From a virus, in the IMG/VR virus record IMGVR_UViG_3300002595_000019, positions 19,513 through 83,512 of that record: a DNA stretch of 64,000 nucleotides; one strand, written 5' to 3'. Within the stretch, counting starts at the first letter, position 1, and every line of letters begins with the position of its first letter. The notes under the pieces are model-generated. The model saw only the letters and a list, made by a program, of their open reading frames with translations, made no database searches and was not told the origin of the DNA. Of the stretch, positions 1 through 64,000 are shown piece after piece. A program made the translations under genes and the position numbers.

Positions 1-1
1 G

Positions 2-475
2 CCTCTGACACAGGAGCAAGAGGAACTTTCCCTTATTGCCCGTGACATTTACGGCAGATGCCCTTATGACGGAAAGTACATTATGGACGGTGTTCGCCTG
101 ATCATTTGCCAAAGCAATGTAGAAACGGCAGATTTGAAGAAACTCTATTCCGGTGCGGAAATCAATCCGCTCGGTGACTGGACTGGCGGCACGGATGTAG
201 ATACGGGTGCTACCAACCGTAAACTTGGCAGTGATATGGCTGACTCTGTAACGGGTGGCGGCCTTCACGGCAAAGACCTCAGTAAGGCTGATGTGTCTGT
301 AAATATCTATGCATTCTTAAAGGCGCAGAAAACAAAACAGCCAGTGCAGCTTTGCTGTGCCATCGGAGATGATACCATTGATGGCAAGCCTTATGCGGAA
401 ATAGTAGACATCGCCCGTCAGTACATTCAGAGACTTGGCGGTTTTGAAAAGTTCGCTGAATGGGGTCTGTATTAA
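2..475 (+). CDS. S-adenosylmethionine synthetase-like protein, C-terminal part (5' truncated by window)
   Basis: Frame is open from base 2. INPLGDWTGG..TGATNRKL..GGGLHGKDLSKAD resembles MetK INPTGRF.GG..GLTGRK..GGGAFSGKD. Confidence 0.8.
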   Translation, partial: PLTQEQEELSLIARDIYGRCPYDGKYIMDGVRLIICQSNVETADLKKLYSGAEINPLGDWTGGTDVDTGATNRKLGSDMADSVTGGGLHGKDLSKADVSVNIYAFLKAQKTKQPVQLCCAIGDDTIDGKPYAEIVDIARQYIQRLGGFEKFAEWGLY

Positions 476-485
476 GGAGGGCGCT

Positions 486-1751
486 ATGGGAAGAACAACA
501 ACACAGATGGAACTTGTTTCCATTACAAAATTAGTGCCGTATGTGAATAATGCCCGCACCCATTCCCCGGAGCAGATTATGAAGCTCCGTTCCTCACTGC
601 GTGAATTCGGCTTTATCAATCCTGTCATCATTGATAGGGATTACGGCATCATTGCCGGACACGGCCGTGTGATGGCTGCCAAGGAGGAAGGCATCGATGA
701 AGTGCCTTGTGTTTTCGTGGATTACCTTACTGAGGCACAGAAGAAAGCCTACATCCTTGCTGACAACCGCATGGCGCTCGACGCAGGCTGGGATGAGGAA
801 ATGTTAAAAATCGAAATCGAGTCCTTGCAGGGTATGGATTTTGATATCGGCCTGGCAGGCTTTGACGATGATGAAATCGCAGACCTCTTTGCCGGAGATG
901 ATAAATCTGATGTAAAAGAGGACGATTTTGATTTGAACGATGCTTTGGAAAAGGCTGCCTTTGTGGAGCGTGGCGATGTATGGACGGTAGGCAGACATCG
1001 ACTCATGTGTGGTGATGCTACAAACCCCGATGATGTGGCAACGCTGATGGATGGTAAGAAAGCCAACCTTGTGCTGACAGACCCTCCGTACAATGTAGCC
1101 TTTGAAAGTTCAGACGGTCTGTATATCAAAAACGATAAGATGGCAAGTGAGAAGTTTTATGAATTTCTGCTTTCGGCATTTCAGAACATGGCCGCTCATT
1201 TGGAAAAAGGCGGTGCCGCTTATGTGTTCCACGCTGATACGGAAGGTTTGAATTTCCGTAAGGCATTTATCGATGCAGGCTTTCATCTTTCCGGCTGTTG
1301 CATTTGGGTGAAAAATTCCCTGGTGCTTGGCAGAAGTGATTATCAGTGGCAGCATGAACCTGTGCTTTACGGTTTCCTTCAGAACGGCAAACATTACTGG
1401 AGCAAGAACGCAGGCAGAAGCCAGACCACCATTTGGAACTTCGATAAGCCGAAGAAAAATAAAAATCATCCGACTTCCAAGCCTCTTGACCTGCTTGCCT
1501 ATCCGATTGGAAACTCAAGCCGTGAGAATTCCATTGTAGTGGATACTTTTGGTGGCAGCGGTTCTACGCTGATGGCTTGCGAGAGAACCAACCGTATCTG
1601 CCATACGATGGAACTGGATGAAAAGTACGCATCGGTTATCCTCCGCAGATATGTGGAAGATACAGGTGATGCAGACGGTGTCTTTGTTATCCGTAACGGC
1701 GTGCAGATACCTTATGCCGACCTTGTGAAGGAGGTTGGTGCAGATGAATAA
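486..1751 (+). CDS. ParB-N domain fused to amino (N4/N6) DNA methyltransferase
   Basis: N-terminal PYVNNARTH..GHGR ParB-like segment, DPPY, HPTSKP, FGGSGST; SD AAGGAGG before ATG 486. Confidence 0.9.
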   Translation: MGRTTTQMELVSITKLVPYVNNARTHSPEQIMKLRSSLREFGFINPVIIDRDYGIIAGHGRVMAAKEEGIDEVPCVFVDYLTEAQKKAYILADNRMALDAGWDEEMLKIEIESLQGMDFDIGLAGFDDDEIADLFAGDDKSDVKEDDFDLNDALEKAAFVERGDVWTVGRHRLMCGDATNPDDVATLMDGKKANLVLTDPPYNVAFESSDGLYIKNDKMASEKFYEFLLSAFQNMAAHLEKGGAAYVFHADTEGLNFRKAFIDAGFHLSGCCIWVKNSLVLGRSDYQWQHEPVLYGFLQNGKHYWSKNAGRSQTTIWNFDKPKKNKNHPTSKPLDLLAYPIGNSSRENSIVVDTFGGSGSTLMACERTNRICHTMELDEKYASVILRRYVEDTGDADGVFVIRNGVQIPYADLVKEVGADE

Positions 1752-3561
1752 AAAAACTATAACCCTCGGTAGTCTGTTTGACGGCTCCGGGGGATTTCCT
1801 TTGGGAGGCTTGATTTCCGGTATTACCCCTTTGTGGGCATCGGAAGTTGAGCCTTTTCCTATTCGTGTAACAAGCAGGCGCATTCCTCAGATGAAGCACC
1901 TCGGAGATATTTCCGGTATCAATGGCGCAGAAGTTGAACCCGTGGACATCATTACTTTCGGCAGTCCCTGCCAAGATATGAGCGTGGCGGGAAAACGCAG
2001 CGGTCTTGATGGGGAACGCTCCTGCCTGTTCTACGAAGCAATCCGAATCGTAAAAGAAATGAGGTGTAAAACCAATGGTGAGTATCCAAGATACATCGTG
2101 TGGGAAAATGTCCCCGGCGCCTTCTCCTCAAACGCAGGAGAAGATTTCAAAGCCGTCCTCGAAGCAGTCGCGTCCGTCAAAGGTGACTATGTTGTCCCTT
2201 GTCCTCCAAAAGGAAAATGGACAGGTGCAGGAGAAATCATGGGAGATGGTTTCAGCATCGCATGGAGATGCGTTGACGCGCAGTTTTGGGGAGTTCCCCA
2301 AAGAAGAAGACGAATCTATCTTGTCGCAGATTTTAATGGTGGGTGTGCCGGAAAAATACTATTTGAGTCAGAGGGCCTGTTTAGGAATCTTGAAACGAGC
2401 CGATGCCCGTGGAAAAGAACTACCGGAACTTCTGAAGAAAGCACTCCTGCGACAGGCATCGTCCTAAATGACCAGGGTGGCAACCGAATGGATGTCACCG
2501 ATGATGTTACCTGCACCCTCCGAGCCGAGGCACACCATCCGCCTTGCGTGATGGAGTCTGCGGGATTTTGCACGGAGCATTCTGCTGACAGCCGTGGCAT
2601 CGGTTATGAGGCGGAAAAATCTCCGACACTCCGAGCGGGAGTTGTTCCTGCAACGGTTTATGAAAATCACTCCCAGGATACCCGCTATGTGGGACCTCTT
2701 GATGTGGCACAGACCGTTGCTGCGACCTACGGCACAGGCGGAAACAATCAGCCGTTTGTGGTAGAGCCGACAGCCTTTGGCGTCTGCTCCAAGGACAGCA
2801 ATGCAATGAAATCAGCCAACCCCAACAGCGGATTTTATAAGGCAGACACTTCCCGTACCCTTGACGGCAATGGTGGAAACCCTACCTGCAATCAGGGTGG
2901 CATTGCCATTGTGGAAGGCAACGGCTCACGTCCTTCCCACCACGGTAATGGTTATGCTGAAAGTGATGTCATGTATACCTTGAACACCGTAGACCGCCAC
3001 GCTGTTGTTTATGCCATTGACCGTGAAAGTTATAACTGCGGTCAGAACTTCGCAAGGAATATGGGTATCAGTGATGAGGGTGTCAATTCAACACTGAAAG
3101 CCACGGGGCCCGATGCGGTTGCCGTTCCCACCTACTCAAGCAGCAAGGCATCGTTCTTTACCTCTGCGGAGGAGGAACTTGCCAACACTTTAGTAGCTAC
3201 GGATTACAAAGACCCTCCGCTTGTCAACGATACCGATGCGGATCTGGAGTACATTGTCCGCAGACTTACTCCAACGGAGTGTGCAAGGCTCCAGGGATTT
3301 CCGGATTGGTGGTGTGCTGACCTTGGTGAGAAACTTCCTTCTGAAGAGGAACTCACACGGTGGGCAGAAATCTTTGAAACACATCGTAAGATTGTGGGAA
3401 CATCAAGCAAACCGAAAACACGGAAGCAGATATTCAAGTGGCTTCAGAACCCTCATTCCGATTCGGCGGAGTATAAGATGTGGGGCAACGGCGTGGCACT
3501 GCCCAATGTGGTTTATGTGCTGATGGGCATCGTGTACTATACACAAAACGAAGGGGTGTAA
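1744..3561 (+). CDS. C5-cytosine DNA methyltransferase with long variable region
   Basis: Motifs SLFDGSGG (I), GSPCQD (IV), WENVPG (VI), QRRRRIY (VIII), RRLTPTECARLQGFP (IX), YKMWGNGV (X). Confidence 0.92.
   Translation: MNKKTITLGSLFDGSGGFPLGGLISGITPLWASEVEPFPIRVTSRRIPQMKHLGDISGINGAEVEPVDIITFGSPCQDMSVAGKRSGLDGERSCLFYEAIRIVKEMRCKTNGEYPRYIVWENVPGAFSSNAGEDFKAVLEAVASVKGDYVVPCPPKGKWTGAGEIMGDGFSIAWRCVDAQFWGVPQRRRRIYLVADFNGGCAGKILFESEGLFRNLETSRCPWKRTTGTSEESTPATGIVLNDQGGNRMDVTDDVTCTLRAEAHHPPCVMESAGFCTEHSADSRGIGYEAEKSPTLRAGVVPATVYENHSQDTRYVGPLDVAQTVAATYGTGGNNQPFVVEPTAFGVCSKDSNAMKSANPNSGFYKADTSRTLDGNGGNPTCNQGGIAIVEGNGSRPSHHGNGYAESDVMYTLNTVDRHAVVYAIDRESYNCGQNFARNMGISDEGVNSTLKATGPDAVAVPTYSSSKASFFTSAEEELANTLVATDYKDPPLVNDTDADLEYIVRRLTPTECARLQGFPDWWCADLGEKLPSEEELTRWAEIFETHRKIVGTSSKPKTRKQIFKWLQNPHSDSAEYKMWGNGVALPNVVYVLMGIVYYTQNEGV
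2075..2467 (+). CDS. Nested alternative-frame ORF inside the C5 MTase, resembling the beta polypeptide of M.EcoHK31I-type enzymes
   Basis: Own SD GAGGTG (2061-2066) 8 nt before ATG; ends LSQIL..VPEKYYLSQRACLGILKRADARGKELPELLKKAL. Confidence 0.7.
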   Translation: MVSIQDTSCGKMSPAPSPQTQEKISKPSSKQSRPSKVTMLSLVLQKENGQVQEKSWEMVSASHGDALTRSFGEFPKEEDESILSQILMVGVPEKYYLSQRACLGILKRADARGKELPELLKKALLRQASS

Positions 3562-3597
3562 ATCTACAAGTATTCTCCCATATATTTTGCACATATG

Positions 3598-3637
3598 ACT
3601 TGCTATTTTTGCCCTTTAGAGTGATATATGTAGTACC
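3598..3637 (+). promoter_or_regulatory. Promoter-like motif upstream of the virulence-related gene
   Basis: ACTTGCTA-N-GAGTGATATATGTAGTACC; close match at 51063-51104 upstream of the homologous gene. Confidence 0.5.
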
Positions 3638-3659
3638 GAAAATAAAGGAGGTACTCAAT

Positions 3660-4379
3660 ATGAGATTTGAATTTAATGTAACAGGTAGCGACCGCAAGGC
3701 ACTGGTTACAGCAATGGGCGAAATTCTAAATGTGAAACCGAAATACATGGGAATGCCCAGCATGAACTACGAAGTGGATTATTTCACGGTAACAAAGGAC
3801 GGTGCGGTGGAGTTTGATGACAGAGCCGACAGCGAGGAAATCGAGCAGTTGCTTGAGAGCCTTGCCGATAAAGACTTTGTCGCAGCTCCCGCAGAAATGG
3901 CGCAGGCTTGGCTTGATGCAAGAGCCGAGGAATCATCCGAAGAAACTGCCGAACAGCCACAGGGCGAAACGGTGGGGCTTACGGTGGCGATTCCTTTGGA
4001 TAAGGTTTCGGTCGGCAATCTGACAAACCTTCTGGATGCCAAGGGCAGCCTTATCAAAAAGGCTCTGGGCATTGATGCAACGCCGATTGAAATCGGAGAG
4101 GACAAGGTTTCCTTTCCTTGGTTTGAGCAAGGCTTGGATGCAGATGAGGTCAAGGCTTACAGCCACCTCATTGCCGCCTTATGTGAGATGAGCAGAAATC
4201 AGAAGCGTATCAGTGCCACAGAAAAGGCAGTGGATAACGAGAAATACGCATTCCGATGCTTTCTCCTGCGCCTCGGTTTTATTGGCAACGAATACAAGAC
4301 CGAGAGAAAAATCCTGCTCCGCAACCTTTCCGGCAGCAGTGCTTTCAAGGGAGGTGCGAAGAATGAGATTTCCGAATAA
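3660..4379 (+). CDS. Conserved phage protein (family usually labelled virulence-related protein)
   Basis: C-terminal NEKYAFRCFLLRLGFIG..RKILLRNLSGSSAF; SD AAGGAGG; homologue at 51132. Confidence 0.75.
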   Translation: MRFEFNVTGSDRKALVTAMGEILNVKPKYMGMPSMNYEVDYFTVTKDGAVEFDDRADSEEIEQLLESLADKDFVAAPAEMAQAWLDARAEESSEETAEQPQGETVGLTVAIPLDKVSVGNLTNLLDAKGSLIKKALGIDATPIEIGEDKVSFPWFEQGLDADEVKAYSHLIAALCEMSRNQKRISATEKAVDNEKYAFRCFLLRLGFIGNEYKTERKILLRNLSGSSAFKGGAKNEISE

Positions 4380-4749
4380 AGAGATTGTAGAAAAGGTACG
4401 CAGGGATTATCCTGTAGGCTGCCGTGTGGAACTTGTCCGAATGGATGATGTGCAGGCACCACCCATTGGAACAAAGGGTACGGTTAGGGGTGTGGATGAC
4501 ACAGCCTCCATAATGGTCAGATGGGATACAGGCTCCGGTCTAAATGTAGTGTACGGTGTCGATTTGTGTCGAAAACTGGATGCAGTGACCATTACCTGCT
4601 ACGGCAGCACTGAGCTTTGGGACAGCCGAAAAGAGGCTGCCGACTTCTACCTTCGTGCCATTGCAGGGTCAGAGGGCAGCGAGTGTGAACGCTATACCAA
4701 GATTTACACCGAACTGCTTATGGGCAAGGAGGTCTGCACCGATGAATAA
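4363..4749 (+). CDS. DUF4314-like phage protein
   Basis: YPVGCRVELVRMDD.QAPPIGTKGTV.GVDD..SIMVRWD.GSGLNVVYG signature. Confidence 0.75.
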   Translation: MRFPNKEIVEKVRRDYPVGCRVELVRMDDVQAPPIGTKGTVRGVDDTASIMVRWDTGSGLNVVYGVDLCRKLDAVTITCYGSTELWDSRKEAADFYLRAIAGSEGSECERYTKIYTELLMGKEVCTDE

Positions 4750-4921
4750 AATCAAGGAACAGATACTCGCCATCCGAGCAACTGGACGAACCAATATGTT
4801 TGATGTTTCGATGGTGCAGTACATTGCCAACGAGATGCATTTTTACGAATTGGTGGTGTACCTTGAAGAACACCGTAAGGAATACACACACTTTATTCTG
4901 ACAGGCGAAATGGAGGACTGA
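4742..4921 (+). CDS. DUF5049-like small phage protein
   Basis: IKEQILAIRATGRTNMFD..VQYIA..FYELV signature. Confidence 0.7.
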   Translation: MNKIKEQILAIRATGRTNMFDVSMVQYIANEMHFYELVVYLEEHRKEYTHFILTGEMED

Positions 4922-4923
4922 CT

Positions 4924-5163
4924 ATGTGGAAAGAAGGAACAATCGGCATTCCAAAGCCGGACGGCGGTTATAAGGCAGTCCACTACTGGATAAAGGTTTA
5001 TGAGGAAGGCAGTCGATTCGGTATCAACGGTGGAAAAATCAGCAAGCTGATGCTGAAACTGAATGGCGAGGTCATTGCCAATTATGATAGAGGTTGGGAT
5101 ATAGAGCCTGGCACCGAAGAAGCAAACCTTGCCCTTTGCATTTTGCTGAACGAACATAATTAA
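4924..5163 (+). CDS. Conserved small phage hypothetical protein
   Basis: SD GGAGG, operon position, GINGGKISKL..NYDRGWD. Confidence 0.7.
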   Translation: MWKEGTIGIPKPDGGYKAVHYWIKVYEEGSRFGINGGKISKLMLKLNGEVIANYDRGWDIEPGTEEANLALCILLNEHN

Positions 5164-5275
5164 AAAATCCTGTAAAGGCAGGACGGAGCCGAGAGGCTCT
5201 GTTCCTCGTATATGACGGTCGCACCAATTACGGTGGCGGCTATTTTTTATGCCATTTTTGAGGAGGTGACGGCAT

Positions 5276-6880
5276 TTGCGAAAACTGAAAAACTACAAGC
5301 CAACCTGTTTCATGGCGGAAGGCAGCTATTACGATAAGGATGCCGCCGACCACGCAGTATGCTTTATCGAAAAATTCTGCTGTCATACCAAAGGCACATG
5401 GGATGGAAAACCATTTGAACTGATTGATTGGCAGGAGCAGATTATCCGTGACATCTTCGGCATTTTGAAACCAAACGGCTACAGGCAGTTCAACACAGCC
5501 TACATCGAAATACCGAAGAAGCAAGGGAAATCGGAACTGGCGGCGGCAGTGGCACTGTATCTTCTGTGTGCAGACTTCGAGCCGGGTGCAGAGGTTTACG
5601 GCTGTGCTGCGGATAAAGACCAGGCACGAATCGTATTTGACGTTGCATTGGAGATGGTAAGGCGAAGTCCTCTGCTGAAAAATAAAATGACCATCCAGGC
5701 AAGCCAGAAGACCATGACCTACAATCCTACGGGAAGTAAGTACAAGGCTCTGTCTGCGGATGTGGCAAACAAGCATGGTTTCAATACCCACGGCGTTATT
5801 TTTGATGAGCTGCATACCCAACCGAACAGAAAACTGTTTGATGTAATGACCAAGGGTTCCGGCGATGCAAGAATGCAGCCACTTTACTTCCTGATCACCA
5901 CGGCGGGAAATGATACGCAGTCCATCTGCTATGAAATCCACCAGAAGGCAAAGGACATCATCGAAGGTCGAAAAGTTGACCCTACCTTCTACCCTGTGAT
6001 TTACGGTGCAGAGGATGATGATGACTGGACTGACCCGGAAGTATGGAAGAAAGCTAATCCCTCCCTTGGGGTGACGGTCGGCATCGATAAGGTGCAGCAA
6101 GCCTGTGAACAGGCACAGCAGAACCCTGGCGAAGAGAACGCTTTCCGTCAGCTTCGTCTGAATCAGTGGGTCAAGCAGGCTGTCCGTTGGATGCCGATGG
6201 CAGTGTGGGATGCCTGTGCGTTTCCTACCGACAAATCCGAACTGGAAGGCCGTGTCTGCTACGGCGGTCTTGACCTTTCTTCCACAACGGATATTACGGC
6301 TTTTGTGTTGGTGTTTCCACCGGAAGATGAGGATGATAAATACATCATTCTCCCGTATTTCTGGATACCGGAAGATAACATCGACCTGCGTGTGCGACGT
6401 GACCATGTGCCGTATGACATTTGGGAACGACAGGACTTGCTTATGACCACCGAGGGCAATGTAGTTCATTACGGCTACATTGAGAAATTCATCGAGTCCC
6501 TGGGTGAGAAGTATAACATCCGTGAAATCGCCTATGACCGTTGGGGTGCTGTGCAGATGGTGCAGAACCTTGAGGGCATGGGATTTACGGTAGTGCCTTT
6601 CGGACAAGGGTACAAAGATATGTCCCCTCCGACCAAAGAACTGATGAAACTTGCGATGGAGAAAAAACTGGCTCACGGCGGTCATCCCGTTCTCCGTTGG
6701 ATGATGGATAACATCTACATCAAAACGGACCCTGCGGGAAACATCAAAGCTGATAAAGCCAAATCCACAGAAAAGATTGACGGTGCCGTTGCTACCATTA
6801 TGGCACTCGACCGTGCAATCCGCTGTGGCAACACCAACAGTGCCAGCGTTTATGACGAGCGTGGCATTTTGTTTATTTAG
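5276..6880 (+). CDS. Terminase large subunit
   Basis: IPKKQGKS Walker A, IFDELH Walker B, GLDLSST nuclease motif, KIDGAVA; TTG start with SD GAGGAGG. Confidence 0.95.
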   Translation: MRKLKNYKPTCFMAEGSYYDKDAADHAVCFIEKFCCHTKGTWDGKPFELIDWQEQIIRDIFGILKPNGYRQFNTAYIEIPKKQGKSELAAAVALYLLCADFEPGAEVYGCAADKDQARIVFDVALEMVRRSPLLKNKMTIQASQKTMTYNPTGSKYKALSADVANKHGFNTHGVIFDELHTQPNRKLFDVMTKGSGDARMQPLYFLITTAGNDTQSICYEIHQKAKDIIEGRKVDPTFYPVIYGAEDDDDWTDPEVWKKANPSLGVTVGIDKVQQACEQAQQNPGEENAFRQLRLNQWVKQAVRWMPMAVWDACAFPTDKSELEGRVCYGGLDLSSTTDITAFVLVFPPEDEDDKYIILPYFWIPEDNIDLRVRRDHVPYDIWERQDLLMTTEGNVVHYGYIEKFIESLGEKYNIREIAYDRWGAVQMVQNLEGMGFTVVPFGQGYKDMSPPTKELMKLAMEKKLAHGGHPVLRWMMDNIYIKTDPAGNIKADKAKSTEKIDGAVATIMALDRAIRCGNTNSASVYDERGILFI

Positions 6881-6898
6881 GAAGGAGCGTGATTTGAT

Positions 6899-8263
6899 AT
6901 GGGTATCTTTACGGGAATGTTTAAGTCCAGAGATAAGCCTGAAAATAAAACAGCGGGCAGTGCCTACACCTTTTACATGGGCGGCACAACTTCCGGCAAA
7001 GCTGTGGCAGAGCGTTCTGCCATGCAGATGACGGCGGTGTATTCCTGTGTCCGTATTCTGGCTGAAGCCGTGGCGGGCTTGCCTTTGCATTTATATAAAT
7101 ATAACGAGGACGGTGGCAAGGAAAAAGCCATCGACCATCCTCTTTACCGACTGCTCCATGATGAGCCAAATCCGGAAATGAGTTCTTTCGTATTCCGAGA
7201 GACACTCATGACCCATCTGCTCCTGTGGGGCAATGCCTATGCCCAGGTTATCCGAAACGGCAAAAACGAGGTAGTTGCCCTCTATCCGCTGATGCCAAAC
7301 AAGATGAGCGTGGATAGAGATGAGAACGGCCACTTGTACTACACCTATTACCGTGGTCCCGATGAAGCAATCAAAAATAAGGAGTTTGCAGTAACCCTGC
7401 AGCCTTCCGATGTGCTTCATATTCCGGGACTTGGGTTTGATGGTCTTGTAGGATACAGTCCGATTGCTATGGCAAAGAACGCCATCGGCATGGCGATTGC
7501 TTGCGAGGAGTACGGTGCCAAGTTCTTCGCCAACGGTGCGACACCGGGTGGTGTGTTGGAACACCCAAGCACCATCAAAGACCCGCAGAGGGTCAGAGAA
7601 AGCTGGCAGGCTGCCTTTGGCGGCAGTTCCAACTCCAACAAAGTGGCTGTCCTTGAAGAAGGAATGAAGTACACACCGATTTCCATTTCTCCGGAACAGG
7701 CACAATTCCTTGAAACAAGGAAGTTCCAAATCAATGAAATTGCTCGAATTTTCAGAGTTCCTCCCCATATGGTGGGTGACCTTGAGAAGTCGAGCTTTTC
7801 TAATATAGAGCAGCAATCCCTTGAGTTTGTGAAATACACCCTTGACCCGTGGGTTATCCGTTGGGAGCAATCCATTCAGAGGACACTCTTATCCCACGAT
7901 GAAAAGGTGCGTTATTTTGTGAAATTCAATCTGGAAGGTCTGCTCCGTGGCGATTACCAGAGCCGTATGAACGGCTACGCCATCGGTCGCCAGAACGGTT
8001 GGATGTCTGCAAACGATATCCGTGAACTGGAAAACCTCGACCGTATCCCTGCGGAAGAAGGCGGCGACCTTTACCTTATTAACGGCAATATGCTCCCTCT
8101 GAAAGATGCGGGTGCTTTTGCAAATACAACCGACAATGACGGAAAGGAGGAAAATTCCGATGAAGAAGTTCTGGAAGTGGAAGAACCAAGCACAGACGGA
8201 AACAATGCCGGAGGCGAGGACACTGTTTCTGAACGGAACAATCGCAGAAGAAAGCTGGTTTGA
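6899..8263 (+). CDS. Portal protein, HK97 family
   Basis: VYSCVRILAE, LLWGNAY, YSPI, IARIFRVPP, SNIEQQ motifs. Confidence 0.95.
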   Translation: MGIFTGMFKSRDKPENKTAGSAYTFYMGGTTSGKAVAERSAMQMTAVYSCVRILAEAVAGLPLHLYKYNEDGGKEKAIDHPLYRLLHDEPNPEMSSFVFRETLMTHLLLWGNAYAQVIRNGKNEVVALYPLMPNKMSVDRDENGHLYYTYYRGPDEAIKNKEFAVTLQPSDVLHIPGLGFDGLVGYSPIAMAKNAIGMAIACEEYGAKFFANGATPGGVLEHPSTIKDPQRVRESWQAAFGGSSNSNKVAVLEEGMKYTPISISPEQAQFLETRKFQINEIARIFRVPPHMVGDLEKSSFSNIEQQSLEFVKYTLDPWVIRWEQSIQRTLLSHDEKVRYFVKFNLEGLLRGDYQSRMNGYAIGRQNGWMSANDIRELENLDRIPAEEGGDLYLINGNMLPLKDAGAFANTTDNDGKEENSDEEVLEVEEPSTDGNNAGGEDTVSERNNRRRKLV

Positions 8264-8888
8264 CGATGATGTTACTCCACAGCTTTTCAAGGACGAACTC
8301 ATGGCAGGCTCCGGTGACATTACCGTGTGGATTAACTCACCCGGCGGTGACTGCGTGGCAGCAGCCCAGATCTACAATATGCTGATGGATTACAAGGGCA
8401 ATGTCACGGTCAAGATTGACGGCATTGCTGCCTCCGCAGCATCTGTGATTGCGATGGCAGGAACAAAGGTGCTGATGTCCCCGGTATCCATGATGATGAT
8501 TCACAATCCTGCAACTGTTGCATTCGGTGATTCTGCGGAAATGCAGAAAGCCATCGATATGCTCTCAAGCGTCAAGGATTCCATCATCAATGCCTATGAG
8601 ATTAAGACGGGACTCTCCCGTGCGAAACTCAGCCACCTTATGGATGCGGAAACATGGATGGACGCAAACAAGGCCGTGGAACTTGGCTTTGCAGATGAAA
8701 TCATGCAGAGAACCACCACGGACGAAGTGGAAGTGCCGCAGGTGTCTATGCTTTATTCCAAGGCAAATGTGGTTAATTCCCTTATGGATAAGGTTGCCGC
8801 CAAGTGTGCAATCAAGTCCGAAGAAACCCGAAAAACCAAAGCCGATGACCTTATGGACAGGCTAAATCTTATTAAAAATTGGAGGTAA
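8160..8888 (+). CDS. ClpP-type head maturation protease
   Basis: INSPGGD, DGIAASAASVIAMAG, MIHNP, ETWMDA..AVELGFAD. Confidence 0.93.
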   Translation: MKKFWKWKNQAQTETMPEARTLFLNGTIAEESWFDDDVTPQLFKDELMAGSGDITVWINSPGGDCVAAAQIYNMLMDYKGNVTVKIDGIAASAASVIAMAGTKVLMSPVSMMMIHNPATVAFGDSAEMQKAIDMLSSVKDSIINAYEIKTGLSRAKLSHLMDAETWMDANKAVELGFADEIMQRTTTDEVEVPQVSMLYSKANVVNSLMDKVAAKCAIKSEETRKTKADDLMDRLNLIKNWR

Positions 8889-8894
8889 TTTATT

Positions 8895-10097
8895 ATGACT
8901 ATCAACGAACTGTGCGAAAAGCGTAACCAGGCTTGGGAGGCTGCAAAGGCTTTTGTGGAAACCAAGCGCGACAAGGACGGTCTGCTTTCCGATGAGGATG
9001 CAAAGACTTATGCACAGATGGAGAAGAAGGTTCAGGACTACGGTGCTGAAATCGAGCGTATGGAGGCTATGTCCGCTATGGATGCCCAGCTTTCCAAGCC
9101 TACCTCTGCTCCCATCACTGAAAAGCCTATGAACGGCAAACCTATGGACGGCAAGAAGGAAAAGACCGGACGTGCTTCCGATGCATACAAGGAAGGTATG
9201 CTCAAGGCTCTCCGTACCAACTTCCGTAACGTGTCCAATGTTCTCCAGGAAGGCGTGGATGCCGACGGCGGTTATCTCGTACCCGAAGAGTATGATTCTC
9301 GCCTTATCGAGGCATTGGAGGAAGAGAACATCTTCCGTAAGCTGGGTCACACCATCACTACAAGCGGTGAGCGTAAAATCAACATCGCAGCCACTAAGCC
9401 TGCGGCTGCGTGGATTGACGAGGGCGAGGAACTCACCTGGGGTGATGCAAAGTTTGCCCAGATCAACCTGGATGCACACAAACTCCATGTTGCCGTTAAG
9501 GTAACCGAGGAACTTCTGTATGACAATGCCTTCGGTCTTGAGAATTACATCATCCGTCAGTTCTCCAAGGCTCTGGCAAATGCCGAAGAGGATGCTTTCC
9601 TCAACGGTACCGGCACGGGTCAGCCTTTGGGTCTGCTTGCTACCGAGGGCGGTGCTGAAATCGGTGTGACTGCTGCATCTGCAACGGAAATCACTTCCGA
9701 TGAAATCATCGACCTTGTGTACTCCCTCAAGCGTCCTTACCGTAAGAACGCCAAGTTTATCTGCAATGACCAGACTTTGGCTGCCATCCGTAAGCTGACC
9801 GACAAGAACGGCCGTTACCTCTGGCAGGATTCCGTACAGGCGGGAGAGCCTGGCAGACTCTTGGGTTATGAGGTGTACACTTCCCCTTATTTCCCTGTCA
9901 TCACTGCAGGTATGCCTGCCATTGCTTTTGGTGACTATAGCTACTACAACATTGGTGACCGTGGTACTCGTTCCTTTGCGGAACTGAAGGAACTCTTCGC
10001 CGGAAACGGTATGGTCGGCTTTGTTGCCAAGGAGCGTGTGGACGGTAAGTTGATTCTTTCCGAAGCCGTGAAATTGCTCAAGATGGCTGCTGCCTAA
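8895..10097 (+). CDS. Major capsid protein, HK97 family
   Basis: N-terminal coiled coil, DGGYLVPEE, DAFLNGTGTGQPLG, LLGYEV, ERVDGK. Confidence 0.95.
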   Translation: MTINELCEKRNQAWEAAKAFVETKRDKDGLLSDEDAKTYAQMEKKVQDYGAEIERMEAMSAMDAQLSKPTSAPITEKPMNGKPMDGKKEKTGRASDAYKEGMLKALRTNFRNVSNVLQEGVDADGGYLVPEEYDSRLIEALEEENIFRKLGHTITTSGERKINIAATKPAAAWIDEGEELTWGDAKFAQINLDAHKLHVAVKVTEELLYDNAFGLENYIIRQFSKALANAEEDAFLNGTGTGQPLGLLATEGGAEIGVTAASATEITSDEIIDLVYSLKRPYRKNAKFICNDQTLAAIRKLTDKNGRYLWQDSVQAGEPGRLLGYEVYTSPYFPVITAGMPAIAFGDYSYYNIGDRGTRSFAELKELFAGNGMVGFVAKERVDGKLILSEAVKLLKMAAA

Positions 10098-10114
10098 GAT
10101 GGGAGGTGGCAGTG

Positions 10115-10426
10115 ATGAGCGAACTTCTTACGAAGGTCAAGGAAAATCTGATACTGGAGCATTCGGTGGATGATGGACTGATTGAAAGGTTCATCACTGC
10201 CGCCGTTTCTTATGCGGAAAGCTATCAGCACATCGAAGCAGGATATTATACAGAAAATGCGATGCCCGCTACCACGGAACAAGCCGTGATTATGCTGGCA
10301 TCGCATTTCTATGAATCAAGGGATGGCTCTACGGGCGGTTTTTTTGCCGACAACGTGCAAGCCGGACAGCAGGTCTGGAATACGGTCAATCTTCTCTTAA
10401 GGCTCGACCGAGATTGGAAGGTGTGA
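10115..10426 (+). CDS. Head-tail connector (gp6-like)
   Basis: VKENLILEHSVDD..AVIMLASHFYESR; follows capsid gene. Confidence 0.85.
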   Translation: MSELLTKVKENLILEHSVDDGLIERFITAAVSYAESYQHIEAGYYTENAMPATTEQAVIMLASHFYESRDGSTGGFFADNVQAGQQVWNTVNLLLRLDRDWKV

Positions 10427-10427
10427 C

Positions 10428-10763
10428 ATGAGTTTCGGAAAAATGAACGGTTTTACAGATATCATTATTGCAAAACGCATCAAGGACAGCGAGGGTTTCA
10501 CCACTACGGTGGATGAAATCCTTGCATCTGTCCGTGTGTACAGAGAAGGACGCCACGGCAGTGAACGGTGGGCAAACCTCGCTGCGTTCTCCGAGGCGAC
10601 TGACCTGTTCCGTTTCCGTTGCATTCCCGGTCTTACCGTTACCACAGACCACATTTTGGTGTGTGAGGACGGACGCTTTGAAATCACATCCGTTGAAGAT
10701 GTGAAAGGCAGAGGGATGTATACGGAGGTGCTTGCGAAAAAGGTGGTGGCGACAAATGGCTAA
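10428..10763 (+). CDS. Head-tail adaptor / head closure protein
   Basis: Size, position, ..RFEITSVEDVKGRGMY.EV C-terminus. Confidence 0.8.
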   Translation: MSFGKMNGFTDIIIAKRIKDSEGFTTTVDEILASVRVYREGRHGSERWANLAAFSEATDLFRFRCIPGLTVTTDHILVCEDGRFEITSVEDVKGRGMYTEVLAKKVVATNG

Positions 10764-11187
10764 AGTGGACATCAAAATGCCGGAGGAGTTTTTGCAGCGT
10801 GTTTCACGGCTCGGTTCGAACTTTGACCCTGTGGCTGAAAAGGTGCTTGAAGCCGGAGGCGAGATTGTTCTTGCAAAGGCGCAGAGCAACCTTTCTTCCG
10901 TAGTCGGCAACGGCACAAAATATGAGTCCCGTTCCACGGGAGAACTGGAGTCGGCACTTGGTCTGTCCTCTGTGAAGATGGATAAGAACGGCAATCACAA
11001 TATCAAGGTTGGCTTTGCAGAACCCCGCCGTGATGGTATCAGCAACGCAAAACTCGCCAATATCATCGAATACGGAAAACACGGTCAGTCTGCCAAACCT
11101 TTTATGAAACCCGCAAAAACTGCATCCCGTGCTGCCTGTATCAGTGCCATGCAGGATAAATTTGAAGAGGAGGTCAGAAAGCTGTGA
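10756..11187 (+). CDS. HK97 gp10-like tail completion protein
   Basis: TGELESAL, IIEYGK....AKPFMKPA. Confidence 0.8.
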   Translation: MAKVDIKMPEEFLQRVSRLGSNFDPVAEKVLEAGGEIVLAKAQSNLSSVVGNGTKYESRSTGELESALGLSSVKMDKNGNHNIKVGFAEPRRDGISNAKLANIIEYGKHGQSAKPFMKPAKTASRAACISAMQDKFEEEVRKL

Positions 11188-11525
11188 GTGTACTATCAGA
11201 TATCAATACGGCTTTGGAGCCTTTGGGCATACCGCTTGAAACGGGTGTCTTTAAGGATGATGCACCGGAGAAATATATCGTAATTGTGCCTATGGCAGAC
11301 AGCTTTGCACTTCATTCGGATAACGCTCCCGGATGCGATATCCAGGAGGCACGAATTTCCCTGTATGCCAAAGGCCGTTATACCAAAGAGAAAAATGCAA
11401 TCGTCCGTGCTGTGCTTGGCGCGGATTTTACCATAACTGACCGAAGATACATCGGTTATGAAACAGAAACAGGCTACTTCCATTACAACGTGGATGTGGC
11501 AAAACATTATGAAATGGAGGAATAA
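11184..11525 (+). CDS. Putative tail terminator protein
   Basis: Size and position before the tail tube gene; YETETGYFH. Confidence 0.65.
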   Translation: MSVLSDINTALEPLGIPLETGVFKDDAPEKYIVIVPMADSFALHSDNAPGCDIQEARISLYAKGRYTKEKNAIVRAVLGADFTITDRRYIGYETETGYFHYNVDVAKHYEMEE

Positions 11526-11528
11526 TCA

Positions 11529-12125
11529 ATGGCTACTATTGGTCTTGACAAACTTTATTATGCCAAAATCACCGAGGATGAAAACGGCAACGAAACCTAT
11601 GCATCTCCGGTACAGTTGGCAAAGGCAATGACCGCTGATTTGTCGGTGGAACTTGCAGAAGCAACCCTTTATGCCGATGACGGTGCATCCGAAATCGTGA
11701 AGGAATTTAAGTCCGGCACTCTTTCTTTGGGTGTGGATGATATCGGTGCTTCTACGGCATCCGACCTTACAGGTGCTACCATCGATGCAAACGGTGTCGT
11801 GGTTTCCACAAGTGAGGACGGCGGTGAGCCTGTGGCTGTGGGATTTAGAGCAAAGAAGTCTAACGGCAAGTACAAGTATTACTGGCTGTACCGTGTGAAG
11901 TTCGGTATCCCTGCCACAAGCCTTGCTACCAAGGGTGACAGCATTACCTTCTCAACGCCTACCATCGAGGGTACAATCCTTCGCCGTAACAAAGTGGACG
12001 GTCAGAATAAGCACCCTTGGAAGGCAGAGGTAACCGAAGGAGATGCTGCTGTTGCAGCAGATATCATCACAAACTGGTATCAGGAAGTATATGAACCTTC
12101 CTATGCTACCGAGGCTGCGGAATAA
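11529..12125 (+). CDS. Major tail protein (phi13 family)
   Basis: MATIGLDKLYYAKIT, EATLYADD, VAVGFR, YWLYRVKF. Confidence 0.92.
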   Translation: MATIGLDKLYYAKITEDENGNETYASPVQLAKAMTADLSVELAEATLYADDGASEIVKEFKSGTLSLGVDDIGASTASDLTGATIDANGVVVSTSEDGGEPVAVGFRAKKSNGKYKYYWLYRVKFGIPATSLATKGDSITFSTPTIEGTILRRNKVDGQNKHPWKAEVTEGDAAVAADIITNWYQEVYEPSYATEAAE

Positions 12126-12139
12126 GGAGGATATGACAC

Positions 12140-12523
12140 ATGGATAATGAACGCTCTGCAATTATCAATATCGGTGGTGACGAGTATGAACTGCTTTTGA
12201 CCACCAAGGCTACCAAGGAAATTGCAGGACGCTACGGCGGTCTTGAGAACCTTGGCGACAAGCTGATGAAATCTGAGAACTTCGAGATGGCTATCGGCGA
12301 AATCGTGTGGCTGATTACCTTGCTTGCCAATCAGTCCATCCTTGTTCACAATCTGAAGAACAAGGAAAACAAAAAGGATGTCCTTACGGAGGAAATGGTG
12401 GAACTTCTGACCACACCTCTCGATTTGGCAGATTACAAGGCTGCCATTACCGAGGCTTTGTATAAGGGCACCAAGAGAAATGTGGTCAGTGAGGCTGACT
12501 CAAAAAACGTGGCGGTCGAGTAA
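12140..12523 (+). CDS. Tail assembly chaperone
   Basis: Between tail tube and tape measure genes; contains a slippery site near its end. Confidence 0.8.
   Translation: MDNERSAIINIGGDEYELLLTTKATKEIAGRYGGLENLGDKLMKSENFEMAIGEIVWLITLLANQSILVHNLKNKENKKDVLTEEMVELLTTPLDLADYKAAITEALYKGTKRNVVSEADSKNVAVE
12502..12508 (+). other. -1 ribosomal frameshift slippery heptamer A AAA AAC
   Basis: X XXY YYZ in frame (TCA AAA AAC); the -1 frame stays open to TGA at 12709-12711. Confidence 0.8.
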
Positions 12524-12711
12524 GTGACGATGAGTTATTTACTCGACTTTTATATTACGGCATCGCCCATCTTCATCTGACCCAGGATGAGGTGTGGTTG
12601 ATGTCATTTGGTCTGCTCCTGGATTTATGGGAGTGCCACAAACAGTATAACGGGCTTGCGAAGCCTGTGAGGGAATATTTCATTGATGACATTATTCCTG
12701 CCGGAATCTGA
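12508..12711 (+). CDS. Frameshift extension of tail chaperone (lambda gpT equivalent)
   Basis: -1 frame reads RGGRVSDDELFTRLLYYGIAHLHLTQDEVWLMSFGLLLDLWECHKQYNG..IPAGI; not in the ORF track. Confidence 0.75.
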   Translation, partial: RGGRVSDDELFTRLLYYGIAHLHLTQDEVWLMSFGLLLDLWECHKQYNGLAKPVREYFIDDIIPAGI

Positions 12712-12728
12712 TGAAGGAGGTGGTTTGA

Positions 12729-15284
12729 ATGGCAGATGATTTTGGCTTAAAAATCGGTCTTGAGGGCGAAAAAGAATTCAAGAAGGCACTGTCCGAAATC
12801 AATCAGTCCTTCAAGGTTCTCGGCTCGGAAATGAAGGTCGTACAGTCGCAGTTCGACAAAAACGACAGTTCCGTAGAAGCACTCACGGCAAGAAACCAGG
12901 TGCTGAATAAGGAAATCGAGGCACAAAAACAGAAAATCGAAACGCTCCGACAGGCTCTTACCAATGCCTCCGAGTCCTTCGGTGAAAATGACCGCAGAAC
13001 GCAGGCATGGCAGATTCAACTTAATAATGCTACGGCGGCGCTCAATGATATGGAGCGTGAACTCGACCGTAACAATACGGCTCTTGATGAGGCGGAGCGT
13101 GAAATGGACGATGCCGCCGACGCTGCGGATGATCTGGAAGAAGAAATCGATGATGCCGGGGATGCTGCCGATGACTCCGAGGGTAAGTTCTCTAAACTCG
13201 GTTCTACGCTGAAAACGGTCGGTGTGGCAATGGGAGCGGTGGTCACGGCTGCCGCTGCCGCCGCAGTTTCCCTTGGTAAAGCCGTGGTGGAAGCATACGG
13301 CGAGTATGAGCAGTTGGTTGGTGGTATCGACACGCTGTTCAAGGATTCCTCTGCATCATTGCAGGAGTACGCCAATAACGCCTATAAGACGGCGGGTATG
13401 TCGGCAAATGACTATATGTCCACGGTCACTTCTTTTTCTGCATCCCTTATTTCTTCTCTCGGTGGTGATACCGAGGCGGCAGTGAAATATGCGGATATGG
13501 CCATTACCGACATGGCGGATAACGCCAATAAGATGGGTACGGATATTGGACTCATCCAGAACGCATACCAGGGATTTGCCAAGCAGAACTATACGATGCT
13601 GGACAACTTGAAACTTGGTTACGGCGGCACAAAGACCGAAATGGAGCGTCTGCTTGCCGATGCACAGGCTATTTCCGGCATTGAATATGACATCAGTTCC
13701 TATGCGGATGTGGTGGAGGCTATCCACGTCATTCAGGAAAGCATGGGAGTGGCAGGAGCAACGGCAGCAGAAGCCGAGCATACCATTGAGGGTTCTATGA
13801 ACGCCATGAAGGCTGCCATCGATAACCTTATTGTAGGTTTCGGTGATGCGGATGCCGACATTGAGATGCTATGCAACAATGTGGTGGATGCCTTCCAGGA
13901 TGTGATGACAAACATCACTCCGGTAATTGAAAACATTATCTCGGCACTGCCAACGGCTCTGAATGCACTGCTCTCGACCGTGGGAGAACTTCTTCCTACG
14001 CTGTTGGACACGGTGGTTGACCTGTTCTCCCAGGTGCTGAACACCATACTGACCATGCTGCCGGAACTTATCCCCGTGGTGATTGAAGCGTTAATGACCA
14101 TCGTGAACACGCTGATAGAAAATCTGCCACTGCTCATCGATGCCGCCATTCAGATAGTGATGTCTTTGGTACAGGGCATCGGAGAGGCTCTGCCTACGCT
14201 GATTCCAACGGCGGTGCAAGCGGTTATTACCATTGTTCAGAGTCTTATTGACAGTTTGCCGATGATACTGGATGCAGCATTGCAGCTTATCCAGGGTCTT
14301 GCAGATGGTTTGCTTACGGCAATTCCCGTGCTGATTGAGGCACTGCCGTCCATCATACTTGCCATTGTGGATTTTGTGATTGGGGCAATCCCTCAAATCA
14401 TAGACGCGGGCATTCAGTTACTGACTTCGTTGGTTTCTGCATTGCCGGAAATCATTGTGGCAATTGTGGAGGCAATACCGCAGATTATTGATGGCATTAT
14501 CACGGCGGTGCTTGGTTCGATTCCGCAGATTATCCAAGCGGGTATCGATTTGCTTGTTGCCCTTATCCAGGCATTACCGGAAATCATCACAACCATTGTG
14601 GCGGCAATTCCGGAGATTATCGGTTCTGTGGTAAATGCTCTTATAAACAGCATTCCGCAAATCGTACAGGCAGGTGTTACGCTTCTTACTTCTTTGATTA
14701 AGAACCTGCCTACTATCATCGTGGAAATCGTAAAAGCCGTACCGCAAATTCTGTCCGGTTTGGTTTCTGCCTTTGGTAAGGGTGTATCTCAGCTTGCCAA
14801 TGTCGGTGCAAACCTTGTAAAGGGTCTGTGGCAGGGTATCCAGTCCCTTGCCGGATGGCTTTGGGATAAGGTGTCCGGTTGGATTTCTTCCATCTGGGAC
14901 GGCATCTGCGACTTTTTCGGTATTCACTCGCCTTCGGATGAGATGGCGTGGATTGGTGAAATGCTTGTGGAAGGTCTGGCAGGCTCCATCAATACCAATG
15001 GTAAAGATGCGGTTGCTGCCGCTGAAGGTATGAGCAAGGACATCAACGATGTGATGCACAGCCTTGCTGATGATATGACTACGGCACTTCCTACGGACTT
15101 TAGTGTGAATGGTACGGTCAACCGTAATGATACGGTATCCGGTGCAGGATTCGGCACAGGTGCACTTATCACCATTCAGCAGATGATTGTCCGAAGCGAA
15201 GAGGATATCCGTAAGATTTCCCAGGAACTCTACAACTTGATTCAGAGTGGCTCCCGTGCACAGGGACACTTCACTACGGCATAA
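12729..15284 (+). CDS. Tape measure protein
   Basis: 851 aa, coiled-coil N-terminus, LDNLKLGYGGT motif, amphipathic repeats. Confidence 0.93.
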   Translation: MADDFGLKIGLEGEKEFKKALSEINQSFKVLGSEMKVVQSQFDKNDSSVEALTARNQVLNKEIEAQKQKIETLRQALTNASESFGENDRRTQAWQIQLNNATAALNDMERELDRNNTALDEAEREMDDAADAADDLEEEIDDAGDAADDSEGKFSKLGSTLKTVGVAMGAVVTAAAAAAVSLGKAVVEAYGEYEQLVGGIDTLFKDSSASLQEYANNAYKTAGMSANDYMSTVTSFSASLISSLGGDTEAAVKYADMAITDMADNANKMGTDIGLIQNAYQGFAKQNYTMLDNLKLGYGGTKTEMERLLADAQAISGIEYDISSYADVVEAIHVIQESMGVAGATAAEAEHTIEGSMNAMKAAIDNLIVGFGDADADIEMLCNNVVDAFQDVMTNITPVIENIISALPTALNALLSTVGELLPTLLDTVVDLFSQVLNTILTMLPELIPVVIEALMTIVNTLIENLPLLIDAAIQIVMSLVQGIGEALPTLIPTAVQAVITIVQSLIDSLPMILDAALQLIQGLADGLLTAIPVLIEALPSIILAIVDFVIGAIPQIIDAGIQLLTSLVSALPEIIVAIVEAIPQIIDGIITAVLGSIPQIIQAGIDLLVALIQALPEIITTIVAAIPEIIGSVVNALINSIPQIVQAGVTLLTSLIKNLPTIIVEIVKAVPQILSGLVSAFGKGVSQLANVGANLVKGLWQGIQSLAGWLWDKVSGWISSIWDGICDFFGIHSPSDEMAWIGEMLVEGLAGSINTNGKDAVAAAEGMSKDINDVMHSLADDMTTALPTDFSVNGTVNRNDTVSGAGFGTGALITIQQMIVRSEEDIRKISQELYNLIQSGSRAQGHFTTA

Positions 15285-15300
15285 AGGAGGGGTTTGACCT

Positions 15301-16077
15301 ATGGGTTTTATTTTTAATGACATTACGTCGGGCAGCATGGGCATCAAAGCCCGCCTGACTTCCTGGCAAGTGTGTGGTAAGATGCGTAATTTTACCACCA
15401 CTGTGCCGGGTAAATACGGTGTTGCAGATTTCGGTGCTGATTTCGATTACCGTGAAATCAATGTCCACTGCAACATTTACCCGAAACACAACTTTACGGC
15501 ATTGGTATCTGCCTTGGACGATATCGCAGCATGGCTTGACCCTGTGCAGGGGTTACGCCAACTTATTTTTGATGATGTGCCAGACAGATACTTTATGGCA
15601 AGACTTAACGATGCGGTGGACTGTGAAAGGCTCATCCGCTCGGCAGGTTCTTTTGATTTGAAGTTCTTCTGCCCAGATCCTTTCGGTTATGCCATCACCG
15701 ATGAAACTTTCTCCATCACGGAGGAAGGCTCTCACACCGTGACCCGTGCAATCGGTAATATTGAGTCGTTGCCAATTTATCGTATCAGCGGTGTGGTGAC
15801 CGCCGGGGCAAGCAATTATATCAGTATTACCACAAATGGCGCGGAACTGAAAATTGTAAACGCAACGCTGTCAGAGGGAGAAACCCTGGTTGTGGATACG
15901 GATAAAATGACCGCCTATGTGGTGGATGAAAACGGAGAAACACTCCGCAACGGTCTGCCGTATTTGCAGGAACTGAACTTTCCGACCCTTGCTGTCGGAG
16001 ATAACACCGTCACCGTGGAGGTAAGCAATGCTACGCTGACGGAATTACAGATACAAGCCAAGAGCAGATGGAGGTGA
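15301..16077 (+). CDS. Distal tail protein (Dit)
   Basis: MGFIFNDITS, LIFDDVPDRYFMAR, FFCPDPFGY, FPTLAVGDN. Confidence 0.85.
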   Translation: MGFIFNDITSGSMGIKARLTSWQVCGKMRNFTTTVPGKYGVADFGADFDYREINVHCNIYPKHNFTALVSALDDIAAWLDPVQGLRQLIFDDVPDRYFMARLNDAVDCERLIRSAGSFDLKFFCPDPFGYAITDETFSITEEGSHTVTRAIGNIESLPIYRISGVVTAGASNYISITTNGAELKIVNATLSEGETLVVDTDKMTAYVVDENGETLRNGLPYLQELNFPTLAVGDNTVTVEVSNATLTELQIQAKSRWR

Positions 16078-16081
16078 CGGC

Positions 16082-18607
16082 ATGGCTCTGAAAATGATAC
16101 TGAATAAGCAGACAGATTTTACAGGAGAATTTCCTGCGGAGTATGCTGCCTCCGGTCTGTGGCGTTTTAACGAGTCTGCACCGGATGAAGATACGGCACT
16201 TGCCGATTCCTCCGGTAATGGCAGAAACTTTACCATCGTCAATTGGAGTGGTACAACGGCAAACTTAAGTAAAAGTCCGAAAGGCAGACAGATTCGTTTT
16301 AATATCAATAATCCGACATTTGAAAAGACTCACCTGCAGGTGACCAATGACGGCAGCATCTTTGCTAACCTCGGTGAGCGTATCATTGTGGGTGGTTGGA
16401 TGTGTCCTACCACTTATTCTGTCGGTAATACCTTCTGTCCGATATTCAATACCCGTTACGGTCCGGGACAGCCGATTTTCTATTTGTCCCTGTATTCCGG
16501 CAAACCGAGAATTATGCTTTATAACTCTTCTGGCAGTCTTATCCTCGATAAGACCGTGACCCCATCCTTTGCACTGAAGAATGGCGGTTGGTATTTTATC
16601 GCAGGAGTCATTGAACCGAATAACAAGAAGTTCACCTATGTGGTAGGCGACCGTTCCACAGGAGAAGTGTGGAAGTCGGATGCTCTGTCCTTTACGGGAA
16701 CGTTGAATGCATCCTGCACGGCGGATCTGGTTATCGGTATGCACGCCACAAGCTATTATTATGCAGGAGGCTTTGACGATTGGTTTTTAGATTGCGATTC
16801 ACAACTTACGGCAGATGATTTGGTGGACTATTTTAATGCCACCATTCTCTGTAACGGTGCTGACAGTTCCGCTGATGTGGATGCTCTTACCGATGCAAGC
16901 GGTGTAACGCTGAAAGCAACGGATGGTGTCTATCCGGAAAGCGGTATTCTTTATACCAAGGCAGTGGAGTGCAATCTTTCCGGCACGGGCAAGGTGTCCT
17001 ATACAAGTGAGTATGTGGCAGGAACAACGGCAGTGGCATCGGTGGAAACCTCCACCAGTGATGACCTCACCGATTGGAGTGATTGGGTTGCTGTCGGAAC
17101 GGACGGCAAGCTGCAATCACCGAACCGAAATTATATCCGCTTTAAAGTCACGCTGACCACAACGGATACAAGTAAAACACCGAAACTCATTGATATCCGC
17201 CTTTATGACATTCCAAAGGCGCCTTATGAGAAAATCGGCTATGCCCGTCCTGTTGTACTTGATGATAACGGTGCGTGGGAGGCCATTTTGGAGAATGCCT
17301 ACGATATCATCGTTACGGGCGAAATCAATGGTGAGGATACGCTGACCTTTTCCATTCCGTTTCGTGACAGCAAACGAAAGTACCTGGAGAATGAAAAGAA
17401 AATCCAGATCGTGGATGATGTGTATAAAATCCGTACCGTTACCGATGTGAAGGACAGCACCGGAAATACCGTCACGCAGATTTATGCCGAGGCGGAGTTT
17501 TACGATTTGACCTTCTCTGTCCGTAAGGAAGAAAAAAAGTTTGATGCGGAAACTGCGGATGTTGCAATGGCGTATGCCCTTGCTGATACCGAGTGGAGTG
17601 TGGGAACGGTCAATGTTACCACCAAGCGAACATGGACTTCCACGGAAAAGAACGCTCTTTCCATCCTCCGTAGCGTTGCCAATCTTCACGGCGGCGACCT
17701 TGTTTTTGACTGTCCGAACCGACTGGTGCATCTGCTGACGGTAAATGGCAAAGACAGCGGTGCCTTGTTTGCGTATAAGAAGAATATGAAAAGCATCGAG
17801 CGTGTTGTGGACACCCGCTCCCTTGTAACAAGGCTTTATGCGGTTGGTGCCAACGGAATGACCTTTGCCGACATCAACGGAGGCAAGCCTTACCTTGAGG
17901 ATTTCACTTATTCCAAGGAAGTGCGTATTACTACTTTGGATTGTTCTTCCTTTACCAACCCGTATCAGATGAAGGAATACACGGCCATGCGCCTTGCGGA
18001 ATACTGCAAGCCTTCCGTTTCCTACGTGCTGAATGCGATGGACTTGTCCGTGCTGACAGGATATGAGCATGAAGCGTGGAACCTCGGTGATTATGTCCGT
18101 GTGGAAGATAAGGACTTGGGACTTTCTGTTACCACCCGTATCGTGCGCCGTGAATACAACCTGCAGGAGCCTTGGAACACGGTATTGGAACTTTCCACCA
18201 CGCTCAAAAACCTCGGCAGTTCGGTCAGTTCCATTGATACCATTGCCGATGCTTTGGAAGGCACAGGAATGGTATCCAACAACGATATCCGTGAACTTGT
18301 GCCGTTCAATCATCTGCGAAACTCCCGTGCCGATGATGGACTTGCTTATTGGGTCAGTTCCGGTTTTGAGGCAGACGGAGAAAACGGTGCATCCGGCACA
18401 GCATCCTTTAAGGCTGTGGGTGTGGAAGGTATGACCTTGAGCCTTGCCCAGACCGTGTATCCGTCCAACCGTAGCAGTTATACACTGTCGGCACAGATTG
18501 CTTCGGATGACTTAAAGAAGCTATCTGATGATGCCCAGGTGGGCATTGAGGTGGTTATCGAATACGAGGACGGCAGCACAGAAACAAGATTTATTGATTT
18601 GTACTGA
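16082..18607 (+). CDS. Tail spike/Tal-like protein with N-terminal LamG/ConA-like domain
   Basis: LWRFNE..ADSSGNGRN and GGFDDW lectin-like segment; prophage-tail domain (EINGEDTLTF, KSIERVVD..LVTRLY); C-terminal partial CBM-like segment. Confidence 0.8.
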   Translation: MALKMILNKQTDFTGEFPAEYAASGLWRFNESAPDEDTALADSSGNGRNFTIVNWSGTTANLSKSPKGRQIRFNINNPTFEKTHLQVTNDGSIFANLGERIIVGGWMCPTTYSVGNTFCPIFNTRYGPGQPIFYLSLYSGKPRIMLYNSSGSLILDKTVTPSFALKNGGWYFIAGVIEPNNKKFTYVVGDRSTGEVWKSDALSFTGTLNASCTADLVIGMHATSYYYAGGFDDWFLDCDSQLTADDLVDYFNATILCNGADSSADVDALTDASGVTLKATDGVYPESGILYTKAVECNLSGTGKVSYTSEYVAGTTAVASVETSTSDDLTDWSDWVAVGTDGKLQSPNRNYIRFKVTLTTTDTSKTPKLIDIRLYDIPKAPYEKIGYARPVVLDDNGAWEAILENAYDIIVTGEINGEDTLTFSIPFRDSKRKYLENEKKIQIVDDVYKIRTVTDVKDSTGNTVTQIYAEAEFYDLTFSVRKEEKKFDAETADVAMAYALADTEWSVGTVNVTTKRTWTSTEKNALSILRSVANLHGGDLVFDCPNRLVHLLTVNGKDSGALFAYKKNMKSIERVVDTRSLVTRLYAVGANGMTFADINGGKPYLEDFTYSKEVRITTLDCSSFTNPYQMKEYTAMRLAEYCKPSVSYVLNAMDLSVLTGYEHEAWNLGDYVRVEDKDLGLSVTTRIVRREYNLQEPWNTVLELSTTLKNLGSSVSSIDTIADALEGTGMVSNNDIRELVPFNHLRNSRADDGLAYWVSSGFEADGENGASGTASFKAVGVEGMTLSLAQTVYPSNRSSYTLSAQIASDDLKKLSDDAQVGIEVVIEYEDGSTETRFIDLY

Positions 18608-18618
18608 TGGAGGTGCTT

Positions 18619-18816
18619 ATGGCTTATTTTTCTAAAACATCGGAGAAGATTACGCCGGAAAGCTACTTCTCCAAAGTGAAATCCATTACAGTGCGTGTGT
18701 GCATTACTAATTGCACAGGCACTTTGTATATTACAGACCTTTTGCTACAGCCCGGTTCTGTAGCCACGGGATGGGTAGGTCATCCTTGCGAGATGAAGTG
18801 GGTATTGGATGGCTAA
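18619..18816 (+). CDS. Small tail-associated protein (half of a jelly-roll/CBM-like domain)
   Basis: SD GGAGG; KSITVRVCITNCTGTLYITDLLLQPG is similar to the N-terminus of the next gene. Confidence 0.65.
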   Translation: MAYFSKTSEKITPESYFSKVKSITVRVCITNCTGTLYITDLLLQPGSVATGWVGHPCEMKWVLDG

Positions 18817-19372
18817 TCCGGTATTCATCCGTCTTGCCGAGGTCATAAACAAAAAGCAGGATATGCGTGTCATGAGCGTAACGGTGAAACCTACCGTCAC
18901 CAACTGCTCCGGCACGATTTGGTTTACCGACCTTATGTTGCAAGAAGGACCGGCACTGACAGGCTATGTGCCACATACCGAGAGTCGACTTAAGGAAGAT
19001 ACCAAGGTATGGTTCAACGGTGTGGTTCGTTCCAAAGAAACGGTCATTATCTGCAACGTCGGTGATACATCTGGTGGTCTTGATGTCCATATCTATCCGA
19101 AATCCGATATGGCGGCAGGCTCGGTGCAGCTTGCCCAAGGTGTGGGTGGACAAAAGGTTGTGTTTCCTAACAGACTTTCTGCGGAGGATGATTTGGCTCT
19201 GCTTGCTTCGATAAGGGAATGCACCAAAAACGGCATTCAAGAGCCGAAAGAGGGCTTTTACCAATATAGCGCCGCTTGGGATTCCAAGCACAAAGTCACC
19301 TTGGAGGACGGCAAGTCAGCCAGGGTGCTTTTTGAATTGCAGCAGATGTCGGATGGAGGTGTTTCGATTTGA
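18809..19372 (+). CDS. Tail-associated hypothetical protein
   Basis: Translationally coupled; VTNCSGTIWFTDLMLQEG. Confidence 0.7.
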   Translation: MANPVFIRLAEVINKKQDMRVMSVTVKPTVTNCSGTIWFTDLMLQEGPALTGYVPHTESRLKEDTKVWFNGVVRSKETVIICNVGDTSGGLDVHIYPKSDMAAGSVQLAQGVGGQKVVFPNRLSAEDDLALLASIRECTKNGIQEPKEGFYQYSAAWDSKHKVTLEDGKSARVLFELQQMSDGGVSI

Positions 19373-21843
19373 GGGATAAATTAAAAGGCAAACGCATCAT
19401 GGTGTGGACATTCATGGGCAATGCCCGTATGTATGAGGCTCTCCGTGATTACGGCGACCGTATCGACACCATTGGTCTGTTTTCTTTCAAGGTGGATGCC
19501 ACGGGAACGATTACCGAGAGCGGTGTTCCCATCAGCAATATGCTGACCTATATTAACAAATGGCCGCATATCCGATGGTTGCTGACCGTTGCTAATGATG
19601 GTGCAAATTCTATCTTTAAGGCTTTGCGTAACAATACGAATGGCGCACAGGACACCTTCTGTTCCGAACTTGTCCGAATCATGGAGAAATACCCGTGGTG
19701 CAATGGCGTGGATATCGACCTGGAAAAGGGTGATGATTATTCTACCCATGCAGCGTCCACAGCTATGTTCAAACATATCTATGAAACGGTAAAAGCCTAT
19801 GATTCTACCAAGGAGATGAATATCTGTCTGCCGGGTATGACTTCGGTTAACGGCTCGGTTGGTGGCGAAAACTGGTGCGTATATGGTGATTTGGATAAAT
19901 ACTGTGATACGGCTTCTATTATGAGTTACGGTATGGCTTGGGCGGGTTCTGCTCCCGGTCCTGTTTCTCCAAGGAGCTGGCTTGAGGGAATTTACGATTA
20001 TGCAACGAAAGTTATGAATCCCGACAAGGTATTCCTCGGTATGCCTGCCTACGGTTGGAACTGGCAGATTTATGACACGCCGGAGAACCTAGGCAAATAT
20101 TACCGAGGTACATCCCACACCTATTATGCTGCGAAATACTGGATGCAGGGCGTTTACAACTTTACCGATGACGCACCTCCGCAGCCGTTCATTCCTATAG
20201 TTTCCTATTGGGATGACTACGATATGGGGCCGTGGGCATTGCCCCATGTGTATGACTACATGGAAGGCAGAGATGCCGTTTCAAAGGAGTATCCGCAGAT
20301 GTCGGAAACCTACAACCGCAGACGCTATCTGACCGCTTATGCCAAACAGCAAAAGACGGAGTTCGGAGATATTCTTATCGACCACAATGCCGAGCCGGAC
20401 AGTTATTCCGGTGTGGTATCCGTGTCTGAAACCTTGGTAACTCTCGGTGATGAGGGTTCTGCCACCTACAAGTTCACTATTGATGAGGACGGCACCTACG
20501 ATGTTGCCATTCGCCTATGCTATCCGTTTTGGGATAAGAACAGCATTTACGCATCGTTGGACGGCAGCATGGTTCACTTTTCCGAGGATAGGATTTGGTG
20601 GCCATATTGGAGGACTACCTTCTGGGCAACTCTCGCCAAGGGAGTAAGCCTATCTGCCGGAGAGCATACACTGACCATTTCTGTTGGCGTCAACGGTGTG
20701 CAGTTCTATGGTTTCCGTGTCTGCACGGATTTTTCGGAAGAACCCACTGCAGGTCAAGCGGAATACACCCTTGCTCCTCGTAAGTTTAAGGATGTAAACG
20801 GTGATATGGTGGGACCCGCCACAGGGTTCAAGCTGACATTGGAAATGCTACGCAGAAAGCCTGACTCGGCATTGGTTTGGTATGAGGACTTTCGTGATGA
20901 GCAGAAAATCCCGGAAAGTTACTGGACGGTTCTCTCCGGCGAATGGGATGTATGGCAGGAGGATTTGCCTTATGGTGATACAAGCCGACCATACTCACAG
21001 CTTGAGGGTTACGGTCAGCTTGCTTGGAATTATAACGGCTTTTCCGATATCCATCTGAGGGCACAGATTATCTTCCCGGAAAACGGTGGCGGCAAAGCGG
21101 GTGTGTTCCTCGGTTCGCTGTTTTGCTGTTTTAACTATGACAGCCAGTGCATCGAACTGTATGAGGGGTCTACACTCAAAGGCAGCTATGCCACTGATTT
21201 CTCACAAACCGCAAAGGCTGACCTTCGCACCAATCCCAATATCTATACCATTGAGATGCGTAAGCGTGGAAATAAGGTGCGAGTTTATTCCTCTGCATCC
21301 TATACGCTACGATTTACGGCAACGGTCAGCGATATCAGCGGTTATGCAGGCATCCGCTCCGATAACCAAATCAACTGCCAACTGCTCCGTTTGGGTGACG
21401 CCTGGACGTATGAGCCATATGAGAGGTTCGATGTGGTAATGCCGGACGGAACGGAGACTTCTTTCGGCAGGATTGAGCGTAGCAACTGCACATGGGATGA
21501 GGAGTTCCAAGTGTTCACGCTGACTTCCGATGTGGAGGAATCGTCCACAAGGGATGAAAGTATCTCCCTGGACTATGAGTTCTACCATTCCCATGTGATG
21601 GCTTTGGAGTGTGGCAATGACTACACGGCAAAAATCATCCCAAGGGATATCAATATATGGATTTCAAGGATGTTCCTTGGAGATGCAGACGGCTTTTCAA
21701 TTCTGTATTACCAGGATGTGGACAGCCTGATCTATTGGGCGAACCAGGCAGCATACCGATGGAAACTGCGAGGGATGTGTATGTGGTCCCTTGGGCAGGA
21801 GGATATGCGAGTATGGGAGTGGCTGCCCAAGCAAACTGAATAA
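19369..21843 (+). CDS. GH18 glycosyl hydrolase with inserted beta-sandwich domains
   Basis: NGVDIDLE (DxDxE), IMSYG, KVFLGMPAYG; C-terminal LRGMCMWSLGQED. Confidence 0.85.
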   Translation: MRDKLKGKRIMVWTFMGNARMYEALRDYGDRIDTIGLFSFKVDATGTITESGVPISNMLTYINKWPHIRWLLTVANDGANSIFKALRNNTNGAQDTFCSELVRIMEKYPWCNGVDIDLEKGDDYSTHAASTAMFKHIYETVKAYDSTKEMNICLPGMTSVNGSVGGENWCVYGDLDKYCDTASIMSYGMAWAGSAPGPVSPRSWLEGIYDYATKVMNPDKVFLGMPAYGWNWQIYDTPENLGKYYRGTSHTYYAAKYWMQGVYNFTDDAPPQPFIPIVSYWDDYDMGPWALPHVYDYMEGRDAVSKEYPQMSETYNRRRYLTAYAKQQKTEFGDILIDHNAEPDSYSGVVSVSETLVTLGDEGSATYKFTIDEDGTYDVAIRLCYPFWDKNSIYASLDGSMVHFSEDRIWWPYWRTTFWATLAKGVSLSAGEHTLTISVGVNGVQFYGFRVCTDFSEEPTAGQAEYTLAPRKFKDVNGDMVGPATGFKLTLEMLRRKPDSALVWYEDFRDEQKIPESYWTVLSGEWDVWQEDLPYGDTSRPYSQLEGYGQLAWNYNGFSDIHLRAQIIFPENGGGKAGVFLGSLFCCFNYDSQCIELYEGSTLKGSYATDFSQTAKADLRTNPNIYTIEMRKRGNKVRVYSSASYTLRFTATVSDISGYAGIRSDNQINCQLLRLGDAWTYEPYERFDVVMPDGTETSFGRIERSNCTWDEEFQVFTLTSDVEESSTRDESISLDYEFYHSHVMALECGNDYTAKIIPRDINIWISRMFLGDADGFSILYYQDVDSLIYWANQAAYRWKLRGMCMWSLGQEDMRVWEWLPKQTE

Positions 21844-21918
21844 CGGCTTTACGGGGTATCCGCCATGTGGTGGGTGCCCTTTTTGCATACAAAAAATTAT
21901 GAAAGCGAGGATTTAACT

Positions 21919-22338
21919 ATGAAGGATTTATGGAACACCATTCAAATCATCTTTGCCGCCATCGGTGGTTGGCTCGGCTGGTTTCTCGGTGGGTTTGACG
22001 GTCTGCTCTATGCACTGATTATTTTCGTGGTTGTGGATTATATCACGGGAGTCATGTGTGCCGTTGTGGACAAGAACCTTTCCAGTTCGGTTGGGTTTAA
22101 GGGCATTTGTCGAAAAGTGTTGATTTTTGCGATGGTAGGAATCGCACACGTCCTGGATGCCAATGTCATCGGTGACGGCAGCGTACTGAGAACGGCGGTC
22201 ATTTTCTTCTATCTCTCCAATGAGGGCGTGAGCCTTTTAGAAAACGCATCCCACCTTGGTTTGCCGATTCCGGAGAAGATGAAGGAAATCTTGGAGCAGC
22301 TCCATGACCGCGACAATAAGGAAAGTGAGGGAAAGTAA
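21919..22338 (+). CDS. Holin (phage holin 4-1 / toxin secretion family)
   Basis: GGWLGWFLGG.DG, DYITGV, SSVGFKGI.RK, NEGVSLLEN..GLPIP. Confidence 0.92.
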   Translation: MKDLWNTIQIIFAAIGGWLGWFLGGFDGLLYALIIFVVVDYITGVMCAVVDKNLSSSVGFKGICRKVLIFAMVGIAHVLDANVIGDGSVLRTAVIFFYLSNEGVSLLENASHLGLPIPEKMKEILEQLHDRDNKESEGK

Positions 22339-22339
22339 C

Positions 22340-23284
22340 ATGAATTTACACAAACTTATTTTAACGGAAAACGCCTGTTACAAAGCAGGCAGGAAAATCA
22401 CGGTTAAGGGTATCATGGTTCATTCCACGGGTGCAAATAACCCGAACCTAAAACGCTATGTAGGTCCTGATGATGGTTTGCTCGGTAAAAACCAGTACGG
22501 CAATCATTGGAACACCTACCATCCCGGCGGCAGAGAGGTCTGTGTTCATGCCTTTATCGGCAAGTTGGCTGACGGCACGATTGCCACATACCAAACTCTC
22601 CCTTGGAATCATCGTGGTTGGCACGCTGGGGGCAGTGCAAACAACACGCATATTGGTTTTGAAATCTGCGAGGACGGTCTTTCGGATTATGCCTACTTTA
22701 AGAAGGTGTACCGTGAGGCCGTTGAACTTTGTGCCTACCTCTGTAAGGAGTACGGTTTGACCGAACAGAACATCATCTGCCATTCCGAGGGTTACAAGCA
22801 GGGCATTGCATCCAACCACGGCGATGTGATGCACTGGTTTCCAAAGCACGGCAAGAGCATGGATACCTTCCGTGCCGAGGTCAAGGCACTCCTGGCGTCT
22901 ACCGATGAGGAGGAAACCGAAACTCCTGCAGAGCCTACGGTGACATATCCCGAAAAGCTGACTACTGGTTATTACCGTGTGCGTAAGACCTGGAAGGACA
23001 GCAAATCCCAGGTAGGTGCGTATCGTATTCTTTCCAATGCAAAGGCGGCCGCAGATAAGAACCCTGGTACTTTTGTTTTTGCCAATGACGGCACTGCCAT
23101 TTATCCTGCCGACAGCACAGCCGAGCCGGATTACCGTGTCCATACGGTTGTGAAGGGCGATACCCTTTGGGATATTGCCGTGAAATATCTCGGCAAAGGC
23201 AGCAGATACACCGAAATCAAGAAACTGAATGGACTTTCTTCCAATGTGATTTATAGCGGTTGGAAACTCAAAATTCCGAACTAA
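22340..23284 (+). CDS. Endolysin: Amidase_2 + C-terminal LysM
   Basis: IMVHSTG, WHAG, HIGFEICE, CHSEG..SNHGD; HTVVKGDTLWDIA..YLG LysM. Confidence 0.93.
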   Translation: MNLHKLILTENACYKAGRKITVKGIMVHSTGANNPNLKRYVGPDDGLLGKNQYGNHWNTYHPGGREVCVHAFIGKLADGTIATYQTLPWNHRGWHAGGSANNTHIGFEICEDGLSDYAYFKKVYREAVELCAYLCKEYGLTEQNIICHSEGYKQGIASNHGDVMHWFPKHGKSMDTFRAEVKALLASTDEEETETPAEPTVTYPEKLTTGYYRVRKTWKDSKSQVGAYRILSNAKAAADKNPGTFVFANDGTAIYPADSTAEPDYRVHTVVKGDTLWDIAVKYLGKGSRYTEIKKLNGLSSNVIYSGWKLKIPN

Positions 23285-23288
23285 CACG

Positions 23289-23329
23289 ATGCCCTTTGAG
23301 GATTTTTCCTTGAAGGGCATTATTTTTTT
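23289..23329 (+). terminator. Rho-independent terminator after lysis module
   Basis: ATGCCCTTTGAGGA / TCCTTGAAGGGCAT stem followed by T-run. Confidence 0.85.
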
Positions 23330-23414
23330 GCCTTTAGGGGGTTCGATTCAGCCTGTCTTTTCGCTTATAGGCAGAGGGAACATTTCCACCGTTCCCCGGA
23401 CTGGAGAAATCACA

Positions 23415-23630
23415 ATGGAAGTAAAACAGATTGAGAATTTTAAGATACCTAACGCCGTGGCACACGAGATTACGCAGGAGGAATTGCAGCGTGAATACGA
23501 CTTTTACATGGCACAGAAAATGCTCGAAACCATGTTCATGTTCGGCATGATTTCTGTGGATGAATTCCACAAAATATCGGCTGTAAATCGCAAAACTTTC
23601 TCCCCGTTTTTGTCAGAGATTATGGGCTAA
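23415..23630 (+). CDS. Small SHOCT-like protein preceding recombinases
   Basis: KMLETM..GMISVDEF..I; same position as 62713-62865. Confidence 0.65.
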   Translation: MEVKQIENFKIPNAVAHEITQEELQREYDFYMAQKMLETMFMFGMISVDEFHKISAVNRKTFSPFLSEIMG

Positions 23631-23692
23631 ATAACTTGATATTTCTGCGATAGTACGGGAATATGTCACTACCCAAAAAGCGAGGTGAGTTG

Positions 23693-25255
23693 ATGAAAAA
23701 GATAACGAAAATCGGGGTAAACGAAACCCTGATTCAAAAGAAAAAGCTGAAGGTTGCAGCCTACTGCCGTGTATCCACAGCCAGTGATGAGCAGCTTATC
23801 AGCCTTGAGGCACAAAAGGCCCATTATGAAAATTACATCCGTTCCAATGACGAATGGGAGTATGTGGGTCTTTACTATGACGAAGGAATCACGGGTACAA
23901 AAAAGGATGTCCGTGCCGGACTTCTTTCTATGATTGCTGATTGTGAGGACGGCAAGATAGAGTTCATCATTACCAAGTCTATCAGCCGATTTGCGAGAAA
24001 TACTACAGACTGCTTGGAGATGGTTCGCAAACTGATCGGCCTTGGGGTTCATATTTATTTTGAGAAAGAAAACATCAATACGGGGACAATGGAAAGCGAG
24101 TTGATGCTCTCTATTTTAAGCGGACTTGCAGAAAGCGAATCGATTTCCATTTCAGAAAATACGAAGTGGGCCATTCAAAGACGATTTCAAAACGGAACCT
24201 TTAAAATTTCCTATCCACCCTATGGCTATCAAAACATGGATGGTCAAATGATAGTAATTCCTAAGCAGGCTGAAATTGTAAAGTATATTTTTGCAGAAGT
24301 GTTATCGGGTAAAGGTACACAGAAAGTTGCAAATGATCTTAATCAAAAGGGTATCCCTTCAAAAAGAGGTGGCCGTTGGACGGCTACTACCATTCGAGGA
24401 ATTTTGACTAATGAAAAATATACTGGTGATGTACTTTTGCAAAAGACCTATACTGACAGCCATTTTAACAGGCACACCAATTACGGTGAGAAAAATATGT
24501 ACTTAGTAGAAAACCATCATGAGGCAATTATTAGCCATGAAGATTTTGAAGCTGTAGATGTCGTTCTCAATCAGAGAGCAAAGGAAAAAGGCATCGAAAA
24601 GCGCAACAGTAAATATCAAAACCGATATTGTTTCTCCGGCAAAATCAAATGTGGAGAATGTGGCGGCACCTTCAAGCGTAGGCAGCATTACAAACCGAGC
24701 GGAGATTATGTGGCTTGGACTTGCGGAACGCACCTGGAAAGTAAAAAAGATTGTTCTATGCTTTACATTTCCGATGAGGGCATTAAGTTCGCATTCCTTA
24801 CCATGATGAACAAACTGGTATACGGCCACAATGCGATACTGAAACCGCTCCTGCGAACCCTGCGTGGCATGGATGACAAAGACAGGCTGCTCCGTATTCA
24901 GGAGTTGGAATGCCAAATGGAAGAAAACACTGATAAAAAGCAAACGCTTACAAGCCTTATGGCAGCAGGGTTCTTGGAGCCTGCCGTTTTTAACAAGGAA
25001 AATAATGTACTTGTAGTAGAAGAACAACGTCTGCGTTCGGAAAAAGAGCAGTTGCTGAATTCCGTAGGCGGTGACAAGGTTAAGGTCAAGGAACTCCAAA
25101 GGCTGATGTCTTTTACTACCAAGGGTGAGATACTGACCGAATTTGAGGATGAAATATTCCTCGCCTTTGTGGACAGCATTACGGTTGAATCAAGAAAAAA
25201 GATTATCTTCCATTTGAAATGTGGACTGAATTTAGCGGAAAGGTTGGTGATGTAA
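23693..25255 (+). CDS. Large serine recombinase 1
   Basis: [21 protein letters not shown], Zn ribbon CGECG. Confidence 0.95.
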   Translation: MKKITKIGVNETLIQKKKLKVAAYCRVSTASDEQLISLEAQKAHYENYIRSNDEWEYVGLYYDEGITGTKKDVRAGLLSMIADCEDGKIEFIITKSISRFARNTTDCLEMVRKLIGLGVHIYFEKENINTGTMESELMLSILSGLAESESISISENTKWAIQRRFQNGTFKISYPPYGYQNMDGQMIVIPKQAEIVKYIFAEVLSGKGTQKVANDLNQKGIPSKRGGRWTATTIRGILTNEKYTGDVLLQKTYTDSHFNRHTNYGEKNMYLVENHHEAIISHEDFEAVDVVLNQRAKEKGIEKRNSKYQNRYCFSGKIKCGECGGTFKRRQHYKPSGDYVAWTCGTHLESKKDCSMLYISDEGIKFAFLTMMNKLVYGHNAILKPLLRTLRGMDDKDRLLRIQELECQMEENTDKKQTLTSLMAAGFLEPAVFNKENNVLVVEEQRLRSEKEQLLNSVGGDKVKVKELQRLMSFTTKGEILTEFEDEIFLAFVDSITVESRKKIIFHLKCGLNLAERLVM

Positions 25256-25690
25256 ATGACAGCACATATTCCCTACGGATATCGCATCGAGGACGGAAAA
25301 GCGGTTGTGGATGAAGTCCAGGCAGAACAGGTCAGAACCTTCTTCAAAGAGTATATTTCCGGCAAGGCACTGATGGTGGCAGCCGAAATGGTAGGCTTGA
25401 AGTTGTTCCACGGCAGTGCCGGACGAATGCTCCGAAACACTCATTACCTTGGGGATGAATATTACCCTGCCATCATAGATCAGGAATTGTTCGACAAGGC
25501 AGAAGAGGAACGTCAGTCGAGAGCCAGTCAGCTTGGCAGGGTCAGAGAATTAAAGGTTAAGGAAACACCTGCCGTTCCCCTGCATTTTACAATGGGAAAG
25601 CAGATACAGGAATTTGACAATCCATTCAAACAGGCTGAATACGCCTACAGTTTAATAGAAAGCGAGGTGGAAACGAATGGAGGCAACTAA
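25256..25690 (+). CDS. Short recombinase-domain protein (no catalytic domain)
   Basis: [28 protein letters not shown]. Confidence 0.8.
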
Positions 25691-27248
25691 GAATATTACC
25701 GTAATTCCGGCGCGAAGACGTGTCGGCAATACCGTGAATAAAGAAGTAAAGCCAAAGCTAAAAGTCGCAGCGTACTGCCGTGTTAGTACCGACAGCGATG
25801 AGCAGGCTACCAGTTATGAGGCACAGGTGGAGCATTACACGGATTTTATTAAAAAGAACCCCGAATGGGAGTTTGCAGGAATTTTCGCTGACGATGGAAT
25901 AACAGGCACTAACACCAAAAAGCGTGAGGAGTTCAATCGCATGATTGATGAGGCAATGGCGGGCAAAATCGATATGATTGTTACCAAGTCCATCAGCCGA
26001 TTCGCAAGAAATACCCTGGACTGCCTCAAGTATATCCGACAGCTTAAGGAAAAGAACATTCCCGTGTATTTCGAGAAAGAGAATATTAACACGATGGATG
26101 CCAAGGGCGAGGTTCTACTTACCATTATGGCGAGCCTTGCACAGCAGGAAAGCCAGTCACTTTCGCAGAATGTGAAGTTGGGTTTTCAGTATCGATACCA
26201 ACAGGGACAGATGACTGTAAACCACAATCGTTTTCTTGGATTTACCAAGGATGAAAAGGGGCAGCTTATCATTGAACCCGATGAGGCTGTGGTGGTCAAA
26301 CGCATTTACAGGGAGTACCTTGAAGGTGCAAGTTTGCAGCAGATAGGCAGAGGCTTGGAGGCTGATGGTATTTTGACGGGTGCCGGAAAGAAAAAGTGGC
26401 GTCCTGAAACCCTGCAGAAAATCCTAAAGAACGAAAAATACATCGGTGACGCACTTCTTCAGAAAACCTATACAGTGGATTTCTTGGAGAAAAAGCGTGT
26501 GCCGAATAACGGCATTGTTCCTCAGTATTATGTAGAGAACAGCCACGAAGCCATTATCCCCCGTGACCTTTATATGCAGGTGCAGGAAGAAATGATAAGA
26601 CGTGCCAACCTTCACAGCGGGCAGGAACGAAAAAAGCGTGTTTACAGTAGCAAGTATGCACTTTCAAGTATCGTGTACTGCTCCAAGTGCGGTGACATTT
26701 ACCGCAGAATCGCATGGAACAACAGAGGTAAACATTCCATCGTGTGGCGTTGCTGCACCAGGGTGGAACACGGTCCGGGAGCCTGCGCTGCCGATACGAT
26801 ACAGGAATCCGAACTTCAGAACCTTGTGGTAAGAGCCATCAACATGGCACTCTGCAAAAAGGATACCATGAGCGAAAACTTGCAGAAAAATGTCGAGGCG
26901 GTGCTTACCGGAGCAGACGGCATTCCGCTTGACGAAATTGACAGCCGTTTGGAACAGCTACAAAAGGAACTCCTAAAGGTAGCCAACGCCAAAGGAAACT
27001 ACGATAGCATCGCAGATGAGATTTACCACCTTCGAGAAGTAAAGCAGAACGCCTTGGTGGACAATGCCGAGCGTGAAGGCGTGAAACAGCGAATCAGCGA
27101 AATGCAGCAGTTCCTTGCAGAGCAGACGCAAAATATCACCGAATATGATGAGCAGTTGGTTCGCAGACTGATTGAGAAAATAACGGTCTACGAAGAAAAG
27201 GTTACGGTGGAGTTCAAATCCGGCACAAGCGTGGACGTAAGAAGATAA
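25677..27248 (+). CDS. Large serine recombinase 2
   Basis: [30 protein letters not shown], coiled coil. Confidence 0.95.
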
Positions 27249-27268
27249 AGAAATATTCCCTACAGTTA

Positions 27269-27296
27269 GCACCTTGCAGAAATGCAGGGTGTTTTC
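27269..27296 (+). terminator. Terminator after recombinase module
   Basis: GCACCTTGCA-GAAA-TGCAGGGTGT-TTT. Confidence 0.8.
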
Positions 27297-27331
27297 TGTC
27301 TAAAGGAGTTGTGTAAATTTGTCCGTGAGTA

Positions 27332-27360
27332 TTGACAAATTTACTAATCGGTATTATAAT
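27332..27360 (+). promoter_or_regulatory. Consensus sigma-A promoter of cargo operon
   Basis: TTGACA-17 nt-TATAAT. Confidence 0.9.
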
Positions 27361-27397
27361 ATATAATGTTAAAGTGTAAATGGACGGAGGTTATTCG

Positions 27398-27916
27398 ATG
27401 AGAAAAAGTATATCTTTTAATGTAGACGCAGATGTGTTTGATAAATTTAACATGGCGCTTAATCTTTCCGGTGAAACATCTGACGAGGCTGCAGATTCGT
27501 GCCTTCGTTGGTATATTGCCCAGGCTTTCGGAAATGTATCGAAGGAATATACACCGAGGGCAACAAGGGTATCTGATAGTGCAGATAAAGATTTTTACGG
27601 TAAGGCAATTCAACGCATACCAATGTGGGCGTTAAAGCCAAGCCAATATAATCATAAGATAATCAAAGCCTACTTTATGGCAGAACATATCGCAGGAGAA
27701 GCAACCCTGCTGATGATGGAGCGTTTGTGCAGTGATAAAGAACGCCCGGATTTGTATGTTCCTACTTTCAAAAATAACTATTCACAGATGAAACTGGACG
27801 GTCCTAAATCTCATGGTAAGGTTTTTGAGGATGACGGTGACCGAGTTTGGATCTGGGATGAAGTAGAAGAAACCCTTATGAAATATAAGAACAGTTTTTA
27901 TGTAGAGGAGGCATAA
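27398..27916 (+). CDS. Hypothetical protein, possible N-terminal ribbon-helix-helix
   Basis: SD GGAGG; MRKSISFNVDADVFDKF N-terminus. Confidence 0.7.
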   Translation: MRKSISFNVDADVFDKFNMALNLSGETSDEAADSCLRWYIAQAFGNVSKEYTPRATRVSDSADKDFYGKAIQRIPMWALKPSQYNHKIIKAYFMAEHIAGEATLLMMERLCSDKERPDLYVPTFKNNYSQMKLDGPKSHGKVFEDDGDRVWIWDEVEETLMKYKNSFYVEEA

Positions 27917-27918
27917 CG

Positions 27919-29610
27919 ATGAGCGTTTTAATTGATAACAGCATTACGATTTATGAGGCTCTTGAGCATATCAAAGACGGAAAATATGTTATGCCAGCAT
28001 TCCAAAGACAGTATGTATGGAGTATGGAACAGATTGAAAAACTGTGGGACTCCATTCTTTTGGATTATCCTATCGCCACTTTCCTGTTCTGGCACGTGGA
28101 TGATGACAATGTGAGCTGGGACACCTATTTCTGTAATTTCCTGTCTGAGGTTACCTTTGATAGCAGAAAACAGGCTGACAGCGTAAATTATGAATTAAGC
28201 AATATCGATGTTAAGATGACCGATACGGCAGTTCTGGACGGGCAGCAGAGACTTACCTCTCTGTTTTTATCCCTTTTCGGACGTGCCTATATCAGACAAA
28301 AACACGCAAGAAAAAAGATTGTTGGCGGCACGGTTGTAAAATTGCTTATCGAACTGAATAAGCACAAACTGACCGTTGACGAGGAAGAATATAACAGTAA
28401 AAAATATGACATCAAGTTTACTGAGAAGGTAGGTAAACTGAGTCCTACACAATTTGAAATCCGTGAAATCCTCAGTGATAAATTCCGTGACGATACTACG
28501 AGAGAACAAGCCATTGAGTCAGCCATTTCTAATGTTCCGGCTGACAGCAAAGAGTATGCTCGTGATATCCTCAATAAACTGTATAACAAGATTTTTGTGG
28601 AAAAGTTAATCCGCTATACAGAAATCCAGGATATGAAACAAGACGATGCTCTGGAAATGTTCGTCCGTTTCAACAGTGGTGGTAAGGCTTTGAAAAAGCA
28701 CGAAATTACGATGTCCATTTTGGAGGCATATTGGCCTAATGCAAAAACAGAGTTCGGAAGACTGCTCGTAGATTCCTATGTTGGATTCGGTTCTGATTTT
28801 ATCGTTCGTTCTGCCCTTATGCTTTATGGTGATGTTGTAAAATCCAATATCAATAAGCAGATTGCAGAAGACCTCAAAAACAATTGGCAGGATTTTAAGA
28901 AGACCCTCAAGAACCTGGAATCAGTACTGAAAGACATGAAAATTGAGGTCAGCCGTTTTTCAAGTAGTTGGAACGTTCTGTTGCCTATTATTTATTTTAT
29001 GTATTACAACCCGGACTATGCAAATAACCTGGACGGTATTAGAGCCTACTTGATTAGAGCGGTTCTGTTCACTTATTTCCAATCCGGTACCACAAGTAAG
29101 CTGCAGCAGATGAAGAGCAATATCAATGATAATGAATATGAAATCACGGTAGATATGCTTGAGCAGATGAATGACCTGCGTGTAACCGACGGCAAAATTG
29201 ATGATATTATCAATTCCGAAAAAGGTAGCCGTGTTGCGGGTGAGGCACTCTACTTCCTGGGTCTTGATTGGATAAACAAAAACTTCAAGTATGAGCAAGA
29301 CCATCTGCATCCTTATGACAGATTTGACAGTACAAAGCCGATTTCTGTATCTATGGATGATTGGCGCAGATGGCGTGGCAACAGAAACCGTCTGCCAAAC
29401 CTTCAGCTGTTGGAAGGCAGAAGTAATGGTAGCAAGAATGCTATGCGCCTTGTGGACTACTACAACGATATGAATGATGAGCAGAAGGCAGTGTTTCACA
29501 AAGAGGCCCTTATACCAGATGGAGTTTCTCTCGAATTGGAAAATTTCGAAGAGTTCTACGAAAAACGTAAGGAACTGCTAACGGCAAAAATCCGTCAGTT
29601 ATTAGGATAA
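27919..29610 (+). CDS. GmrSD-like protein (DUF262 + C-terminal HNH/DUF1524)
   Basis: MPAFQRQYVWS, LDGQQRLTSL, RFNSGG..L; EQDHLHP..NLQLL...NGSKN. Confidence 0.88.
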   Translation: MSVLIDNSITIYEALEHIKDGKYVMPAFQRQYVWSMEQIEKLWDSILLDYPIATFLFWHVDDDNVSWDTYFCNFLSEVTFDSRKQADSVNYELSNIDVKMTDTAVLDGQQRLTSLFLSLFGRAYIRQKHARKKIVGGTVVKLLIELNKHKLTVDEEEYNSKKYDIKFTEKVGKLSPTQFEIREILSDKFRDDTTREQAIESAISNVPADSKEYARDILNKLYNKIFVEKLIRYTEIQDMKQDDALEMFVRFNSGGKALKKHEITMSILEAYWPNAKTEFGRLLVDSYVGFGSDFIVRSALMLYGDVVKSNINKQIAEDLKNNWQDFKKTLKNLESVLKDMKIEVSRFSSSWNVLLPIIYFMYYNPDYANNLDGIRAYLIRAVLFTYFQSGTTSKLQQMKSNINDNEYEITVDMLEQMNDLRVTDGKIDDIINSEKGSRVAGEALYFLGLDWINKNFKYEQDHLHPYDRFDSTKPISVSMDDWRRWRGNRNRLPNLQLLEGRSNGSKNAMRLVDYYNDMNDEQKAVFHKEALIPDGVSLELENFEEFYEKRKELLTAKIRQLLG

Positions 29611-29642
29611 AACAATCATAAATAGAATGGAGGTGTACCACA

Positions 29643-31181
29643 GTGGCTGATATGAAACAGATACACGATTTCGCTGTGAAATGGTGCGATAAGTTCAGAG
29701 ACCAGAACATAAACTACATAGAACTCGTTGACCACTATATGGCTGACGATTGTGCTGCTCTTGGCTTTGAGATGGACTGTGGTCATGCCTTTTCAGAAAA
29801 ATATAGTAATGCAGCAAATAATCATGAGGCTTTGGATAGGATTATTGATGATGTGACCGATATTACCTTGCTTGGCTCTGCAATCTATTCCCAATGGCGC
29901 TATTTCAATCATTGGGCATACACAGGTGCAGAAATTTTAGAACCACAAAATCGTGCCTGGTTTATTTTGGCGTTAAGCAGATTAGCTATGCTTTCCGGAG
30001 ATAATCCGTTTATCTTCCAAGGAACCCTTAAAAAGATGCGTGTCATTTCTAACAATATTTGCTATGGTCCTATGCCAGAGCCGAATGAAGAAGTGGAACA
30101 GCATTTGACTATCAACAATGAAGGCCGTGTTTGGTTTTCTGGATATAATTTTGGTTGTGGCGGAGAACGATATGAGAAAGCCAGAAGTAAGAACTTCAAG
30201 ATAGACAAAGATGCCACGGACAAGCTGTTTGATGCGATTGCAGCTTATTTTGGCAATGAGTATATGGAAGTTTTCGCTACAGATATTGGTGATTGGGTTA
30301 TGGAACTGACCAATTCTGAAGGAATGACATACAAATTCAGAGGCTCTCTGTGTGCCGACTTCGACTATGAAGGTAAAGATTTATCCGACCTCGTCCGTGA
30401 TACAGTGGGTATGGATGATTTGTATGTGTTTGATGGAAACTGCAAACCGGATGTGATAACAAAAGTCACCTTAGATTACCACAGGCTGACAAAAATTGAA
30501 CCACGACACAAACCGGAAGATGCAGATTGGAAATTTGTAACCTGGGATTATACCGAGCATTTGGTTATCGACAGAGAAACGGAAACATTAGAGCATATTC
30601 AGAATATCGGTACAGGATGTAAGGTTTCACGTAAGTATGAAATCGAAGGCGGAATCGAGAGTCTGCTTGAGAATTTTGATGCAGAAGAGTTGTTTAGTCA
30701 CATCGAAGGAAATCCCGATGATGTAATAGATACACCAAACGAAACCAAGGATTATACAATAACCATCGAGTATAAGAAAAATCCGAGCCGTACCATTGCG
30801 GGTAGCTACGATAAAAATGGTCTGCCGGAGGACTTCGCAGATTTTGCGGAAACGGTGTTTGACTTCATTCGTTTCTATGGTTTAGGAGAAATACTTGACC
30901 CATCAGTTTATGGCAAAGTAAAACGGCGCAAATCAGAATACATCTTTTGCAGCGTTACTTTTGATGAAGGTTACAAGAGTTATTATTATCTGACAGATGA
31001 TGATAGCATTGAAATTGGTGACTTCGTGCTTGTGCCTGCAGGTAAGGATAACCATGAGGCGGTTGTAGAGGTAGTGAATATTGAGTATTTCAGTGAAGAA
31101 AATGTGCCTCTACCTATTGAAAAAACAAAGAGAATCATCCGTAAGTGTACGGACGAGGATTTCGACCCGCCTGTAGCGTAA
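29643..31181 (+). CDS. Multidomain hypothetical protein
   Basis: 512-aa ORF, SD GGAGG, GTG start. Confidence 0.75.
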   Translation: MADMKQIHDFAVKWCDKFRDQNINYIELVDHYMADDCAALGFEMDCGHAFSEKYSNAANNHEALDRIIDDVTDITLLGSAIYSQWRYFNHWAYTGAEILEPQNRAWFILALSRLAMLSGDNPFIFQGTLKKMRVISNNICYGPMPEPNEEVEQHLTINNEGRVWFSGYNFGCGGERYEKARSKNFKIDKDATDKLFDAIAAYFGNEYMEVFATDIGDWVMELTNSEGMTYKFRGSLCADFDYEGKDLSDLVRDTVGMDDLYVFDGNCKPDVITKVTLDYHRLTKIEPRHKPEDADWKFVTWDYTEHLVIDRETETLEHIQNIGTGCKVSRKYEIEGGIESLLENFDAEELFSHIEGNPDDVIDTPNETKDYTITIEYKKNPSRTIAGSYDKNGLPEDFADFAETVFDFIRFYGLGEILDPSVYGKVKRRKSEYIFCSVTFDEGYKSYYYLTDDDSIEIGDFVLVPAGKDNHEAVVEVVNIEYFSEENVPLPIEKTKRIIRKCTDEDFDPPVA

Positions 31182-31226
31182 GCGGAAAATTTGAATTTTT
31201 ATGAGAGAAAAGGATGGCATTGGGTA

Positions 31227-31850
31227 ATGTTAATTTGGTTAATAATAGGATTAGTTGCAGCAATTATTATGTTTGTAGGAGATATGTTGCTCTATTATGA
31301 TAAAAAAGATTATGTGTCAGATGGAACATTTCATACTGTAATATCCTTAATGAAGAATATATCTGATAAGCGGTTATATAGTGGAGGCATTATAGGCCCA
31401 ATAGCTGCTTTTTTATATTGTTTGGGATACATGCATATATTCTATATTATTCCTAAGAGTTGTTTTACGGTATCGGTAATTTGTTTCATGTTATGCAGTT
31501 TGGCTATTGTCGTGGGCGGTGCGTATCATAGCCATTGTTCGTATTTAGGCATTATTGGTAAAATTGATGACGAGAAATCCATGAATTCTGTTATAAAATA
31601 TTTTAGCGCAATAAATATGGTTTCTATGATTTTTCAAGTGATTGGTTTATTGATATTGGCAGTTCTCATTGTTGGTGGATTTACGATATTACCGAGATGG
31701 ATGGTACTATTAACGCCGGGGGTGTTGTATTTACTACTTCCTCTATGGAAGCGTCTGCCTAAAGGAATTCATATTATTGTTTGTGGAGGATGGGCTAATC
31801 TGATTTTTGTAATATATTATATGGCGTTGATTTTATATTATTTTATTTGA
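31227..31850 (+). CDS. Multi-pass membrane protein (DUF6796-like, tentative)
   Basis: About six hydrophobic segments; start uncertain (31191-31227). Confidence 0.7.
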   Translation: MLIWLIIGLVAAIIMFVGDMLLYYDKKDYVSDGTFHTVISLMKNISDKRLYSGGIIGPIAAFLYCLGYMHIFYIIPKSCFTVSVICFMLCSLAIVVGGAYHSHCSYLGIIGKIDDEKSMNSVIKYFSAINMVSMIFQVIGLLILAVLIVGGFTILPRWMVLLTPGVLYLLLPLWKRLPKGIHIIVCGGWANLIFVIYYMALILYYFI

Positions 31851-31931
31851 TGAATTTGAATTTTCGTGATTACTTGTGATATAGGGATTCTGATGTTTAA
31901 CAAATAAAAAGTAAAAAACTATGGAGGATAT

Positions 31932-32681
31932 ATGAAATTTATAGAAGAAGGTTTGAAAGATGCACCAGTGATTATGCTTATCCATGGTATGGGTTGTTCT
32001 GGTGAACATTCATTTAGAAATACTGTGATAAAACTAAAAAACGAATACAGAACCATTATTGTATGCCTTGATGGGTATGACAGCAGTGAATTCCCTTTTT
32101 CTTCAATATCTAATCAATCAGAAAAAATAGCGAAGTATGTCATTGAGAAATATAATGGGAAAATACATTTAATACTTGGAATGTCCATGGGAGGATTTAT
32201 TACAATAGACCTTTTGAGTAGATTTAACATAGAATGCGATAAGGTAATATTGGATAGTGGATACATGAAACCATGGACAAGATTTAATGCAAAAATTATG
32301 TCCAAAATGGTTTCTTGGGGATTTGATAAGTTAATAAAAAGTAAAAGTAATCTAATTATTGAAAAAACAATGCAAACGTCAATGGGATATTGCTTCAAAA
32401 AAGAAGATTTATGTTCTGATGCAACAAAAGTAACGTTAAAGAATAGTGAATATTCATGTCTTACATATCAATTACCAGAACTCTCAAAATTGGAAACTAT
32501 GAGTGTTGAATACTGGTATGGAAAAAAGGATAAGAATATGATTGAAGGAATGAAGGAAATAAAAAAACAACTTCCTAATATGAAAGAGATTTGTTTTGGA
32601 GACTACGGTCATGGAGAATTTATGTTTGAACACCCTGAAGAATACGCTGATATGGTTATTAAATCAGTAAAGAATTGTTAA
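31932..32681 (+). CDS. Alpha/beta hydrolase
   Basis: LIHGMG, GMSMGG nucleophile elbow, YGHGE. Confidence 0.88.
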   Translation: MKFIEEGLKDAPVIMLIHGMGCSGEHSFRNTVIKLKNEYRTIIVCLDGYDSSEFPFSSISNQSEKIAKYVIEKYNGKIHLILGMSMGGFITIDLLSRFNIECDKVILDSGYMKPWTRFNAKIMSKMVSWGFDKLIKSKSNLIIEKTMQTSMGYCFKKEDLCSDATKVTLKNSEYSCLTYQLPELSKLETMSVEYWYGKKDKNMIEGMKEIKKQLPNMKEICFGDYGHGEFMFEHPEEYADMVIKSVKNC

Positions 32682-32748
32682 GTGGCTAAATGAGAGTTAA
32701 CTTTCAGTAATACAAAGAGAAAGCTTTGAAGTTGGTGGTGATTTATAA

Positions 32749-33114
32749 ATGGACTTAAAAGCAAGAGCAAAGAAATTGAAAACGGATATACCTGCTTTGT
32801 TTTTAACATTAAAGGATAAGGATACACCGATACTTGCAAAAATATTTGCTGGAATAACAGTGGTGTATGCGTTGTCACCAGTTGATTTAGTTCCTGATTT
32901 TATACCTGTGCTTGGATATTTGGATGATGTAATTCTGTTACCAATGCTAGTTGCATTAACAATTAAATTTGTTCCAAAGGATGTGCTTGAAAGAAATCGT
33001 AAGCAAGCAGAAGGTATGTGGAGGGATGGCAAACCTAAGAAGTGGTGTTATGCTATTCCGATTGTAATGATATGGATTTTGATAATAGTATTGATACTGA
33101 AAGTAGTTATGTAA
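32749..33114 (+). CDS. YkvA/DUF1232 family membrane protein
   Basis: YALSPVDLVPDFIPVLGYLDD. Confidence 0.9.
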   Translation: MDLKARAKKLKTDIPALFLTLKDKDTPILAKIFAGITVVYALSPVDLVPDFIPVLGYLDDVILLPMLVALTIKFVPKDVLERNRKQAEGMWRDGKPKKWCYAIPIVMIWILIIVLILKVVM

Positions 33115-33146
33115 GTAGAATTTGAATTTGACGGAGGTAATATTGT

Positions 33147-33560
33147 ATGTGGTTTGTATTCGCGTTACTGTCTGCAATATTTGCAGCACTTACCTCTATA
33201 CTGGCAAAGGTCGGCATAGATGGAGTAAACTCAAATCTTGCAACTGCAATCAGAACTGTTGTGGTTGTAGTTATGGCTTGGGGAATGGTGTTTTTGACAA
33301 ATGCACAAAATGGTATAACAGAAATTAGTAGAAAGAGCTGGATATTCTTAATTTTGTCAGGCTTAGCAACAGGAGCTTCTTGGCTATGTTACTACAAAGC
33401 ATTACAGATTGGGGATGCGTCAAAAGTTGTACCGATAGATAAATTAAGTGTAGTAATTACTTTAGTATTGGCATTTGTGTTTTTACACGAAGAGTTTACA
33501 ATTAAATCGTTGATAGGATGCATTTTGATTGGAATAGGAACATTGATAATGGTTTTGTGA
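33147..33560 (+). CDS. EamA family small transporter
   Basis: LAKVG..VNSNLATAIRT, YYKALQIG.ASKVVPIDKLS. Confidence 0.9.
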   Translation: MWFVFALLSAIFAALTSILAKVGIDGVNSNLATAIRTVVVVVMAWGMVFLTNAQNGITEISRKSWIFLILSGLATGASWLCYYKALQIGDASKVVPIDKLSVVITLVLAFVFLHEEFTIKSLIGCILIGIGTLIMVL

Positions 33561-33589
33561 TTTTTACATAGAACAGAAAATTTCAGTTT

Positions 33590-33647
33590 TATGGATATGT
33601 TTCCACAAACGACTAAACAACGGAAAAGGCTATGGATATGTTCCCAC
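33590..33647 (+). repeat. 17-bp direct repeat TATGGATATGTTYCCAC (att-core-like, mimics rlmD DMFP codons)
   Basis: Copies at 33590-33606 and 33631-33647. Confidence 0.8.
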
Positions 33648-33782
33648 GCTCGTAAAATCAGCAAAGACATTCAGCCTATCCTATCGAGCCACGTTGAGAC
33701 GTGCGTACTACTATATAATAAAGAATATTACGAGAAGGAAGTTAAGGGGAAAGTGAAGGCTGAAGTGGTGACGGAAGTATAA
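33591..33782 (+). pseudogene. rlmD: Displaced 3' end of 23S rRNA m5U methyltransferase gene, interrupted by att scar
   Basis: MDMFPQT-[~25 aa insert]-HVETCVLL matches the RlmD/RumA C-terminal VDMFPHT.HVE.V.LL motif. Confidence 0.7.
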
Positions 33783-33802
33783 ATCGATATTTATGTATTA
33801 TA

Positions 33803-33836
33803 AAGGGCATCTAGTTTTACAGCTAGGTGCTTTTTT
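33803..33836 (+). terminator. Terminator after rlmD remnant
   Basis: GCATCTAG / CTAGGTGC stem + TTTTTT. Confidence 0.8.
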
Positions 33837-33887
33837 AGTGCGTAAATAACAGAATGTCAATATAATTCCATTAATTTCATAAAAGTA

Positions 33888-33938
33888 ATTGACTTAGACA
33901 ATAAATAGTACTATAATAATTATATTGACTTAGACAAT
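33888..33938 (+). promoter_or_regulatory. Sigma-A promoter with two identical 15-bp operator-like boxes
   Basis: TTGACT(33889)-17-TATAAT(33912); ATTGACTTAGACAAT at 33888 and 33924. Confidence 0.8.
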
Positions 33939-33957
33939 TTTTTAGGGAGGTGGATGA

Positions 33958-34551
33958 TTGTTAGGATTAGAATACATTTTAGGTTTGTATAATATGCAGC
34001 ATATAGAACTGGCAGAAAAATTAGGAATAAAAAAGCAAAATATAAACCTTTGGATTAAAGGAAAACAAAATATTCCTAAAAAATATCTCCCTGTACTAGA
34101 AGAGCTTTTTGGAATAGATAAAGAGTATTTTATTAAAGAGTTGACTGAAATAGAAAAGTTGGAAATTCAAAAAGAAAAGTTAAAAAAAGATTTGAAACCA
34201 GTTATCAAAAGCCATGAACAGCAGTTTATGATTGGAGAGATTAATGACTTAGTAGAAGTACCGATATATGATAAAGAAGAAATGAATACCATTGAGCGAA
34301 ACATCGAAAAGGCAAAGCTCGTATCAAGATTTAAAGAAGCACTAGATATTATTGATAATAATCCATATATGGATACATATAAGCTGATGATAGAGTTGTT
34401 AGAAAAGGTTCAACATGAGGTGGTTCTCCATAAGACCATTGAAGCATTAGCCCATTATTATGAAGTATTACCAGACTGGGTGGTGAGTGAACCTGAACAA
34501 GAAGAATTTGAGGAAGAACTATTTGAAGTATTTGATGATCATAATTTTTAA
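33958..34551 (+). CDS. XRE-family HTH transcriptional regulator
   Basis: [24 protein letters not shown]. Confidence 0.85.
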
Positions 34552-34571
34552 GTAAAGGGAGGACAAAACAA

Positions 34572-36089
34572 ATGTCAACAGGCAATATTGGATTTGAAGA
34601 AACACTATGGAAAGCAGCTGATAAACTAAGAGGAAGTATGGACGCTAGTGATTATAAGCACGTAGTATTGGGGTTACTCTTCCTGAAATACATCTCTGAT
34701 AAATTTGAAACAAAATACAATCAACTTTTAGAAGAAGGGGATGGATTCGAAGAAGACCGAGATGAATATACTTATGAGAATATCTTTTGGGTTCCCAAAG
34801 AAGCAAGATGGGATTATATCAAAGACAATGCCAAAGACCCTAAAGTAGGGCAGTATATTGATGATGCCATGATTCTCATTGAAAAAGAAAATCCAACCCT
34901 AAAAGGGGTATTAGATAAAAGATATGCGAGACCAGAGCTGGATAAAAGAAGGCTTGGAGAGCTTATTGATTTGATTTCTACGATTAAACTTCATCAAAAC
35001 GGAGAAAAGGATTTACTGGGTAGAGTATACGAATACTTCTTGGGTAAATTTGCTAGTGCTGAAGGAAAAGGCGGTGGAGAGTTCTATACACCCACAAGCG
35101 TTGTTAAGACTTTGGTTGAAATGATAGAACCTTATCAAGGTAGAATCTATGATCCTTGTTGTGGTTCAGGTGGAATGTTTGTTCAAAGTGAAAAATTTGT
35201 TGAAGAACATCAAGGGAAAATAGAAAACCTTTCAATATACGGTCAAGAACTAAATTCAACGACTTGGAAACTATGTAAAATGAATCTTGCCATCAGAGGT
35301 TTAGATAGTAATTTAGGAGATCACCATGATGACACCTTCCATAATGATTTGCATAAAACATTGAAAGCTGACTATATCTTAGCAAACCCACCTTTCAATA
35401 TTAGTGATTGGGGTGGAGATAAATTAACAGATGATGTGAGATGGAAATATGGAACACCACCAACAGGAAATGCTAACTATGCATGGCTTCAACATATGGT
35501 TTATCATCTAGCACCAAATGGGGTTGCAGGAGTTGTTCTGGCCAATGGAGCATTGAGCTCTAACACTTCAAACGAAGGAGAAATCAGAAAAAGTTTATTA
35601 GAAGATGACAAAGTTGATGCGATTGTAGCATTGCCTGATAAGTTGTTTTATTCTACAGGAATACCGGTTTCATTATGGATATTAAATAGAAACAAAAAAG
35701 ACAATCCAAAGTTTAGAAGCAGAGAGGATGAGATACTTTTTATCGATGCGAGAAGCTTGGGAGAAATGATTGATAGAAGACATAGGGAATTAAAAGAAGA
35801 GGATATTAAAAAGATTGCAGACACTTATCATCAGTGGAGAAATGTTGATAGTAACTATGAAGATATAAAAGGTTTCTGTAAATCAGCGAAACTTGAAGAC
35901 GTAAGAGAACATGAATATGTATTAACTCCAGGAAGATATGTAGGAATTGAAGATATAGAAGATGATGGCATACCTTTTGAAGAAAAAATGGAGAATATGA
36001 CCAGTGAATTAGGAGAGTTATTTGCTAAGTCTAGACGCCTAGAAGAGGAGATCAGAAAGAATCTAGGGGGGATTGGGTATGAGTTTTAA
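34572..36089 (+). CDS. hsdM: Type I R-M methyltransferase subunit
   Basis: [30 protein letters not shown]. Confidence 0.95.
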
Positions 36090-37371
36090 GAAAACGGAAG
36101 TCGGAAGGATACCAGATGTATGGGATGTTAAGATGATTCAGGAAATTGGTGAGGTTATAAGTGGAGGAACTCCTAAGACAAAAGAAAATTCTTATTGGGA
36201 TGGAAATATTTCATGGATAACACCAAAAGACTTATCAAGCTTTACGGAAAGATATATAGATAGAGGAGAAAGAAGTATTACTGAAGAGGGCTTGAAAAAT
36301 TCAAGCACAAAGCTTTTACCAAAAGGTACAGTTTTGTTTAGTTCAAGAGCTCCAATTGGATATTTAGCAATTGCAAAAAAAGAATTATGTACAAATCAAG
36401 GATTTAAAAATATTGTATGTAACAAAAATTATTCTAATAATGAGTTTTTATACTATATGTTAAAAGCTAAGAAAAATAAAATTGAAAGTATAGCTGGGGG
36501 GTCTACGTTTAAAGAGGTTTCAGGAAAAGTTGTAAAAGAATTCAAAATACCTGTACCACCTTTACCAGAACAAAAAGCCATAGCCCACATTCTCTCAACC
36601 CTAGACGAAAAAATCGAAGTCAACAACCAAATCAATAAAACCCTTGAAAACATGGCACAAGCAATTTTTAAACAATGGTTTGTAGATTTTGAATTTCCAA
36701 ATGAGGATGGAGAACCCTATAAATCCAGTGGTGGTGAGATGGTTGAAAGTGAACTTGGGATGATACCTAAGGGTTGGGAAGTTAGGAATTTAAAAGAAAT
36801 AGCTGATATGAAAAATGGTGTTAACTATGGTAGAGATCAAGAAGGAAAAGAAATCAAGGTAGTGAATGTTAGAGATTTCGATGGGGCAATGTTGGTAAAT
36901 GATTACAAATTAGATAAAGTATTCTTGTCGGATAAACAGATTAATGATTACCTGTTATCAATATTTGATACTATAGTGGTAAGAAGTGCAAAACCTGGAG
37001 AAACGTTATTAGTAATGAATGAATTGGATAAGGTGTATTCAGGATTTACAATTAGGGTTAGGGCAAAGGAGGATCAAAATAAGATTTATCTATTTAATTG
37101 TTTAAGAAGGGGGATGGAAGTACTTAACAATTCCTCTAATGGAACAGTGTTTAAAAATTTAAACCAGCAGATACTCGGGTCATTAAAAATTAATCTACCT
37201 CATAATGAAATTATTAACAAATTCAACAGAGTAATAAAACCTCTTTTCAGGAAGATTAATCACCTAATGGATGAGATCGTTGTATTGATACAAATCAGAG
37301 ACACACTCCTTCCAAAACTCATGTCAGGAGAAATCAGAGTACCGCTTAAAGAAGAAGGTGAAGTGTCATGA
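36079..37371 (+). CDS. hsdS: Type I R-M specificity subunit
   Basis: Two TRDs; [23 protein letters not shown]. Confidence 0.95.
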
Positions 37372-37571
37372 AATTTGGTATTAGAAAACCAAGTTTAAAG
37401 AAACGAATATCTGCAAGAACAAGCATAAAGAGACAAGTTGTCCATAGAGCAGGATTAAAAATGCCTAGAGGTTGGGGATGGCTTAGAAATCCAAAGAAAT
37501 ATGCGTACAATAAGGTATATAACAAAACATCTTTTGATATTTTTAAATTGATTAAAAAACTTTTTAAATAA
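37368..37571 (+). CDS. Small very basic conserved hypothetical protein
   Basis: Coupled ATGA start; [32 protein letters not shown]. Confidence 0.7.
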
Positions 37572-37596
37572 TTGGAGTTCGAAAGGGGGAAGGAAC

Positions 37597-40500
37597 TTGA
37601 GCTTATTCGAGAATTTTACAGAAGATTTTTTAGAAGAGGCTGCCATAGAGATCTTACAAGAATTAGGTTATGAGTATGTATTTGCACCTGACATCTCATG
37701 TGATGGAGAATATCCTGAAAGAAAAGATTATCGGGAAGTATTTTTGGAACAAAGAGTAAAGGATGCTTTATTCAGAATTAACAGAGACTTACCAGCTGAA
37801 GCTTTAGAGGATGCCTATCGGCAGATTATTACTTTTAACAGTCCTATGCTAGAAGAAAACAACCGATACTTTCACAAACTATTGGTAGAAGGAATCGAAG
37901 TATCTTATAAGGAAAAGGACGTCATTAGAACGAAACGGGCTTATATTATTGATTTTGATGATATGGACGGAAAGAAAAGCAATAATGAATTCTTAGTAGT
38001 AAATCAATTTACCATTATTGAAAATGAAGAAAGAAGACCCGACTTAATTTTATTTATCAATGGGATTCCAGTAGTAGTCATTGAGTTGAAGTCAGCCAGC
38101 GATGAAAATGTAGGGATTGAAAATGCCTATAATCAAATCCAAATATACAAAAGAGATATTCCATCTTTATTTAACTATAATGCCTTCTGTATCTTATCTG
38201 ATGGTATTAATGCCAAAGCAGGAACCATTACTTCTAATGAAGAACGATTTATGAATTGGAGAAGTATTGATGGAGAAACTGTTGAACCATTATCCAAGCC
38301 ACAATATGAAGTCTTGTTTTATGGCATGCTTGCAAAGGAACGACTTCTTGATATTATTAAAAATTTTCTTCTATTCCAAGAATCAAAGGAAGAAGAGAAA
38401 GATGCAGATGGCAATAAAATTGGAGATAAGAAAACAATTATTAAAATACTAGCTGCATATCACCAGTATTTTGCTGTAAAAAAAGCTATAGAAAAAACAA
38501 AGGAAGCCACTAGAGAAGATGGAGATAGAAAGATTGGTGTTATCTGGCATACCCAAGGTTCTGGAAAAAGCTTTTCTATGGTTTTCTATACAGCAGGACT
38601 AGTGCGGGAGTTAAACAATCCGACTATTGTGGTGATTACGGATAGAAATGACTTGGATGACCAATTATTTAGTACTTTTGCAAAATCTCAGGATATATTA
38701 AGGCAGACACCCAAACAGGCTGATGTTAGAAAGTTAACCGATGAACAAAAGAAACAACAAGCTAAGGAAAATTCAAAGGAAATCAATGGACTGTTTGATT
38801 TGCTGAATGATCGAGAGTCAGGTGGTATTATATTTACTACCATTCAAAAATTCAAACCAGAAGAAGGAGAAATGCCAGCTCTTACAAAGCGGAAAAATGT
38901 TATTATCATCGCTGATGAAGCCCATAGAAGTCAATATGGACTTGATGCAAAAACGGATGTGAAAACAGGGGAAGTAAAATATGGCTATGCAAAATATTTA
39001 AGAGATGCTCTTCCAAATGCCTCTTTTATCGGTTTTACAGGCACCCCCATTGACTTAGAAGATCGTTCTACAACTGCTGTGTTTGGGCATTGTATAGATA
39101 CCTATGATATGACACGAGCAGTGGAAGATGAAGCTACTGTAAAAATCTATTATGAAAATAGGATCATTAAACTAGAAACTGATGAAGAAGAATTGATTAA
39201 AATTGATGAGGAATTTGAAGAAGTTACAGAGGGTCAAGAGGATTTTGAACGAGAGAAGAACAAAACCAAATGGTCAAGGTTAGAAGCCATTGTCGGTTCT
39301 CCAAATAGAGTGAAAAAGCTTGCTGAAGATATTGTAAATCACTATGAAGAGAAGTCTAAGACCATAGATGGTAAAGCCATGATTGTTTGCATGAGTCGAA
39401 GAATTTGTGTAGACCTTTATGATGAGATTATTAAACTAAGACCTGACTGGCATGATGATGATGTAAATAAAGGAAAGATCAAGGTAGTCATGACTGGAAG
39501 TGCCTCAGATAATGAAAGATTACAAAAGCATGTTGGTGGAAAGCAACGAAGAGATACATTGGCGAAAAGAATGAAAGATAATGCTGATGAATTAAAAATC
39601 GTTATTGTTCGTGATATGTGGCTTACTGGTTTTGATGTGCCTTCTATGCATACCATGTATATTGATAAGCCTATGAAAGGTCATAATCTTATGCAGGCGA
39701 TTGCGAGAGTAAATAGGGTATTCAAAGATAAATCAGGCGGTGTAGTAGTTGATTATCTAGGAATTTTAGAAAGTTTAAAGAATGCACTAAAAGAATACAC
39801 AGATGGAGATAAGAAAAATACAGGAATTGATACTTCTGTTGCCATTTCCATTATGCTTGAAAAACTTGAAATACTACAAGGAATGATGCATGGATTTGAT
39901 TACTCCAAATATATGGGAACATCGCAAAAAGAAAGAATTAGAGCAATTACAGGCGGCATGGACTTTATTCTTGGAAAGCCAGAAGAAGACCAAAAGGAAT
40001 TCAAAAAAATATCTGTAGAATTGGCAAAGGCTCACTCCTTATGTGCAGCTACTGAGGATGGGAAAGCAAAGGCATTGGAAGTTAGCTACTTCAAAGCAGT
40101 AAAGGCAAGTTTAGCAAAGTTAAAAGAAAAAGATGCGGTTAAAAAGTCTAAGAAAGAAATAGAAGCAAGAGTAAATCAGATGTTGGAGCGTTCTATTATT
40201 TCAGAAGATGTCATTGATGTTTTTGATGCAATGGGACTAAAAAGACCAGATGTTTCTATTTTGTCAGAGGAATTTTTAGATGAAGTAAGAGAAATGAAAC
40301 ATAAAAACTTAGCAGTAGAAATGCTTAAGAAGTTATTAGAGGGCAATATTAAATCAATGGAAAAAAGAAATTTAGTAAAATCTGAAAGATTTTCTGAGAA
40401 GTTGAAAAAAGCCTTAAATAAATATAGAAACCAAGCCATTACCAATGCAGAGGTTATAGAAGAACTAATCAGGATGGCTCACGAAATGAAAAAAGCAAGG

Positions 40501-40860
40501 GAAGAGGAGAAGGATTTAGGGTTAAATGAAGATGAGATTGCTTTCTATGACGCATTAACAGCCGATGAGGTTGTGAAAGAGTTTATGGAGGATGAGACCT
40601 TAAAAAAGATTGCTCAAGAATTAACTTTTGCTATTAAAAATAACATTACCATTGACTGGAGTGTAAGAAAAAGTGCTCAAGCAGGCATGAGAAGGATCAT
40701 AAAAAGACTTCTTAAAAAATATGATTATCCACCAGAACAGGCAAAAAATGCACTTAAAGTTGTTATGAGACAGGCAGAAAAGATGTGTGGCAATGTTAAC
40801 GTAGAAGACATCCAGTATGATAAAGTAGCGGAAGAAAAGCAAGATTACATTTTGAGATAG
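37597..40860 (+). CDS. hsdR: Type I R-M restriction subunit
   Basis: [36 protein letters not shown]. Confidence 0.95.
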
Positions 40861-40872
40861 GAGGATTAAGAA

Positions 40873-41118
40873 ATGTCTGAAAAGAAAATAGATATTACTC
40901 AGAAATATAATCGTGAAATATTGGAGATCAAAAATAAACTTAATCAGCTGGAACAAGGAAGGATCTATGAGTTGTCTAGAGCACAGATGGATGGTTATCT
41001 CGCTACTAATATTGGTCAATTAAAAAGGATGATAGCAGAACTAATATATAAAGTGGAGTATGGAGAGGAATCGATCGAAGAAAATTTGCGTGATATTTTT
41101 GACAAAAAATCAATATAG
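40873..41118 (+). CDS. Hypothetical protein
   Basis: SD GGAGG, 81 aa, operon position. Confidence 0.65.
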   Translation: MSEKKIDITQKYNREILEIKNKLNQLEQGRIYELSRAQMDGYLATNIGQLKRMIAELIYKVEYGEESIEENLRDIFDKKSI

Positions 41119-41166
41119 AATGACTTGTTATTATGAGTGATAATAAGTAGATTGGAGAGATAAAGT

Positions 41167-41391
41167 ATGGCAGATATAAAATATGAAATAAATGAAAAAT
41201 TAGGAGTTCTTTCTGAATCTTCAAAAGGCTGGACAAAAGAATTAAATTTGATTAGCTGGAATGGTAGAGAAGCTAAATATGATATAAGGGATTGGGCTCC
41301 TGAATACGAAAAAATGGGTAAGGGTGTTACATTATCTAAAGAAGAGTTAAAAGAATTAAGAAATATTTTAAATGATATAAATCTCGATTAA
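41167..41391 (+). CDS. YdbC/PC4-like ssDNA-binding protein
   Basis: GWTKELNLISWNG...KYDIRDW....EKMGKGVTLS. Confidence 0.85.
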   Translation: MADIKYEINEKLGVLSESSKGWTKELNLISWNGREAKYDIRDWAPEYEKMGKGVTLSKEELKELRNILNDINLD

Positions 41392-41412
41392 AATGCAGGG
41401 GTGGGGGAATTG

Positions 41413-42123
41413 ATGGATTATCAAGAGCTGGTTAAGCGAATAAAAGAGGAGTTTCCTGATAAGGCAATCGATATAATGGAAAGCTTAGAGCTTTTAAGAG
41501 TTGTAATTAATGATACTGTTGAAGCAGTCGGCACAAAAATAAATACATCTTTCTCGCAAAAGCAGTATGATAAGATACCATATTATTCAAGTATGGCTGA
41601 AGATATCGGAGTTTGTGAGAAAAAAATAGAAGAAATGATATCGATGATTGATGTTGACGATCTTATCGTAGAGGAAGAAACAGATGAAGAGGCAGAAGTA
41701 AAAATCATTCCTAATTATTCAGAATATATTGTAGACCATAATAGTGAACATACTTTATATGAGAATTTTACTCATAAAAGACCCTATGGGTTTAAGCTAA
41801 ATGATCAACATATTGTAGAAGTAAAAACATGGCAAGATATGCTTATTAAAACCTGTGAATACCTATTAACAATTGATGAAAAGAAGTTTATGGGTTTTGA
41901 AAATAAGAAAACAATGAACGGAAAAAAGAATAAGTACTTTTCAACAAATCCTGATGATATGAGAAAGCCAAGAAAAGTTGCCGATAAAATATATGTGGAA
42001 ATAAATCAAAGCGGTAATGCAATAAGAAATCTTATTATGAAATTATTAAAAGAATACAATTTTAGTATTGGTGAATTTAAAGTTTATTTCAGAGCTGATT
42101 ATACCAGTTTGAATAACAAGTAA
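41413..42123 (+). CDS. Hypothetical protein (acidic helical N-terminus, R-M-associated-type C-terminal domain)
   Basis: ORF with SD; start 41401-41413 uncertain. Confidence 0.65.
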   Translation: MDYQELVKRIKEEFPDKAIDIMESLELLRVVINDTVEAVGTKINTSFSQKQYDKIPYYSSMAEDIGVCEKKIEEMISMIDVDDLIVEEETDEEAEVKIIPNYSEYIVDHNSEHTLYENFTHKRPYGFKLNDQHIVEVKTWQDMLIKTCEYLLTIDEKKFMGFENKKTMNGKKNKYFSTNPDDMRKPRKVADKIYVEINQSGNAIRNLIMKLLKEYNFSIGEFKVYFRADYTSLNNK

Positions 42124-42207
42124 CAAAAGCCGAAGCATAGCTTTCGTCTCCTTTATTATGAAGTACAATACAATTTTTACCTTAAGGTTGGTAGAAAGGG
42201 GGATGAC

Positions 42208-45200
42208 ATGACTACTAAAAAACGTCAATATCATATCTGGCAGTACAAGCTTGAGCAACTGAATGAAGTTGATGGAAAGTTGATGCTGGATTTTGATAAA
42301 AACGATGCAGTGAATACCAGTGAAACGCTGATGTTTTACATATTAAATGAGAAAATAATAGGTCGTAAATATGACGGCACCGTTGAATATAAAACAGATG
42401 AGAATGGTAATGAGGTAAAGGTAAAGAAGAATTTCATTCCTATCATTACATTAGAAACAGGTAGGAGCAGGGATAAGGAACAGACTGCTAAACTGAATAA
42501 ATTGCTTAATGAAGGCTTTTATGTAGCAGAGCCAAAGGGACATTTTGTTTTTATTGATAATGTGCTTTCAGGTTCACAAAATAAAGAATGTAGACAGATG
42601 TTTGTCTTGGAGAAATATCTTGAATCATTGAAAGAGTATGTTTCTATTGGTATCGAGCCACAAAAATGTACCATATCAAAAAATCTTACACGAAATGCTT
42701 TGACCACAACAGATGTCTATTTAATTCCCGTAGATATGAAGAAGCTTGGTATTTGCATTGTTCCTGACTGCGAAGTACCTGTATTTGAAGATGTAAATAT
42801 CATTAAACCTTATGCTCGGACTCTAGATGAAGAAAAACAGTACGGGGAACTAATGGCTTGGATTGAAGCTGATAAGGAGTATTATAAAAAAGTCAAAGCT
42901 GGATCTGAATTAGTAAATGCCGATGACTGTACCATTGAAAAGCAGGACAAGAAGAATCGGAAGAAATCATCATATAAAACCGTTAATCAATGGAAAGAAG
43001 CAGGTCGAAAGGTAAAGGAAGAAGAACTAGAGAATCCAAAAGCAAGAATATATGTTGATACGAAGGCAAAGTATTATGCATTATATATAGAAGAGCAGAC
43101 TGATGAAATAGGTGAAGATGAAACAAAGGAGATTCCTATTACTGAATGGTCAACGGGACTTCAGGTAGTAACAGATAAGAATCATAAATGTATGGAAAAT
43201 GTATTTGATGGTATGGGTATAGTATCAAAAGAGCTAGGGGAGAAGTTTGAGAAGTTCTTAAAAACAGACTACCCTATTACAGGATATCAACTTCGTTTAC
43301 CTGCTATTAAGGGATTTTTCCCTGTTGTAGACTTTAAGGCATATTATAAAAAGCATAACATTGAGTACATCTATGATATATGGGGACAAGCTCACAAAGT
43401 AGATGATATTGATATTCTTACTACTGAATCGACTTTTAAAGCCAAACTGAATGTTACAGGACTAAAAGAAGATGGCTCCGAGAAGAAAGAATGGTTATTT
43501 CAGAGCATTAAGGAATACAAAGACTTGCTTATTAAATACGGATACGATGTTATTGGCGTTGCTAACTTTGCAAAGCCTGTGGAAGAAGAATTCAGAAGGG
43601 CAACATACCAGTTGTGGTTGGCTCTTAATATAAATAGATTGGATTTGCTTGCTTTATCTAATGTTCAAGGGGATGTTATACATAAGGTATTGAGCATTTA
43701 CCGTAAGGATGAGATAGACTGGCAGGATATTAAATATATTGAAACCTTCTTAAATCTTATACAAAAAGAAAATGCCGATACCAATCTTGCAAAAGAATGT
43801 GCTGATGCTATTAAAGCAATTCATATTAATAAGAAAATGGTCTTTGACCGTAAAGTAATTCAGACCATTAAAGATGTCATTAATAAAAAGCTTGATGATA
43901 TGTGCATGGGCAGATTCTATGTTAAGGGTAAATACCTTTATGTCACACAGGATGTACTTGCATTTTTAAGATATGCTGGTGCTGAAAATAAAGAGCAGTG
44001 GGAGTATTCAGGCTTCCTTGACAAGAAACAATTTTATTGTGGGGGAAAAATCGCAGGCAGAAGTTTACTGGCGAGAAATCCAATTATGAGCTACTCTGAA
44101 ATTGCAAAAGTGGAGTTTGTAGACTATCAAGGCGAGGACTCAGAGTTTATAAATCACCTAGATAATATCATTCAGATGCCACTAGGTACTGAACCTGATA
44201 GGCTAGGGGGCTGCGACAGAGATGGGGACGAATTATTCGTACTTTCCACTGATTATAATCTAAAGGATACCAAAATTGAATACTTACAGAATTATAACTA
44301 TGTAGTTAAAAGAGAAGAAAGTGAAAACTTCGGGAAAAATATGCTAGAAATTATCAATCAAAGCCTGCAAGAGCATTTTAATACCAGATTCCATGATAAA
44401 GATATTGTGACTATTGAAGATTATGTTGTTTCATCATTGGTACAGGTGAATGATGAAGATAAAGCCACTGCACCTAGTAAAGAATGGAATAAAGAAAATG
44501 TAATCCAATTTATTCTTGACTCCGAGGATAAGACTGGTGCAATAACAGATATCAACACTGCAATTGAAAATGTAGCCAATGAAGCAGGGGATTTATCAAA
44601 ATATGCTTTGCCCAATGCGATAATGAAAGATTTACAAGGGAAAATGATAGATGCCAGTAAATCTGGACTTTTCGATCAAGTAGTGGTACCAGAAGTAATC
44701 AAGTTGAAGTTCCGTAAAAAGCCACAGTTTATGTTCTATAAAGATGGTAATGAGTTTAATAAAGATTATTCCACGAAATCTGCATTGGATTTTTTTGCTG
44801 ATAGGATTCAGCAGTTCAAAGAATATGTTAATAGAGTGATGAGGGAAGATACCAATCGAAAAATCAAGGCTCAGCGGTTTGAAAATATCTACAACTATTT
44901 AATGAACCCCGAATTAGATGGGGAAGTAGTGCAGAAAGTTATTGAAGATTTAGATGATGTATATTCCCACTTTATACAGGAAAACAGGACATTGGCTATA
45001 TTGAAATCAAGAATCAATCCATATTCCAGTGATGATAAATATAAACGAGAGAGAGCTATTGTAGACCAGAAGTTCAAAGATCTATATGAAAAGACACGAA
45101 TGGATGCAGAAAAAATATGCGGTTGTCCGTCATTATTGGCAACGGCTTCTGTTCGTATGACTTATATAAATACAAAGTATAATAATCAAAATGATAACTA

Positions 45201-45708
45201 TTCTTTCTGTTGGATTGTTGCTCCCGAAGGCATTCTTCACAATATTAAAATGCATGAAGACAATGAAAAAATCTATGTAGTAAAGGCTGATTCCAAAGAA
45301 GAGGATGTCTTTGAATGGCTGGGGGAATATTACAAGACACAGGTTTTCGATGGAGAGTATCCATTAAATTTTGATGAAGAAAAGGATATGAGTATTCCTG
45401 AAGAATATATAAGAAAAGAGAAGGAAGAACTTCCTGATATTGAAGATTTAAAAATTACAATTATGGGTGTTGAAAAAGGGAAGGCAGAAGAAGTTGCAGA
45501 TGAAATGCTTGGAAAGAGCTATAAGCTATTTGTAAATGAACGTAACTGGCTCGGGATTGATGGAAATATGAGCATAAAGGAAAGGGAAACACTGTCTTCA
45601 GGAATTGATCTAAGGAAGTACATTGATCATGATGTTATGATAAAAGAAATTATTACAGCTAAGAATACACAAACTGTAATAATTGCAAAGGTTGATATTA
45701 AAGGGTAA
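42208..45708 (+). CDS. Single-subunit two-barrel RNA polymerase (YonO / cellular RdRP-like)
   Basis: FDGMGIVS (~aa 333), YQLRLPAIKG (~360), ARNP (~622), LGGCDRDGD (D670-D674; nt 44215-44229), in the same order as cellular RdRP motifs. Confidence 0.82.
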   Translation: MTTKKRQYHIWQYKLEQLNEVDGKLMLDFDKNDAVNTSETLMFYILNEKIIGRKYDGTVEYKTDENGNEVKVKKNFIPIITLETGRSRDKEQTAKLNKLLNEGFYVAEPKGHFVFIDNVLSGSQNKECRQMFVLEKYLESLKEYVSIGIEPQKCTISKNLTRNALTTTDVYLIPVDMKKLGICIVPDCEVPVFEDVNIIKPYARTLDEEKQYGELMAWIEADKEYYKKVKAGSELVNADDCTIEKQDKKNRKKSSYKTVNQWKEAGRKVKEEELENPKARIYVDTKAKYYALYIEEQTDEIGEDETKEIPITEWSTGLQVVTDKNHKCMENVFDGMGIVSKELGEKFEKFLKTDYPITGYQLRLPAIKGFFPVVDFKAYYKKHNIEYIYDIWGQAHKVDDIDILTTESTFKAKLNVTGLKEDGSEKKEWLFQSIKEYKDLLIKYGYDVIGVANFAKPVEEEFRRATYQLWLALNINRLDLLALSNVQGDVIHKVLSIYRKDEIDWQDIKYIETFLNLIQKENADTNLAKECADAIKAIHINKKMVFDRKVIQTIKDVINKKLDDMCMGRFYVKGKYLYVTQDVLAFLRYAGAENKEQWEYSGFLDKKQFYCGGKIAGRSLLARNPIMSYSEIAKVEFVDYQGEDSEFINHLDNIIQMPLGTEPDRLGGCDRDGDELFVLSTDYNLKDTKIEYLQNYNYVVKREESENFGKNMLEIINQSLQEHFNTRFHDKDIVTIEDYVVSSLVQVNDEDKATAPSKEWNKENVIQFILDSEDKTGAITDINTAIENVANEAGDLSKYALPNAIMKDLQGKMIDASKSGLFDQVVVPEVIKLKFRKKPQFMFYKDGNEFNKDYSTKSALDFFADRIQQFKEYVNRVMREDTNRKIKAQRFENIYNYLMNPELDGEVVQKVIEDLDDVYSHFIQENRTLAILKSRINPYSSDDKYKRERAIVDQKFKDLYEKTRMDAEKICGCPSLLATASVRMTYINTKYNNQNDNYSFCWIVAPEGILHNIKMHEDNEKIYVVKADSKEEDVFEWLGEYYKTQVFDGEYPLNFDEEKDMSIPEEYIRKEKEELPDIEDLKITIMGVEKGKAEEVADEMLGKSYKLFVNERNWLGIDGNMSIKERETLSSGIDLRKYIDHDVMIKEIITAKNTQTVIIAKVDIKG

Positions 45709-45715
45709 TCATATC

Positions 45716-45730
45716 GCCAGCGAAGCTGGC
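45716..45730. other. Perfect GAA-triloop hairpin GCCAGC-GAA-GCTGGC, copy 1
   Basis: Identical copy at 48914-48928. Confidence 0.85.
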
Positions 45731-45787
45731 TTAGGGCGGACAATGCCGAGTTAGGGGTTGTCTAAACTATTTAATATCAAGGAGGTC

Positions 45788-45982
45788 ATGAACATTATGA
45801 AAAATGATACAATTGTAATTACGCAGGAAAGAATGGCTGGTTGGCTTATGTTTAATAGATTTCATAAAGTAGATGAGAAACCAGATCTAAAAGACTCAAA
45901 TAGGAAAATTTATATTTTTAAAGATTCTCCCAAACTGCGTGACACGATGGAAAAATATCAACAATTTAAAGCGTTGGTTTAA
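45788..45982 (+). CDS. Small putative DNA-binding protein (DUF5659-like, tentative)
   Basis: SD AAGGAGG; MAGWLM..F....PD......IYIF.DS. Confidence 0.6.
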   Translation: MNIMKNDTIVITQERMAGWLMFNRFHKVDEKPDLKDSNRKIYIFKDSPKLRDTMEKYQQFKALV

Positions 45983-45997
45983 TACAGGAGGATCATA

Positions 45998-48196
45998 ATG
46001 GATGGGGAGCAAAACAAAAAGGTTATAATTGAGGACTTTGAGTATAAACGTGAATATACCAAGAAAACCGATGCACTCGGTAATACCTATATAGATGGTG
46101 ATAATTACAGGTATTGGTCACAAGATATTGCTGTTTCAGTACTGAATCCTGAACAAATTGTTGAGATAAATGAAGATATTGAGGCATTTGCTAAAGAAAC
46201 ACAGGACAAATTCAAAGGTCTATTTGATGCAAGAAACAATAAAATTACTGAAGGACAAATAAAATTCAGCTATGATGCTACAGTGAGTATAATGGGAAAG
46301 ACGAAAAATCCAGATAAAATAACTGTTATTCCTGCAAAAGCTGGCTTTGGGAAATCCAGTTATATATACTCTTTCCTAAGTACCCTTTGCAAACACATTA
46401 ATAGTGGGGCATTTAGCAAATTCTCAAAGCAGGGTGTAATTATTGTTACTGATAAAATAGAAGCATTAAGGCAGCTTGAAAAAGATATTTACAGAGATAA
46501 AGGGTATTATCATCAAGACGGAAAGCACAATACAAAATACACCTATATTCTTGAAGCATGGAACAAGAACTCTTTTAAAGATGGGATATGTAAGAATGCA
46601 GCTATCGATACTTATGAGTATGGTATGTGTAGTCTAATGGAATGCCCTTATTATGATAAATGTAAAATGAGCTATCAGAAAAAACAACAAGTTTACAGTC
46701 CAATCTTACTTATGACAAATGCCCGACTTAAACAGTATCAAGATAGGATTGAAGAATACAGGACTTGGATAGACAGGGATAAGAATAAACAAGCAAGAGA
46801 TATTGTTATTATAGATGAAAAACCAGCTATCATAGACAACTATAGAATTGATACACAGCTGTTTTCTACACTTAAAAAGACAGTTGAAGAAGCAAAGAGT
46901 AGTGGAACTGACATCGTTGCAACAAAAGAGTTTCTACTAAGTGAAATTCATCAGGTCGAAGATGATGTCTTAAAACTGAGGAACGAAATAAGTCAGTATA
47001 GGAATTGTATATGCTGCGGAGAGAAAGAAACAGTTTTTACTACTGATTTTAAAGACCGCTGGCAGAGTATTATTGGATTTAAAAACATTGATTTGTTAAA
47101 TGCTGTAGAAAAAATGTTTACTGTGGGAGCATTGTGGTGTAATGCGGATGTTCCATATTTTAAAACTCTTGGCATAAAGAATTTTAATTACGATGGCTTT
47201 AAAACTTATATTTTTGATGCCACTTCGGAACTTGACCCAGATTATGAGGATGAGCGTTTTCAGTATTTGAATATTGAAGATTATAAGAATTATGAAAACA
47301 TAACTTTCCATATTTATAGAGCAAAAGAAATGAATATGAGCCGAAGTGCTCTGAACTACAAAAAGAATCCTTGGAAGAATACAGCAGTTGCTGAATGGAT
47401 AAATAATAAATTTACGGATAAGACTTATGTGGTAACGTATAAAGATAACGCAAAACTGATATCGCAACACTTAAAGAACTTAGGGACTGTGATATTTATT
47501 GATAAAGATGAAGAAAAGCCTATAATTCCTCATTTTGGTGACACAAAAGGTAGTAATGAATTTAAAGATGCCAAAAACATGGTTCAAATAGGATGGAATA
47601 AAGCACCGTCTGATGAATATCTTGCACAGTGTTTAAGTAGAAATGCAGTATTTGAAAAGTTATTTGAGAAACAGAAGGATAAGTTTGCAAAAACTGCAAA
47701 GGTTCTTGAAAATGAAAATGGATATTTCAAATCATATGATGAAGCTAACATTTATATGTGGCGAAAAATGGCAGTTGAGTTTGAGCAGGAAGTATTCAGA
47801 ACCTGTGTAAGAGATTTTTCTGCCGATAATGCAGTAGATATTTATATTTTTAAGCCTGACGATAAAGTTATTTCTCTCATTTGGCAGAGATTTAAAAAAT
47901 GTAACATAATTAGATATAATAACGTTCCAGAAGAATTTCAGCAAGAAAAAATACTGGGAAGGCATAATGCTGATGGCACTGATAATAAGATACAAGCATT
48001 TATCAAGTGGCTTCGAAGTGAATGGGATGGTAGCAAAATCAGTATAAAGGACATAAAAGCTAAGTTTGAGATAAGTGATAAATATTGGGATAAGCTGAAA
48101 TCTAACCAAGCTGTGAAGGACATAAAGCTAAAACGCAATATTAAAGTAAAAAGAGAAGGTAAAGGTAGCGGTCAAATCTATTATTTGTATATATAA
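45998..48196 (+). CDS. SF2-related helicase / probable replication initiator
   Basis: PAKAGFGKS, IIDEKP, IFDAT, FGDTKGSNEF, EQEVFR.C.R; basic C-terminal domain. Confidence 0.7.
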   Translation: MDGEQNKKVIIEDFEYKREYTKKTDALGNTYIDGDNYRYWSQDIAVSVLNPEQIVEINEDIEAFAKETQDKFKGLFDARNNKITEGQIKFSYDATVSIMGKTKNPDKITVIPAKAGFGKSSYIYSFLSTLCKHINSGAFSKFSKQGVIIVTDKIEALRQLEKDIYRDKGYYHQDGKHNTKYTYILEAWNKNSFKDGICKNAAIDTYEYGMCSLMECPYYDKCKMSYQKKQQVYSPILLMTNARLKQYQDRIEEYRTWIDRDKNKQARDIVIIDEKPAIIDNYRIDTQLFSTLKKTVEEAKSSGTDIVATKEFLLSEIHQVEDDVLKLRNEISQYRNCICCGEKETVFTTDFKDRWQSIIGFKNIDLLNAVEKMFTVGALWCNADVPYFKTLGIKNFNYDGFKTYIFDATSELDPDYEDERFQYLNIEDYKNYENITFHIYRAKEMNMSRSALNYKKNPWKNTAVAEWINNKFTDKTYVVTYKDNAKLISQHLKNLGTVIFIDKDEEKPIIPHFGDTKGSNEFKDAKNMVQIGWNKAPSDEYLAQCLSRNAVFEKLFEKQKDKFAKTAKVLENENGYFKSYDEANIYMWRKMAVEFEQEVFRTCVRDFSADNAVDIYIFKPDDKVISLIWQRFKKCNIIRYNNVPEEFQQEKILGRHNADGTDNKIQAFIKWLRSEWDGSKISIKDIKAKFEISDKYWDKLKSNQAVKDIKLKRNIKVKREGKGSGQIYYLYI

Positions 48197-48209
48197 TCGT
48201 ATGTTAGTT

Positions 48210-48404
48210 TTGGGATACCCCATATTCCTTATATAATTATATAGAGAATAGTAGGGAGCACAAGAACATATTTACAGTTATGATGCAGGTTTGACACTAT
48301 TAATAATAATGTAGTAAATATACTGCTCTGAGGGGGTGTGGGGGTGGTAGAGCGAAAAAACTTTTATGGAGCGTAGCGGAATAAAAGTTTGGTAGCACCC
48401 CCAC
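48210..48404. other. Putative replication origin: AT palindrome and nested inverted repeats
   Basis: TATATAATTATATA (48230-48243); GTGGGGGTG/CACCCCCAC (48338/48396) and AAACTTTTAT/ATAAAAGTTT (48358/48381) around GCGTAGC. Confidence 0.5.
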
Positions 48405-48433
48405 GTAGAATAGTATGGTGGAGTTGATATTAT

Positions 48434-48881
48434 TTGAAGGCAGATATTTCATATTTAAGAGAATTGAGTTTGCAGTTTAGAAATGCAATCATAAAGCATG
48501 GAATAAAGAAGCTCCCGATTTCATTTCATGAGTTTCCTAGGGGGTTCTTGCGGTGATGCGTCACTTCTTTTGGGAAAATATCTTGATGAAATGGGTCTTG
48601 GGCAATTTGATTATGTATGCGGTGAGTTAGGAAGACAAAGTCATGCTTGGCTTGAGAAGGATGGGGTTATTGTTGATATCACTGCTGACCAGTTTGACGA
48701 TGTAACTGCTGAGGTAATTATTGCAGATAATAGCGGTTTTCATAAAAAATTCGAGGAAGATTTCAGGCATTCCTATATTGATAGCTTCGGTAATGGTGAT
48801 TTCGTTGATATTGAACTATTGCCAGCTTATTATAAAATTATTAAATTCTTAGATGATAAATATAAACCGATTTATAAATAA
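48434..48881 (+). pseudogene. Cys-His-Asp (transglutaminase/papain-like) hypothetical gene split by an extra G in a G5 run
   Basis: TTG 48434 reads MKADIS..FHEFPRG then stops; the track ORF frame continues GSCGDASLLL..SHAWLE..DITADQF; G run at 48540-48544. Confidence 0.6.
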
Positions 48882-48906
48882 TGTAATTTTATTGTCCGTA
48901 AGAGGG

Positions 48907-48935
48907 ACTCAAAGCCAGCGAAGCTGGCATTGAGT
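48907..48935. other. GAA-triloop hairpin copy 2 with extended stem
   Basis: ACTCAA-A-GCCAGCGAAGCTGGC-A-TTGAGT. Confidence 0.85.
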
Positions 48936-48965
48936 GGAAAAAGAAAAAATATATGTAGGTAAATA

Positions 48966-49001
48966 AAACTGTCTATTCTAAATGGAGTAGGCAGTTTTTT
49001 T
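48966..49001 (+). terminator. Terminator upstream of rha
   Basis: AAACTGTCTATTC / GAGTAGGCAGTTT + T-run. Confidence 0.75.
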
Positions 49002-49033
49002 ATATAAAAAATATTAAAATGGAGGTCAGAACT

Positions 49034-49690
49034 ATGAAGTTAGTTTTTATTACGGACAATAATTTAAAGAATGACCCATATACTACAAGCAAAATAATTG
49101 CTGAATATGGTGGGCAAGAACACAGAGCAGTGAGACAATTAATCAGAACACATGAGAAATCATTAAGAGAATTTGGTAAGGTTTCGACATTTGAAATGCA
49201 GAAACCTGAAAATGAACTCGGTGGTAGACCAGAAAAGTATTACAAGCTGAATGAGGAACAGGCAACTTTTCTTATTACACTTATGAAAAATACTCCGCAA
49301 GTTGTTCTATTCAAAAAGGAACTGGTCAAACAATTCTTTACTATGAGACAGGAACTTGAAAAACGCAGATTGGAAAGAGAAACTGAATTGAAGAGTAGAA
49401 AAGAGTTGACTGAAAAAATAAAATTTCATCTTGGAAATGATAATTTCAAATTTATAGCATTTACTCAGATGATATATAAGGTTTTATTCGGGAAGGATGC
49501 ACAGGGTCTCAGAGATACTTTTGGTATAAACGATAAGAAAAAGACACCAAAGGATTTTATGTCTTCACAAGATGTGGAGAAAATTAGAAAAGCAGAAGAT
49601 AAAGCATTAACCATGCTTGAACTAGGATATGATTACCAGCAAGTCAGAGAACAGCTGGATAAAATATTCAATGAAAAAAATATTGCATAA
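49034..49690 (+). CDS. Rha family phage regulatory protein
   Basis: TTSKIIAE....H..V..LI, YYKLNEEQATFLITLMKNT..V..FK..LV..F..MR. Confidence 0.85.
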   Translation: MKLVFITDNNLKNDPYTTSKIIAEYGGQEHRAVRQLIRTHEKSLREFGKVSTFEMQKPENELGGRPEKYYKLNEEQATFLITLMKNTPQVVLFKKELVKQFFTMRQELEKRRLERETELKSRKELTEKIKFHLGNDNFKFIAFTQMIYKVLFGKDAQGLRDTFGINDKKKTPKDFMSSQDVEKIRKAEDKALTMLELGYDYQQVREQLDKIFNEKNIA

Positions 49691-49718
49691 GGGATGCCTG
49701 ATGGTGTCCCTTATTTTT
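49689..49718 (+). terminator. Possible terminator after rha
   Basis: GGGATGCC-TGAT-GGTGTCCC-TTATTTTT. Confidence 0.6.
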
Positions 49719-49734
49719 ATGGAAGGAGAATGTT

Positions 49735-50988
49735 ATGGAATTTAGGAAAATTAAAATATCAGATTTAAAACACGCAGAATATAACCCGAGAGTTGACTTG
49801 AAGCCTGGAGATAAAGAATTCGAGAAAATAAAGAGCAGCATTACTGAATTCGGATATTGTGAGCCGATTATAGTAAATAGTGATATGACCATTATTGGCG
49901 GTCATCAGAGGAGTAAGGTTCTGAAAGAACTGGGATATGATGAAATAGACTGTGTGGTAATTGAGGTTGATAAGACTAAAGAGAAAGCTTTGAATATTGC
50001 TCTGAATAAAATTACAGGCGAATGGGATCTGTCAGCACTGGCTTATTTGCTGGATGAATTAAAAACTGAGAATTATAATATTGAGCTTACTGGTGTTGAT
50101 TTTGCTGAGGCAGAAAAACTATGGGATGAATATATGCCAAAAGATGAACAGCAGGAGGAAGAAGAAATTCCTGAAGTGCCAGAAGAACCAGTTGTTCAAT
50201 CAGGAGATATTATCCTGCTTGGCAAACATAGACTGATATGTGGTGATGCCACAAAGGCTGAAGATTTAAAGAAACTCATGGATGGGAAAAAGGCAAAACT
50301 TACGGTAACAGACCCTCCATATGGAATAGCTTATGTAGGGAAAACGGAAGATGCGTTGACAATACAAAATGATAACTTGAGTGATGAAGAATTTTATAAT
50401 TTCCTGCTTAATGCGTTTAAGAGAGTTTATGAAATATCCGATGACGGAGCAAGTATATATGTATTTCATGCAGATGCTAAAGGATTGATATTTAGGAAAG
50501 CATTTGTTGATTCTGGCTTTAAGCATTCTCAATGTTGCATATGGGTAAAGAATACCTTTGTCATGGGAAGACAGCCGTATCAGTGGCAACATGAGCCTGC
50601 ACTATTCGGTTGGAAACCAACAGGTTCTCATTATTGGAATGGTGACAGAAAGCAGAGTACCATCTGGAACTTTGATAAACCGAGGGTAAATGATGTGCAT
50701 CCTACAATGAAGCCGATTCCACTGATTGAGTACATAATAAAAAATTCCAGTAAATATGGTGATATTATTGTAGATACATTTCTTGGCAGTGGAACTACAT
50801 TAATTGCTGCCGATAAGACAGATAGGATTTGTTATGGCTCTGAACTTGACCCGAAATATTGTCAGGTTATTATTGAACGTTGGATAAATTATAAGGATGG
50901 AATCAACGGTGATGATGTAATTATTGAAAGAGACAGGCAGCAATATAAATACTCGGACTTAAAGCGTGAGCAAGTAGCGGTCTCATAA
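49735..50988 (+). CDS. ParB-N fused amino DNA methyltransferase
   Basis: YNPR, GGHQR, DPPY, HPTMKP, FLGSGTT; homologue of 486-1751. Confidence 0.9.
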   Translation: MEFRKIKISDLKHAEYNPRVDLKPGDKEFEKIKSSITEFGYCEPIIVNSDMTIIGGHQRSKVLKELGYDEIDCVVIEVDKTKEKALNIALNKITGEWDLSALAYLLDELKTENYNIELTGVDFAEAEKLWDEYMPKDEQQEEEEIPEVPEEPVVQSGDIILLGKHRLICGDATKAEDLKKLMDGKKAKLTVTDPPYGIAYVGKTEDALTIQNDNLSDEEFYNFLLNAFKRVYEISDDGASIYVFHADAKGLIFRKAFVDSGFKHSQCCIWVKNTFVMGRQPYQWQHEPALFGWKPTGSHYWNGDRKQSTIWNFDKPRVNDVHPTMKPIPLIEYIIKNSSKYGDIIVDTFLGSGTTLIAADKTDRICYGSELDPKYCQVIIERWINYKDGINGDDVIIERDRQQYKYSDLKREQVAVS

Positions 50989-51131
50989 AGTGAGCAATAA
51001 TAAATTCTCATCTTATATGACAGATTCCTGCTCATTTTATTTTACCGAAAGCCCCTCATTATACTTGATTTAATGTGCTTTCTGAGTGATTAATGTAGTA
51101 CACCAAAATCATGAAATGGAGGGTTTTTATT

Positions 51132-51893
51132 ATGGAGAGAAAAGAAATCATTAAGGCTTTAGGGGAACACTTTGGGGTAGAGTCAAAGTATATGGGAGTA
51201 CCGAGTTTTGCTTATCAGGTTCAAACAACAAATGAAACTTACACAATTGACAGAGCAGGAAAGATAACAACTTCTGAAGGGATTGAAGTGGAACTTGAAA
51301 GCATATTAAACGGAGGTAAGGTGGAAGAGACAAGTGAACCCACTGCCGAGACAATAAGCATTGAGGTTGCAGTTCCGATGGAAGGTCATACTGGAAGCAC
51401 TTTAAAAAATCTGGTGAATATGGTTTATAGCAAACAGGCACTTATAAAAAAATCACTCGGAATTACTGGCAATATTATCGAAACTGAATTTTGTAAAGGC
51501 ATCAATGAAGGTAAAATTGAATCACTGGATGATTTCAGGGTAGCCATTGAGAGTGTTGGAGAGAAACATTGTCCAGGGATTGCTTTTGATTTTAATAATA
51601 GCACCGTTACTTTTAAGTTTTTGGAAGGAGAAGCAAGTCCTGAAAAGGTTCAAGCTTATACTCAACTGGTAGCACTATTGAATCAAAATGCTAAAACCTT
51701 AAAGCATGCTTTAGCTAAGTCAAAGGATACAGATAACGATAAGTTTACCTTCCGAGTTTTTCTTATAAGGCTCGGCATGGTAGGGGATGAATACAAGGTT
51801 GCAAGGAAAGTGCTGCTGGAGAACCTTGGAGGAAACTCGGCTTTCCGAAGCGGTAAAAAGCCTGAAAAGAATATAATTGCAGATGCTGAATAG
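51132..51893 (+). CDS. Conserved phage protein (virulence-related protein family)
   Basis: NDKFTFRVFLIRLG..GDEYK..RKVLLENLGGNSAF; homologue of 3660-4379. Confidence 0.75.
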   Translation: MERKEIIKALGEHFGVESKYMGVPSFAYQVQTTNETYTIDRAGKITTSEGIEVELESILNGGKVEETSEPTAETISIEVAVPMEGHTGSTLKNLVNMVYSKQALIKKSLGITGNIIETEFCKGINEGKIESLDDFRVAIESVGEKHCPGIAFDFNNSTVTFKFLEGEASPEKVQAYTQLVALLNQNAKTLKHALAKSKDTDNDKFTFRVFLIRLGMVGDEYKVARKVLLENLGGNSAFRSGKKPEKNIIADAE

Positions 51894-51909
51894 CTTATCC
51901 TTTCCGAAT

Positions 51910-51945
51910 ATATCGCTTCACGTTGGCTTGTGGGGCGATATTTTT
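51910..51945 (+). terminator. Terminator
   Basis: ATATCGCTTCAC / GTGGGGCGATAT + TTTT. Confidence 0.75.
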
Positions 51946-52077
51946 ATATTGTTGCGGTAAATGACCGATATGGGAAGGTAAAAGGCTTATAGAAAAAGTT
52001 ATCAATTTCAACTTTACTTTCATCGGCAGTAGAGCTAATGTACTACCTAACCAAAAAGTGAAAGGGGAATGTTGAAT

Positions 52078-52278
52078 ATGCAAACTGAAATCTTAATACG
52101 GGAAACCTTGAGAGGACTACTGGCTACGGCAATTGAAAAGGTCTGTGTGCTGGGAGAAGAAGATGCTCAGGAGGATTTGAAAAGGCTGAGGGAAGTTTAT
52201 GATGACTTGGTATTGTTCTGGGGACTGGAAGAAGGAGTGATTGATGAGTTTGATGAAAAGGTTGGAATATTGAAGTAA
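52078..52278 (+). CDS. Small acidic hypothetical protein
   Basis: SD AAAGGGG, promoter TTTACT-17-TAATGT upstream, terminator downstream. Confidence 0.6.
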   Translation: MQTEILIRETLRGLLATAIEKVCVLGEEDAQEDLKRLREVYDDLVLFWGLEEGVIDEFDEKVGILK

Positions 52279-52282
52279 GGAT

Positions 52283-52304
52283 AGGCTGAGAAATCAGCCT
52301 TTTT
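52283..52304 (+). terminator. Terminator
   Basis: AGGCTGA-GAAA-TCAGCCT-TTTT. Confidence 0.75.
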
Positions 52305-52326
52305 CCAATTTGAAGGAGGTGAGAAC

Positions 52327-52887
52327 ATGGGTGGTAGCAGAAAAGGAATTCCGAATAAAACAAGCCGATATGATTCGGACATATTACCAAGACTGTCTGA
52401 CATAAAGGAATGGCTGATGCAGGGAGATACCGTAAGGGAGATTTGTAAGAAACTTGCTATTTCCCCCGACTCTTGGTATCGTTATTGTAAAGAGCATGAA
52501 ACACTCTCTGAACTTGTAACTATGGGCAGGAGCGTGTTATGTAATGAAGTTGAAAAATCATTATTGAAGCTTTGTACTGGGTATGAATATGAAGAACTCA
52601 AGACCATTGTTGAAGAGGATAAAAATGGGAAAAAGAGAACCAAGATTGAAAAGATAAAGCGACACCAGCCACCATCGGCTCAAGCCATATCATTCTTCTT
52701 AAGAAATCGTATGCCAGAGGAATGGTCGGATAAGAAGGAGCTTATATTGGATACGAGCCAAAATGAAGAGGCGAGGAAGCAGTTGTTCCTGCAAATGGTG
52801 AATGGCGAGATGGATGCAGATACAGAAGAGAATGATGCCGATTGCAAAGAGGAGCAGCAAAGACAAGTTGAAGAAGATATGCAATAA
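52327..52887 (+). CDS. Putative terminase small subunit
   Basis: N-terminal HTH (EICKKLAIS..SWYRY), VEKSLLK.C.GYEYEE, PP...AI.FFL.NR.PEEW.DK. Confidence 0.75.
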   Translation: MGGSRKGIPNKTSRYDSDILPRLSDIKEWLMQGDTVREICKKLAISPDSWYRYCKEHETLSELVTMGRSVLCNEVEKSLLKLCTGYEYEELKTIVEEDKNGKKRTKIEKIKRHQPPSAQAISFFLRNRMPEEWSDKKELILDTSQNEEARKQLFLQMVNGEMDADTEENDADCKEEQQRQVEEDMQ

Positions 52888-52958
52888 TCTTATGTCGTCA
52901 GTTTTTACCGAGATAAATGCCGATTTTATATAAAAGAATGCCCTGAAAAAGCCTGATT

Positions 52959-52986
52959 ACAATGCATAATTAGGGTTATGTATTCA
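52959..52986. other. dif-like tyrosine-recombinase core site
   Basis: ACAATGCATAA-TTAGGG-TTATGTATTCA: 11-6-11 layout; arms resemble E. coli dif GGTGCGCATAA-N6-TTATGTTAAAT. Confidence 0.6.
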
Positions 52987-52987
52987 G

Positions 52988-53016
52988 TTGACTTAGGGGC
53001 AGTACAGAGGTAACAT
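52988..53016 (+). promoter_or_regulatory. Sigma-A promoter of the tyrosine recombinase
   Basis: TTGACT-17-TAACAT. Confidence 0.7.
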
Positions 53017-53048
53017 GGACACACCAAATGAAGGAAGGGTGTGTCTAT

Positions 53049-53897
53049 ATGCTTGATTTAAGCGGTTTTGAAGTATATTTAAAGAGCCAAGAACGCAGTA
53101 AGAATACGAATAGCTGCTATATTCGGGACAGTAAGGCTTTTATTGAATGGTATGGCAGCAGGACGGATTGTGGTCTTGATAAACTAATTGAACTGGATGT
53201 AATTGAATATAAGAAGCACTTACTTAGCACCAGCGAATCGGTGGTTACAGCTAATAGGAAGATTGCCAGCATCAATGCCTTTTGCAAATGGCTCTATGAA
53301 AGCGGAACAACTCCTGAAGAAGTTTCGATTAAAGCAGTAAAGAATCGGGATGCTCGCCAATATAAAGGCTTGCAGGAAAGGGACTTGAGGAGACTACGAG
53401 CCGAGATACACAGAAACAGGAATAAAATGCATATCTGCATCATTGAAATACTGCTTGGCACAGGACTTCGGGTAAGTGAACTTTGCAATATAAAGCTTAA
53501 GGATATTGATATATCCGAACGCAAAGGTTCTATAAAGGTTATTGGAAAAGGGAATGTTAACAGAACGCTACCATTAAATAAGGATGTCAGAAAAGCAATC
53601 CAAGAATATCTTGCAGTAAGACCAAAGGATGACAGTGACTTCCTATTAATAGGGCAGCGTGGAGCTTTGAAGAGGAATGCTATCAACCTTATTCTTGAGA
53701 AGTATGGTAAGAGAGTTTCAGTTGAAGTGACACCGCATAGCTTAAGGCATACGCTTGGATATAAGCTGGTCAAGGAAGGAACAGCAATTACTACCATTCA
53801 GCAGATACTCGGTCACGATAACATAATGACCACAAGCCTTTACACAGTCACAACCGAGCAAGATATGAATAATTCCTTAGAAGCACTGGAGTGGTAA
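53049..53897 (+). CDS. XerD-like tyrosine recombinase
   Basis: TGLRVSEL, HSLRH, LGH..I.TT.LY. Confidence 0.93.
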   Translation: MLDLSGFEVYLKSQERSKNTNSCYIRDSKAFIEWYGSRTDCGLDKLIELDVIEYKKHLLSTSESVVTANRKIASINAFCKWLYESGTTPEEVSIKAVKNRDARQYKGLQERDLRRLRAEIHRNRNKMHICIIEILLGTGLRVSELCNIKLKDIDISERKGSIKVIGKGNVNRTLPLNKDVRKAIQEYLAVRPKDDSDFLLIGQRGALKRNAINLILEKYGKRVSVEVTPHSLRHTLGYKLVKEGTAITTIQQILGHDNIMTTSLYTVTTEQDMNNSLEALEW

Positions 53898-53916
53898 GCA
53901 AGCCCACTCTTTTTTT
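53889..53916 (+). terminator. Terminator overlapping recombinase stop
   Basis: GAGTGG / CCACTC + T7. Confidence 0.65.
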
Positions 53917-54067
53917 ATGCACCTTTCCCAATGGGAGGGGTGCTTCTATCTGTAAAATTGCCCCTACAGCAAATGCTGTGAAAATTTTTTTGACAAATTT
54001 TTATTTTCATTGATGCTAAACGTCATTATATGATACAATAATATGGTGAATTTTGGGGGTGATTGAT

Positions 54068-54847
54068 TTGTGTAAATCTGCTATCGTCTTTATGGATTAC
54101 GATAATGTATGGATAACATGTGAAAAGAACTATAATGTAGATGTCTTTGTAAAAAATTTTATTGATAAAATCTACGATTTTATGGGTGAAAAAGGTTATA
54201 AAGTAAATGAATTTATAGCCTATGGTAATTATGACAATGGGAAAATGTCAAGAGATAAACATCAAACAAAACTTCAAACTTTAGGTGTACAAACTCGCCA
54301 TTGTATGAATGGTAAAGACTCTGCTGACATTGCAATAGTATGTGATGCATTAGAAAAATTATTTTTAACATCTACAGATAATGATACATATATTATAGTA
54401 TCATGTGATAAAGACATTACTCCACTGATTAATAAAATTAAGTCTCAAGGTAAAGAAGTTGTATTAGTAACCTTTGCAGTAAACATTGATTGGGATGTAA
54501 TGATGAACTATGGCGATTTTCACTTTTGGTTTGAAGAAATTATTGATATACCGTTTACAGAACCAAATCTAAAGCCATTGTTGGATTGTGAAGTCTTTTG
54601 TTCGGAGCTAGGTAAAGAGGTCATCAAAAGACAAACAGATATTAATTATTCACTATTTTCAAATGGAATACAAAAAAAATATAAGACATGCGAAAGTGAA
54701 ATTGATGAATTTAGGGATAAGTTGATTGAAGAAGGTAAAATTGAAATATACAATTATGATTTCAGAGGTAAAACATTCCATGATGGAATAAGACTTATTA
54801 CTGATGGAAATACTACTAATGGTTCTCAAATTACTGATGAAGTTTAG
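54068..54847 (+). CDS. NYN-domain (PIN-like) protein
   Basis: VFMDYDN, KDSADIAIVCD, VSCDKDI.PL...K..GK.V; extended -10 TG-A-TACAAT upstream. Confidence 0.85.
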   Translation: MCKSAIVFMDYDNVWITCEKNYNVDVFVKNFIDKIYDFMGEKGYKVNEFIAYGNYDNGKMSRDKHQTKLQTLGVQTRHCMNGKDSADIAIVCDALEKLFLTSTDNDTYIIVSCDKDITPLINKIKSQGKEVVLVTFAVNIDWDVMMNYGDFHFWFEEIIDIPFTEPNLKPLLDCEVFCSELGKEVIKRQTDINYSLFSNGIQKKYKTCESEIDEFRDKLIEEGKIEIYNYDFRGKTFHDGIRLITDGNTTNGSQITDEV

Positions 54848-54869
54848 AAAACAAAAATATCATTTTTTC

Positions 54870-54898
54870 TTGACGGAGATGCCTTATAGTATTATAAT
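54870..54898 (+). promoter_or_regulatory. Sigma-A promoter between NYN gene and terL
   Basis: TTGACG-17-TATAAT. Confidence 0.8.
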
Positions 54899-54908
54899 AA
54901 AATCAAAG

Positions 54909-54964
54909 AGAAAACTCTAAAACAAGAAAACTTTATAAAAGAAAACTTTAATGTAGAAAACCTT
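54909..54964 (+). repeat. Four AGAAAACYYT repeats at 15-16 bp spacing
   Basis: Starts at 54909, 54925, 54940, 54955. Confidence 0.8.
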
Positions 54965-55027
54965 TAAACGAGAGAGGGTGTAAGAAAAACTTGCATCCTC
55001 TCTATTATTATATGGAGAGGTGATGCG

Positions 55028-56629
55028 ATGCAAGCACAACAAGACCATCACCGCCAAAATCTCCTGTTAAAAGAATATCTGAACAAATATTTCTCTCCGA
55101 ACAAGATAGAAGAACTTGTCGGGGAGTTTTCATTTTCGGAGCTTCGCAGGTTGCTTGGCGAGATGGATATAGAATTTTTTGCCTTGTGTTACTTCCCGAA
55201 ATACTTTGATAGAAAGTTCGGACAGTTTCATAAGGAGTTATTTGAAGAACTAAAATATATGCTGGACAATAAAGGGTTGATTGAGGCTTTCGGATTGCCA
55301 AGAGAACATGGCAAAAGCACAATCAACTCTTTTTTATTTCCGCTGTATTCAACACTATACGGTAAATCCTGCTTTACGTTGATAATATCAGCAACAGAGC
55401 AGATTGCACTCCCTTTTCTTGATATGATTAAGGATGAACTTGAAAACAACCAATTATTGATTGAGGACTTCGGCATTTATAAAGGAAACCGTTGGAACAA
55501 TAATGAAATATGGATTCGTGGCAGAGGCTGTTTGGATGCCTGTATAATGATACGTGGAATTGATGGCTCATTGAGGGGTATCCACTTTAAGCAATATCGT
55601 CCCCAGCTTGTTCTTTTAGATGACTTATTAAAAGACGATACAGCAAAGTCGGAAACCAAACGTGAGCAAGTAAAAAGCACATTTACCGATGTAGTAATAC
55701 CGATTGGAACTAGAGATACAAATATTCTTGTTGTCGGAACTGTGCTCCATGAGGAAGACCTTATGGCTGATTTACTGAAAGGTAAAATTCCAGGAGTGAG
55801 AAGTATAAAGAAAGCTTCTATAGTTAATTGGGCAGAAAGGGATGACCTCTGGAGTGAATGGGAAGCAAAATATAATAACCTTCAGGACTTAGATAGAATT
55901 GAATCTGCTAAGTCCTTTTTTTATGACCATCAGGAAGAAATGCTGGAAGGAACAGAAATTCTATGGTCTGAATATCTGGATTATTATTATCTTATGTGTA
56001 AGAAACAGGCTATGGGAGATAAGTCATTCTATAAGGAAATGCAGAATGATCCACGCAGTACCGATGATTATATTTTCCAGAATATATCCTTTTGGGAGAA
56101 GCTGCCTGAATATGAGGAGCTTGAAGTCATTATGTACATTGACCCTGCAATAAAGGCAGGAAAGAGAAATGACTATTCTGCTATCACAATTCTTGGACAG
56201 CACAGGAAAACCAATCAAATGTATGTAATTGACGGTTCTATTTATAAGCTTCTGCCTGATGACCTGTTTTCAGTTGTAATAGAAAAATTGCAGTATTACC
56301 CTGTTGAAAAAATAGGATTTGAAGCGACACAGGCTCAGAGTTATATGAAGCAGAAATTTGAAGAGCAGCTATGGCAGAATAAAATTTATGCTCCCGTTGA
56401 GGAAGTTGTTGCAAAGGGACAGAAGCATGAGAGAATTATTACTTTAGAACCAGATATTAAGAAAGGACATATACTGTTCAATTCTTCCAATGTGGGTTAT
56501 AATAATCAAGTAAAAGATTATAACAAGGGTGCAAAGCATGATGATGCTCCTGATAGCCTATATGGTGCTGTACAATTGGTAAAGGGAGTACAGAGGATTA
56601 GGTTTTTTGACAGGAATTTATTGTTTTAA
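55028..56629 (+). CDS. Terminase large subunit (Terminase_6-like)
   Basis: PREHGKST, LLDDL, YIDPA, HDDAPDSL. Confidence 0.93.
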   Translation: MQAQQDHHRQNLLLKEYLNKYFSPNKIEELVGEFSFSELRRLLGEMDIEFFALCYFPKYFDRKFGQFHKELFEELKYMLDNKGLIEAFGLPREHGKSTINSFLFPLYSTLYGKSCFTLIISATEQIALPFLDMIKDELENNQLLIEDFGIYKGNRWNNNEIWIRGRGCLDACIMIRGIDGSLRGIHFKQYRPQLVLLDDLLKDDTAKSETKREQVKSTFTDVVIPIGTRDTNILVVGTVLHEEDLMADLLKGKIPGVRSIKKASIVNWAERDDLWSEWEAKYNNLQDLDRIESAKSFFYDHQEEMLEGTEILWSEYLDYYYLMCKKQAMGDKSFYKEMQNDPRSTDDYIFQNISFWEKLPEYEELEVIMYIDPAIKAGKRNDYSAITILGQHRKTNQMYVIDGSIYKLLPDDLFSVVIEKLQYYPVEKIGFEATQAQSYMKQKFEEQLWQNKIYAPVEEVVAKGQKHERIITLEPDIKKGHILFNSSNVGYNNQVKDYNKGAKHDDAPDSLYGAVQLVKGVQRIRFFDRNLLF

Positions 56630-56658
56630 AGTAAAGTATTTATTGGGGGTCTTGGGTT

Positions 56659-57471
56659 ATGAATACGGTCTTTGTTAGCATACTAACAAGCTTGATTGTG
56701 AGTTTAATAACATTCACACTTGGAATGAAATCTGGTAAAAATCAAGCCGACAGGCAACGATTAAAAGAACTATATAAAAATATAACCGTCCATTTTCAAA
56801 ATCTGAAGAAAGGTCTGGAAAGCCATACTCCAAAAACATGGAGAAGCTTTTCTAATAAATCAGGTAATTCAGACCCCCTTATAAAAAGAATGATAAAAAA
56901 TGGTGACATAATTGAAATAAATGCAAAGATGTCTAAAAGAGCGGAAGAGACTGAAAAACAGGCACTTGCTTTGGGTTGGAGATTTTATGATATTTATAAG
57001 GATTTACATGCTATATCGATTGAAATAATTAAAAAGTATGCAACTATATATCACGAATCTACGGGAAACAATTATTGTACTAAAAAATCTGAGAACAAAA
57101 TTGGGCGACCTTTTTGGGAATGTGGGTTTGGAATTCTCCTAGATAAAAAGCTAATTGATGAAAAAATATCATATTTAAATGATAGTCCCAACAATGGTTT
57201 CAATTTTATTCACACTGAAGACGGTAGGATATTGTACTCGATAACAATTTATCCTGATGACTTAACGGACATTTCCATTAAGGATTTACTCTATGAGATT
57301 AATAGTATATCAATTGAAAATATAGAAAATGCAAGTAGTTTATTAAAACAGAAAGTGGAAATATGTAAAGATATTAATAAAATTATCAAAAAGAGTATGA
57401 GAAGAGCGAGAGACCCACATACATTCATTGAAACCATTGGGGGTGCTTTCCTAGATATCTTCAAAATCTAA
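56659..57471 (+). CDS. Moron-like hypothetical protein with N-terminal membrane anchor
   Basis: FVSILTSLIVSLITFTLG helix; AT-rich; own terminator. Confidence 0.7.
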   Translation: MNTVFVSILTSLIVSLITFTLGMKSGKNQADRQRLKELYKNITVHFQNLKKGLESHTPKTWRSFSNKSGNSDPLIKRMIKNGDIIEINAKMSKRAEETEKQALALGWRFYDIYKDLHAISIEIIKKYATIYHESTGNNYCTKKSENKIGRPFWECGFGILLDKKLIDEKISYLNDSPNNGFNFIHTEDGRILYSITIYPDDLTDISIKDLLYEINSISIENIENASSLLKQKVEICKDINKIIKKSMRRARDPHTFIETIGGAFLDIFKI

Positions 57472-57478
57472 TATTTCG

Positions 57479-57505
57479 ATAGCTCTCATTATGAGGGCTA
57501 TTTTT
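57479..57505 (+). terminator. Terminator after moron
   Basis: ATAGCTCTCA / TGAGGGCTAT + TTTT. Confidence 0.8.
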
Positions 57506-57534
57506 ATGCGTATTTTTAGAAAGGAAGTGATACT

Positions 57535-58830
57535 TTGCAGATAACCGAAAGTCTTATAAAGCAGTGCTTGACTGAGTTGGAGAGTAACTCAAGTATCAAG
57601 CAGAAGTATAAAGATTATTATGAGGGAGACCACAGCATACTTAAGGATTATGACATGCAGGACAGCAGAAGTAACCGAAAGCTTATATTCAACTTCCCTC
57701 GTAAGTTTGTAGATAATGAAACAGGCTACCTTCTCGGAAAGCCTGTTAATTTTGTATCCAAAAGCGATGATAAAAGCATCATTGACTGCATTGACAGGAA
57801 CAGCAGCCATTGGGACAAGGAGCATAATATTTCTCTACGAAAGCAAAGCGAAATTTTCGGTGAGAGCTATGAGTTAAATTATGTCAATACCGATGGAGAA
57901 TTCTGTGCAACAATTCTGACACCATTGGAGTGCTATGTGTTAGAGGATGGGACAGCTGAAAGGAATGTTCTGCTGGCAATACACAAATTCAAAAGAAGGT
58001 TTGATGATATTGAATACCTTGATGTTTATACTGATGCAGAAATACTACATTATAAGCTGGTAGAGGATTCTGAAATTGAACTTGTCGGAAAACACAATCA
58101 TATATTCGGAAGAGTTCCTGTAATTGTGTGTCCTGCCAACAGCGAACGTAAAAGCGGATTTGAAGATTTGATAAGCCTTTTTGACTCATACAATGCTTTG
58201 AATTCGGACTTGGTCAATGAAATCGCCGACCACCGCAATGCTTATCTCATTATTGAAAATGCAAAAATTGAAGAAGAGGATTTGCTCAAGATGAAGCAGA
58301 TGGGTATCATCCAAGTACCAAAGGGTGGAGCGGTAAAGTGGCTTACAAAAGATATTAATGATTCCTTTGTAAAAAATGAACTTGAGAATATTGAACGTAA
58401 AATCTATGACATGATGGATGAAGTAAATTTCAATGAGAACTGGGCATCCAATACATCTTCGCTGGCTCTTAGGAATAAGCTGCTAAACCTTGAAAACAGA
58501 GTATCAATGCGACAGGCTTTTATGGAAAAAGTAATCAAAGAAAGGCTGAAGAATCTGTTTATATATATCCGCAAGAAAGAAGGAAAGGTCTTTGATTATA
58601 GGGATGTGGCAGTTAAGTTCACCAGAAACCTTCCTACAGACCTTGTTGGACTGGCAGATGTAATTGTAAAACTTAAAGATGTCTGCTCACAGGAAACACT
58701 GCTTACATTGCTGCCATTCATTGAGAATCCAGCAGTAGAGTTGCAGAAATATTTAAAGGAAAAGGCTAATTCCGTTGAAGGGAGTGATTTAGAAAAAACA
58801 TCAATTGAAACCGCAGTAATAAGAAACTAA
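57535..58830 (+). CDS. Portal protein, SPP1 gp6-like
   Basis: YYEGDH, NFPRKFVD...GYLLGKPV, GRVPV, DSYN...SD..N, SSLALR.KL, FTRNLP. Confidence 0.92.
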   Translation: MQITESLIKQCLTELESNSSIKQKYKDYYEGDHSILKDYDMQDSRSNRKLIFNFPRKFVDNETGYLLGKPVNFVSKSDDKSIIDCIDRNSSHWDKEHNISLRKQSEIFGESYELNYVNTDGEFCATILTPLECYVLEDGTAERNVLLAIHKFKRRFDDIEYLDVYTDAEILHYKLVEDSEIELVGKHNHIFGRVPVIVCPANSERKSGFEDLISLFDSYNALNSDLVNEIADHRNAYLIIENAKIEEEDLLKMKQMGIIQVPKGGAVKWLTKDINDSFVKNELENIERKIYDMMDEVNFNENWASNTSSLALRNKLLNLENRVSMRQAFMEKVIKERLKNLFIYIRKKEGKVFDYRDVAVKFTRNLPTDLVGLADVIVKLKDVCSQETLLTLLPFIENPAVELQKYLKEKANSVEGSDLEKTSIETAVIRN

Positions 58831-58891
58831 AAATATGCGTTCTTAGTTCCTTTAGAGTTAAGAGGGCGAAATAATAAGGAGGATTTTTATT

Positions 58892-59476
58892 ATGACATTT
58901 GAAGAAGTAAAAGAGTTTTTAGAAAGTGAAGCTGGAAAAGCTTCAGAAGTAACAGCATATTTGCAGGGGTTAAATCCATTGACTGTTGCAAGGGTGCAGG
59001 AATATATCGATAAAACGCCTGAAGGAAAATCATGGGCTGATTCTGTAAAGGATAAGCATTTACAGAAAGGACTTGAGACATGGAAAGCAAATAATCTGGA
59101 ATCACTTCTCAACGATGAAATTAAGAAGAGATTTCCTGAAAAGGATGAAAAGGAACTTGAGGTTGAAAAGCTGAGAGCCGAGATTGAAAAGATGAAGCAG
59201 GAAAAGCTGAGAGAAACTCTCACTAATAAAGCCATCAAAATAGCAAATGAGAAGAATCTGCCGATTGAATTGGTGGATTTTTTTATTGGTGCAGATGATC
59301 AAGCCACTGTTTCAAATGTTAAGGTTCTGGAGGATACCTTTGGGCAGTACGTACAGAAAATGGTTGAGCAAAGGCTCAAGGGTGATGGCTATGTCCCACC
59401 AAAGGATAATGATGGAAGGCAGAGCAACTTAGAAAGTCTGTCTATGGAAGAATATATCAAAGCGAGAAGCAAATAA
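58892..59476 (+). CDS. Capsid scaffolding protein (DUF4355-like)
   Basis: KGLETWK, LPIELVDFF, RLKGDGYVP; between portal and capsid. Confidence 0.8.
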   Translation: MTFEEVKEFLESEAGKASEVTAYLQGLNPLTVARVQEYIDKTPEGKSWADSVKDKHLQKGLETWKANNLESLLNDEIKKRFPEKDEKELEVEKLRAEIEKMKQEKLRETLTNKAIKIANEKNLPIELVDFFIGADDQATVSNVKVLEDTFGQYVQKMVEQRLKGDGYVPPKDNDGRQSNLESLSMEEYIKARSK

Positions 59477-59502
59477 AAATTGAAAGGATATGGTGATTTA
59501 TT

Positions 59503-60627
59503 ATGGGAAACACAATTTTAACTCCATCTATTATAGCAAAGGAAGCGTTGATGCAATTAAGAAATAATACGGTAATGGCAAGTCTGGTACATAGGGATTA
59601 TTCACAGGAATTTGTTGCTGGAGTGGGTAATACAGTTACAATCAGAAAACCAGCTACTTTTGAAGCACAGGAATTCAATAGAAGTACAGGTATTCAAATT
59701 CAGGATGCTACTGAAGGTTCTGAATCTGTGGTATTGGATAAGCTTTTGGATGTATCCTTTGAGGTAACATCTGAACAGCTTACTATGGATATAAGGGATT
59801 TCAGTGAACAATTGCTGATTCCAGCAATGCAGGGTTTTGCTAACAAAATTGACCAGTATTTATTGGGTCTCTATAATGAGATTCCTTTTAACTTCGGTAC
59901 AGCAGGAAGCACTCCTTCCGAAATTAGCGATATAACTGGTGCAAGGAAAGTATTAAATGATAATAAAGTACCTTTTGCTAACAGAAATCTTGTTGTTGAT
60001 ACTGCTGCGGAAGATAAATTTCTGCAATTGGCTACATTCCATGAAGCAGATAAAGTAGGTGATGATGGTACTGCATTAAGAGAAGCTTCTCTTGGTAGAA
60101 AGTTCGGATTCAATATCTTCATGGATCAGAATGTTAAGAAGCATACCAAGGGTACTTTGACAGGAGACGAAGGGACAATCAAAGTAAAAGGTGCTGTCAG
60201 TGCTGGTGCAACTCAAATTGTGATTGACGGTGCAAACCTTACTGGAACCCTTGTCAAAGGTGATGTTATAGCAATTAGCGGTAAATCTTATGTAGTAACC
60301 GAAAATGCAACAGCTGCAGCCAACGAAATTGCTGTAAAACTTTATCCTGAAACAACGGAAATTGCAAATGATACAGAAGTTGCTATTGTATCAACACATA
60401 CAGCAAATCTTGCATTCCATAAAAATGCTTTTGCATTGGTAAGCAGACCGCTGGCATTGCCAAGAGGGTTGAGTTCCGAGCAGAAGGCAATTGTAAACTA
60501 TGATGGATTTGGTTTAAGAGTTATTTATGATTACAATAGCCAGTACAAGAAGGATGTTATTTCAATTGATATGCTTTGCGGAGTAAAGACTTTAAGTCCA
60601 GAACTTGCTTGTAGACTATTGGGATAA
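59503..60627 (+). CDS. Major capsid protein, P22 coat family
   Basis: MGNTILTPSIIAKEAL..L.N, GNTVTIRKP, NLAFHKNAFALV.RPL..P, SIDMLCGVK. Confidence 0.9.
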   Translation: MGNTILTPSIIAKEALMQLRNNTVMASLVHRDYSQEFVAGVGNTVTIRKPATFEAQEFNRSTGIQIQDATEGSESVVLDKLLDVSFEVTSEQLTMDIRDFSEQLLIPAMQGFANKIDQYLLGLYNEIPFNFGTAGSTPSEISDITGARKVLNDNKVPFANRNLVVDTAAEDKFLQLATFHEADKVGDDGTALREASLGRKFGFNIFMDQNVKKHTKGTLTGDEGTIKVKGAVSAGATQIVIDGANLTGTLVKGDVIAISGKSYVVTENATAAANEIAVKLYPETTEIANDTEVAIVSTHTANLAFHKNAFALVSRPLALPRGLSSEQKAIVNYDGFGLRVIYDYNSQYKKDVISIDMLCGVKTLSPELACRLLG

Positions 60628-60678
60628 TAATTAAAACTGGGGGTGTACCGTTTGGTGCATCCCCTTTTAAATTTAAGG

Positions 60679-60909
60679 ATGGTGAGGTTTTTGAAATGTC
60701 CATTTTGCAATATTGAATACAATTCTCCCGAAACATTTAATGTCCATATTCAAGGTTGCTACTATAAGGAGTGCCCTATACCAGTACAAACAGACTTTGA
60801 ATTACTGACGTATCAGGAATTGAAGGATATGGCTCTTTCAAAGGGTATTAAGGCAGGAAGTATGAAAAAGACAGAAATTATCAAAGCACTAAAAGAAACG
60901 GAGGTATGA
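60679..60909 (+). CDS. Small protein with C2HC zinc finger and HeH/Rho-N-like C-terminus
   Basis: CPFC-x12-H-x3-C; LTYQELKDMA..KGI..SMKK.EII.AL; start uncertain. Confidence 0.6.
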   Translation: MVRFLKCPFCNIEYNSPETFNVHIQGCYYKECPIPVQTDFELLTYQELKDMALSKGIKAGSMKKTEIIKALKETEV

Positions 60910-60913
60910 TATC

Positions 60914-61219
60914 ATGCTTGAGACCGTAAAAATGTTACTTGGGATAGATGTAGCAGATACATCAAAGGATATGATTTTGAATCACTTTATAAATCAGGCA
61001 ATAAGACTTGCATTGTCTTATTGCAATGTATACGAATTGTCTGCCGAATATGATGGAGCAGTTGCTGATTTGGCTGTATTTCTTTATAAAAACAAGGATA
61101 GTGTCGGCTATAAGCAGAAGACAGAGGGAGAGAGAAGTGTAACATATGAAGGTGGAGGAATTCCAGAGAATATAAAATCAGCATTGCCGCTACCTAAAAT
61201 TAAGGTCGGGTGTGAGTGA
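60914..61219 (+). CDS. Head-tail connector (gp6/gp15-like)
   Basis: VKMLLGI..KDMILNHFI, KTEGERSVTY. Confidence 0.8.
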   Translation: MLETVKMLLGIDVADTSKDMILNHFINQAIRLALSYCNVYELSAEYDGAVADLAVFLYKNKDSVGYKQKTEGERSVTYEGGGIPENIKSALPLPKIKVGCE

Positions 61220-61494
61220 TGTTTAATGATACATTAGTAAAAATATATTCAAGCCCTAATTGGCTTTCTTATATTAAATCCATCTATGCAGATTTTCAGC
61301 CTTATACCAAAAGCATAGTATTTGAGGATGGCTTCCAAATTGATATCACAAACAGGATATTTTGTGATATTGATAGTTCAATTAATAAAAACAGCTACAT
61401 GGAAATTGATAATGAAAAGTATAAAGTTATGGATTTGAAGAAATGGGATAATTATTTGGAAGTTTACCTGTACAAGTTAAAAAGGCAGGTGTAG
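61216..61494 (+). CDS. Putative head-closure-like protein
   Basis: Coupled; C-terminal EIDNEKYKV.D.K.WD.Y.EV.L beta-barrel pattern. Confidence 0.55.
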   Translation: MMFNDTLVKIYSSPNWLSYIKSIYADFQPYTKSIVFEDGFQIDITNRIFCDIDSSINKNSYMEIDNEKYKVMDLKKWDNYLEVYLYKLKRQV

Positions 61495-61500
61495 GTTATT

Positions 61501-62652
61501 ATGCAGGATATAGATGAAATGATAGATTTTTTTCTTTATGAAAAAGGTGAATATATCAAAATCAATGGTGTAGACCAAATTGGAATAATAATGGATGCAG
61601 TTGACAAACTGACTTATTATGATGATAAGATTATTCGCTGCAAATGCCAGATAAAAACAGGTGATATTGTTGAATATAACAATTTAAAATATATCATTAT
61701 CAGCCAGATTGATAAGGAAGAAAACTCGTTTAAAGCAAGGATTAGAAAATGCAGCTACAGAATAGCTTTTAACTGGTCTGGTAATATCAAATGGTTCGAC
61801 TGTATTGAAGAAAGTAAAGTTTTTGATGTTTCAACGGGGACATATATATCTGTAGCTTCAGGGAATATTTATATAACCGTACAGTACAATGCGGATACAA
61901 GAAATATCGCTTTGAATAACAGATTCTATGTTACCAACCAACCTTTCAAAATTACTGGCATTGATAAATCTCAAGAAGGACTTATAAAATTTAACTGTGC
62001 ATTGGATTCTATAAGTACATCCTATGACGATGTTGAAAATAACATAGCTGACAGATGGCGTTATGAAACAGGTCATACCTATACATTAACAATAAATAAC
62101 GGAGACACAGCAAATGTACTTGTTAACAATGTTTTTCAGTTAAATGTGTCGGCAACTGACAATGGCTCTGCAATTGCTAATCCTGTGATTACCTATACGA
62201 GCAGTGATCCTAATGTTGTAAGTGTTGACAACACAGGAAAAGTAATGGGTATTTCGCTTGGGCAGGCTTTGATAACTGCAAAACTTACTTACCATGATAC
62301 GATTTCAGATTCCATTACAATAACATCAGTAGAGACATTAACGCATAGTTATACAATAAGCATTTCTGGCAGCAGTACTATAAAAATAGGGCAGAGCCAG
62401 TCTTATGTAGCACATATTTATGACAATGGTGCGGAAGTTTTTGATAAATCTGTAGTTTGGAGTGTTAGAAATCAAGATGGAACTACTTCCCCAGCTTATT
62501 CCACAATTACAGCAAGTACAGGAAATAGTGCCACAATTAAAGCCAATAGTAGCAGTACTTATATTAATAGATATACTGTTCTAAAAGCTACACTGTCAGA
62601 TGATTCGACAGTATTTAAAGAATTCTCAGTACAATTAAAATCACTATTCTAA
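61501..62652 (+). CDS. Virion protein with C-terminal Ig-like (Big_2) domains
   Basis: ITYTSSDPNVVSVDNTGKVMGISLGQALITA; second Ser/Thr-rich beta domain. Confidence 0.8.
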   Translation: MQDIDEMIDFFLYEKGEYIKINGVDQIGIIMDAVDKLTYYDDKIIRCKCQIKTGDIVEYNNLKYIIISQIDKEENSFKARIRKCSYRIAFNWSGNIKWFDCIEESKVFDVSTGTYISVASGNIYITVQYNADTRNIALNNRFYVTNQPFKITGIDKSQEGLIKFNCALDSISTSYDDVENNIADRWRYETGHTYTLTINNGDTANVLVNNVFQLNVSATDNGSAIANPVITYTSSDPNVVSVDNTGKVMGISLGQALITAKLTYHDTISDSITITSVETLTHSYTISISGSSTIKIGQSQSYVAHIYDNGAEVFDKSVVWSVRNQDGTTSPAYSTITASTGNSATIKANSSSTYINRYTVLKATLSDDSTVFKEFSVQLKSLF

Positions 62653-62658
62653 ATCAAT

Positions 62659-62686
62659 GGCAGGCTTGAGGGCTTGCCTTTATTTT
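62659..62686 (+). terminator. Terminator closing the head operon
   Basis: GGCAGGC-TTGAGG-GCTTGCC-TTTATTTT. Confidence 0.75.
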
Positions 62687-62712
62687 ACCACTTTTCTGAA
62701 AGGAGCATGTTT

Positions 62713-62865
62713 ATGAGCAAAACACCAAATGTAGAATATTTGCTCAGTGTTCATTATCTCAAGAAGTTGAGAGAAAAGGGGTTCATAACATACGAGCAAT
62801 ATGATGAAATCGATAGATTAAACAGAATTTCATTTTTAAAGGGTCAAGGGCAAAAATCTGCCTAA
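62713..62865 (+). CDS. Small SHOCT-like protein preceding recombinase
   Basis: LKKLREKGFITYEQYDEID..N. Confidence 0.7.
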   Translation: MSKTPNVEYLLSVHYLKKLREKGFITYEQYDEIDRLNRISFLKGQGQKSA

Positions 62866-62880
62866 GACCCTTATTTTAAC

Positions 62881-62909
62881 TTTACTTATTGCCACACTGA
62901 TTATATCAT
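62881..62909 (+). promoter_or_regulatory. Sigma-A-like promoter of recombinase
   Basis: TTTACT-17-TATCAT. Confidence 0.6.
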
Positions 62910-62952
62910 GTGTGTACCCAAGTGCTATATTTAAAAAAGGAAGGAGATTCTT

Positions 62953-64000
62953 ATGGCAAATGCAATAAAAAAGGTTCAAGTATTACAGCCAATTCAAAGA
63001 CAGGAGAATTCTGAAAACGCAATAAACACAGCAAAGAGGAGAGTTTGTGCATACTGTAGGGTGAGCACTGATTCCGATGAACAAATGGAGAGCTACAATG
63101 CTCAGGTTAGTGAATACAAGAAAAAGATTGCTGAAAATCCAGAGTGGAAATTCGTTGACATATATGCCGATGCTGGAATAAGCGGAACAAATGTTAAGCA
63201 CAGACTTGCATTTAATAGAATGATTAAAGATTGCCAAAACGGGTTGATAGACCTTGTTATTACAAAGTCCATTTCCAGATTTGCAAGAAATACAGTGGAT
63301 TGTCTGAAGCATGTAAGGGAATTGAAAAATATTGGAGTTGAAGTATTCTTCGAAAAAGAAAATATATATTCCTTTGACTCAAAAATGGAATTGGTTCTGA
63401 CCATGCTAAGTTCTATAGCCCAAGAGGAAAGCCGAAATATTTCTGAGAACACAAAATGGGGACTAAGAAAACGCTTCAGGGATGGGGTTACAATTTGCAA
63501 TACAGAAAGGTTTCTTGGTTATGATAAAGATGAAAATGGCAATCTTGTGATTAATGTGGAGCAAGCTGAAATAGTAAGAAGGATTTTCAGAGAATACCTC
63601 GATGGTAAAGGGTATGCTGCCATAGCGAGAGGACTTGAAGCCGATGGAATTAAAACCATAGCTGGTAAATCAAAATGGTGGGATTCCAGCATTAGAGGAA
63701 TTCTTGAAAATGAAAAGTATTATGGAGAGCTTCTTTTGCAAAAAACTGTGACAGTTGATTACCTGACCAAGAAAAGAGTTGATAATGATAACCTTGAACC
63801 AATGTACAGAATTGAAAATAATCACGAGCCGATTATATCGAAGGAAATGTTTGAACTTGTTCAGCAGGAACGAAAGAGACGCTTTGAAATTACAAGGGGC
63901 AGAAATGAGGACAGAAGAAAGTATACCAATAAATATGGTTTCAGTGGAAAGTTGTACTGTGAAAAATGCGGAAAAACTTTGAAACGCAGACACTGGAACA
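62953..64000 (+). CDS. Large serine recombinase (3' truncated by window; absent from ORF track)
   Basis: [37 protein letters not shown]; SD AAGGAG. Confidence 0.93.
   Translation, partial: MANAIKKVQVLQPIQRQENSENAINTAKRRVCAYCRVSTDSDEQMESYNAQVSEYKKKIAENPEWKFVDIYADAGISGTNVKHRLAFNRMIKDCQNGLIDLVITKSISRFARNTVDCLKHVRELKNIGVEVFFEKENIYSFDSKMELVLTMLSSIAQEESRNISENTKWGLRKRFRDGVTICNTERFLGYDKDENGNLVINVEQAEIVRRIFREYLDGKGYAAIARGLEADGIKTIAGKSKWWDSSIRGILENEKYYGELLLQKTVTVDYLTKKRVDNDNLEPMYRIENNHEPIISKEMFELVQQERKRRFEITRGRNEDRRKYTNKYGFSGKLYCEKCGKTLKRRHWN

Follow-up and report, generated by a model that had tools for sequence, protein, structure and literature searches.

A conserved +1-frame gene within a prophage C5 cytosine DNA methyltransferase gene, and a proposed two-chain enzyme

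We analysed a 64,000-nucleotide stretch of a virus record (IMG/VR IMGVR_UViG_3300002595_000019, positions 19,513 to 83,512), hereafter the window, in which a C5 cytosine DNA methyltransferase gene contains a second, shorter ORF in another frame. The features of the locus are as follows.

435..1751, + strand: ParB-domain N6/N4 methyltransferase gene, upstream, whose stop overlaps the C5 methyltransferase start by 8 nt
1744..3561, + strand: main C5 cytosine DNA methyltransferase ORF (P0001; 'alpha'), 605 aa, ATG at 1744 and stop at 3561
2060-2062, + strand: alternative-frame stop TGA, upstream bound of the nested ORF, overlapping the Shine-Dalgarno sequence
2061-2066, + strand: Shine-Dalgarno sequence GAGGTG, 8 nt before the nested ATG at 2075
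2075..2467, + strand: nested +1-frame ORF (P0002; proposed 'beta'), 130 aa, stop codon included
2075..2293, + strand: first 73 residues of the nested product, a variable, predicted disordered stretch rich in Ser, Lys and Pro that overlaps main-frame motifs VI-VIII
2294..2464, + strand: nested C-terminal 57-residue element, FP.EE..S.LSQIL..VPEKYYLS..ACLGILRRA.ARGKELP..L..AL..Q
2305..2455, + strand: zone of strongest nested-frame constraint, from codon-position entropies

The main ORF product matches the C5 cytosine DNA methyltransferase family of Pfam (PF00145, E 2e-38). Motifs were recognised as FxGxG (I), PCQ (IV), ENV (VI), QxRxR (VIII), RxLTxxE..RLQGFP (IX) and GNG/GNS-V (X), and all six can be read in canonical order as FDGSGG, SPCQDMS, WENVPG, QRRRR, RRLTPTECARLQGFPD and WGNGVALP, with roughly 300 aa of variable sequence separating motifs I, IV, VI and VIII from motifs IX and X. 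Motif IX is carried by the same 605-aa chain as motifs I-VIII and X, in agreement with the preliminary description of this locus, which had kept it in the main ORF. The pairing with a ParB-domain methyltransferase gene recurs in the same order in the phage relatives Javan105 and NatCom_11578.

The nested ORF lies entirely within the main ORF, in its +1 frame (offset of 331 nt between the two start codons), and overlaps main-frame motif VI (ENV, around nt 2103) and motif VIII (QRRRR, around nt 2299); the C-terminal part of its product reads ..SILSQIL..VPEKYYLS..GILKRADARGKELPELL... Its position, length and Shine-Dalgarno spacing were confirmed as first described. Both the TGA that bounds the ORF upstream and the GAGGTG are made from the main-frame codons GAA-ATG-AGG (E-M-R). 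Among 31 viral representatives sharing less than 90% amino acid identity, the stretch GAAATGAGG is nucleotide-identical and the nested ATG is kept in every one, while the start region invariably uses AGG for Arg and a T-ending codon for Asn/Asp. GA[AG]ATGAGG was likewise found in 71 of 76 bacterial species genomes. The nested gene thus has a start signal of its own, GAGG(T)G placed 8 nt 5' of an ATG and conserved in both samples, and this ATG lies about 80 codons 5' of the conserved module of the protein.

The nested frame is open well beyond the window. In all 64 classifiable viral/phage homologous loci the +1 frame runs open for 132-164 codons, against only 4-52 codons for the +2 frame at the same loci. 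Matches to the nested ORF number 248 among database ORFs, mostly 128-136 aa long and with identity down to 50%, and the nested gene is also present in dmt of phage P1, in a Vibrio phage and in a Morganella phage. Among the best 80 loci from species genomes, 70 are of the nested type, 9 are truncated loci and 1 is unclassified. The openness of a single sequence is not significant by itself, because when main-frame codons are shuffled synonymously, the nested frame of the window stays open in 19% of cases (0.1% to 46% across homologues). Judged across the family, what exceeds chance is the openness among homologues taken with the start signals, a switch in codon-position variability and the fact that relatives of another layout have this frame closed, the latter two described below. 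Long overlaps between genes on one strand are considered rare in double-stranded DNA phages and in bacteria, and gene-calling programs disallow them; no nested CDS is annotated in the five phage records inspected, as had been anticipated for standard annotation.

The distribution of variability over codon positions indicates which frame is constrained. Main-frame third positions have an entropy of 1.2-1.6 bits outside the nested ORF and of 0.24-0.61 bits over nt 2305-2455. Between nt 2365 and 2455 the most variable site is the main-frame first position, which is the nested-frame third position, and the usual main-frame periodicity resumes at the nested stop (nt 2455 onward). Amino acid entropies over nt 2365-2455 follow the same pattern (0.40-1.07 bits for the nested frame versus 0.84-2.07 bits for the main frame), so the nested product is the better conserved of the two there. 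The N-terminal overlap behaves in the opposite way: over 2075..2293 the main-frame wobble entropy drops only mildly (about 1.0 versus 1.4 bits) and the main frame dominates the constraint (0.2-1.2 bits versus 1.0-2.1 bits for the nested frame), with the exception of a variable block at nt 2185-2214, where both frames reach about 2.1-2.2 bits. Judged from these patterns, the nested frame clearly evolves under purifying selection, in the manner of an overprinted gene. The preliminary description had proposed a dual-coded locus with its own ribosome-binding site, in which the main frame would be the less constrained over the element, and had suggested looking in homologues for two open frames and suppressed synonymous variation; each of these points is borne out, the relaxed main frame specifically over nt 2365-2455.

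Strong conservation in the nested protein is limited to its last 57 residues (LSxIL..KYYLS..AC.GILRRA..RGKxLP). In the alignment of this element (A2), 19 columns are invariant and the mean column identity is 69%; its model comprises three predicted helices (residues 77-88, 99-112 and 118-129), with block-mean pLDDT values of 86-91 over the last 30 residues. The rest of the model differs markedly, most of residues 1-65 having a pLDDT under 50, and the N-terminal part of about 75 residues looks like a by-product of the main frame. The element profile matches 4284 clusters at 50% identity, and at least 571 matched stretches in a collection with one genome per species encode a relative.

Searches with the nested protein gave no match in Pfam or NCBIfam and only a weak match in PHROGs (phrog_16143, 'DNA methyltransferase', E 1.6e-5), while its profile retrieved only antibody light-chain noise from PDB sequences (E >0.3). 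Foldseek found no match of its model in the PDB at E up to 0.001, a result of little weight given the small size of the module and the disorder of two thirds of the model. In hhalign, the element aligns with Escherichia coli Dcm at 308-336, after motif VIII (probability 4%, pairwise E 0.01); this likeness is weak and is suggestive only in falling at the expected position.

The element also occurs in relatives of the enzyme, and three layouts are seen. In the cis family (P0176, P0330-P0341, P0345), the element follows motif VIII in the main frame and precedes the TRD and motifs IX-X, as the preliminary description had held to be normal for it in C5 methyltransferases. It lies about 50 residues after motif VIII (LSEIL..KYYLS..ACLGILRRA..RGK.LP), in P0176 at residues of about 214-270. 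The window enzyme and P0176 are alike in both the catalytic domain and the C-terminal region (about 45-56% identity, alignment A5), yet the LSxIL-KYYLS element is absent from the 605-aa protein, as searched with hmmsearch --max and profile A2 at E up to 1000, and the stretch matching the cis relatives' element, expected between motif VIII and the TRD, occurs at the window locus in the +1 frame only. The model of P0176 adopts the C5 methyltransferase fold (M.HhaI, Z 29.3), with pLDDT values of 79-91 in the element region; the position of the element within the classical fold, as predicted here, is that seen in this one cis-family model. Cis-type genes from phage-like loci (L087, L170, L172, L173) also adjoin a ParB-domain methyltransferase gene.

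The second layout is the nested one of the window. The +1 frame across motifs VI-VIII contains 1-4 stops in seven of seven cis-type genes and none in 31 of 31 nested-type genes, and a cis element and a nested ORF are mutually exclusive. In the third, split layout (L086; P0348, P0354-P0357; up to 296 member sequences), the +1 ORF starts at about the same place and carries the element together with the TRD and motifs IX-X, so it must cooperate with the chain that holds motifs I-VIII. Since the module is in frame in single-chain relatives, never occurs in cis and nested at once, and is joined to the TRD and motifs IX-X in the split layout, the comparison of these layouts identifies the element as a bona fide part of the methyltransferase.

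Taken together, we consider it probable that the nested ORF is a true gene, overprinted and translated on its own, whose product binds the 605-aa chain and supplies the element in trans. Initiation would take place at ATG 2075, with the GAGG(T)G embedded in the main-frame E-M-R codons as its Shine-Dalgarno sequence. The product would consist of a disordered basic N-terminal tail, its sequence mostly dictated by main-frame motifs VI-VIII, and, at the C-terminus, of a compact helical module some 55 residues long (LSxIL - KYYLS - AC.GILRRA - RGKxLP - L..AL). Because the main protein has no such module and the cis relatives have theirs after motif VIII, we infer that the small protein binds the large chain and provides the post-motif-VIII segment in trans, the outcome being a two-polypeptide enzyme made from one locus. 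Translation of the nested frame, physical association of the two chains and the need for both in methylation are the inferred steps of this proposal.

Several other explanations were weighed against the two-chain reading. The nested gene could be translated and selected without its product completing the methyltransferase, the old methyltransferase segment having become a regulator of timing or dose, or a factor in DNA binding or anti-defence. Neither the strong purifying selection nor the start signals speak to function, and a basic disordered tail attached to a small helical module could fit a regulator. When the 605-aa chain (A3) was co-folded with the 57-residue element (A2), the scores of 0.72, 0.69 and 0.72 were not specific, since one unrelated control partner reached 0.61, and they say nothing either way on binding. 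What makes this explanation unlikely in our view is the company that the module keeps: it is built in frame into related single-chain methyltransferases, is never present in cis and nested together, and in the split layout forms one polypeptide with the TRD and motifs IX-X. A +1 ribosomal frameshift or transcriptional slippage would instead yield a fusion of about 240 aa (motifs I-VIII plus the element) and no free 130-aa protein. About 50 database proteins of 230-260 aa do show this fusion layout, and the region contains an A/G-rich run, CCCCAAAGAAGAAGA. When nine of the roughly 240-aa fusions were read by residue, the junction fell at a different position in each; the junctions are therefore read as sequencing or assembly indels, and a programmed frameshift was rejected for lack of a fixed junction among the nine. 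A frameshift would also make the conserved Shine-Dalgarno sequence, its fixed spacing and an ATG 80 codons 5' of the module unnecessary, and the +1 frame is kept open from the nested ATG on, not just from a shift site, so that we regard this route as highly improbable.

Finally, the nested frame might be untranslated, its conservation reflecting either a nucleotide-level constraint (a regulatory site or an RNA structure) or the decay of an ancestral frame that persists as a relic. The openness of a single sequence, compatible with chance in the shuffles, would agree with this, but the variation has the periodicity of nested-frame coding, with the third position of that frame free, and Firmicutes phages, P1 and Vibrio phages all share the amino acid motif although their codon usage differs. 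The frame is moreover closed in cis-type relatives, and a relic would not retain start signals in 71 of 76 species; we attach almost no probability to an untranslated frame. Extending the two-chain reading to this very large family as a whole, we regard as evenly balanced a broader proposal, in which the orphan C5 methyltransferases found in Firmicutes phages and conjugative elements, and in phages of proteobacteria (P1 Dmt among them), depend obligately on an unannotated second chain in the +1 frame, the three layouts are interconvertible, and the dose or timing of the small chain relative to the catalytic one is a control point for phage DNA methylation.

The nested gene is conserved across thousands of methyltransferase genes, including phage P1 dmt, which gives the proposal practical consequences. 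If the small protein is required, a recoded or codon-optimised construct of the annotated ORF alone would silently destroy it, a point relevant to studies of phage anti-restriction methylation, to the assignment of methylome motifs to genes and to the use of such enzymes as tools. In evolutionary terms the case is a clean one: what the overprinted frame holds is an ancestral segment of the enzyme and not a de novo protein, and the natural cis, nested and split forms can be compared with one another.

A literature search, with most subscription journals and REBASE outside its reach, returned the M.EcoHK31I and M.AquI precedents and no account of the nested gene. Both are known C5 methyltransferases made of two polypeptides (PMC2836561, PMC3404938). 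In M.EcoHK31I (E. coli HK31, YGGCCR; Lee, Kam and Shaw 1995), motif IX resides in the beta chain and is missing from the alpha chain, as described in PMC2836561 and PMC3404938. As at the window locus, the enzyme is a C5 methyltransferase whose small chain is encoded wholly inside the large-chain gene in another frame, and its beta chain supplies a conserved segment absent from the large chain, a role that we propose by analogy for the nested product. The segments differ: motifs IX and X are in the large chain of the window enzyme, and the nested product has no motif IX and carries instead the segment that follows motif VIII, with its LSxIL-KYYLS helical module. M.EcoHK31I belongs to a restriction-modification system and both of its chains were shown to be required, whereas the window gene belongs to an orphan phage/ICE family with thousands of members, in which both chains would be needed. 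The preliminary description had put forward a sequence resemblance to M.EcoHK31I beta; since beta carries motif IX and motif IX is here in the main ORF, homology is unlikely, and the likeness is one of gene architecture, not of sequence family.

M.AquI (Agmenellum quadruplicatum; Karreman and de Waard 1990) is a C5 methyltransferase in two chains, split in the variable region, as described in PMC3404938. It resembles the split relatives, L086, P0348 and P0354-P0357, with one chain for motifs I-VIII and another for the TRD and motifs IX-X, except that in these relatives the second ORF begins about 100 codons upstream, inside the first. The M.AquI-type arrangement, with a large chain limited to motifs I-VIII, occurs in relatives such as L086 and not in the window, where motifs IX-X remain on the large chain and just the 57-residue module would be outsourced.

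Among phages, the embedded genes Rz1 of lambda, inside Rz, and E of phiX174, inside D, resemble the nested gene as small out-of-frame genes with their own ribosome-binding site inside a larger gene, and the products of Rz and Rz1 act together. Lambda Rz1 and phiX174 E encode novel proteins, whereas what the nested frame of the window specifies is an ancestral segment of the very enzyme that it overlaps.

The window derives from a 96-kb provirus record and encodes the following features around its C5 cytosine methyltransferase (C5 MTase) gene:

435-1751, ParB-domain N6/N4 methyltransferase gene at the left end of the window, upstream of the C5 MTase gene
1744-3561 (+), C5 MTase gene (605 aa, P0001; ATG at 1744, stop at 3561; Pfam PF00145, E 2e-38)
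2060-2062, alternative-frame TGA bounding the nested ORF upstream
2061-2066, GAGGTG, 8 nt 5' of the nested ATG
2075-2467 (+), nested ORF in the +1 frame of the C5 MTase gene (130 aa, P0002)
5276-6880, large terminase gene, downstream of the C5 MTase gene

The coordinates of the nested ORF and the spacing of its GAGGTG are as given in the preliminary description. Motifs I, IV, VI, VIII, IX and X are readable in that order in the main protein, with a variable region of ~300 aa between motifs VIII and IX. The two methyltransferase genes share 8 nt (1744-1751, ATGAATAA), where the stop codon of the ParB-domain gene meets the start codon of the C5 MTase gene; this overlap suggests that translation of the two orphan enzymes is coupled. 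In Javan105 and NatCom_11578, too, this pair lies ahead of the terminase genes.

The nested product consists of two dissimilar parts. In an alignment of 37 sequences (A1), the N-terminal ~73 residues are variable and Ser/Lys/Pro-rich, while hardly any variation is seen in the C-terminal 57 (FP.EE..S.LSQIL..VPEKYYLS..ACLGILRRA.ARGKELP..L..AL..Q). Using the same alignment, AlphaFold2 predicts residues 1-75 to be disordered, followed by helices at 77-88, 99-112 and 118-129, with a block-mean pLDDT of 86-91 over the final 30 residues. Over the N-terminal part, the main frame encodes motifs VI-VIII and accounts for most of the constraint; the C-terminal module, hereafter the element, overlaps the main-frame stretch ADF.GG.AGKILFE.., in which 'KILFES' is the alternate reading of nested 'KYYLS'.

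Taken singly, the openness of the window's +1 frame is unremarkable: when main-frame codons are shuffled synonymously, it survives 19% of the time (0.1-46% across homologues). What takes the nested ORF beyond chance is the comparative evidence, which is decisive. The +1 frame is open over 132-164 codons in all 64 classifiable homologous viral and phage loci, where the +2 frame is open over just 4-52 codons. A tblastn search with P0002 matched 130 phage records; in all five inspected (Streptococcus phage Javan105, Acutalibacteraceae phage NatCom_11578, phage P1 dmt, Vibrio phage 1.033.O and Morganella phage Mecenats66) the match was in the +1 frame of the annotated methyltransferase CDS, and none of the five carried an annotated nested CDS. 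Scanning bacterial genomes, one per species, yielded at least 571 matched stretches encoding the element, the best 80 of which comprised 70 loci with the nested layout, nine cut short and one unclassifiable. The nested ORF also appears as an independent gene call in 248 database entries, for the most part 128-136 aa long and down to 50% identity. A literature search of incomplete coverage, which does not prove the gene unpublished, found no description of it.

The P1 dmt gene (NC_005856.1, 66412-68676) contains the same +1-frame ORF, 163 codons from stop to stop (nt 2180-2671 of locus L083) and ending in ..LLSQVLEQTSIPQRYFLSSKACAGILRRGEKRRKSLPPLL.., with a plausible start (GTGGAG-N7-ATG) at nt 2198 of that locus and no annotated nested CDS in the P1 record; the phage would lend itself well to use as a laboratory model.

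The start signals are also conserved. Main-frame E-M-R is encoded as GAA-ATG-AGG in 31/31 representatives (<90% aa identity), Arg being AGG every time out of six possible codons, so that the alternative-frame TGA and the GAGG Shine-Dalgarno are both kept. The Asn/Asp codon supplying the 'AT' of the nested ATG ends in T in all representatives, and GA[AG]ATGAGG with an ATG at the fifth codon past the TGA recurs in 71 of 76 species-genome loci. An internal nested-frame Met (..GKMS.., window 2105-2113 and homologues), created by the motif VI W-E-N-V codons and conserved as a by-product of them, could be an alternative start.

Codon-position constraint was measured on 31 representatives (<90% aa identity) that are 62-75% identical to the window. 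Main-frame third-position entropy stays at 1.2-1.6 bits as far as nt 2035, falls to ~1.0 bit across the nested ORF's N-terminal part and to 0.24-0.61 bits at nt 2305-2455, and is back at 1.2-1.6 bits from nt 2455 on. Between nt 2365 and 2455, main-frame position 1, the nested third position, varies most, and the nested protein is the more conserved (amino acid entropy 0.40-1.07 versus 0.84-2.07 bits for the main protein). Together with the start signals, these data support the proposed dual coding and a ribosome-binding site proper to the nested ORF; the main frame, described earlier as under low constraint, is so from about nt 2365, and upstream of that point conservation extends to both frames.

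The element is widespread: its profile (A2, 57 residues) matches 4284 clusters at 50% identity with E ≤1e-3 (2927 with E ≤1e-10), and three gene layouts carry it. In the cis layout (P0176, P0330-P0341, P0345), single-chain C5 MTases of ~510-750 aa, several from NCBI records, hold it in the main frame ~50 residues past motif VIII, followed by the target recognition domain (TRD) and motifs IX-X. The P0176 model (pTM 0.73) has a C5 MTase fold (M.HhaI 1fjx, Z 29.3, rmsd 2.7 over 298 residues) and a confidently folded element region (pLDDT 79-91). A ParB-methyltransferase gene lies upstream, in phage-like context, in four of six cis loci with visible neighbors; in one cis-type phage locus (L087:711-1676), a NUMOD4/HNH homing-endonuclease-like gene lies between two N6/N4 methyltransferase gene pieces and looks like an endonuclease insertion splitting the ParB-methyltransferase gene. 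The nested layout, with the element alone in the +1 frame as in the window, is the commonest among close relatives. The split layout, found in conjugative-element loci, uses two ORFs in two frames: motifs I-VIII lie in the frame-0 ORF, which ends ~75 codons past motif VIII, and the +1 ORF, beginning just past the same alternative-frame TGA, encodes the overlap at its N-terminus together with the element, the TRD and motifs IX-X. Such proteins are common (296, 49 and 27 member sequences for P0356, P0354 and P0348). At L086:2080-3934 (GCA_016295295.1), with neighboring TrbL_5, DUF3852 and ParE genes, the two ORFs (2080-2991; 2498-3934, 477 aa) overlap by ~165 codons, and only the second is called as a gene, leaving the catalytic half without annotation.

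No in-frame copy of the element was found in the window's main protein by hmmsearch --max. As a negative control, the +1 frame across motifs VI-VIII has 1-4 stops in 7/7 cis-type genes, whereas it has none in 31/31 nested-type representatives, which indicates that the enzyme always has the element, in cis or from a second frame, and never both. The earlier assignment of the element to the segment after motif VIII is supported; the hhalign match to E. coli Dcm (308-336) falls at that expected position, though weakly (probability 4%, pairwise E 0.01).

The best-supported reading is that a small protein with its own start completes the 605-aa chain: it would be translated from that start, its helical module would associate with the long chain, and the stretch from motif VIII to the TRD would come from that module. 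The protein might serve some function other than completing the enzyme, but this fits poorly with the cis and split layouts. The coding periodicity of the nested frame, and a peptide conserved across Firmicutes phages, P1 and Vibrio phages, contradict the idea that the conservation is a non-coding constraint.

A frameshift fusion product might be read from some 50 proteins from metagenomes and assemblies, 230-260 aa long (P0122-P0180), that join the MTase N-terminus to the nested frame. It is unlikely: the junction differs each time among the nine fusions of ~240 aa that were read, so these look like indel errors, and a fusion would leave the conserved Shine-Dalgarno and ATG without purpose. 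The fusions illustrate how, with a second frame open, a frameshift error comes to pass for a plausible gene call.

C5 MTases made of two chains have precedents. M.AquI divides its motifs between two chains, I-VIII and IX-X, and artificial fragments of monomeric C5 MTases can complement one another (PMC3404938). In M.EcoHK31I, the β chain is encoded wholly in another frame of the α gene and carries motif IX, and both chains are required (PMC2836561, PMC3404938). The window locus resembles M.EcoHK31I in gene architecture but differs in the outsourced module; since β carries motif IX and the nested product does not, the resemblance to β proposed earlier is probably not homology. Because the defining feature, which module is outsourced, fails here, the locus is a variant of the M.EcoHK31I kind.

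Follow-up and report, generated by a model that had tools for sequence, protein, structure and literature searches.

The segment between 31185 and 33589 of the window (the whole stretch of 64,000 nucleotides analysed here, taken from a 96-kb contig) is likely to hold four mobile gene cassettes, all in one orientation and without promoters, in an array that has no integrase of its own and belongs to a gene-capture system widespread in Lachnospiraceae and related anaerobic Clostridia. The array occupies a recombination slot where a serine-recombinase prophage (prophage 1) ends on the right, directly against its rlmD att site. The chemistry of the recombination and the identity of the enzyme are inferences, and are discussed as such below. 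Table 1 lists the features of the array and its neighbourhood.

Table 1. Features of the cassette array and its surroundings (positions in the window)
Feature	Position	Strand	Details
Large serine recombinase genes, prophage 1	23663..27248	+	530 aa, 144-aa fragment-like ORF, 523 aa
Last backbone gene, prophage 1	29643..31181	+	512 aa, no Pfam family
Junction 1, G-type	31185..31199	+	Core TTTGAA 31190-31195; phage flank joined to cassette 1
Cassette 1, DUF6796 membrane protein	31227..31850	+	207 aa as called elsewhere
Junction 2, G-type	31852..31863	+	Core 31855-31860; homology to L004, L006 and L010 starts at 31846-31853
Cassette 2, alpha/beta hydrolase	31932..32681	+	249 aa
Junction 3, composite	32697..32733	+	TTTCAG 32702-32707, 17-nt spacer, TTTGAA 32725-32730
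Cassette 3, DUF1232 (YkvA-like)	32749..33114	+	121 aa
Junction 4, G-type	33118..33129	+	Core 33121-33126
Cassette 4, single-domain EamA transporter	33147..33560	+	137 aa
Junction 5, terminal C-type	33578..33589	+	Core TTTCAG 33581-33586; constant phage/att flank (Q) from CAG
rlmD att region	33590..33782	+	Two att-like 17-mers (33590-33606, 33631-33647), displaced rlmD 3' end (HVETCVLL...)

The exact 11-mer AATTTGAATTT is found on the + strand at 31188, 31853 and 33119, and has no further copy in the window or in the rest of the 96-kb contig. These three copies start 3–6 nt past the stop codons at 31181, 31850 and 33114, and two variants centred on TC (at 32699 and 33578) are 16–17 nt beyond the stops at 32681 and 33560; all five sites fall within non-coding DNA, which makes up ∼10% of the stretch. 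The 11-mer is expected 0.36 times per window, and at least three copies were reached in two out of 100 shuffles; the decisive support for the motif as a junction is comparative, not statistical. The sites delimit units of 667, 846, 420 and 459 bp. GC content drops at the first copy (from about 0.40 to 0.31–0.34), this copy is a perfect 6-2-6 inverted repeat (31186–31199), and the fifth copy ends at 33589, touching the first of the two rlmD att-like 17-mers.

A preliminary description, made from the sequence alone, had claimed four functionally unrelated, AT-rich and co-oriented genes, the 11-mer at three gene boundaries after stop codons, the two TC-centred variants as further sites, the perfect palindrome of copy 1, the shift in composition and the contact of copy 5 with the att site. 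All of these held, with one refinement: copy 3 is a composite (TTTCAG at 32702, then TTTGAA at 32725, 17 nt apart). Its statement that no integron integrase is present also held, and tyrosine recombinase genes are lacking both within the array and beside it. Between the cassettes we found neither a promoter nor a terminator consensus, and their expression here would be by read-through from the upstream phage genes. A longer, TTG-started ORF of cassette 1, beginning at 31191, is probably not real.

We compared the window with 16 other loci, and found that homology begins or stops at the motif copies. Identity to the window is 99.7–100% in 11 of these loci and about 95% in the five that carry a diverged EamA cassette; near-identical genes are found in unrelated phage, conjugative-element and chromosomal settings, and the core is present on the coding strand at every junction of the compared loci. 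For example, homology to L007–L012 starts at 31185–31187 (junction 1), and at junction 4 the homology to L004–L012 stops and that to L013, L016 and L019 starts. The gene of cassette 1, which has six different left partners, is present or missing exactly between motif copies (L011 versus L004). The 3' end of the DUF1232 cassette is followed by five different cassettes, and seven different cassette ends precede the identical CAG-plus-rlmD flank at junction 5. The hydrolase of cassette 2 is found as an identical protein in 47 blocks of the collection (at least eight different contexts), and the EamA protein in 63 blocks, with ICE, phage and chromosomal contexts. Junction 3 is never a breakpoint among the sampled loci: the hydrolase and DUF1232 genes are together in every sampled context, despite the real composite junction between them. 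The 12 nt after the TTT of its C core match the flank of a recombinase module at other loci.

The association of breakpoints with cores extends beyond these examples. Among 337 homology-breakpoint clusters from 60 loci, 36% are within 10 nt of a core, versus 3.3% at random, i.e. breakpoints are about tenfold enriched at cores. Up to six different neighbours were observed for one cassette end, at least two partners were seen for 36 left and 33 right contexts, and the stretch common to the more than 100 distinct junctions is only 9–12 bp long. One phage backbone, with the same left and rlmD att flanks, has at least eight different arrays between these flanks: on its left the slot is always bordered by P, the 3' flank of the last backbone gene (GCGGAAAA), and in other samples this gene and flank recur unchanged in front of eight or more different arrays. 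The preliminary description had asked whether order or context varies for a given cassette, with breakpoints in the motif. It does, so the refuting outcome did not occur, and the proposal that single-gene cassettes were captured and stacked at a short quasi-palindrome through site-specific recombination is supported. The alternative that all four genes are inherited as one fixed block failed.

Arrays are also present in isolate genomes, including complete ones, and so they are not assembly chimeras; an assembler artefact is further disfavoured because the identity between junctions, 12–14 bp, is shorter than assembler words. In metagenomes, depth is decoupled along the array (in run X5 the EamA cassette has a depth of 137 versus about 8 for its neighbours), and contigs end at junctions, e.g. 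at 33119 and 33129 (junction 4) in other runs. Three joints connect 31198/9 to 33576–9; what lies between their two sides is unknown and the sides are short (28–30 nt), and they likely represent other arrays in the same slot, not an empty site. The backbone flank has nine metagenome matches, all with an occupied slot, and exact-pattern scans of viral contigs detected neither the predicted empty phage site nor an internal EamA junction. Counting against the model, no circular cassette, empty target or excision joint was observed; this depth and joint evidence comes from assembled contigs only, in which circles or excision joints are not visible. The junction pattern has eight matches in viral contigs: about three resemble real cassettes, and the rest, within coding sequence, are probably due to chance. 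A stricter pattern gave one uninformative match in Roseburia faecis and none in R. inulinivorans. The array DNA has no match in PLSDB or INPHARED, and no Rfam family was found.

The site is a short quasi-palindrome, with an A-rich left arm, a 6-bp core and a KTT right arm. The core is TTTGAA at the first and at cassette-to-cassette junctions, and TTYCAG at the last junction of each array examined; the core centres within one array are TG on the left and TC on the right (CC in L128). The minimal site is 12–14 bp (the conserved part is about 13 bp), and the composite with a hairpin is about 50 bp: where the conserved hairpin is present the core follows 11 nt later, and about four in five junctions have no hairpin. 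Linkage mapping showed that bases at −1 and leftward follow the left partner and that bases at +7 and rightward follow the right partner, from which we infer that the crossover likely falls within the 6-bp core. Of the cassette ends, 22 were seen only with G-type cores, 13 only with C-type cores and one with both, and one cassette retains TTC in two contexts. Since most cassette ends show one core type, few cases are informative for the rule that the core follows the right partner. Classical tyrosine recombinases also do not cleave where we place the crossover, at the centre of the palindrome, which counts against this placement.

In the mechanism we propose, a circular cassette (the circle is inferred) with one TTTGAA site would recombine with a TTYCAG target, with the exchange inside the core and best placed between its third and fourth bases. 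The left product would be flank-TTT/GAA-cassette and the right product cassette-TTT/CAG-flank, the latter restoring a target at which another capture could follow. The cores do not match at positions 4 and 6, so the most economical chemistry would be an exchange of single strands resolved by replication; integrons and the Xer-dependent integration of CTX phage use such an exchange.

The enzyme may be a 323-aa Xer-like (XerA-like) tyrosine recombinase that is encoded together with a RelB-ParE pair inside related arrays. It is found as an identical protein in 316 blocks, and in all 10 places examined it is within a co-oriented array and followed by RelB-ParE. TTYCAG is directly upstream of 21 out of 22 recombinase modules, TTTGAA follows parE in most of them, and a promoter-like sequence (TTGACT-17-TACAAT; its promoter function is inferred) precedes relB. 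The junction upstream of the recombinase has 25 distinct left partners, the maximum in the data set, but this count is inflated because the loci were chosen for the recombinase. The G-type 9-mer is strongly directional around the recombinase clade (58 on the + strand to five on the − strand); around relatives with 65% identity the counts are 40 to 51. Relatives at 59–67% identity are common, and the one we checked (65%) is located between hsdM and hsdR. The catalytic motifs are intact, the closest structures are XerA and XerD, and the protein scores 68 bits against TIGR02249 (cut-off 265) and 231 against a XerA-type model (cut-off 220). The window's own Xer-like gene (53028–53897) encodes a protein with 32% identity to the candidate over 148 residues, and was set aside.

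The composite site and the recombinase tend to co-occur: the composite is present in two out of four recombinase-carrying genomes versus nine out of 297 without it (hypergeometric p about 0.007). The recombinase is, however, missing from nine of the 11 sampled composite-site genomes and from most arrays found via their cassettes. It is also absent from the 96-kb contig, which is why we call the present array integrase-less and propose that the enzyme would act in trans; for the same reasons it is possible that the recombinase is a passenger and that a host enzyme does the work.

This last possibility is the strongest rival, although we consider it unlikely: the cassettes would be mobile, but the catalyst would be host XerC/XerD or another housekeeping tyrosine recombinase, much as in the pdif modules of Acinetobacter plasmids or in integrative elements that exploit Xer. 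In its favour, most arrays (including this one) have no dedicated recombinase in cis, the close recombinase clade is missing from nine of the 11 composite-site genomes, and the candidate is itself Xer-like, which means that host relatives may bind sites of a similar kind. Against it, the recombinase module is unlike an ordinary cassette: it has the target-type core upstream in 21 out of 22 cases and lies at the most diversified junction. All sites are also direct, unlike those of pdif modules, and the 12-bp site is not known to resemble the dif sites of Firmicutes.

It is very unlikely that large serine recombinases (those of the prophage, or the 796-aa DUF4368 type) cut at the central dinucleotide, as the preliminary description had suggested with a hedge for the neighbouring serine recombinases. 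Serine recombinase genes are found 4 kb upstream here and directly upstream of the arrays in L004, L006, L011 and L041, the site has an asymmetric 2-bp centre, and the array abuts the att site of a serine recombinase. But many arrays have no serine recombinase within 6 kb, the left and right centres of one array differ (TG versus TC, sometimes CC), and the repeats at the rlmD att site form a sequence family of their own; serine recombinases normally need identical central dinucleotides. The suggestion is therefore not supported, and the large serine recombinases of prophage 1 are probably the rlmD integrases rather than the cassette enzyme. The rlmD att-like 17-mer is found only at 33590 and 33631 and is absent from the four cassette junctions; the rlmD att region is the boundary to the next element and lies outside the cassette system.

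We also give very little credence to a single-strand mechanism without a tyrosine recombinase, in which a hairpin guides an HUH/Rep nuclease or templates are switched during conjugative or rolling-circle replication: the conserved hairpin with a core 11 nt on resembles the ends of IS200/IS605-type elements, arrays are found on elements that pass through single-stranded DNA (e.g. in ICE transfer operons) and a Rep-like gene is beside one array (L020), but the hairpin is missing from most junctions (see above), HUH genes do not recur around arrays, and no enzyme other than the tyrosine recombinase is repeatedly bracketed by cores. Finally, the idea that there is no cassette system at all, the motif being a conserved expression signal between the genes of an operon and the mosaics resulting from homologous recombination, decayed rlmD tandem elements or misassembly, can draw on the position of the motif immediately before ribosome-binding sites and on the real tandem accretion at rlmD in the window, but is very hard to reconcile with junction stretches below the length that RecA or assembler words need, the recurrence of the units in isolate genomes as well as complete ones, an rlmD motif that is not re-created at the four junctions, the tenfold enrichment of breakpoints at cores and the eight arrays in one slot.

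The cassette system that we favour resembles integrons in several respects: compact, mostly promoterless and co-oriented cassettes of unrelated function, a site at the 3' end of the cassette, toxin-antitoxin cassettes within arrays, a tyrosine recombinase gene beside a preferred insertion site (here an inferred function), two classes of sites (cassette-type and target-type), a point-like crossover tolerant of heterology, and some sites that can fold as imperfect inverted repeats. It differs in that the recombinase is XerA/XerD-like and not IntI, its gene points the same way as the cassettes, which lie on both sides of it, and the sites are 12–14 bp (about 50 bp with the hairpin) with TTTGAA/TTYCAG cores, in contrast to attC sites of 57–141 bp with the R''-L''/L'-R' layout and a GTTRRRY core (the attC covariance model was not run). 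Complete integrons have not been found in Firmicutes (PMC4889954). Like CALINs, the present array has cassette sites without a cognate recombinase in cis and is on a mobile element, but its sites are not attC and it abuts a phage att site.

Other systems share single features. In pdif modules and CTX phage, short Xer-type sites bound small gene modules, and the one-strand exchange with replicative resolution of CTX would explain how unlike cores recombine. The pdif sites of Acinetobacter plasmids are 28 bp (11-6-11) with alternating orientation, and are used by host XerC/XerD, whereas the sites here are shorter, direct (58 to five on one strand) and have a dedicated recombinase module. The recombinases that shuffle hsdS (PsrA/CreX type; PMC7096588, PMC4948785) are relatives of the candidate and also use short repeats, but their action is to flip hsdS segments that lie between inverted repeats; the present system has direct repeats, there is no hsdS near the close clade, and whole genes are captured or lost. 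Tandem accretion at rlmD/rumA does take place exactly where this array is located (the two att-like 17-mers show the accretion of prophage 1 and the next element), but the cassette junctions have no rlmD sequence, and the same cassettes are found far from rlmD, e.g. in ICE transfer operons.

We found no description of this system in the open-access literature searched (subscription journals were not covered), in Rfam, or in plasmid or phage collections, and the earlier statement that no named system has this signature held within that literature. It is likely that a widespread and apparently undescribed gene-capture system exists in Lachnospiraceae and related anaerobes. A bolder reading, for and against which we find the case evenly balanced, is that this is a second, independently evolved analogue of integrons in Gram-positive gut and digester anaerobes, in which a recombinase related to Xer and hsdS-shufflon enzymes, nested with RelB-ParE in its own composite site, captures promoterless cassettes (TTTGAA × TTYCAG) and seeds integrase-less arrays on phages, conjugative elements, chromosomes and prophage-end slots. 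The recombinase clade is present in the cultured strains Roseburia inulinivorans DSM 16841, Roseburia porci and Suilimivivens aceti, so the system can be tested, and a recombinase acting on a 12–14-bp site (an activity that is inferred) may become a tool for genome engineering. The cargo of related arrays includes toxin-antitoxin pairs, GNAT proteins, methyl-transferases, NUDIX enzymes and efflux-type transporters, as well as aminoglycoside-phosphotransferase, beta-lactamase-fold and ABC-F type genes; because of such cargo, the system bears on the spread of accessory and resistance-type genes between gut commensals, phages and digesters. If it is real, it would account for two features of Lachnospiraceae, prophage ends that are hypervariable and a segment of ICE transfer operons that varies, and would explain the shuffling of small accessory genes in Gram-positive anaerobes, which has so far been without a comparable explanation.

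All of the features that a preliminary description had given for the array are present in the window, which covers bases 19513-83512 of a 96-kb contig from a viral collection: the exact 11-mer has three copies in that contig, all of them at gene boundaries, the two TC-centred variants were confirmed at 32699 and 33578, and the gene identities (DUF6796, alpha/beta hydrolase, DUF1232 and a one-domain EamA protein) held. Copy 3 is more complex than had been described: it consists of a TTTCAG core and, 17 nt further on, a TTTGAA core. A promoter or terminator consensus was sought between the four cassette genes, and none is present. From the order of backbone, AT-rich genes and rlmD att site, the array is the final 2.4 kb of prophage 1, abutting its att site. 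The longest ORF of cassette 1 (31191-31850 of the window) begins at a TTG within junction 1; gene calls elsewhere begin at the ATG at 31227 (207 a.a.), and in one other locus (L009) the frame stays open in the 5' direction, where the call gives 236 a.a.

Coordinates, in window numbering, of the regions around the array and of the blocks shared with other loci
Feature	Position	GC content	Remark
Phage structural and lysis genes	1-23300	~49%	
Large serine recombinase genes	23663-27248		
GmrSD-type gene and two unknown genes	27380-31181	~41%	
Four AT-rich genes (array)	3' of 31181	31-34%	
Two rlmD att-like 17-mers, then displaced rlmD 3' end	33590-33782		3' of array
Second element	from 33958		type I restriction system first
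Shared block	31185/31187 to 33129-33136		six loci
Shared block	31846-31853 to 33134/33135		three loci
Shared block	33118/33119 to 33578-33589		three loci

The cassettes are discrete units that exchange at the core. Using the exact hydrolase and EamA proteins as look-ups, we collected dozens of contigs with very different neighbours: ICE transfer operons (between VirB4-like and NlpC/P60 genes), phage genomes, chromosomal loci and the region 3' of a DUF4368 serine recombinase gene. When window positions 30900-34000 were aligned to these loci, DNA identity was 99.7-100%, beginning and ending at motif copies (see table); a diverged EamA cassette (~95%) is bounded by the same motif, and at every junction of the other loci the core is on the coding strand. 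When 60 loci were each compared with all the others, 337 clusters of homology breakpoints emerged. Of these, 36% are no more than 10 nt from a core, compared with 3.3% of random positions; the remaining clusters are mostly within genes or at TTCCAG variants, which the count left out. Both the cassettes and the recombinase described below steered which loci were sampled.

The last backbone gene of prophage 1 and its flank were found in other samples with different cargo behind them: a GyrI-like gene, a NUDIX gene with an S66 peptidase gene, and at least five more arrays, ranging in length from 0.4 kb to >7 kb. Seven slot arrays could be followed to their right end: in these, the left junction reads flank-TTTGAA-cassette and the right junction cassette-TTYCAG and then the rlmD att flank, which is identical in all seven and follows seven different cassette ends. 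Among the arrays whose right end was examined, polarity is fixed: the last junction has TTYCAG (C-type), and every earlier one, the first included, has TTTGAA (G-type). No unoccupied copy of the slot was found among the copies recovered from other samples. In digester and landfill metagenomes, contig ends coincide with junctions and the depths of backbone and cassettes are decoupled (~175 versus 4 in one run; in another, EamA at 137 versus 8 for its neighbours).

Another class of landing site, distinct from the prophage slot, is marked by a conserved left flank ending ATAGGGAACAGAAA, a recurrent array start in six loci (L004, L006, L011, L041, L056 and L058) that is positioned ~165 nt 3' of a 796-a.a. 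DUF4368 serine recombinase gene. The block at 27380-31181 comprises genes for a 172-178-a.a. unknown protein, a GmrSD-type nuclease and a 512-a.a. protein without a family; these genes travel together and have different upstream genes in two other contigs (L025 and L030), so the block is possibly a mobile defence module.

The site consensus, based on 107 G-type and 130 C-type instances (all distinct), combines a 6-bp core with an A-rich arm on its left and a KTT arm on its right, usually with a ribosome-binding site 5-25 nt further 3'. We compared junctions that are common on one side and different on the other: positions -1 and leftward travel with the left partner and positions +7 and rightward with the right partner, so the crossover lies within the core. 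One cassette end has TTTCAG in two instances and TTTGAA in one, CAG is constant in the phage right flank while cassette ends vary, and one cassette retains TTC in two contexts; exchange is therefore best placed between core bases 3 and 4, a placement that rests on few informative variants. About one in five G-type junctions is composite, with TTYCAG as a first core, separated by a spacer from TTTGAA. In the commonest form the spacer is 30 nt, and its first part forms with the C core a 9-10-bp hairpin, in 12 sequence variants; in addition, the two core regions make up an imperfect inverted repeat.

Two arrays reached via the hydrolase carry a 323-a.a. tyrosine recombinase followed by RelB-ParE. 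The identical recombinase is listed in 316 blocks of the collection; in each of ten places examined, on chromosomes or ICEs, it is surrounded by a long array of small genes that are unrelated but co-oriented. It scores above the cut-off for the XerA-type model and far below that for the integron-integrase model; among solved structures XerA and XerD are the closest to it, and the catalytic motifs are present. TTYCAG is directly upstream in 21 of 22 module copies and TTTGAA directly 3' of parE in most. The module's two ends look like those of the 30-nt composite spacer, so the module genes appear nested in one composite site. At the upstream junction 25 different left partners were counted, the most of any junction (the loci were selected for this gene). 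Around the close clade the G-type 9-mer occurs 58 times on the gene strand versus 5 on the other; around relatives of 59-67% identity the counts are 40 versus 51. The only such relative checked (65% identical; Lactobacillus johnsonii ATCC 33200, L080:6924-15488) is flanked by hsdM and hsdR in a type I restriction locus, which makes the cassette clade a sister of hsdS-shuffling enzymes.

The interval between the recombinase gene and relB (contigs L007:1078-1116 and L034:8972-9027) has a near-consensus promoter-like TTGACT-17-TACAAT with a GTAACG/CGTTAC inverted repeat; judged from sequence alone, this may be an autoregulated promoter, perhaps also driving downstream cassettes. The ribosome-binding site of the recombinase is within an ACTCCTT/AGGAGT hairpin. 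In two MAGs a GC-rich insertion of ~55 nt breaks the gene in the same codon region (L063:10854-10910, L064:788-844); it may represent either an intervening sequence or a mobile insert of small size. The cargo of arrays around the recombinase (L033-L042) includes, by Pfam assignments only, aminoglycoside-phosphotransferase, beta-lactamase-fold, ABC-F, GNAT, MFS and chromate-transporter types and several toxin-antitoxin pairs (MazEF, Phd-Fic and RelB-ParE).

Roseburia, Agathobacter, Suilimivivens, Bariatricus and further Lachnospiraceae have the close clade; among the carriers are type strains and one complete genome. Out of 301 sampled Lachnospiraceae genomes, four have the clade and 11 the composite hairpin site (none in the reversed control); both occur in two (hypergeometric p ~0.007), leaving nine genomes that, like the window, have the composite site without the clade. 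One of the four clade members, a 98% identical copy in the Roseburia faecis JCM 17581 type strain (G001:C1:2414094-2415062, L051), has two in-frame TGA codons and is probably inactive.

Integrons follow the same logic, but their defining parts are not met here (no IntI-type enzyme, no attC), and Firmicutes have yielded no complete integrons (PMC4889954). Unlike pdif modules, the cassette sites are direct and shorter, with a dedicated enzyme; hsdS shufflons invert, whereas this system captures. The two att-like 17-mers are 41 bp apart and the RlmD C-terminal motif is interrupted by ~50 nt of foreign sequence ahead of HVETCVLL, which is compatible with prophage 1 and the next element having accreted in tandem, and has no bearing on the cassette junctions; the cassette system differs from such accretion because its junctions do not repeat rlmD. 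No description of the system was found in the open-access literature searched (subscription literature was outside our scope), Rfam, PLSDB or INPHARED.

We infer that a cassette in circular form, bearing a TTTGAA site, would recombine with a TTYCAG target; no circle, empty site or excision event has been seen. A full two-strand tyrosine-recombinase reaction would meet heterology, as core positions 4 and 6 differ. The best fit may be a single-strand exchange resolved by replication, by analogy with integrons (PMC3458562); Xer-dependent CTX integration likewise proceeds in this way. The enzyme is unproven and missing from most arrays; the likeliest catalyst would be the Xer-like recombinase, acting in trans on arrays such as that of the window.

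Follow-up and report, generated by a model that had tools for sequence, protein, structure and literature searches.

A ~31-kb element of anaerobic Clostridia with a YonO-type RNA polymerase gene, a complete head module and no tail genes: a probable capsid-forming satellite

The window analysed here is a stretch of 64,000 nucleotides, bases 19513-83512 of the 96,242-bp provirus record IMGVR_UViG_3300002595_000019 (Table 1). Its left part is a complete siphovirus prophage, here called prophage 1, with PHROG matches to TerL, portal, major head, major tail, tape measure, Dit, Tal, holin and endolysin, and with Resolvase, Recombinase and Zn_ribbon domains at its right end (23663-27248, Pfam). To the right lies a discrete element of ~31 kb (window positions ~33,690-64,600); its serine recombinase gene runs beyond the window, to 64,566. 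The first-pass annotation had described an element of more than 30 kb with restriction-modification, NYN, RNA polymerase, helicase, Xer-like resolver, methylase, head and serine recombinase genes next to a complete tailed prophage, and all these components were found present and intact.

Table 1. Features of the window, with positions, strand and supporting evidence.
Feature	Position	Strand	Evidence or remark
Prophage 1, complete, siphovirus-type, GC 0.49	1..27248	+	Ends in two large serine recombinases; PHROG hits
Variable four-gene cassette: DUF6796, alpha/beta hydrolase, DUF1232, EamA	31191..33560	+	Pfam; between prophage 1 and junction
Layered rlmD att scar	33590..33690	+	Two ATGGATATGTTYCC (MDMFP) arm copies 41 bp apart and a P-arm-like spacer
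Element left end (P' arm)	33687..33782	+	Replacement RlmD C-terminus SHVETCVLLYNKEYYEKEVKGKVKAEVVTEV, then stop
Xre-type HTH regulator, putative repressor	33958..34551	+	HTH_3 8e-7; 96% identical in C. acetireducens
Type I R-M cargo hsdM, hsdS, hsdR	34572..40860	+	N6_Mtase 7e-118, Methylase_S 1e-51, T1RH-like_C 5e-117
PC4-like small protein	41167..41391	+	PF02229 PC4 4.6e-12; upstream of RNAP gene
YonO/RdRP-family single-chain RNA polymerase, 1166 aa	42208..45708	+	DRDGD motif; homology
Conserved hairpin GCCAGC-GAA-GCTGGC	45716..45730	+	Just 3' of RNAP gene; second copy 48914-48928
YonV-like SF2 helicase/P-loop protein, 732 aa, putative replication protein	45998..48196	+	Walker A AKAGFGKSS, IIDEKP
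Rha-family regulator	49019..49690	+	Phage_pRha 1e-19
ParB-N fused to N6/N4 DNA methyltransferase	49735..50988	+	Pfam; 41-93% across clade
Amidoligase-like protein	51111..51893	+	phrog_2443 1e-56
Small terminase	52327..52887	+	phrog_309 1e-31
Xer-like tyrosine recombinase	53028..53897	+	Phage_integrase 1e-37; between terS and terL
NYN-domain protein, variable cargo slot	54053..54847	+	PF01936 1e-16
Large terminase	55028..56629	+	phrog_38 3e-91
270-aa protein with N-terminal membrane helix, variable	56659..57471	+	No family match (Pfam/PHROG); in some relatives only
SPP1-type portal	57535..58830	+	PF05133 6.5e-95
Scaffolding protein	58892..59476	+	DUF4355 4e-33
P22-type (HK97-fold) major coat protein	59503..60627	+	PF11651 1.9e-110
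Small Zn-finger/Rho_N-like protein	60643..60909	+	Weak Pfam and PHROG matches only
Head-tail adaptor, gp6-like	60914..61219	+	Phage_connect_1 1.5e-11; phrog_132 5e-13
92-aa protein, putative head closure by size and position only	61216..61494	+	No significant family match; position conserved in clade
Neck protein, two tandem neck-type beta-barrels and two Ig-like domains	61501..62652	+	AF2 model, VIA-align, Foldseek, Big_2
SHOCT_2 small protein	62674..62865	+	PF20612 3.4e-6; upstream of recombinase
Large serine recombinase, 537 aa	62953..64000 (to 64566 past window)	+	Resolvase, Recombinase and Zn_ribbon_recom; phrog_95 1e-140

The early region is dominated by the type I restriction-modification genes, in which HsdM, HsdS and HsdR are all full length and which fill the same slot in two relatives (G005 and G006), and by the gene for a predicted RNA polymerase. 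The motif GGCDRDGDELFV of this 1166-aa protein aligns with NGCDFDGDLLFV of Thomasclavelia phage TR-TP1 gp3 (blastp 6e-33; also 3e-25), with 24% identity over 56% of the length. TR-TP1 gp3 itself matches the Pfam family RdRP, PF05183 (4.5e-19, 69 bits, cut-off 23.8). Searched directly against Pfam, the window protein (P0001) gave no match at E < 0.01; its Atlas neighbours carry PF05183. Further tblastn matches were to 'RdRP' genes of Thomasclavelia and Enterocloster phages, ORF099 of Bacillus phage 0305phi8-36 and Bacillus phage BUCT082. The family homology (PF05183; PMC5467207) and the aspartate triad DxDGD place it among the YonO-like/RdRP two-barrel RNA polymerases, and we infer polymerase activity from these features. 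The protein is 84-98% identical in five relatives (G001, G002, G005, G006 and G010), and G003 has a divergent homologue with the motif DCDGD. The hairpin behind the gene has exact copies at the same position in G005, G006 and G010, the last of which also has the second copy, preceding the late region. The PC4-like protein is 67-97% identical in relatives, including G007, which lacks the polymerase. For the putative replication protein, the nearest Atlas clusters by feature and structure are ResIII/DEAD/YonV_C helicases, a lead and not an alignment; it is 82% identical in G010 and 33% in G006. Together with the YomX_C domain described below, the YonO-like and YonV-like proteins uphold the earlier suggestion of a connection to YonO-type phages.

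The packaging, head and neck genes are all full length against their models. The head module contains the scaffold (DUF4355) and P22_CoatProtein in place of a prohead protease and HNH, which are absent, and the coat protein is 44-46% identical to some Streptomyces phage capsids. The first-pass annotation had set this head type against the HK97-type heads of phage-inducible chromosomal islands of the capsid-forming kind (cf-PICIs); the P22-type coat likewise has the HK97 fold. The Xer-like recombinase occupies the same position, at 51-89% identity, in 13 related loci or records of both subclades. The NYN protein gave no tblastn match in the related loci searched, despite ~1 kb there between recombinase and TerL. 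About half of the related loci have a match to the SHOCT_2 protein upstream of the recombinase.

The last structural protein was modelled with AF2 (residues 1-195, pLDDT 78). Its best VIA-align matches were the Pam3 neck (Z 9.6), gpFII-like 2pp6 (Z 8.8) and the necks of Pa193, Chi, FCWL1 and R4C, and the second barrel matched neck proteins at Z about 6. Z scores of 8-10 are modest, yet the match list is uniform, as the top 12 matches are all phage neck or connector chains (Z 6.8-9.6, ~80 residues). Foldseek gave probabilities of 0.96-1.0 for gpFII-like and stopper chains, and also matched lambda neck/portal chains and the T1 stopper. A role as tail tube was rejected, since by the VIA-align and Foldseek matches the fold is that of a phage neck. 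The Ig-like part corresponds to Big_2 (Pfam), and a YomX_C domain is given in the precomputed annotation. The homologue in L010 has 203 aa and no Ig domains, which are thus dispensable.

Genes for a tube, tape measure, baseplate, receptor-binding protein, holin or endolysin are all absent from the element in the window. None of the Pfam and PHROG hits within it points to a protein that binds receptors, degrades cell walls or forms channels, and neither conjugation nor mobilisation genes were found in it. In the 12.7 kb of the record beyond the window, profile hits likewise included no tail or lysis genes; SMEK/DUF2326 and methylase/LlaJI defence genes lie here, and a third phage-like element begins.

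The relatives place the element in anaerobic Clostridia and in the gene rlmD. In C. acetireducens DSM 10703 an element whose polymerase and HsdR are 98% and 99% identical to those of the window stands alone, precisely within the 3' end of rlmD, and rebuilds the C-terminus. Its attL lies between VDMFPQT and SHVETCVLL, within a 485-aa ORF with TRAM and tRNA U5-methyltransferase (tRNA_U5-meth_tr) domains that is completed by the same left-end sequence as in the window. Its attR directly follows the recombinase gene and precedes the original rlmD tail, THIENVAIIVKKD and stop. No tail or lysis gene lies between these two rlmD ends, and the element has a GC content of 0.33 against 0.26 for its host. 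A second genome (L007) has the same attR, and in both L007 and L041 a homologous recombinase gene borders on attR and on the original rlmD tail. The 32-kb contig of G005 starts and stops exactly at the att crossover, and from att to att the elements measure ~31-32 kb. With its domains, and with att sites flanking the element in its target gene in these relatives, the recombinase is a large serine recombinase of the phage integrase type.

The window itself presents a more complicated picture. Two DMFP copies of an rlmD remnant, at 33590 and 33631, are real, but the rlmD gene body is absent from the record. The proposed rlmD integration holds for C. acetireducens (attL and attR) and L007 (attR), and the window contributes a scar. 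Its own att junctions are layered scars that are only partly resolved. G006 shares the double-copy junction, contigs from two other studies diverge leftwards at 33633, and a contig from a manure metagenome joins the right arm of prophage 1 to the junction.

Altogether 13 loci have a head module followed by one or more serine recombinases, with either nothing or a holin, alone or together with an amidase, in between. Their coat proteins are 64-91% identical and form one clade in the coat tree (98/96, UFboot/SH-aLRT), with tailed phages outside it: among the outgroups, L045 has a tape measure, L050 a sheath, and the others long ORFs of tape-measure size. The hosts belong to at least five Bacillota families (Clostridiaceae, Desulfotomaculaceae, Desulfallaceae, Acutalibacteraceae and Christensenellaceae). 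No tail gene was found in any of the 13 loci or in the 12.7 kb beyond the window, so that the check by which the first-pass annotation could have been refuted left it standing. Since the tail-less layout is monophyletic and kept across host families, the loss of the tail is old and maintained rather than a one-off deletion. Two other proposed hallmarks are narrower. The polymerase is confined to the subclade of the window, whereas deeper members carry a DUF2800-PolA-VapE-SNF2 module, and it therefore does not define the family. Lysis genes are absent from the window's element and its close relatives, but a holin occurs in the deeper subclade, joined by an amidase in two loci, so their absence is not general to the family. 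Near-identical early regions occur in hosts with GC contents of 0.26 and about 0.33, and late genes are exchanged mosaically; this indicates recent horizontal movement.

We consider it most likely that these elements are a new lineage of satellites that build their own heads and borrow tails; as a capsid-forming satellite family, analogous to cf-PICIs and independently derived, we give this reading a probability of roughly 60%. Both satellite behaviour and particle formation are predictions from gene content. In favour of them are the complete packaging, head and neck genes beside an empty tail and lysis inventory in the window and the 12.7 kb beyond, as well as the defined element ends in rlmD of C. 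acetireducens, the single clade of 13 tail-less loci, the neck fold of the last structural protein and the G005 contig bounded by the att crossover. The capsids of cf-PICIs such as EcCIEDL933 are tail-less and dock to phage tails via adaptor and connector proteins (10.1101/2025.02.19.639094; PMC10085698), which also supports this reading. Furthermore, in G006 a siphophage of the prophage 1 type, collinear with it, lies immediately upstream of the element; the prophage is 41-80% identical to prophage 1 at the amino acid level and the element 84-96% to that of the window. The pairing is thus not one inherited block, which counts in favour, as does the manure-metagenome contig. The holin of the deeper subclade, with an amidase in two loci, is atypical and counts against the reading, as holins are an exclusion criterion for cf-PICIs in SatelliteFinder (PMC10085698); so do the missing phrog_58 match in the C. 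acetireducens genome and the layered junctions of the window.

The large serine recombinase inserts the element at the 3' end of rlmD, with the left end supplying a substitute C-terminus. In the proposed life cycle, derepression involving the Xre repressor and Rha may lead to excision, after which the YonV-like helicase would serve replication and the element's own polymerase would transcribe the late operon, as in SPbeta. Element DNA would be packaged by a headful mechanism into element-made capsids, which the adaptor and neck proteins would close, exposing a surface for tail docking. The Xer-like recombinase could recircularise or resolve the DNA, and the R-M, NYN and membrane-protein slots may hold cargo that benefits the host. 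Tails, and in the window's subclade also lysis, would be supplied by a co-resident tailed phage, most obviously the siphovirus prophage integrated in tandem at this rlmD site. Prophage 1 is a candidate donor of both functions, but no similarity was found between the neck proteins of the two, which leaves tail compatibility unsupported.

The closest parallel are cf-PICIs (PMC10085698; 10.1101/2022.09.08.507074; 10.1101/2025.02.19.639094), which are also integrated, encode TerS, TerL, portal, capsid and adaptor/connector proteins but no tail, carry accessory and defence cargo, and combine own heads with helper tails, a mode expected here as well. Of the SatelliteFinder features (PMC10085698), the element has TerS, TerL, portal, capsid and head-tail adaptor, and it and its close relatives lack tail and holin genes, whereas the deeper subclade carries a holin. 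It differs in size (~31 kb, twice the cf-PICI median of 14 kb) and in integrating into rlmD by a large serine recombinase where cf-PICIs use a tyrosine integrase. Its head is built from scaffold, P22-type coat and SPP1-type portal, in contrast to the protease/HK97-type capsid module of cf-PICIs, which may include HNH. An AlpA/MerR-type regulator and a PICI-type primase-replicase are missing: searches for AlpA and primase-replicase gave no matches in the element, whose early module consists of the YonO-type polymerase and YonV-like helicase, with PolA/VapE in the sister subclade. The Xer-like recombinase inside the packaging operon and the holin and amidase genes of the deeper subclade are further differences. 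Because the strategy is that of cf-PICIs, the designation as a new class was overstated. MiniFlayer, MulchRoom and Phanie (PMC10690885; listed in PMC12822802) are likewise satellites with own capsid proteins, but, going by the descriptions in their papers, they are actinobacterial or other systems that need the helper to replicate. SPbeta and other YonO-encoding temperate phages (PMC5467207; TR-TP1/TP2, Enterocloster phages) share the DxDGD polymerase, YonV-like helicase, YomX_C-type structural domain and serine-recombinase integration, but are complete tailed phages of 90-134 kb; the element, at 31 kb, has neither the complete tailed virion module nor the ~130-kb genome of SPbeta-like phages. 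Streptococcal elements in rumA/rlmD (PMC4701971; PMC7168690) use the same target gene class and recombinase type and accrete several per site, but are ICEs, IMEs and complete prophages, whereas our element lacks both conjugation genes and a tail.

Four other explanations were considered. Firstly, the elements could be defective or domesticated prophage remnants with relic or repurposed head genes, which persist and spread only through the serine recombinase together with other vehicles, for example generalised transduction or conjugative mobilisation. The missing tail and lysis modules, the accretion arrays in which the elements occur alongside others and the CheckV completeness of related records (27-82%) are compatible with this. 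It seems unlikely, however, since the head, neck and packaging genes are intact and collinear across the coat divergence and host families of a single clade, the shared early regions point to recent movement, and mobilisation genes were not found.

Secondly, they could be helper-independent makers of tail-less, DNA-filled heads, equipped with a transcription (YonO-type polymerase) or replication module, packaging and capsid of their own and, in the deeper subclade, a holin, with an amidase in two loci. Their sole requirement would be a tail from whichever compatible phage is present, in the cell or outside it; in the extreme, the Ig-bearing double-barrel neck would deliver DNA without a tail. 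We regard this as improbable. If delivery without any tail were true, it would make this the first tail-less HK97-fold virus lineage. Thirdly, and very doubtfully, the element may be a self-sufficient virus or transfer agent whose Ig-decorated neck serves for adsorption and exit without a helper tail. The deeper subclade does resemble a temperate phage minus its tail, with replication, packaging, head, neck, holin, integrases and, in two loci, amidase, and the Ig-like domains sit where a tail would begin. The C. acetireducens genome has no match to phrog_58, the only tape-measure family searched, so that a helper is not evident there. But no protein for receptor binding, cell-wall degradation or channel formation was found among the Pfam and PHROG hits of the element, the L010 neck does without Ig domains, and no tail-less HK97-fold virus is known. 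In cf-PICIs, moreover, tails are essential (10.1101/2025.02.19.639094).

Lastly, it is highly improbable that the element is one part of an SPbeta-like phage, split or very large, whose tail module is encoded elsewhere, for instance by the adjacent prophage or at an unlinked site. In favour of this, SPbeta (134 kb) has proteins similar to the YonO-, YonV- and YomX-type ones, and the Thomasclavelia and Enterocloster phages that carry YonO measure 90-107 kb. Both in the window and in G006, moreover, the element has a tailed prophage beside it, and G008 has a tape-measure match on a contig that may be the element's own. Against it, TerL, portal, capsid and recombinases are all encoded by prophage 1 itself, rlmD bounds the element on the right in C. 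acetireducens and L007 and on both sides in the former, and the tape-measure matches in G007 and G009 are far from the element.

The four-gene cassette between prophage 1 and the junction is variable. In four other metagenomes its contig depth is near zero with the flanks on either side covered, and one metagenome contig links 31195 to 33581 via 2586 different letters.

The 96,242-bp provirus record, of which the window covers bases 19,513-83,512 and the remainder was also examined, contains at least three elements in tandem: a siphovirus prophage (prophage 1), a low-GC element, and a defence block with the beginning of another phage-like element, the third. The G+C content falls from ~0.49 to ~0.33 around window position 30,000 and stays low from there to the end. 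Prophage 1 is the complete tailed neighbour described in the first-pass annotation, with a set of genes from TerL to endolysin and two large serine recombinases. All components named there for the low-GC element were likewise found as intact ORFs on the + strand, namely the restriction-modification (R-M), NYN, RNA polymerase (RNAP), helicase-type, Xer-like, methylase, head-module and serine-recombinase genes. PHROG and Pfam searches found no tail, baseplate, receptor-binding, holin or endolysin families among the unassigned ORFs of the element. Tail or lysis genes just past the window would have spoken against a tail-less element; none of these families was found in the 12.7 kb that follow the window end.

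Features of the array, in window coordinates
Feature	Position	Strand	Remarks
Prophage 1 early genes	upstream of window
Prophage 1 TerL, portal, capsid, major tail protein, tape measure, Dit, Tal, holin, endolysin	5,276-23,284
Prophage 1 two large serine recombinases	23,663-27,248
DUF6796, alpha/beta hydrolase, DUF1232, EamA	31191-33560		four unrelated genes between prophage 1 and rlmD scar
Xre-type HTH	33,958	+
hsdM/S/R	34,572-40,860	+
PC4-like small protein	41167-41391	+	74 aa; transcriptional coactivator p15 / ssDNA-binding type
1166-aa RNAP protein	42,208-45,708	+
732-aa P-loop protein	45,998-48,196	+
Rha; ParB-N6/N4 methylase; amidoligase		+	between P-loop protein and TerS
TerS	52,327	+
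Xer-like tyrosine recombinase	53028-53897	+	between terS and terL
NYN protein	54,053	+
TerL	55,028	+
SPP1-type portal, DUF4355 scaffold, P22-type coat		+	after TerL
Small Zn-finger protein, gp6-like adaptor, 92-aa protein, 383-aa Big_2 protein, SHOCT_2 protein		+	after coat
Large serine recombinase	62,953-64,566	+	537 aa; ends beyond window

A search with the coat protein yielded 12 viral-contig loci and 79 genome loci. Mapping of the element proteins by tblastn showed that 13 independent loci share one gene order: ParB-methylase, TerS, tyrosine recombinase, TerL, portal, scaffold, coat, adaptor, 92-aa protein, Ig protein and serine recombinase(s). The loci came from Clostridium acetireducens DSM 10703, the metagenome-assembled chromosome OW818645.1, Desulfotruncus arcticus, a Desulfotomaculum MAG, Caproiciproducens sp. 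R1, Christensenella and Limiplasma MAGs and several IMG/VR records. In a maximum-likelihood coat tree they form one clade (98/96), in which coat identity goes down to 64% and host families differ. Outside the clade are a locus with a tape measure (L045, TMP_3), one with a tail sheath (L050) and loci with long tape-measure-sized ORFs behind a run of small connector genes. The tail-less layout thus extends to relatives, in 13 of 13 loci, and since these form a single clade with tailed loci outside, the tail was lost once and its absence kept. The INPHARED phage set (best coat identity 46%) and the PLSDB plasmid set contained no members of the clade; element DNA occurs in biogas-fermenter, anaerobic-digester and manure metagenome contigs from ~15 studies. 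More distant coat relatives, at 54-57% identity, were seen in three genome contigs (L037, L038, L040), where two or three small ORFs separate the coat gene from that of a fibre-like 523-551-aa protein with a common N-terminus and a variable, beta-rich C-terminus. No tape measure, and no recombinase near the coat, was found in these loci, which may represent a short-tailed or otherwise unusual group and were left unclassified.

The last genes of the element's head operon encode an adaptor, a protein with a putative role in closure and a neck protein of stopper-like type, the 383-aa Big_2 protein. The full-length model of the latter is dominated by two Ig domains, and Foldseek searches of the whole protein against the PDB were uninformative, with matches to Ig domains alone (S-layer proteins, cadherins). 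Residues 1-195 were therefore modelled separately (12 sequences, pLDDT 78, pTM 0.73), and the top twelve VIA-align matches to this model were all phage neck proteins: cyanophage Pam3 neck (Z 9.6), the gpFII-like 2pp6 (Z 8.8) and necks or connectors of Pa193, Chi, FCWL1, R4C (stopper), phiCD508, phage 812, Bxb1, Bas63, T4 and P1. The second barrel (residues ~82-180) matched neck or terminator-region chains at Z ~6, and Foldseek on the N-terminal model concurred (lambda neck/portal chains, T1 stopper). The protein also has a precomputed Pfam match to YomX_C, named after an SPbeta protein, and one relative (L010) encodes the 203-aa barrel part alone. According to these models the product would be a head made ready for a tail, not a tail, and the neck protein, with its fused double barrel and Ig domains, offers a concrete handle on the head's choice of tail.

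The RNAP gene, accompanied by that of the helicase, is found in the window's subclade (G001, G002/G010, G005 and G006, RNAP at 84-98%), in which one further member, G003, has a divergent RNAP version with the motif DCDGD. As a family-wide trait the RNAP did not hold, because the Caproiciproducens relative, from the deeper subclade, is RNAP-less. Its early module, the only early region examined in that subclade, contains DUF2800, PolA, VapE primase and SNF2 genes and is of the same kind as that of prophage 1. The proposed lack of lysis genes applies to the window's subclade and fails for the deeper one: in all five of its loci (L012, L014, L033, L034, L035) a holin gene (Phage_holin_4_1) comes after the neck gene and ahead of the recombinases, and L033 and L034 have an additional amidase (in L033 of the Amidase_3 + SPOR type). 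Next to the cargo slot the PC4-like protein is conserved (67-97% identity), and the Caproiciproducens relative has it despite lacking the RNAP. In 13 of the related loci or records, terS and terL flank the Xer-like recombinase (51-89% identity), and its presence at the same place in both subclades makes it a core gene of the packaging operon.

The 1166-aa protein, which bears GGCDRDGDELFV and had no direct match in a Pfam search, belongs to the YonO family by sequence comparison. With tblastn it matched the annotated 'RNA-dependent RNA polymerase' of Thomasclavelia phages TR-TP1/TP2 (3e-25), genes of the same annotation in Enterocloster phages, ORF099 of Bacillus phage 0305phi8-36 and Bacillus phage BUCT082 (125 kb). 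TR-TP1 gp3 scored 69 bits against Pfam RdRP PF05183 (cut-off 23.8), pairwise alignment placed its NGCDFDGDLLFV opposite the motif of the window protein, and ESM Atlas language-model neighbours of the latter bear PF05183. SPbeta YonO is a DNA-dependent RNAP that has a catalytic aspartate triad and transcribes the late operon (PMC5467207). The 732-aa protein has Walker A and B motifs and its closest Atlas clusters, by features and structure, are ResIII/DEAD/YonV_C helicases; a YonV-like helicase is a lead with no alignment behind it. A sequence search of solved structures gave nothing for either protein. The window contains two copies of an exact hairpin, GCCAGC-GAA-GCTGGC (GCCAGCGAAGCTGGC), at 45716-45730 and 48914-48928. 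In the window, G005, G006 and G010 the first comes directly after the stop codon of the RNAP gene. The second, shared by the window and G010, lies ahead of the Rha/late region and has ATTGAGTGGAAAAAG after it, although the flanks differ. The hairpin may act as a terminator, or as a signal to the polymerase that the element encodes.

The gene rumA/rlmD is a documented target of serine-recombinase elements in streptococci (PMC4701971). In C. acetireducens the element, with 98% (RNAP), 99% (HsdR) and 96% (HTH) identity to that of the window, is located between two rlmD halves. On its left lies an ORF of 485 aa, containing TRAM and tRNA_U5-meth_tr domains, which reads ...VSCDPATLARDL...VDMFPQT and then SHVETCVLLYNKEYYEKEVKGKVKAEVVTEV*. 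Window positions 33,690-33,782 are identical to this SHVETCVLLYNKEYYEKEVKGKVKAEVVTEV tail, and the tail is therefore the element's own. On its right, the displaced original rlmD end, THIENVAIIVKKD*, comes straight after the recombinase gene. The two sites are separated by ~32.1 kb, with a G+C content of 0.33 inside the element and 0.24-0.28 outside. In a second genome (L007) the recombinase ORF runs into THVETITRINRA*. The G005 contig (L024+L025; 32,057 bp) is one element long with both ends exactly at the crossover: its first bases lie within the RlmD tail carried by the element (VLLYHKEY...), and its last in the arm next to the recombinase, a few bases short of the crossover. Such ends are compatible with an assembly-graph branch caused by integrated and excised forms coexisting in the sample.

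The left junction in the window itself is a layered scar: MDMFP is encoded twice, at a distance of 41 bp, and a spacer similar to the recombinase-proximal arm is also present. OW818645.1 has the same double junction structure, and contigs from two other studies diverge leftwards at 33,633. Behind the window's recombinase no attR/B' was identified and neither a DMFP nor an HVE motif is present; the DNA to the right is probably that of the following element. Contig searches from the prophage 1 ParB-methylase, its sigma-like protein and the record start were aimed at the rlmD body upstream and did not locate it. The only matches to a 48-nt pattern taken at the record start were unrelated contigs sharing the methylase start, and those reached through the sigma-like protein were other contigs of a phage that is very widespread. 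The rlmD integration proposed in the first-pass annotation is thus established at both ends in C. acetireducens and at the right end in L007, and for the window's array it rests on the scar and the relatives.

Prophage 1 and the element have the rlmD site in common and their recombinases are 37-40% identical; similarity between their neck proteins was looked for and not found. In OW818645.1 a collinear prophage-1-type siphophage is directly upstream of the element. Its proteins are 41-80% identical to those in the window, far more diverged than the element proteins (84-96%), which indicates that the pairing recurs with different partners and is not one inherited block. The C. acetireducens genome had no match to the tape-measure family phrog_58, a single-family search that says little on a helper. 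The sigma-like protein of prophage 1 is present in 170 blocks of the contig collection, so this type of phage is very widespread. Prophage 1 and its OW818645.1 counterpart have a G+C content of 0.45-0.50, against ~0.33 in the neighbouring element and host flank, an unusually large mismatch for a resident prophage. The depth over the four genes between prophage 1 and the scar was near zero in four other metagenomes in which both flanks are present, and a manure-metagenome contig joins the right arm of prophage 1 to the junction with another cassette, of 2586 letters, in place of window 31,196-33,580. This region looks like a cassette-like variable slot at the right end of the prophage.

The closest known counterparts are cf-PICIs, which are defined by int, regulator and primase-replicase together with TerS, TerL, portal, protease/capsid and adaptor/connector, exclude tails and holins by definition and have a median length of 14 kb (PMC10085698). 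The capsids they release are tail-less and dock through adaptor and connector to the tails of various phages (10.1101/2025.02.19.639094). They are reported to have arisen three times, with one origin in a Bacillus/Clostridium/Staphylococcus group with capsid-protease-portal layout (10.1101/2022.09.08.507074). The strategy proposed for our element is that of cf-PICIs, but the parts are not shared. The element has a serine recombinase where cf-PICIs have a tyrosine integrase, lacks the PICI early module and has a scaffold and P22-type coat, and its family is twice the size and has a private RNAP or DNA polymerase. No description of this family turned up in literature searches. The reading as a capsid-forming satellite is supported as far as sequence goes, and on that same ground we infer every step of the life cycle. 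The element represents a conserved and mobile lineage that encodes capsids but no tail, and we propose that it is most likely a satellite (a probability of roughly 60%).

If this is correct, capsid-forming satellites arose at least one more time, from SPbeta-like or P22-coat phages of strict anaerobes, and satellite biology would extend to Clostridia of digesters and guts. Their design would stand apart from that of cf-PICIs in serine-recombinase integration that repairs the target gene, a recombinase within the packaging operon, a private single-chain RNA polymerase or DNA polymerase module and ~10 kb of room for defence cargo. It would also help to account for the YonO-like polymerases reported in 'main genomes' of firmicutes (PMC5467207) and add a new example of satellites that share the attachment site with a presumed helper. 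The culture-collection strain C. acetireducens DSM 10703 is a possible test system.

Lastly, the DUF2800 gene of the third element is 69% DNA-identical to that of prophage 1. Two 10-N runs in this element (record 94446-94455 and 95106-95115) reflect masking or assembly gaps. Beyond the window in the same record, L004 positions 3341-13257 (window-equivalent 64828-74744) encode an ABC-3C-type three-component set (SMEK, MC6-like and DUF2326), followed by an N6/N4 methylase, a C5 methylase, an AAA_5 ATPase and a LlaJI-type endonuclease. These defence genes appear to be left-arm cargo of the third element, and they mirror the methylase cargo ahead of prophage 1 at the record start.

What the first reader, a model, noticed from the sequence alone, without database searches (positions are those of the whole stretch)
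52327..62686. Head operon ends at a terminator and passes straight to the integration module
Seen: TerS, TerL, portal, scaffold, coat, Zn-finger protein, connector, closure-like protein and Ig protein, then a terminator (62659), SHOCT and recombinase, only ~60 bp after the last structural gene. In prophage 1 the equivalent interval holds ~13 kb of tail and lysis genes. No gene remnants or broken ORFs mark a deletion. Inference: the tailless state is an evolved design rather than decay. The connector type differs from prophage 1, so the tail donor, if any, may be another phage.
Basis: partly seen in the sequence, partly recalled or inferred. Interest (0 to 1): 0.8.

Follow-up and report, generated by a model that had tools for sequence, protein, structure and literature searches.

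The report
Tailless head-making mobile element family
This is a 34-kb mobile element of Clostridia that keeps a complete, well-preserved kit for building and filling virus heads but has no tail genes, most likely because it borrows tails from other phages, as some known phage parasites of gut bacteria do.

Summary
TerS, TerL, portal, scaffold, P22-type coat, zinc-finger protein, adaptor, a 92-aa stopper-fold protein and a 383-aa Ig protein are followed by a terminator (62659-62678). SHOCT starts 60 bp after the Ig stop, then a large serine recombinase.

The element is bounded by rlmD-derived att sites (window about 33,685 to 67,821; 34.1 kb). No tail or lysis gene was detected in it.

Sixteen related elements from at least four families of Clostridia reach the junction, and none has a tail operon. 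Six carry holin and endolysin there instead. Head and neck genes evolve under strong purifying selection (dN/dS 0.02-0.16). The neck genes are swapped as a module between otherwise close elements.

The two genes after the adaptor both have the head-closure (stopper) fold, so the operon ends at the head's tail-docking face.

Taillessness is therefore an evolved, old design, not decay. The element works like capsid-forming PICIs but fails their membership tests: serine integrase, P22-type coat with scaffold, 34 kb, Clostridia. It looks like an independent origin. Dependence on a helper phage's tail is inferred, and no helper was identified. An overlapping finding of this scan (e1-5357684) covers the same stretch; the scan has no record of this family on other DNA.

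The parts
33594..33770 (+). attL: 3' end of rlmD (DMFPQT ... HVETCVLLYNKEYYEK...*). Homology with the C. acetireducens element starts at 33685. The core CCACGTTGAG is shared with attR.
33958..34551 (+). HTH regulator (phrog_36540, HTH_3)
34572..40860 (+). Type I restriction-modification cargo (HsdM, HsdS, HsdR)
42208..45708 (+). 1166-aa protein with no Pfam or PHROG match here. Homologues are 98% identical in the C. acetireducens element, 84% in G001 and 72% in L018.
45998..48196 (+). 732-aa helicase-like protein (ResIII/DEAD, YonV-like by Atlas features and structure); not a tail protein
49019..49690 (+). Rha-family regulator
49735..50988 (+). ParB-N plus DNA methyltransferase fusion; conserved in the family
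51111..51893 (+). Amidoligase-like protein (phrog_2443)
52327..52887 (+). Small terminase
53028..53897 (+). Tyrosine recombinase between terS and terL; present in every relative whose fetched DNA covers the terS-terL interval (48-89% identity)
54053..54847 (+). NYN-domain protein (variable insert, not conserved in relatives)
55028..56629 (+). Large terminase
56659..57471 (+). 270-aa protein with a hydrophobic N-terminus and no family match; found only in the closest relatives (L012, L023, L027)
57535..58830 (+). SPP1-type portal
58892..59476 (+). Scaffolding protein (DUF4355)
59503..60627 (+). P22-type major coat protein
60639..60664 (+). Strong hairpin plus T-run just after the coat gene (-21.7 kcal/mol, z -5.2)
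60643..60909 (+). Small Cys/His zinc-finger protein with a Rho_N/HeH-like C-terminus; the true start is probably ATG 60679
60914..61219 (+). gp6-like head-tail adaptor (Phage_connect_1, phrog_132)
61216..61494 (+). Head-closure (stopper) protein by fold: matches lambda neck chain 8k37_M, SPP1 connector chain 7z4w_1, R4C and T1 stopper complexes, and XkdH (Z 10.1)
61501..62652 (+). Terminal neck protein. Residues 1-86 have the stopper/neck fold (Pam3 neck 8hdr_A, Z 11.2, rmsd 3.1, 81 aligned). Residues 87-190 are a beta domain. Residues 191-383 are two Big_2 Ig domains. It is fused to the 92-aa protein in L021 and has only the N-terminal part in L015.
62659..62678 (+). Intrinsic terminator that ends the late operon; an equivalent hairpin plus T-run is present in L004, L005, L008, L009 and L012
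62713..62865 (+). Small SHOCT-domain protein that precedes the recombinase, as in prophage 1
62953..64000 (+). Large serine recombinase (537 aa, ends at window 64566). It is followed outside the window by an ABC-3C defence system and by attR at about window 67821.

Best explanation
The finding is the late operon of a 34.1-kb integrative element inserted by a large serine recombinase into the 3' end of rlmD.

What the element encodes:
- everything needed to build a P22-type head, package its own DNA (TerS/TerL) and close the portal with adaptor, stopper and an Ig-bearing terminal neck ring
- no tail tube, tape measure, baseplate or fibre
- in this clade, no lysis genes

The most likely life cycle is that of a capsid-forming phage satellite. 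After induction it makes DNA-filled, tail-less heads. These are released by a co-infecting or co-resident phage's lysis (or, in a sister clade, by the element's own holin and endolysin). They become infectious by joining ready-made long tails of a helper phage through the neck proteins.

Shown here: the gene content and its boundaries, the conservation of the tailless layout, purifying selection, the stopper fold of the last two neck proteins, and the modular exchange of the neck genes.

Inferred: particle production, release, tail capture and the helper's identity.
For: 1. Bounded element with no tail or lysis gene detected.
- attL lies at window about 33685. There an intact 487-aa rlmD of C. 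acetireducens runs into 92.6% identical element DNA.
- attR is an orphan rlmD end (THVECVVLMSRVEK*) at L001:7334. The same kind of orphan end lies right of the recombinase in L004, L005 and L019.
- All larger ORFs in between were scanned with Pfam and/or PHROGs (the ABC-3C cargo genes with Pfam only). Four small ORFs (u240, u117, u69, u270) have no informative match and Zn88 only weak domain hits: about 780 aa in all, against about 10 kb of tail genes in prophage 1.

2. The layout TerS - Tyr recombinase - TerL - portal - scaffold - coat - adaptor - stopper - Ig protein - recombinase recurs in all 15 distinct relatives that reach the junction. Coat identity ranges from 91% down to 64%. Hosts include Clostridium, Desulfotruncus, Desulfotomaculum, Christensenella and Ca. 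Limiplasma. None has a tail operon.

3. Six relatives have holin and endolysin directly after the Ig gene, and still no tail.

4. dN/dS against the closest relatives is 0.025-0.16 for TerL, portal, scaffold, coat, adaptor, stopper and Ig protein, at dS 0.6-1.7.

5. Contigs from three independent digester studies bridge the Ig-SHOCT-recombinase junction with 1-7 mismatches.

6. The tailless elements form one clade in the coat tree (support 88/91). A coat relative at 53% identity, L030 (not in the tree, its coat being cut by the contig end), is a siphophage with adaptor, Neck1, major tail protein and tape measure.

7. Folds: the 92-aa protein has the stopper fold. Residues 1-86 of the Ig protein match the same neck chains (Z 11.2). 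In L021 the two are one ORF.

8. Neck mosaicism. C. acetireducens has coat 88%, TerL 91% and the 1166-aa polymerase-like protein 98% identical, but adaptor 60%, stopper 44% and Ig protein 30%. Desulfotruncus has coat 77% but neck proteins 71-74%. cf-PICIs show the same pattern, and there adaptor and connector decide which tails fit (bioRxiv 10.1101/2025.02.11.637232).

9. Genes after the recombinase in relatives are defence-like or host genes, not tails. The tape-measure family PF10145 is absent from five whole family records and lies inside no element in five host genomes.
Against: - No helper phage, tail-capture event, particle or packaged DNA has been observed; every functional step is inference.
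- At 34 kb the element is more than twice the median cf-PICI, and no recognisable helper-sensing module (Stl/AlpA-type) was found.
- A sister clade has its own lysis genes, which described cf-PICIs lack. That fits a more autonomous life style.
- C. acetireducens shows no PF10145 tape measure anywhere in its draft genome, so at least one host has no obvious resident tail donor. PF10145 does not cover all tape measures.
- Four small ORFs have no informative match and a fifth only weak domain hits.
Confidence: 0.68

Rival explanations
1. A defective prophage: a recent deletion removed tail and lysis genes, and the rest is decaying.
For: The organisation mirrors prophage 1 (ParB-methylase, amidoligase, terminase, head genes, terminator, SHOCT, serine recombinase) minus 12.5 kb. 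CheckV rates five related IMG/VR records as 32-82% complete.
Against: The same junction occurs in 15 divergent relatives that form one coat clade. All head and neck ORFs are intact with dN/dS 0.02-0.16 at dS near 1. The 60-bp junction holds no remnant. The neck module is exchanged, not eroded.
Confidence: 0.04
2. An autonomous virus with a minimal or unrecognised adsorption device. The adaptor, the stopper and the Ig-bearing ring themselves act as a very short tail, and the particle infects without a helper.
For: The terminal protein carries two surface-type Big_2 domains. Six relatives encode their own holin and endolysin right after it. The coat is P22-type, a type common in short-tailed phages. 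C. acetireducens shows no PF10145 tape measure. Some complete phage records with a related coat (L024, L029, L040) also lack PF10145.
Against: No nozzle, tail knob, fibre, spike, ejection protein or wall-degrading virion enzyme was found. The N-terminal domain matches about 110-aa neck/stopper chains of long-tailed phages, not podovirus nozzles. In L015 the protein lacks the Ig domains altogether. A coat relative at 53% identity, the closest one whose downstream genes were examined, is a siphophage. The window's clade has no lysis genes.
Confidence: 0.1
3. A host-serving, gene-transfer-agent-like or split system whose tail or lysis functions sit at another chromosomal locus, as in the two-operon FpGTA of Faecalibacterium.
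For: GTA-like head clusters without visible tails exist in Clostridia, with structural genes at a second locus (PMC12946183).
Against: The element has its own recombinase, defined att sites in rlmD and variable cargo. It is patchily present in different genera, and in one digester sample (X9) its contigs lie at about 17x against roughly 190-340x for the sequence at the record's right end, past attR. It encodes its own regulators and helicase. No tape measure lies near it except as part of separate complete prophages.
Confidence: 0.04

Closest known systems
[quoted passage not shown] EcCIEDL933, KpCIDSM30104; SatelliteFinder class cfPICI)
   Same: An integrative element that encodes TerS, TerL, portal, major capsid protein, head-tail adaptor and connector but no tail. 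The operon ends with neck proteins. The neck genes vary as a module between otherwise similar elements. It carries defence cargo. The predicted product is a tail-less, DNA-filled head that needs foreign tails.
   Different: - Large serine recombinase in place of a tyrosine integrase
- No AlpA/MerR-Stl regulator and no primase-replicase module found
- P22-type coat plus scaffold in place of an HK97 capsid plus protease
- 34 kb against a median of 14 kb
- Hosts are Clostridia, whereas known monoderm cf-PICIs are in Lactobacillaceae, Enterococcaceae, Bacillaceae and Streptococcaceae (PMC10085698)
- Some members carry holin and endolysin
- A third neck protein with Ig domains
SPbeta-like phages and Clostridium phage c-st
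   Same: Large serine recombinase integration. A YonV-like helicase and a gene read as a YonO-type polymerase. The only phage-database homologues of the Ig neck protein are c-st CST161 and its D-1873 counterpart (24-25% identity over 89% of the query), and CST161 lies directly after the YonA/YomZ head-neck genes.
   Different: Those are complete tailed phages; the two whole-genome records are 186 kb (c-st) and, from outside knowledge, about 134 kb (SPbeta). Their terminase, portal and capsid genes show no BLAST similarity to this element.
Temperate siphophages with related coat proteins (IMG/VR contig behind L030) and the neighbouring prophage 1
   Same: L030 has a coat 53% identical and also carries a tyrosine recombinase in its structural module. 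Prophage 1 shares the overall order and the terminator-SHOCT-serine recombinase end.
   Different: Both have a full neck-tail module (tail completion, terminator, major tail protein, tape measure and so on), and prophage 1 also has holin and amidase.

Membership tests
cf-PICI (capsid-forming PICI) | Own packaging and capsid genes: TerS, TerL, portal, major capsid protein, head-tail adaptor and connector | tested here: met
   Pfam and PHROG hits; stopper fold of the 92-aa protein
cf-PICI (capsid-forming PICI) | No tail and no holin genes within the element | tested here: met
   The bounded element (window 33685-67821) has none by Pfam and/or PHROGs. Six relatives do carry a holin.
cf-PICI (capsid-forming PICI) | PICI-type left arm: tyrosine integrase, AlpA/MerR/Stl-type regulator, primase-replicase | tested here: not met
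   Integration is by a large serine recombinase at the right end. The left arm holds an HTH, type I R-M, a polymerase-like gene, a helicase and Rha. The only tyrosine recombinase sits between terS and terL.
cf-PICI (capsid-forming PICI) | HK97-type capsid with prohead protease (packaging operon of HK97 origin) | tested here: not met
   The coat is PF11651 P22_CoatProtein (2e-110) with a DUF4355 scaffold and no protease
cf-PICI (capsid-forming PICI) | Small genome (median 14 kb; elements over 30 kb discarded as outliers in PMC10085698) | tested here: not met
   34.1 kb between attL and attR
cf-PICI (capsid-forming PICI) | Transfer depends on helper-phage tails | not testable with these tools
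   Needs induction and tail-complementation experiments
Intact temperate long-tailed phage | Tail tube, tape measure, distal tail/baseplate proteins and a lysis cassette | tested here: not met
   Absent from the element. Present in prophage 1 and, for the tail genes, in the outgroup L030.
Gene transfer agent | Host-fixed locus without own integrase or att sites, vertically inherited | tested here: not met
   Own serine recombinase; attL/attR in rlmD; patchy presence and variable cargo
Head-closure / stopper proteins (SPP1 gp16, lambda gpFII class) | Small beta-barrel fold matching solved stopper chains, encoded directly after the adaptor gene | tested here: met
   The 92-aa protein matches 8k37_M (E 2e-4, TM 0.64), 7z4w_1 (TM 0.69), 8gtf_M and 3f3b_A (Z 10.1). 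Residues 1-86 of the Ig protein match 8hdr_A (Z 11.2) and 7kjk_A4 (Z 10.7). Sequence-level membership was not detectable.

The most novel reading that the evidence does not exclude
The particles are infectious on their own. The adaptor, the stopper and the Ig-bearing stopper-fold ring form a minimal adsorption and ejection device. That would make the family, in particular the clade with its own holin and endolysin, an autonomous virus with a virion form not yet described, and not a satellite.
Probability: 0.08. Interest if true: 0.9.

Novelty: new variant of a known kind. Interest (0 to 1): 0.62.

Why it matters
Tail-less capsid-forming satellites were described only in 2023. They are known from Proteobacteria and a few families of Bacilli, all with HK97-type heads, tyrosine integrases and genomes of about 14 kb.

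This family would be a further, independent origin of the same strategy:
- It occurs in strictly anaerobic Clostridia: biogas and digester communities, Christensenella, Desulfotomaculum relatives.
- It is built from a different capsid lineage and a different integrase.
- It is more than twice the size, and some members carry their own polymerase-like gene or their own lysis genes.

That would show that "keep the head, drop the tail" is a recurrent end point of phage evolution and not a peculiarity of one lineage. It would also give two cultured strains in which to test it.

Standard prophage callers score such elements as incomplete phages (CheckV 32-82% for five related records), so they are probably under-counted carriers of defence systems.

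Tried and rejected
- Complex prediction with the 92-aa stopper, residues 1-190 of the Ig protein and prophage 1's tail terminator as partner returned "no answer" (score 0.00). It counts neither for nor against prophage 1 as tail donor.
- Sequence searches of the Ig protein, the 732-aa protein and the 270-aa protein against PDB sequences gave only Ig-domain hits or nothing.
- Foldseek on the whole Ig-protein model was swamped by Ig-domain proteins. Only the domain-wise VIA search showed the neck fold.
- rlmD family PF05958 was not found in the record. The rlmD body lies outside it, and only the 3' fragments are present.
- No tRNA or Rfam family lies near the right end.
- No RNA holder was listed among the sequencing runs, so expression could not be examined.
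- No direct repeat of 14 bp or more links the attL region with the rest of the contig. The att sites were found through the rlmD peptide motif instead.
- Head genes of phage c-st showed no similarity to the element apart from CST161 and a Rha-like regulator.
- The prophage next to the element in the Christensenella MAG is only distantly related to prophage 1, so there is no evidence for a shared helper lineage.
- A literature search for this family (satellite, serine recombinase, Clostridia, YonO, tail-less capsids) found no description of it. The library lacks most subscription-journal papers.

Full report
**Where the window lies.** The window is part of a 96-kb IMG/VR provirus record. It holds a complete 49%-GC siphophage ("prophage 1") and then, from about 33.7 kb, a 34%-GC element. 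The finding is the right-hand half of that element.

**The observation.**
- TerS 52327-52887
- TerL 55028-56629
- SPP1-type portal 57535-58830
- DUF4355 scaffold 58892-59476
- P22-type coat 59503-60627 (PF11651, 2e-110)
- a Cys/His zinc-finger protein with a Rho_N-like tail 60643-60909
- a gp6-like adaptor 60914-61219
- a 92-aa protein 61216-61494
- a 383-aa Big_2 protein 61501-62652

The Ig gene stops at 62652. An 8-bp hairpin with a T-run lies at 62659-62678 (-12.8 kcal/mol, z -2.1). The SHOCT gene most likely starts at 62713, behind AAGGAG. The 537-aa large serine recombinase starts at 62953.

Prophage 1 ends the same way, with a terminator, SHOCT and a serine recombinase. Between head closure and that end it carries 12.5 kb of tail completion, terminator, major tail protein, chaperone, tape measure, Dit, Tal, two more proteins, holin and amidase.

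**Nothing beyond the window rescues the tail.** Downstream of the recombinase lie an ABC-3C defence system (SMEK, MC6, DUF2326) and a LlaJI-type restriction system. There are no tail or lysis genes.

**The element's ends can be fixed.**
- Left end. In Clostridium acetireducens an intact 487-aa rlmD gene runs straight into DNA that is 92.6% identical to the window from position 33685 onward. Its last residues (HVETCVLLYNKEYYEK...) are those seen in the window.
- Right end. An orphan rlmD end (THVECVVLMSRVEK*) lies at L001:7334, which is window about 67,821. The same kind of orphan end lies right of the recombinase in three relatives.
- The two ends share the core CCACGTTGAG.

The element is therefore 34.1 kb. 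It is integrated in the rlmD 3' end, in tandem with prophage 1, and it includes the ABC-3C cargo but not the LlaJI system. Depth in an independent metagenome agrees: about 17x for the element against 108x for the LlaJI block.

Within these bounds four small ORFs have no informative family match and the 88-aa zinc-finger protein only weak domain hits; together they come to about 780 aa. The 732-aa protein is a YonV-like helicase. I did not test that reading.

**Relatives.** Searches with the coat protein in species-representative genomes and in IMG/VR found 19 distinct family members. Coat identity to the window ranges from 96% to 64%.
- Every relative whose fetched DNA covers the region shows the order TerS, tyrosine recombinase, TerL, portal, scaffold, coat, adaptor, 92-aa protein, Ig protein.
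- In the 15 that reach the junction, nine go straight to the serine recombinase, seven of them through a recognisable SHOCT gene. Six carry a holin, an endolysin and an HTH protein and then (five of them) two serine recombinases.
- None has a tail operon.
- Hosts include Clostridium, Desulfotruncus, Desulfotomaculum, Christensenella and Ca. Limiplasma.
- Genes after the recombinase are defence-like (Cap4 nuclease, EVE-HNH, an FtsH-like protease with a UvrD helicase, a MORC-type ATPase) or plain host genes such as thyX.
- The tape-measure family PF10145 is absent from five whole family records. In five host genomes it lies inside no element.
- Near-identical copies occur in biogas, digester and manure metagenomes from 15 studies. 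Contigs from three independent studies bridge the Ig-SHOCT-recombinase junction with 1-7 mismatches.

**Not decay.** Against the closest relatives, dN/dS is as follows, at dS 0.6-1.7:

| Protein | dN/dS |
|---|---|
| TerL | 0.025-0.027 |
| portal | 0.023-0.034 |
| scaffold | 0.05-0.07 |
| coat | 0.03-0.05 |
| adaptor | 0.06-0.12 |
| 92-aa protein | 0.11-0.16 |
| Ig protein | 0.056-0.057 |

In a coat tree the tailless elements form one clade (support 88/91). The lysis-bearing ones form one well-supported subclade (99/98). A coat relative at 53% identity, L030, has adaptor, Neck1, major tail protein, chaperone and a 696-aa tape measure; its coat is cut by the contig end, so it is not in the tree. 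Taillessness thus has a single old origin from a long-tailed ancestor and has been maintained since.

**What the last genes are.** AlphaFold models built on 16-sequence alignments are confident (pLDDT 87 and 86).
- The 92-aa protein matches head-closure/stopper chains: lambda neck 8k37_M, SPP1 connector chain 7z4w_1, the R4C and T1 stopper-terminator complexes, the SaPI1 neck, and XkdH at Z 10.1.
- Residues 1-86 of the Ig protein match the same neck chains (Pam3 8hdr_A, Z 11.2, rmsd 3.1, 81 residues; XM1 7kjk_A4, Z 10.7).
- Residues 191-383 of the Ig protein are two Big_2 domains.
- In L021 the two proteins are one ORF. In L015 the Ig protein has only the N-terminal part.
- The only phage-database homologues are CST161 of Clostridium phage c-st and its D-1873 counterpart; CST161 lies right after the YonA/YomZ head-neck genes.

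The operon therefore ends with adaptor, stopper and a second stopper-fold ring that displays Ig domains. That is the head's tail-docking face and nothing further.

**Neck exchange.** The C. acetireducens element is 92-94% identical in DNA over the left arm. Its polymerase-like protein is 98%, TerL 91% and coat 88% identical, but its adaptor, stopper and Ig protein are only 60, 44 and 30% identical. The Desulfotruncus element has a more distant coat (77%) but neck proteins at 71-74%. Swapping of adaptor and connector genes between otherwise similar elements is what cf-PICIs show, and there it sets which phage tails can be captured.

**Comparison with the known.** Capsid-forming PICIs are integrative satellites that make their own heads, lack tail and holin genes, release tail-less heads and capture foreign tails. 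This element works like one on every point that sequence can show. It fails the family's descent-defining features: serine instead of tyrosine integrase, no PICI-type left arm, P22-type coat with scaffold instead of HK97 capsid with protease, 34 kb instead of about 14 kb, and Clostridia as hosts. Capsid and TerL trees indicate that cf-PICI packaging modules already arose three times from phages. This looks like a further independent origin, hence "new variant of a known kind".

**Rivals.**
- Recent deletion and decay is excluded for practical purposes.
- An autonomous virus with a minimal neck-tail cannot be excluded. The lysis-bearing clade, the surface-type Ig domains and the P22-type coat speak for it. 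The missing nozzle, fibre, ejection and wall-degrading functions speak against it, as do the long-tailed-phage type of the neck folds and the Ig-less variant.
- A GTA-like split system is unlikely, given the element's own recombinase, its att sites and its patchy distribution.

**The tail donor is unknown.**
- Prophage 1's adaptor is only 22% identical to the element's, and its head-closure protein shows no similarity.
- In the Christensenella MAG a complete HK97-type siphophage prophage lies about 1 kb past the element's recombinases on the other strand. It is only distantly related to prophage 1.
- C. acetireducens shows no PF10145 tape measure at all.

Noticed in passing
window 53028-53897; L030:2126-2731: A tyrosine recombinase sits between terS and terL in every family member whose fetched DNA covers that interval (48-89% identity). 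The tailed outgroup phage L030 also has a tyrosine recombinase inside its structural module, between coat and adaptor. It is a core gene, not an insert, and its role is unknown.
   Followed up: partly
L021:11508-12923: The 92-aa stopper and the Ig neck protein are fused into one 471-aa ORF in this relative. In L015 the Ig protein is cut down to its N-terminal part of about 190 aa.
   Followed up: partly
L001:7047-7588 (window about 67530-68075): The stretch just right of attR holds three copies of AGGGTTGAG. In four metagenomes it stands at 220-1600x depth against 2-28x in the adjacent bins, with many loose ends. It is a multi-copy repeat of unknown kind.
   Followed up: no
window 36073-37371 versus L081 (C. 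acetireducens): In the type I restriction system, HsdM and HsdR are 97-99% identical between the two elements but the specificity subunit HsdS is only 63% identical. Target recognition was swapped in an otherwise identical system.
   Followed up: no
L083:1783-16356 (Christensenella MAG, minus strand): A complete HK97-type siphophage prophage (TerL, portal, protease, capsid, major tail protein, tape measure, fibre, lysin) lies about 1 kb past the element's recombinases and converges on it. Together with prophage 1 in the window, this is a second case where the tailless element abuts a full tailed prophage.
   Followed up: partly
L001:7962-12975 (window about 68450-73460): The LlaJI-type restriction block (two methylases, an AAA_5 protein, the LlaJI nuclease) lies outside attR. 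In one digester metagenome it stands at 108x against 17x for the element, so it belongs to the host or to another island.
   Followed up: partly
window 1-31000 versus 31000-64000: Prophage 1 has 49% G+C. The genes between the two elements, the tailless element and the downstream DNA have 33-37%. The tailed prophage looks compositionally foreign to this host.
   Followed up: no
window 60639-60664: A strong hairpin with a T-run (-21.7 kcal/mol, z -5.2) lies directly after the coat gene, inside the late operon. It overlaps the annotated GTG start of the zinc-finger ORF, so that gene probably starts at ATG 60679.
   Followed up: partly
L004 versus L012: Two elements with nearly the same head genes (coat 91% identical to the window in both) carry serine recombinases only 49% and 82% identical to the window's. 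For L004, rlmD end motifs lie at both element ends (left end seen in L082); L012's integration site was not examined. The integrase can be exchanged as well.
   Followed up: partly
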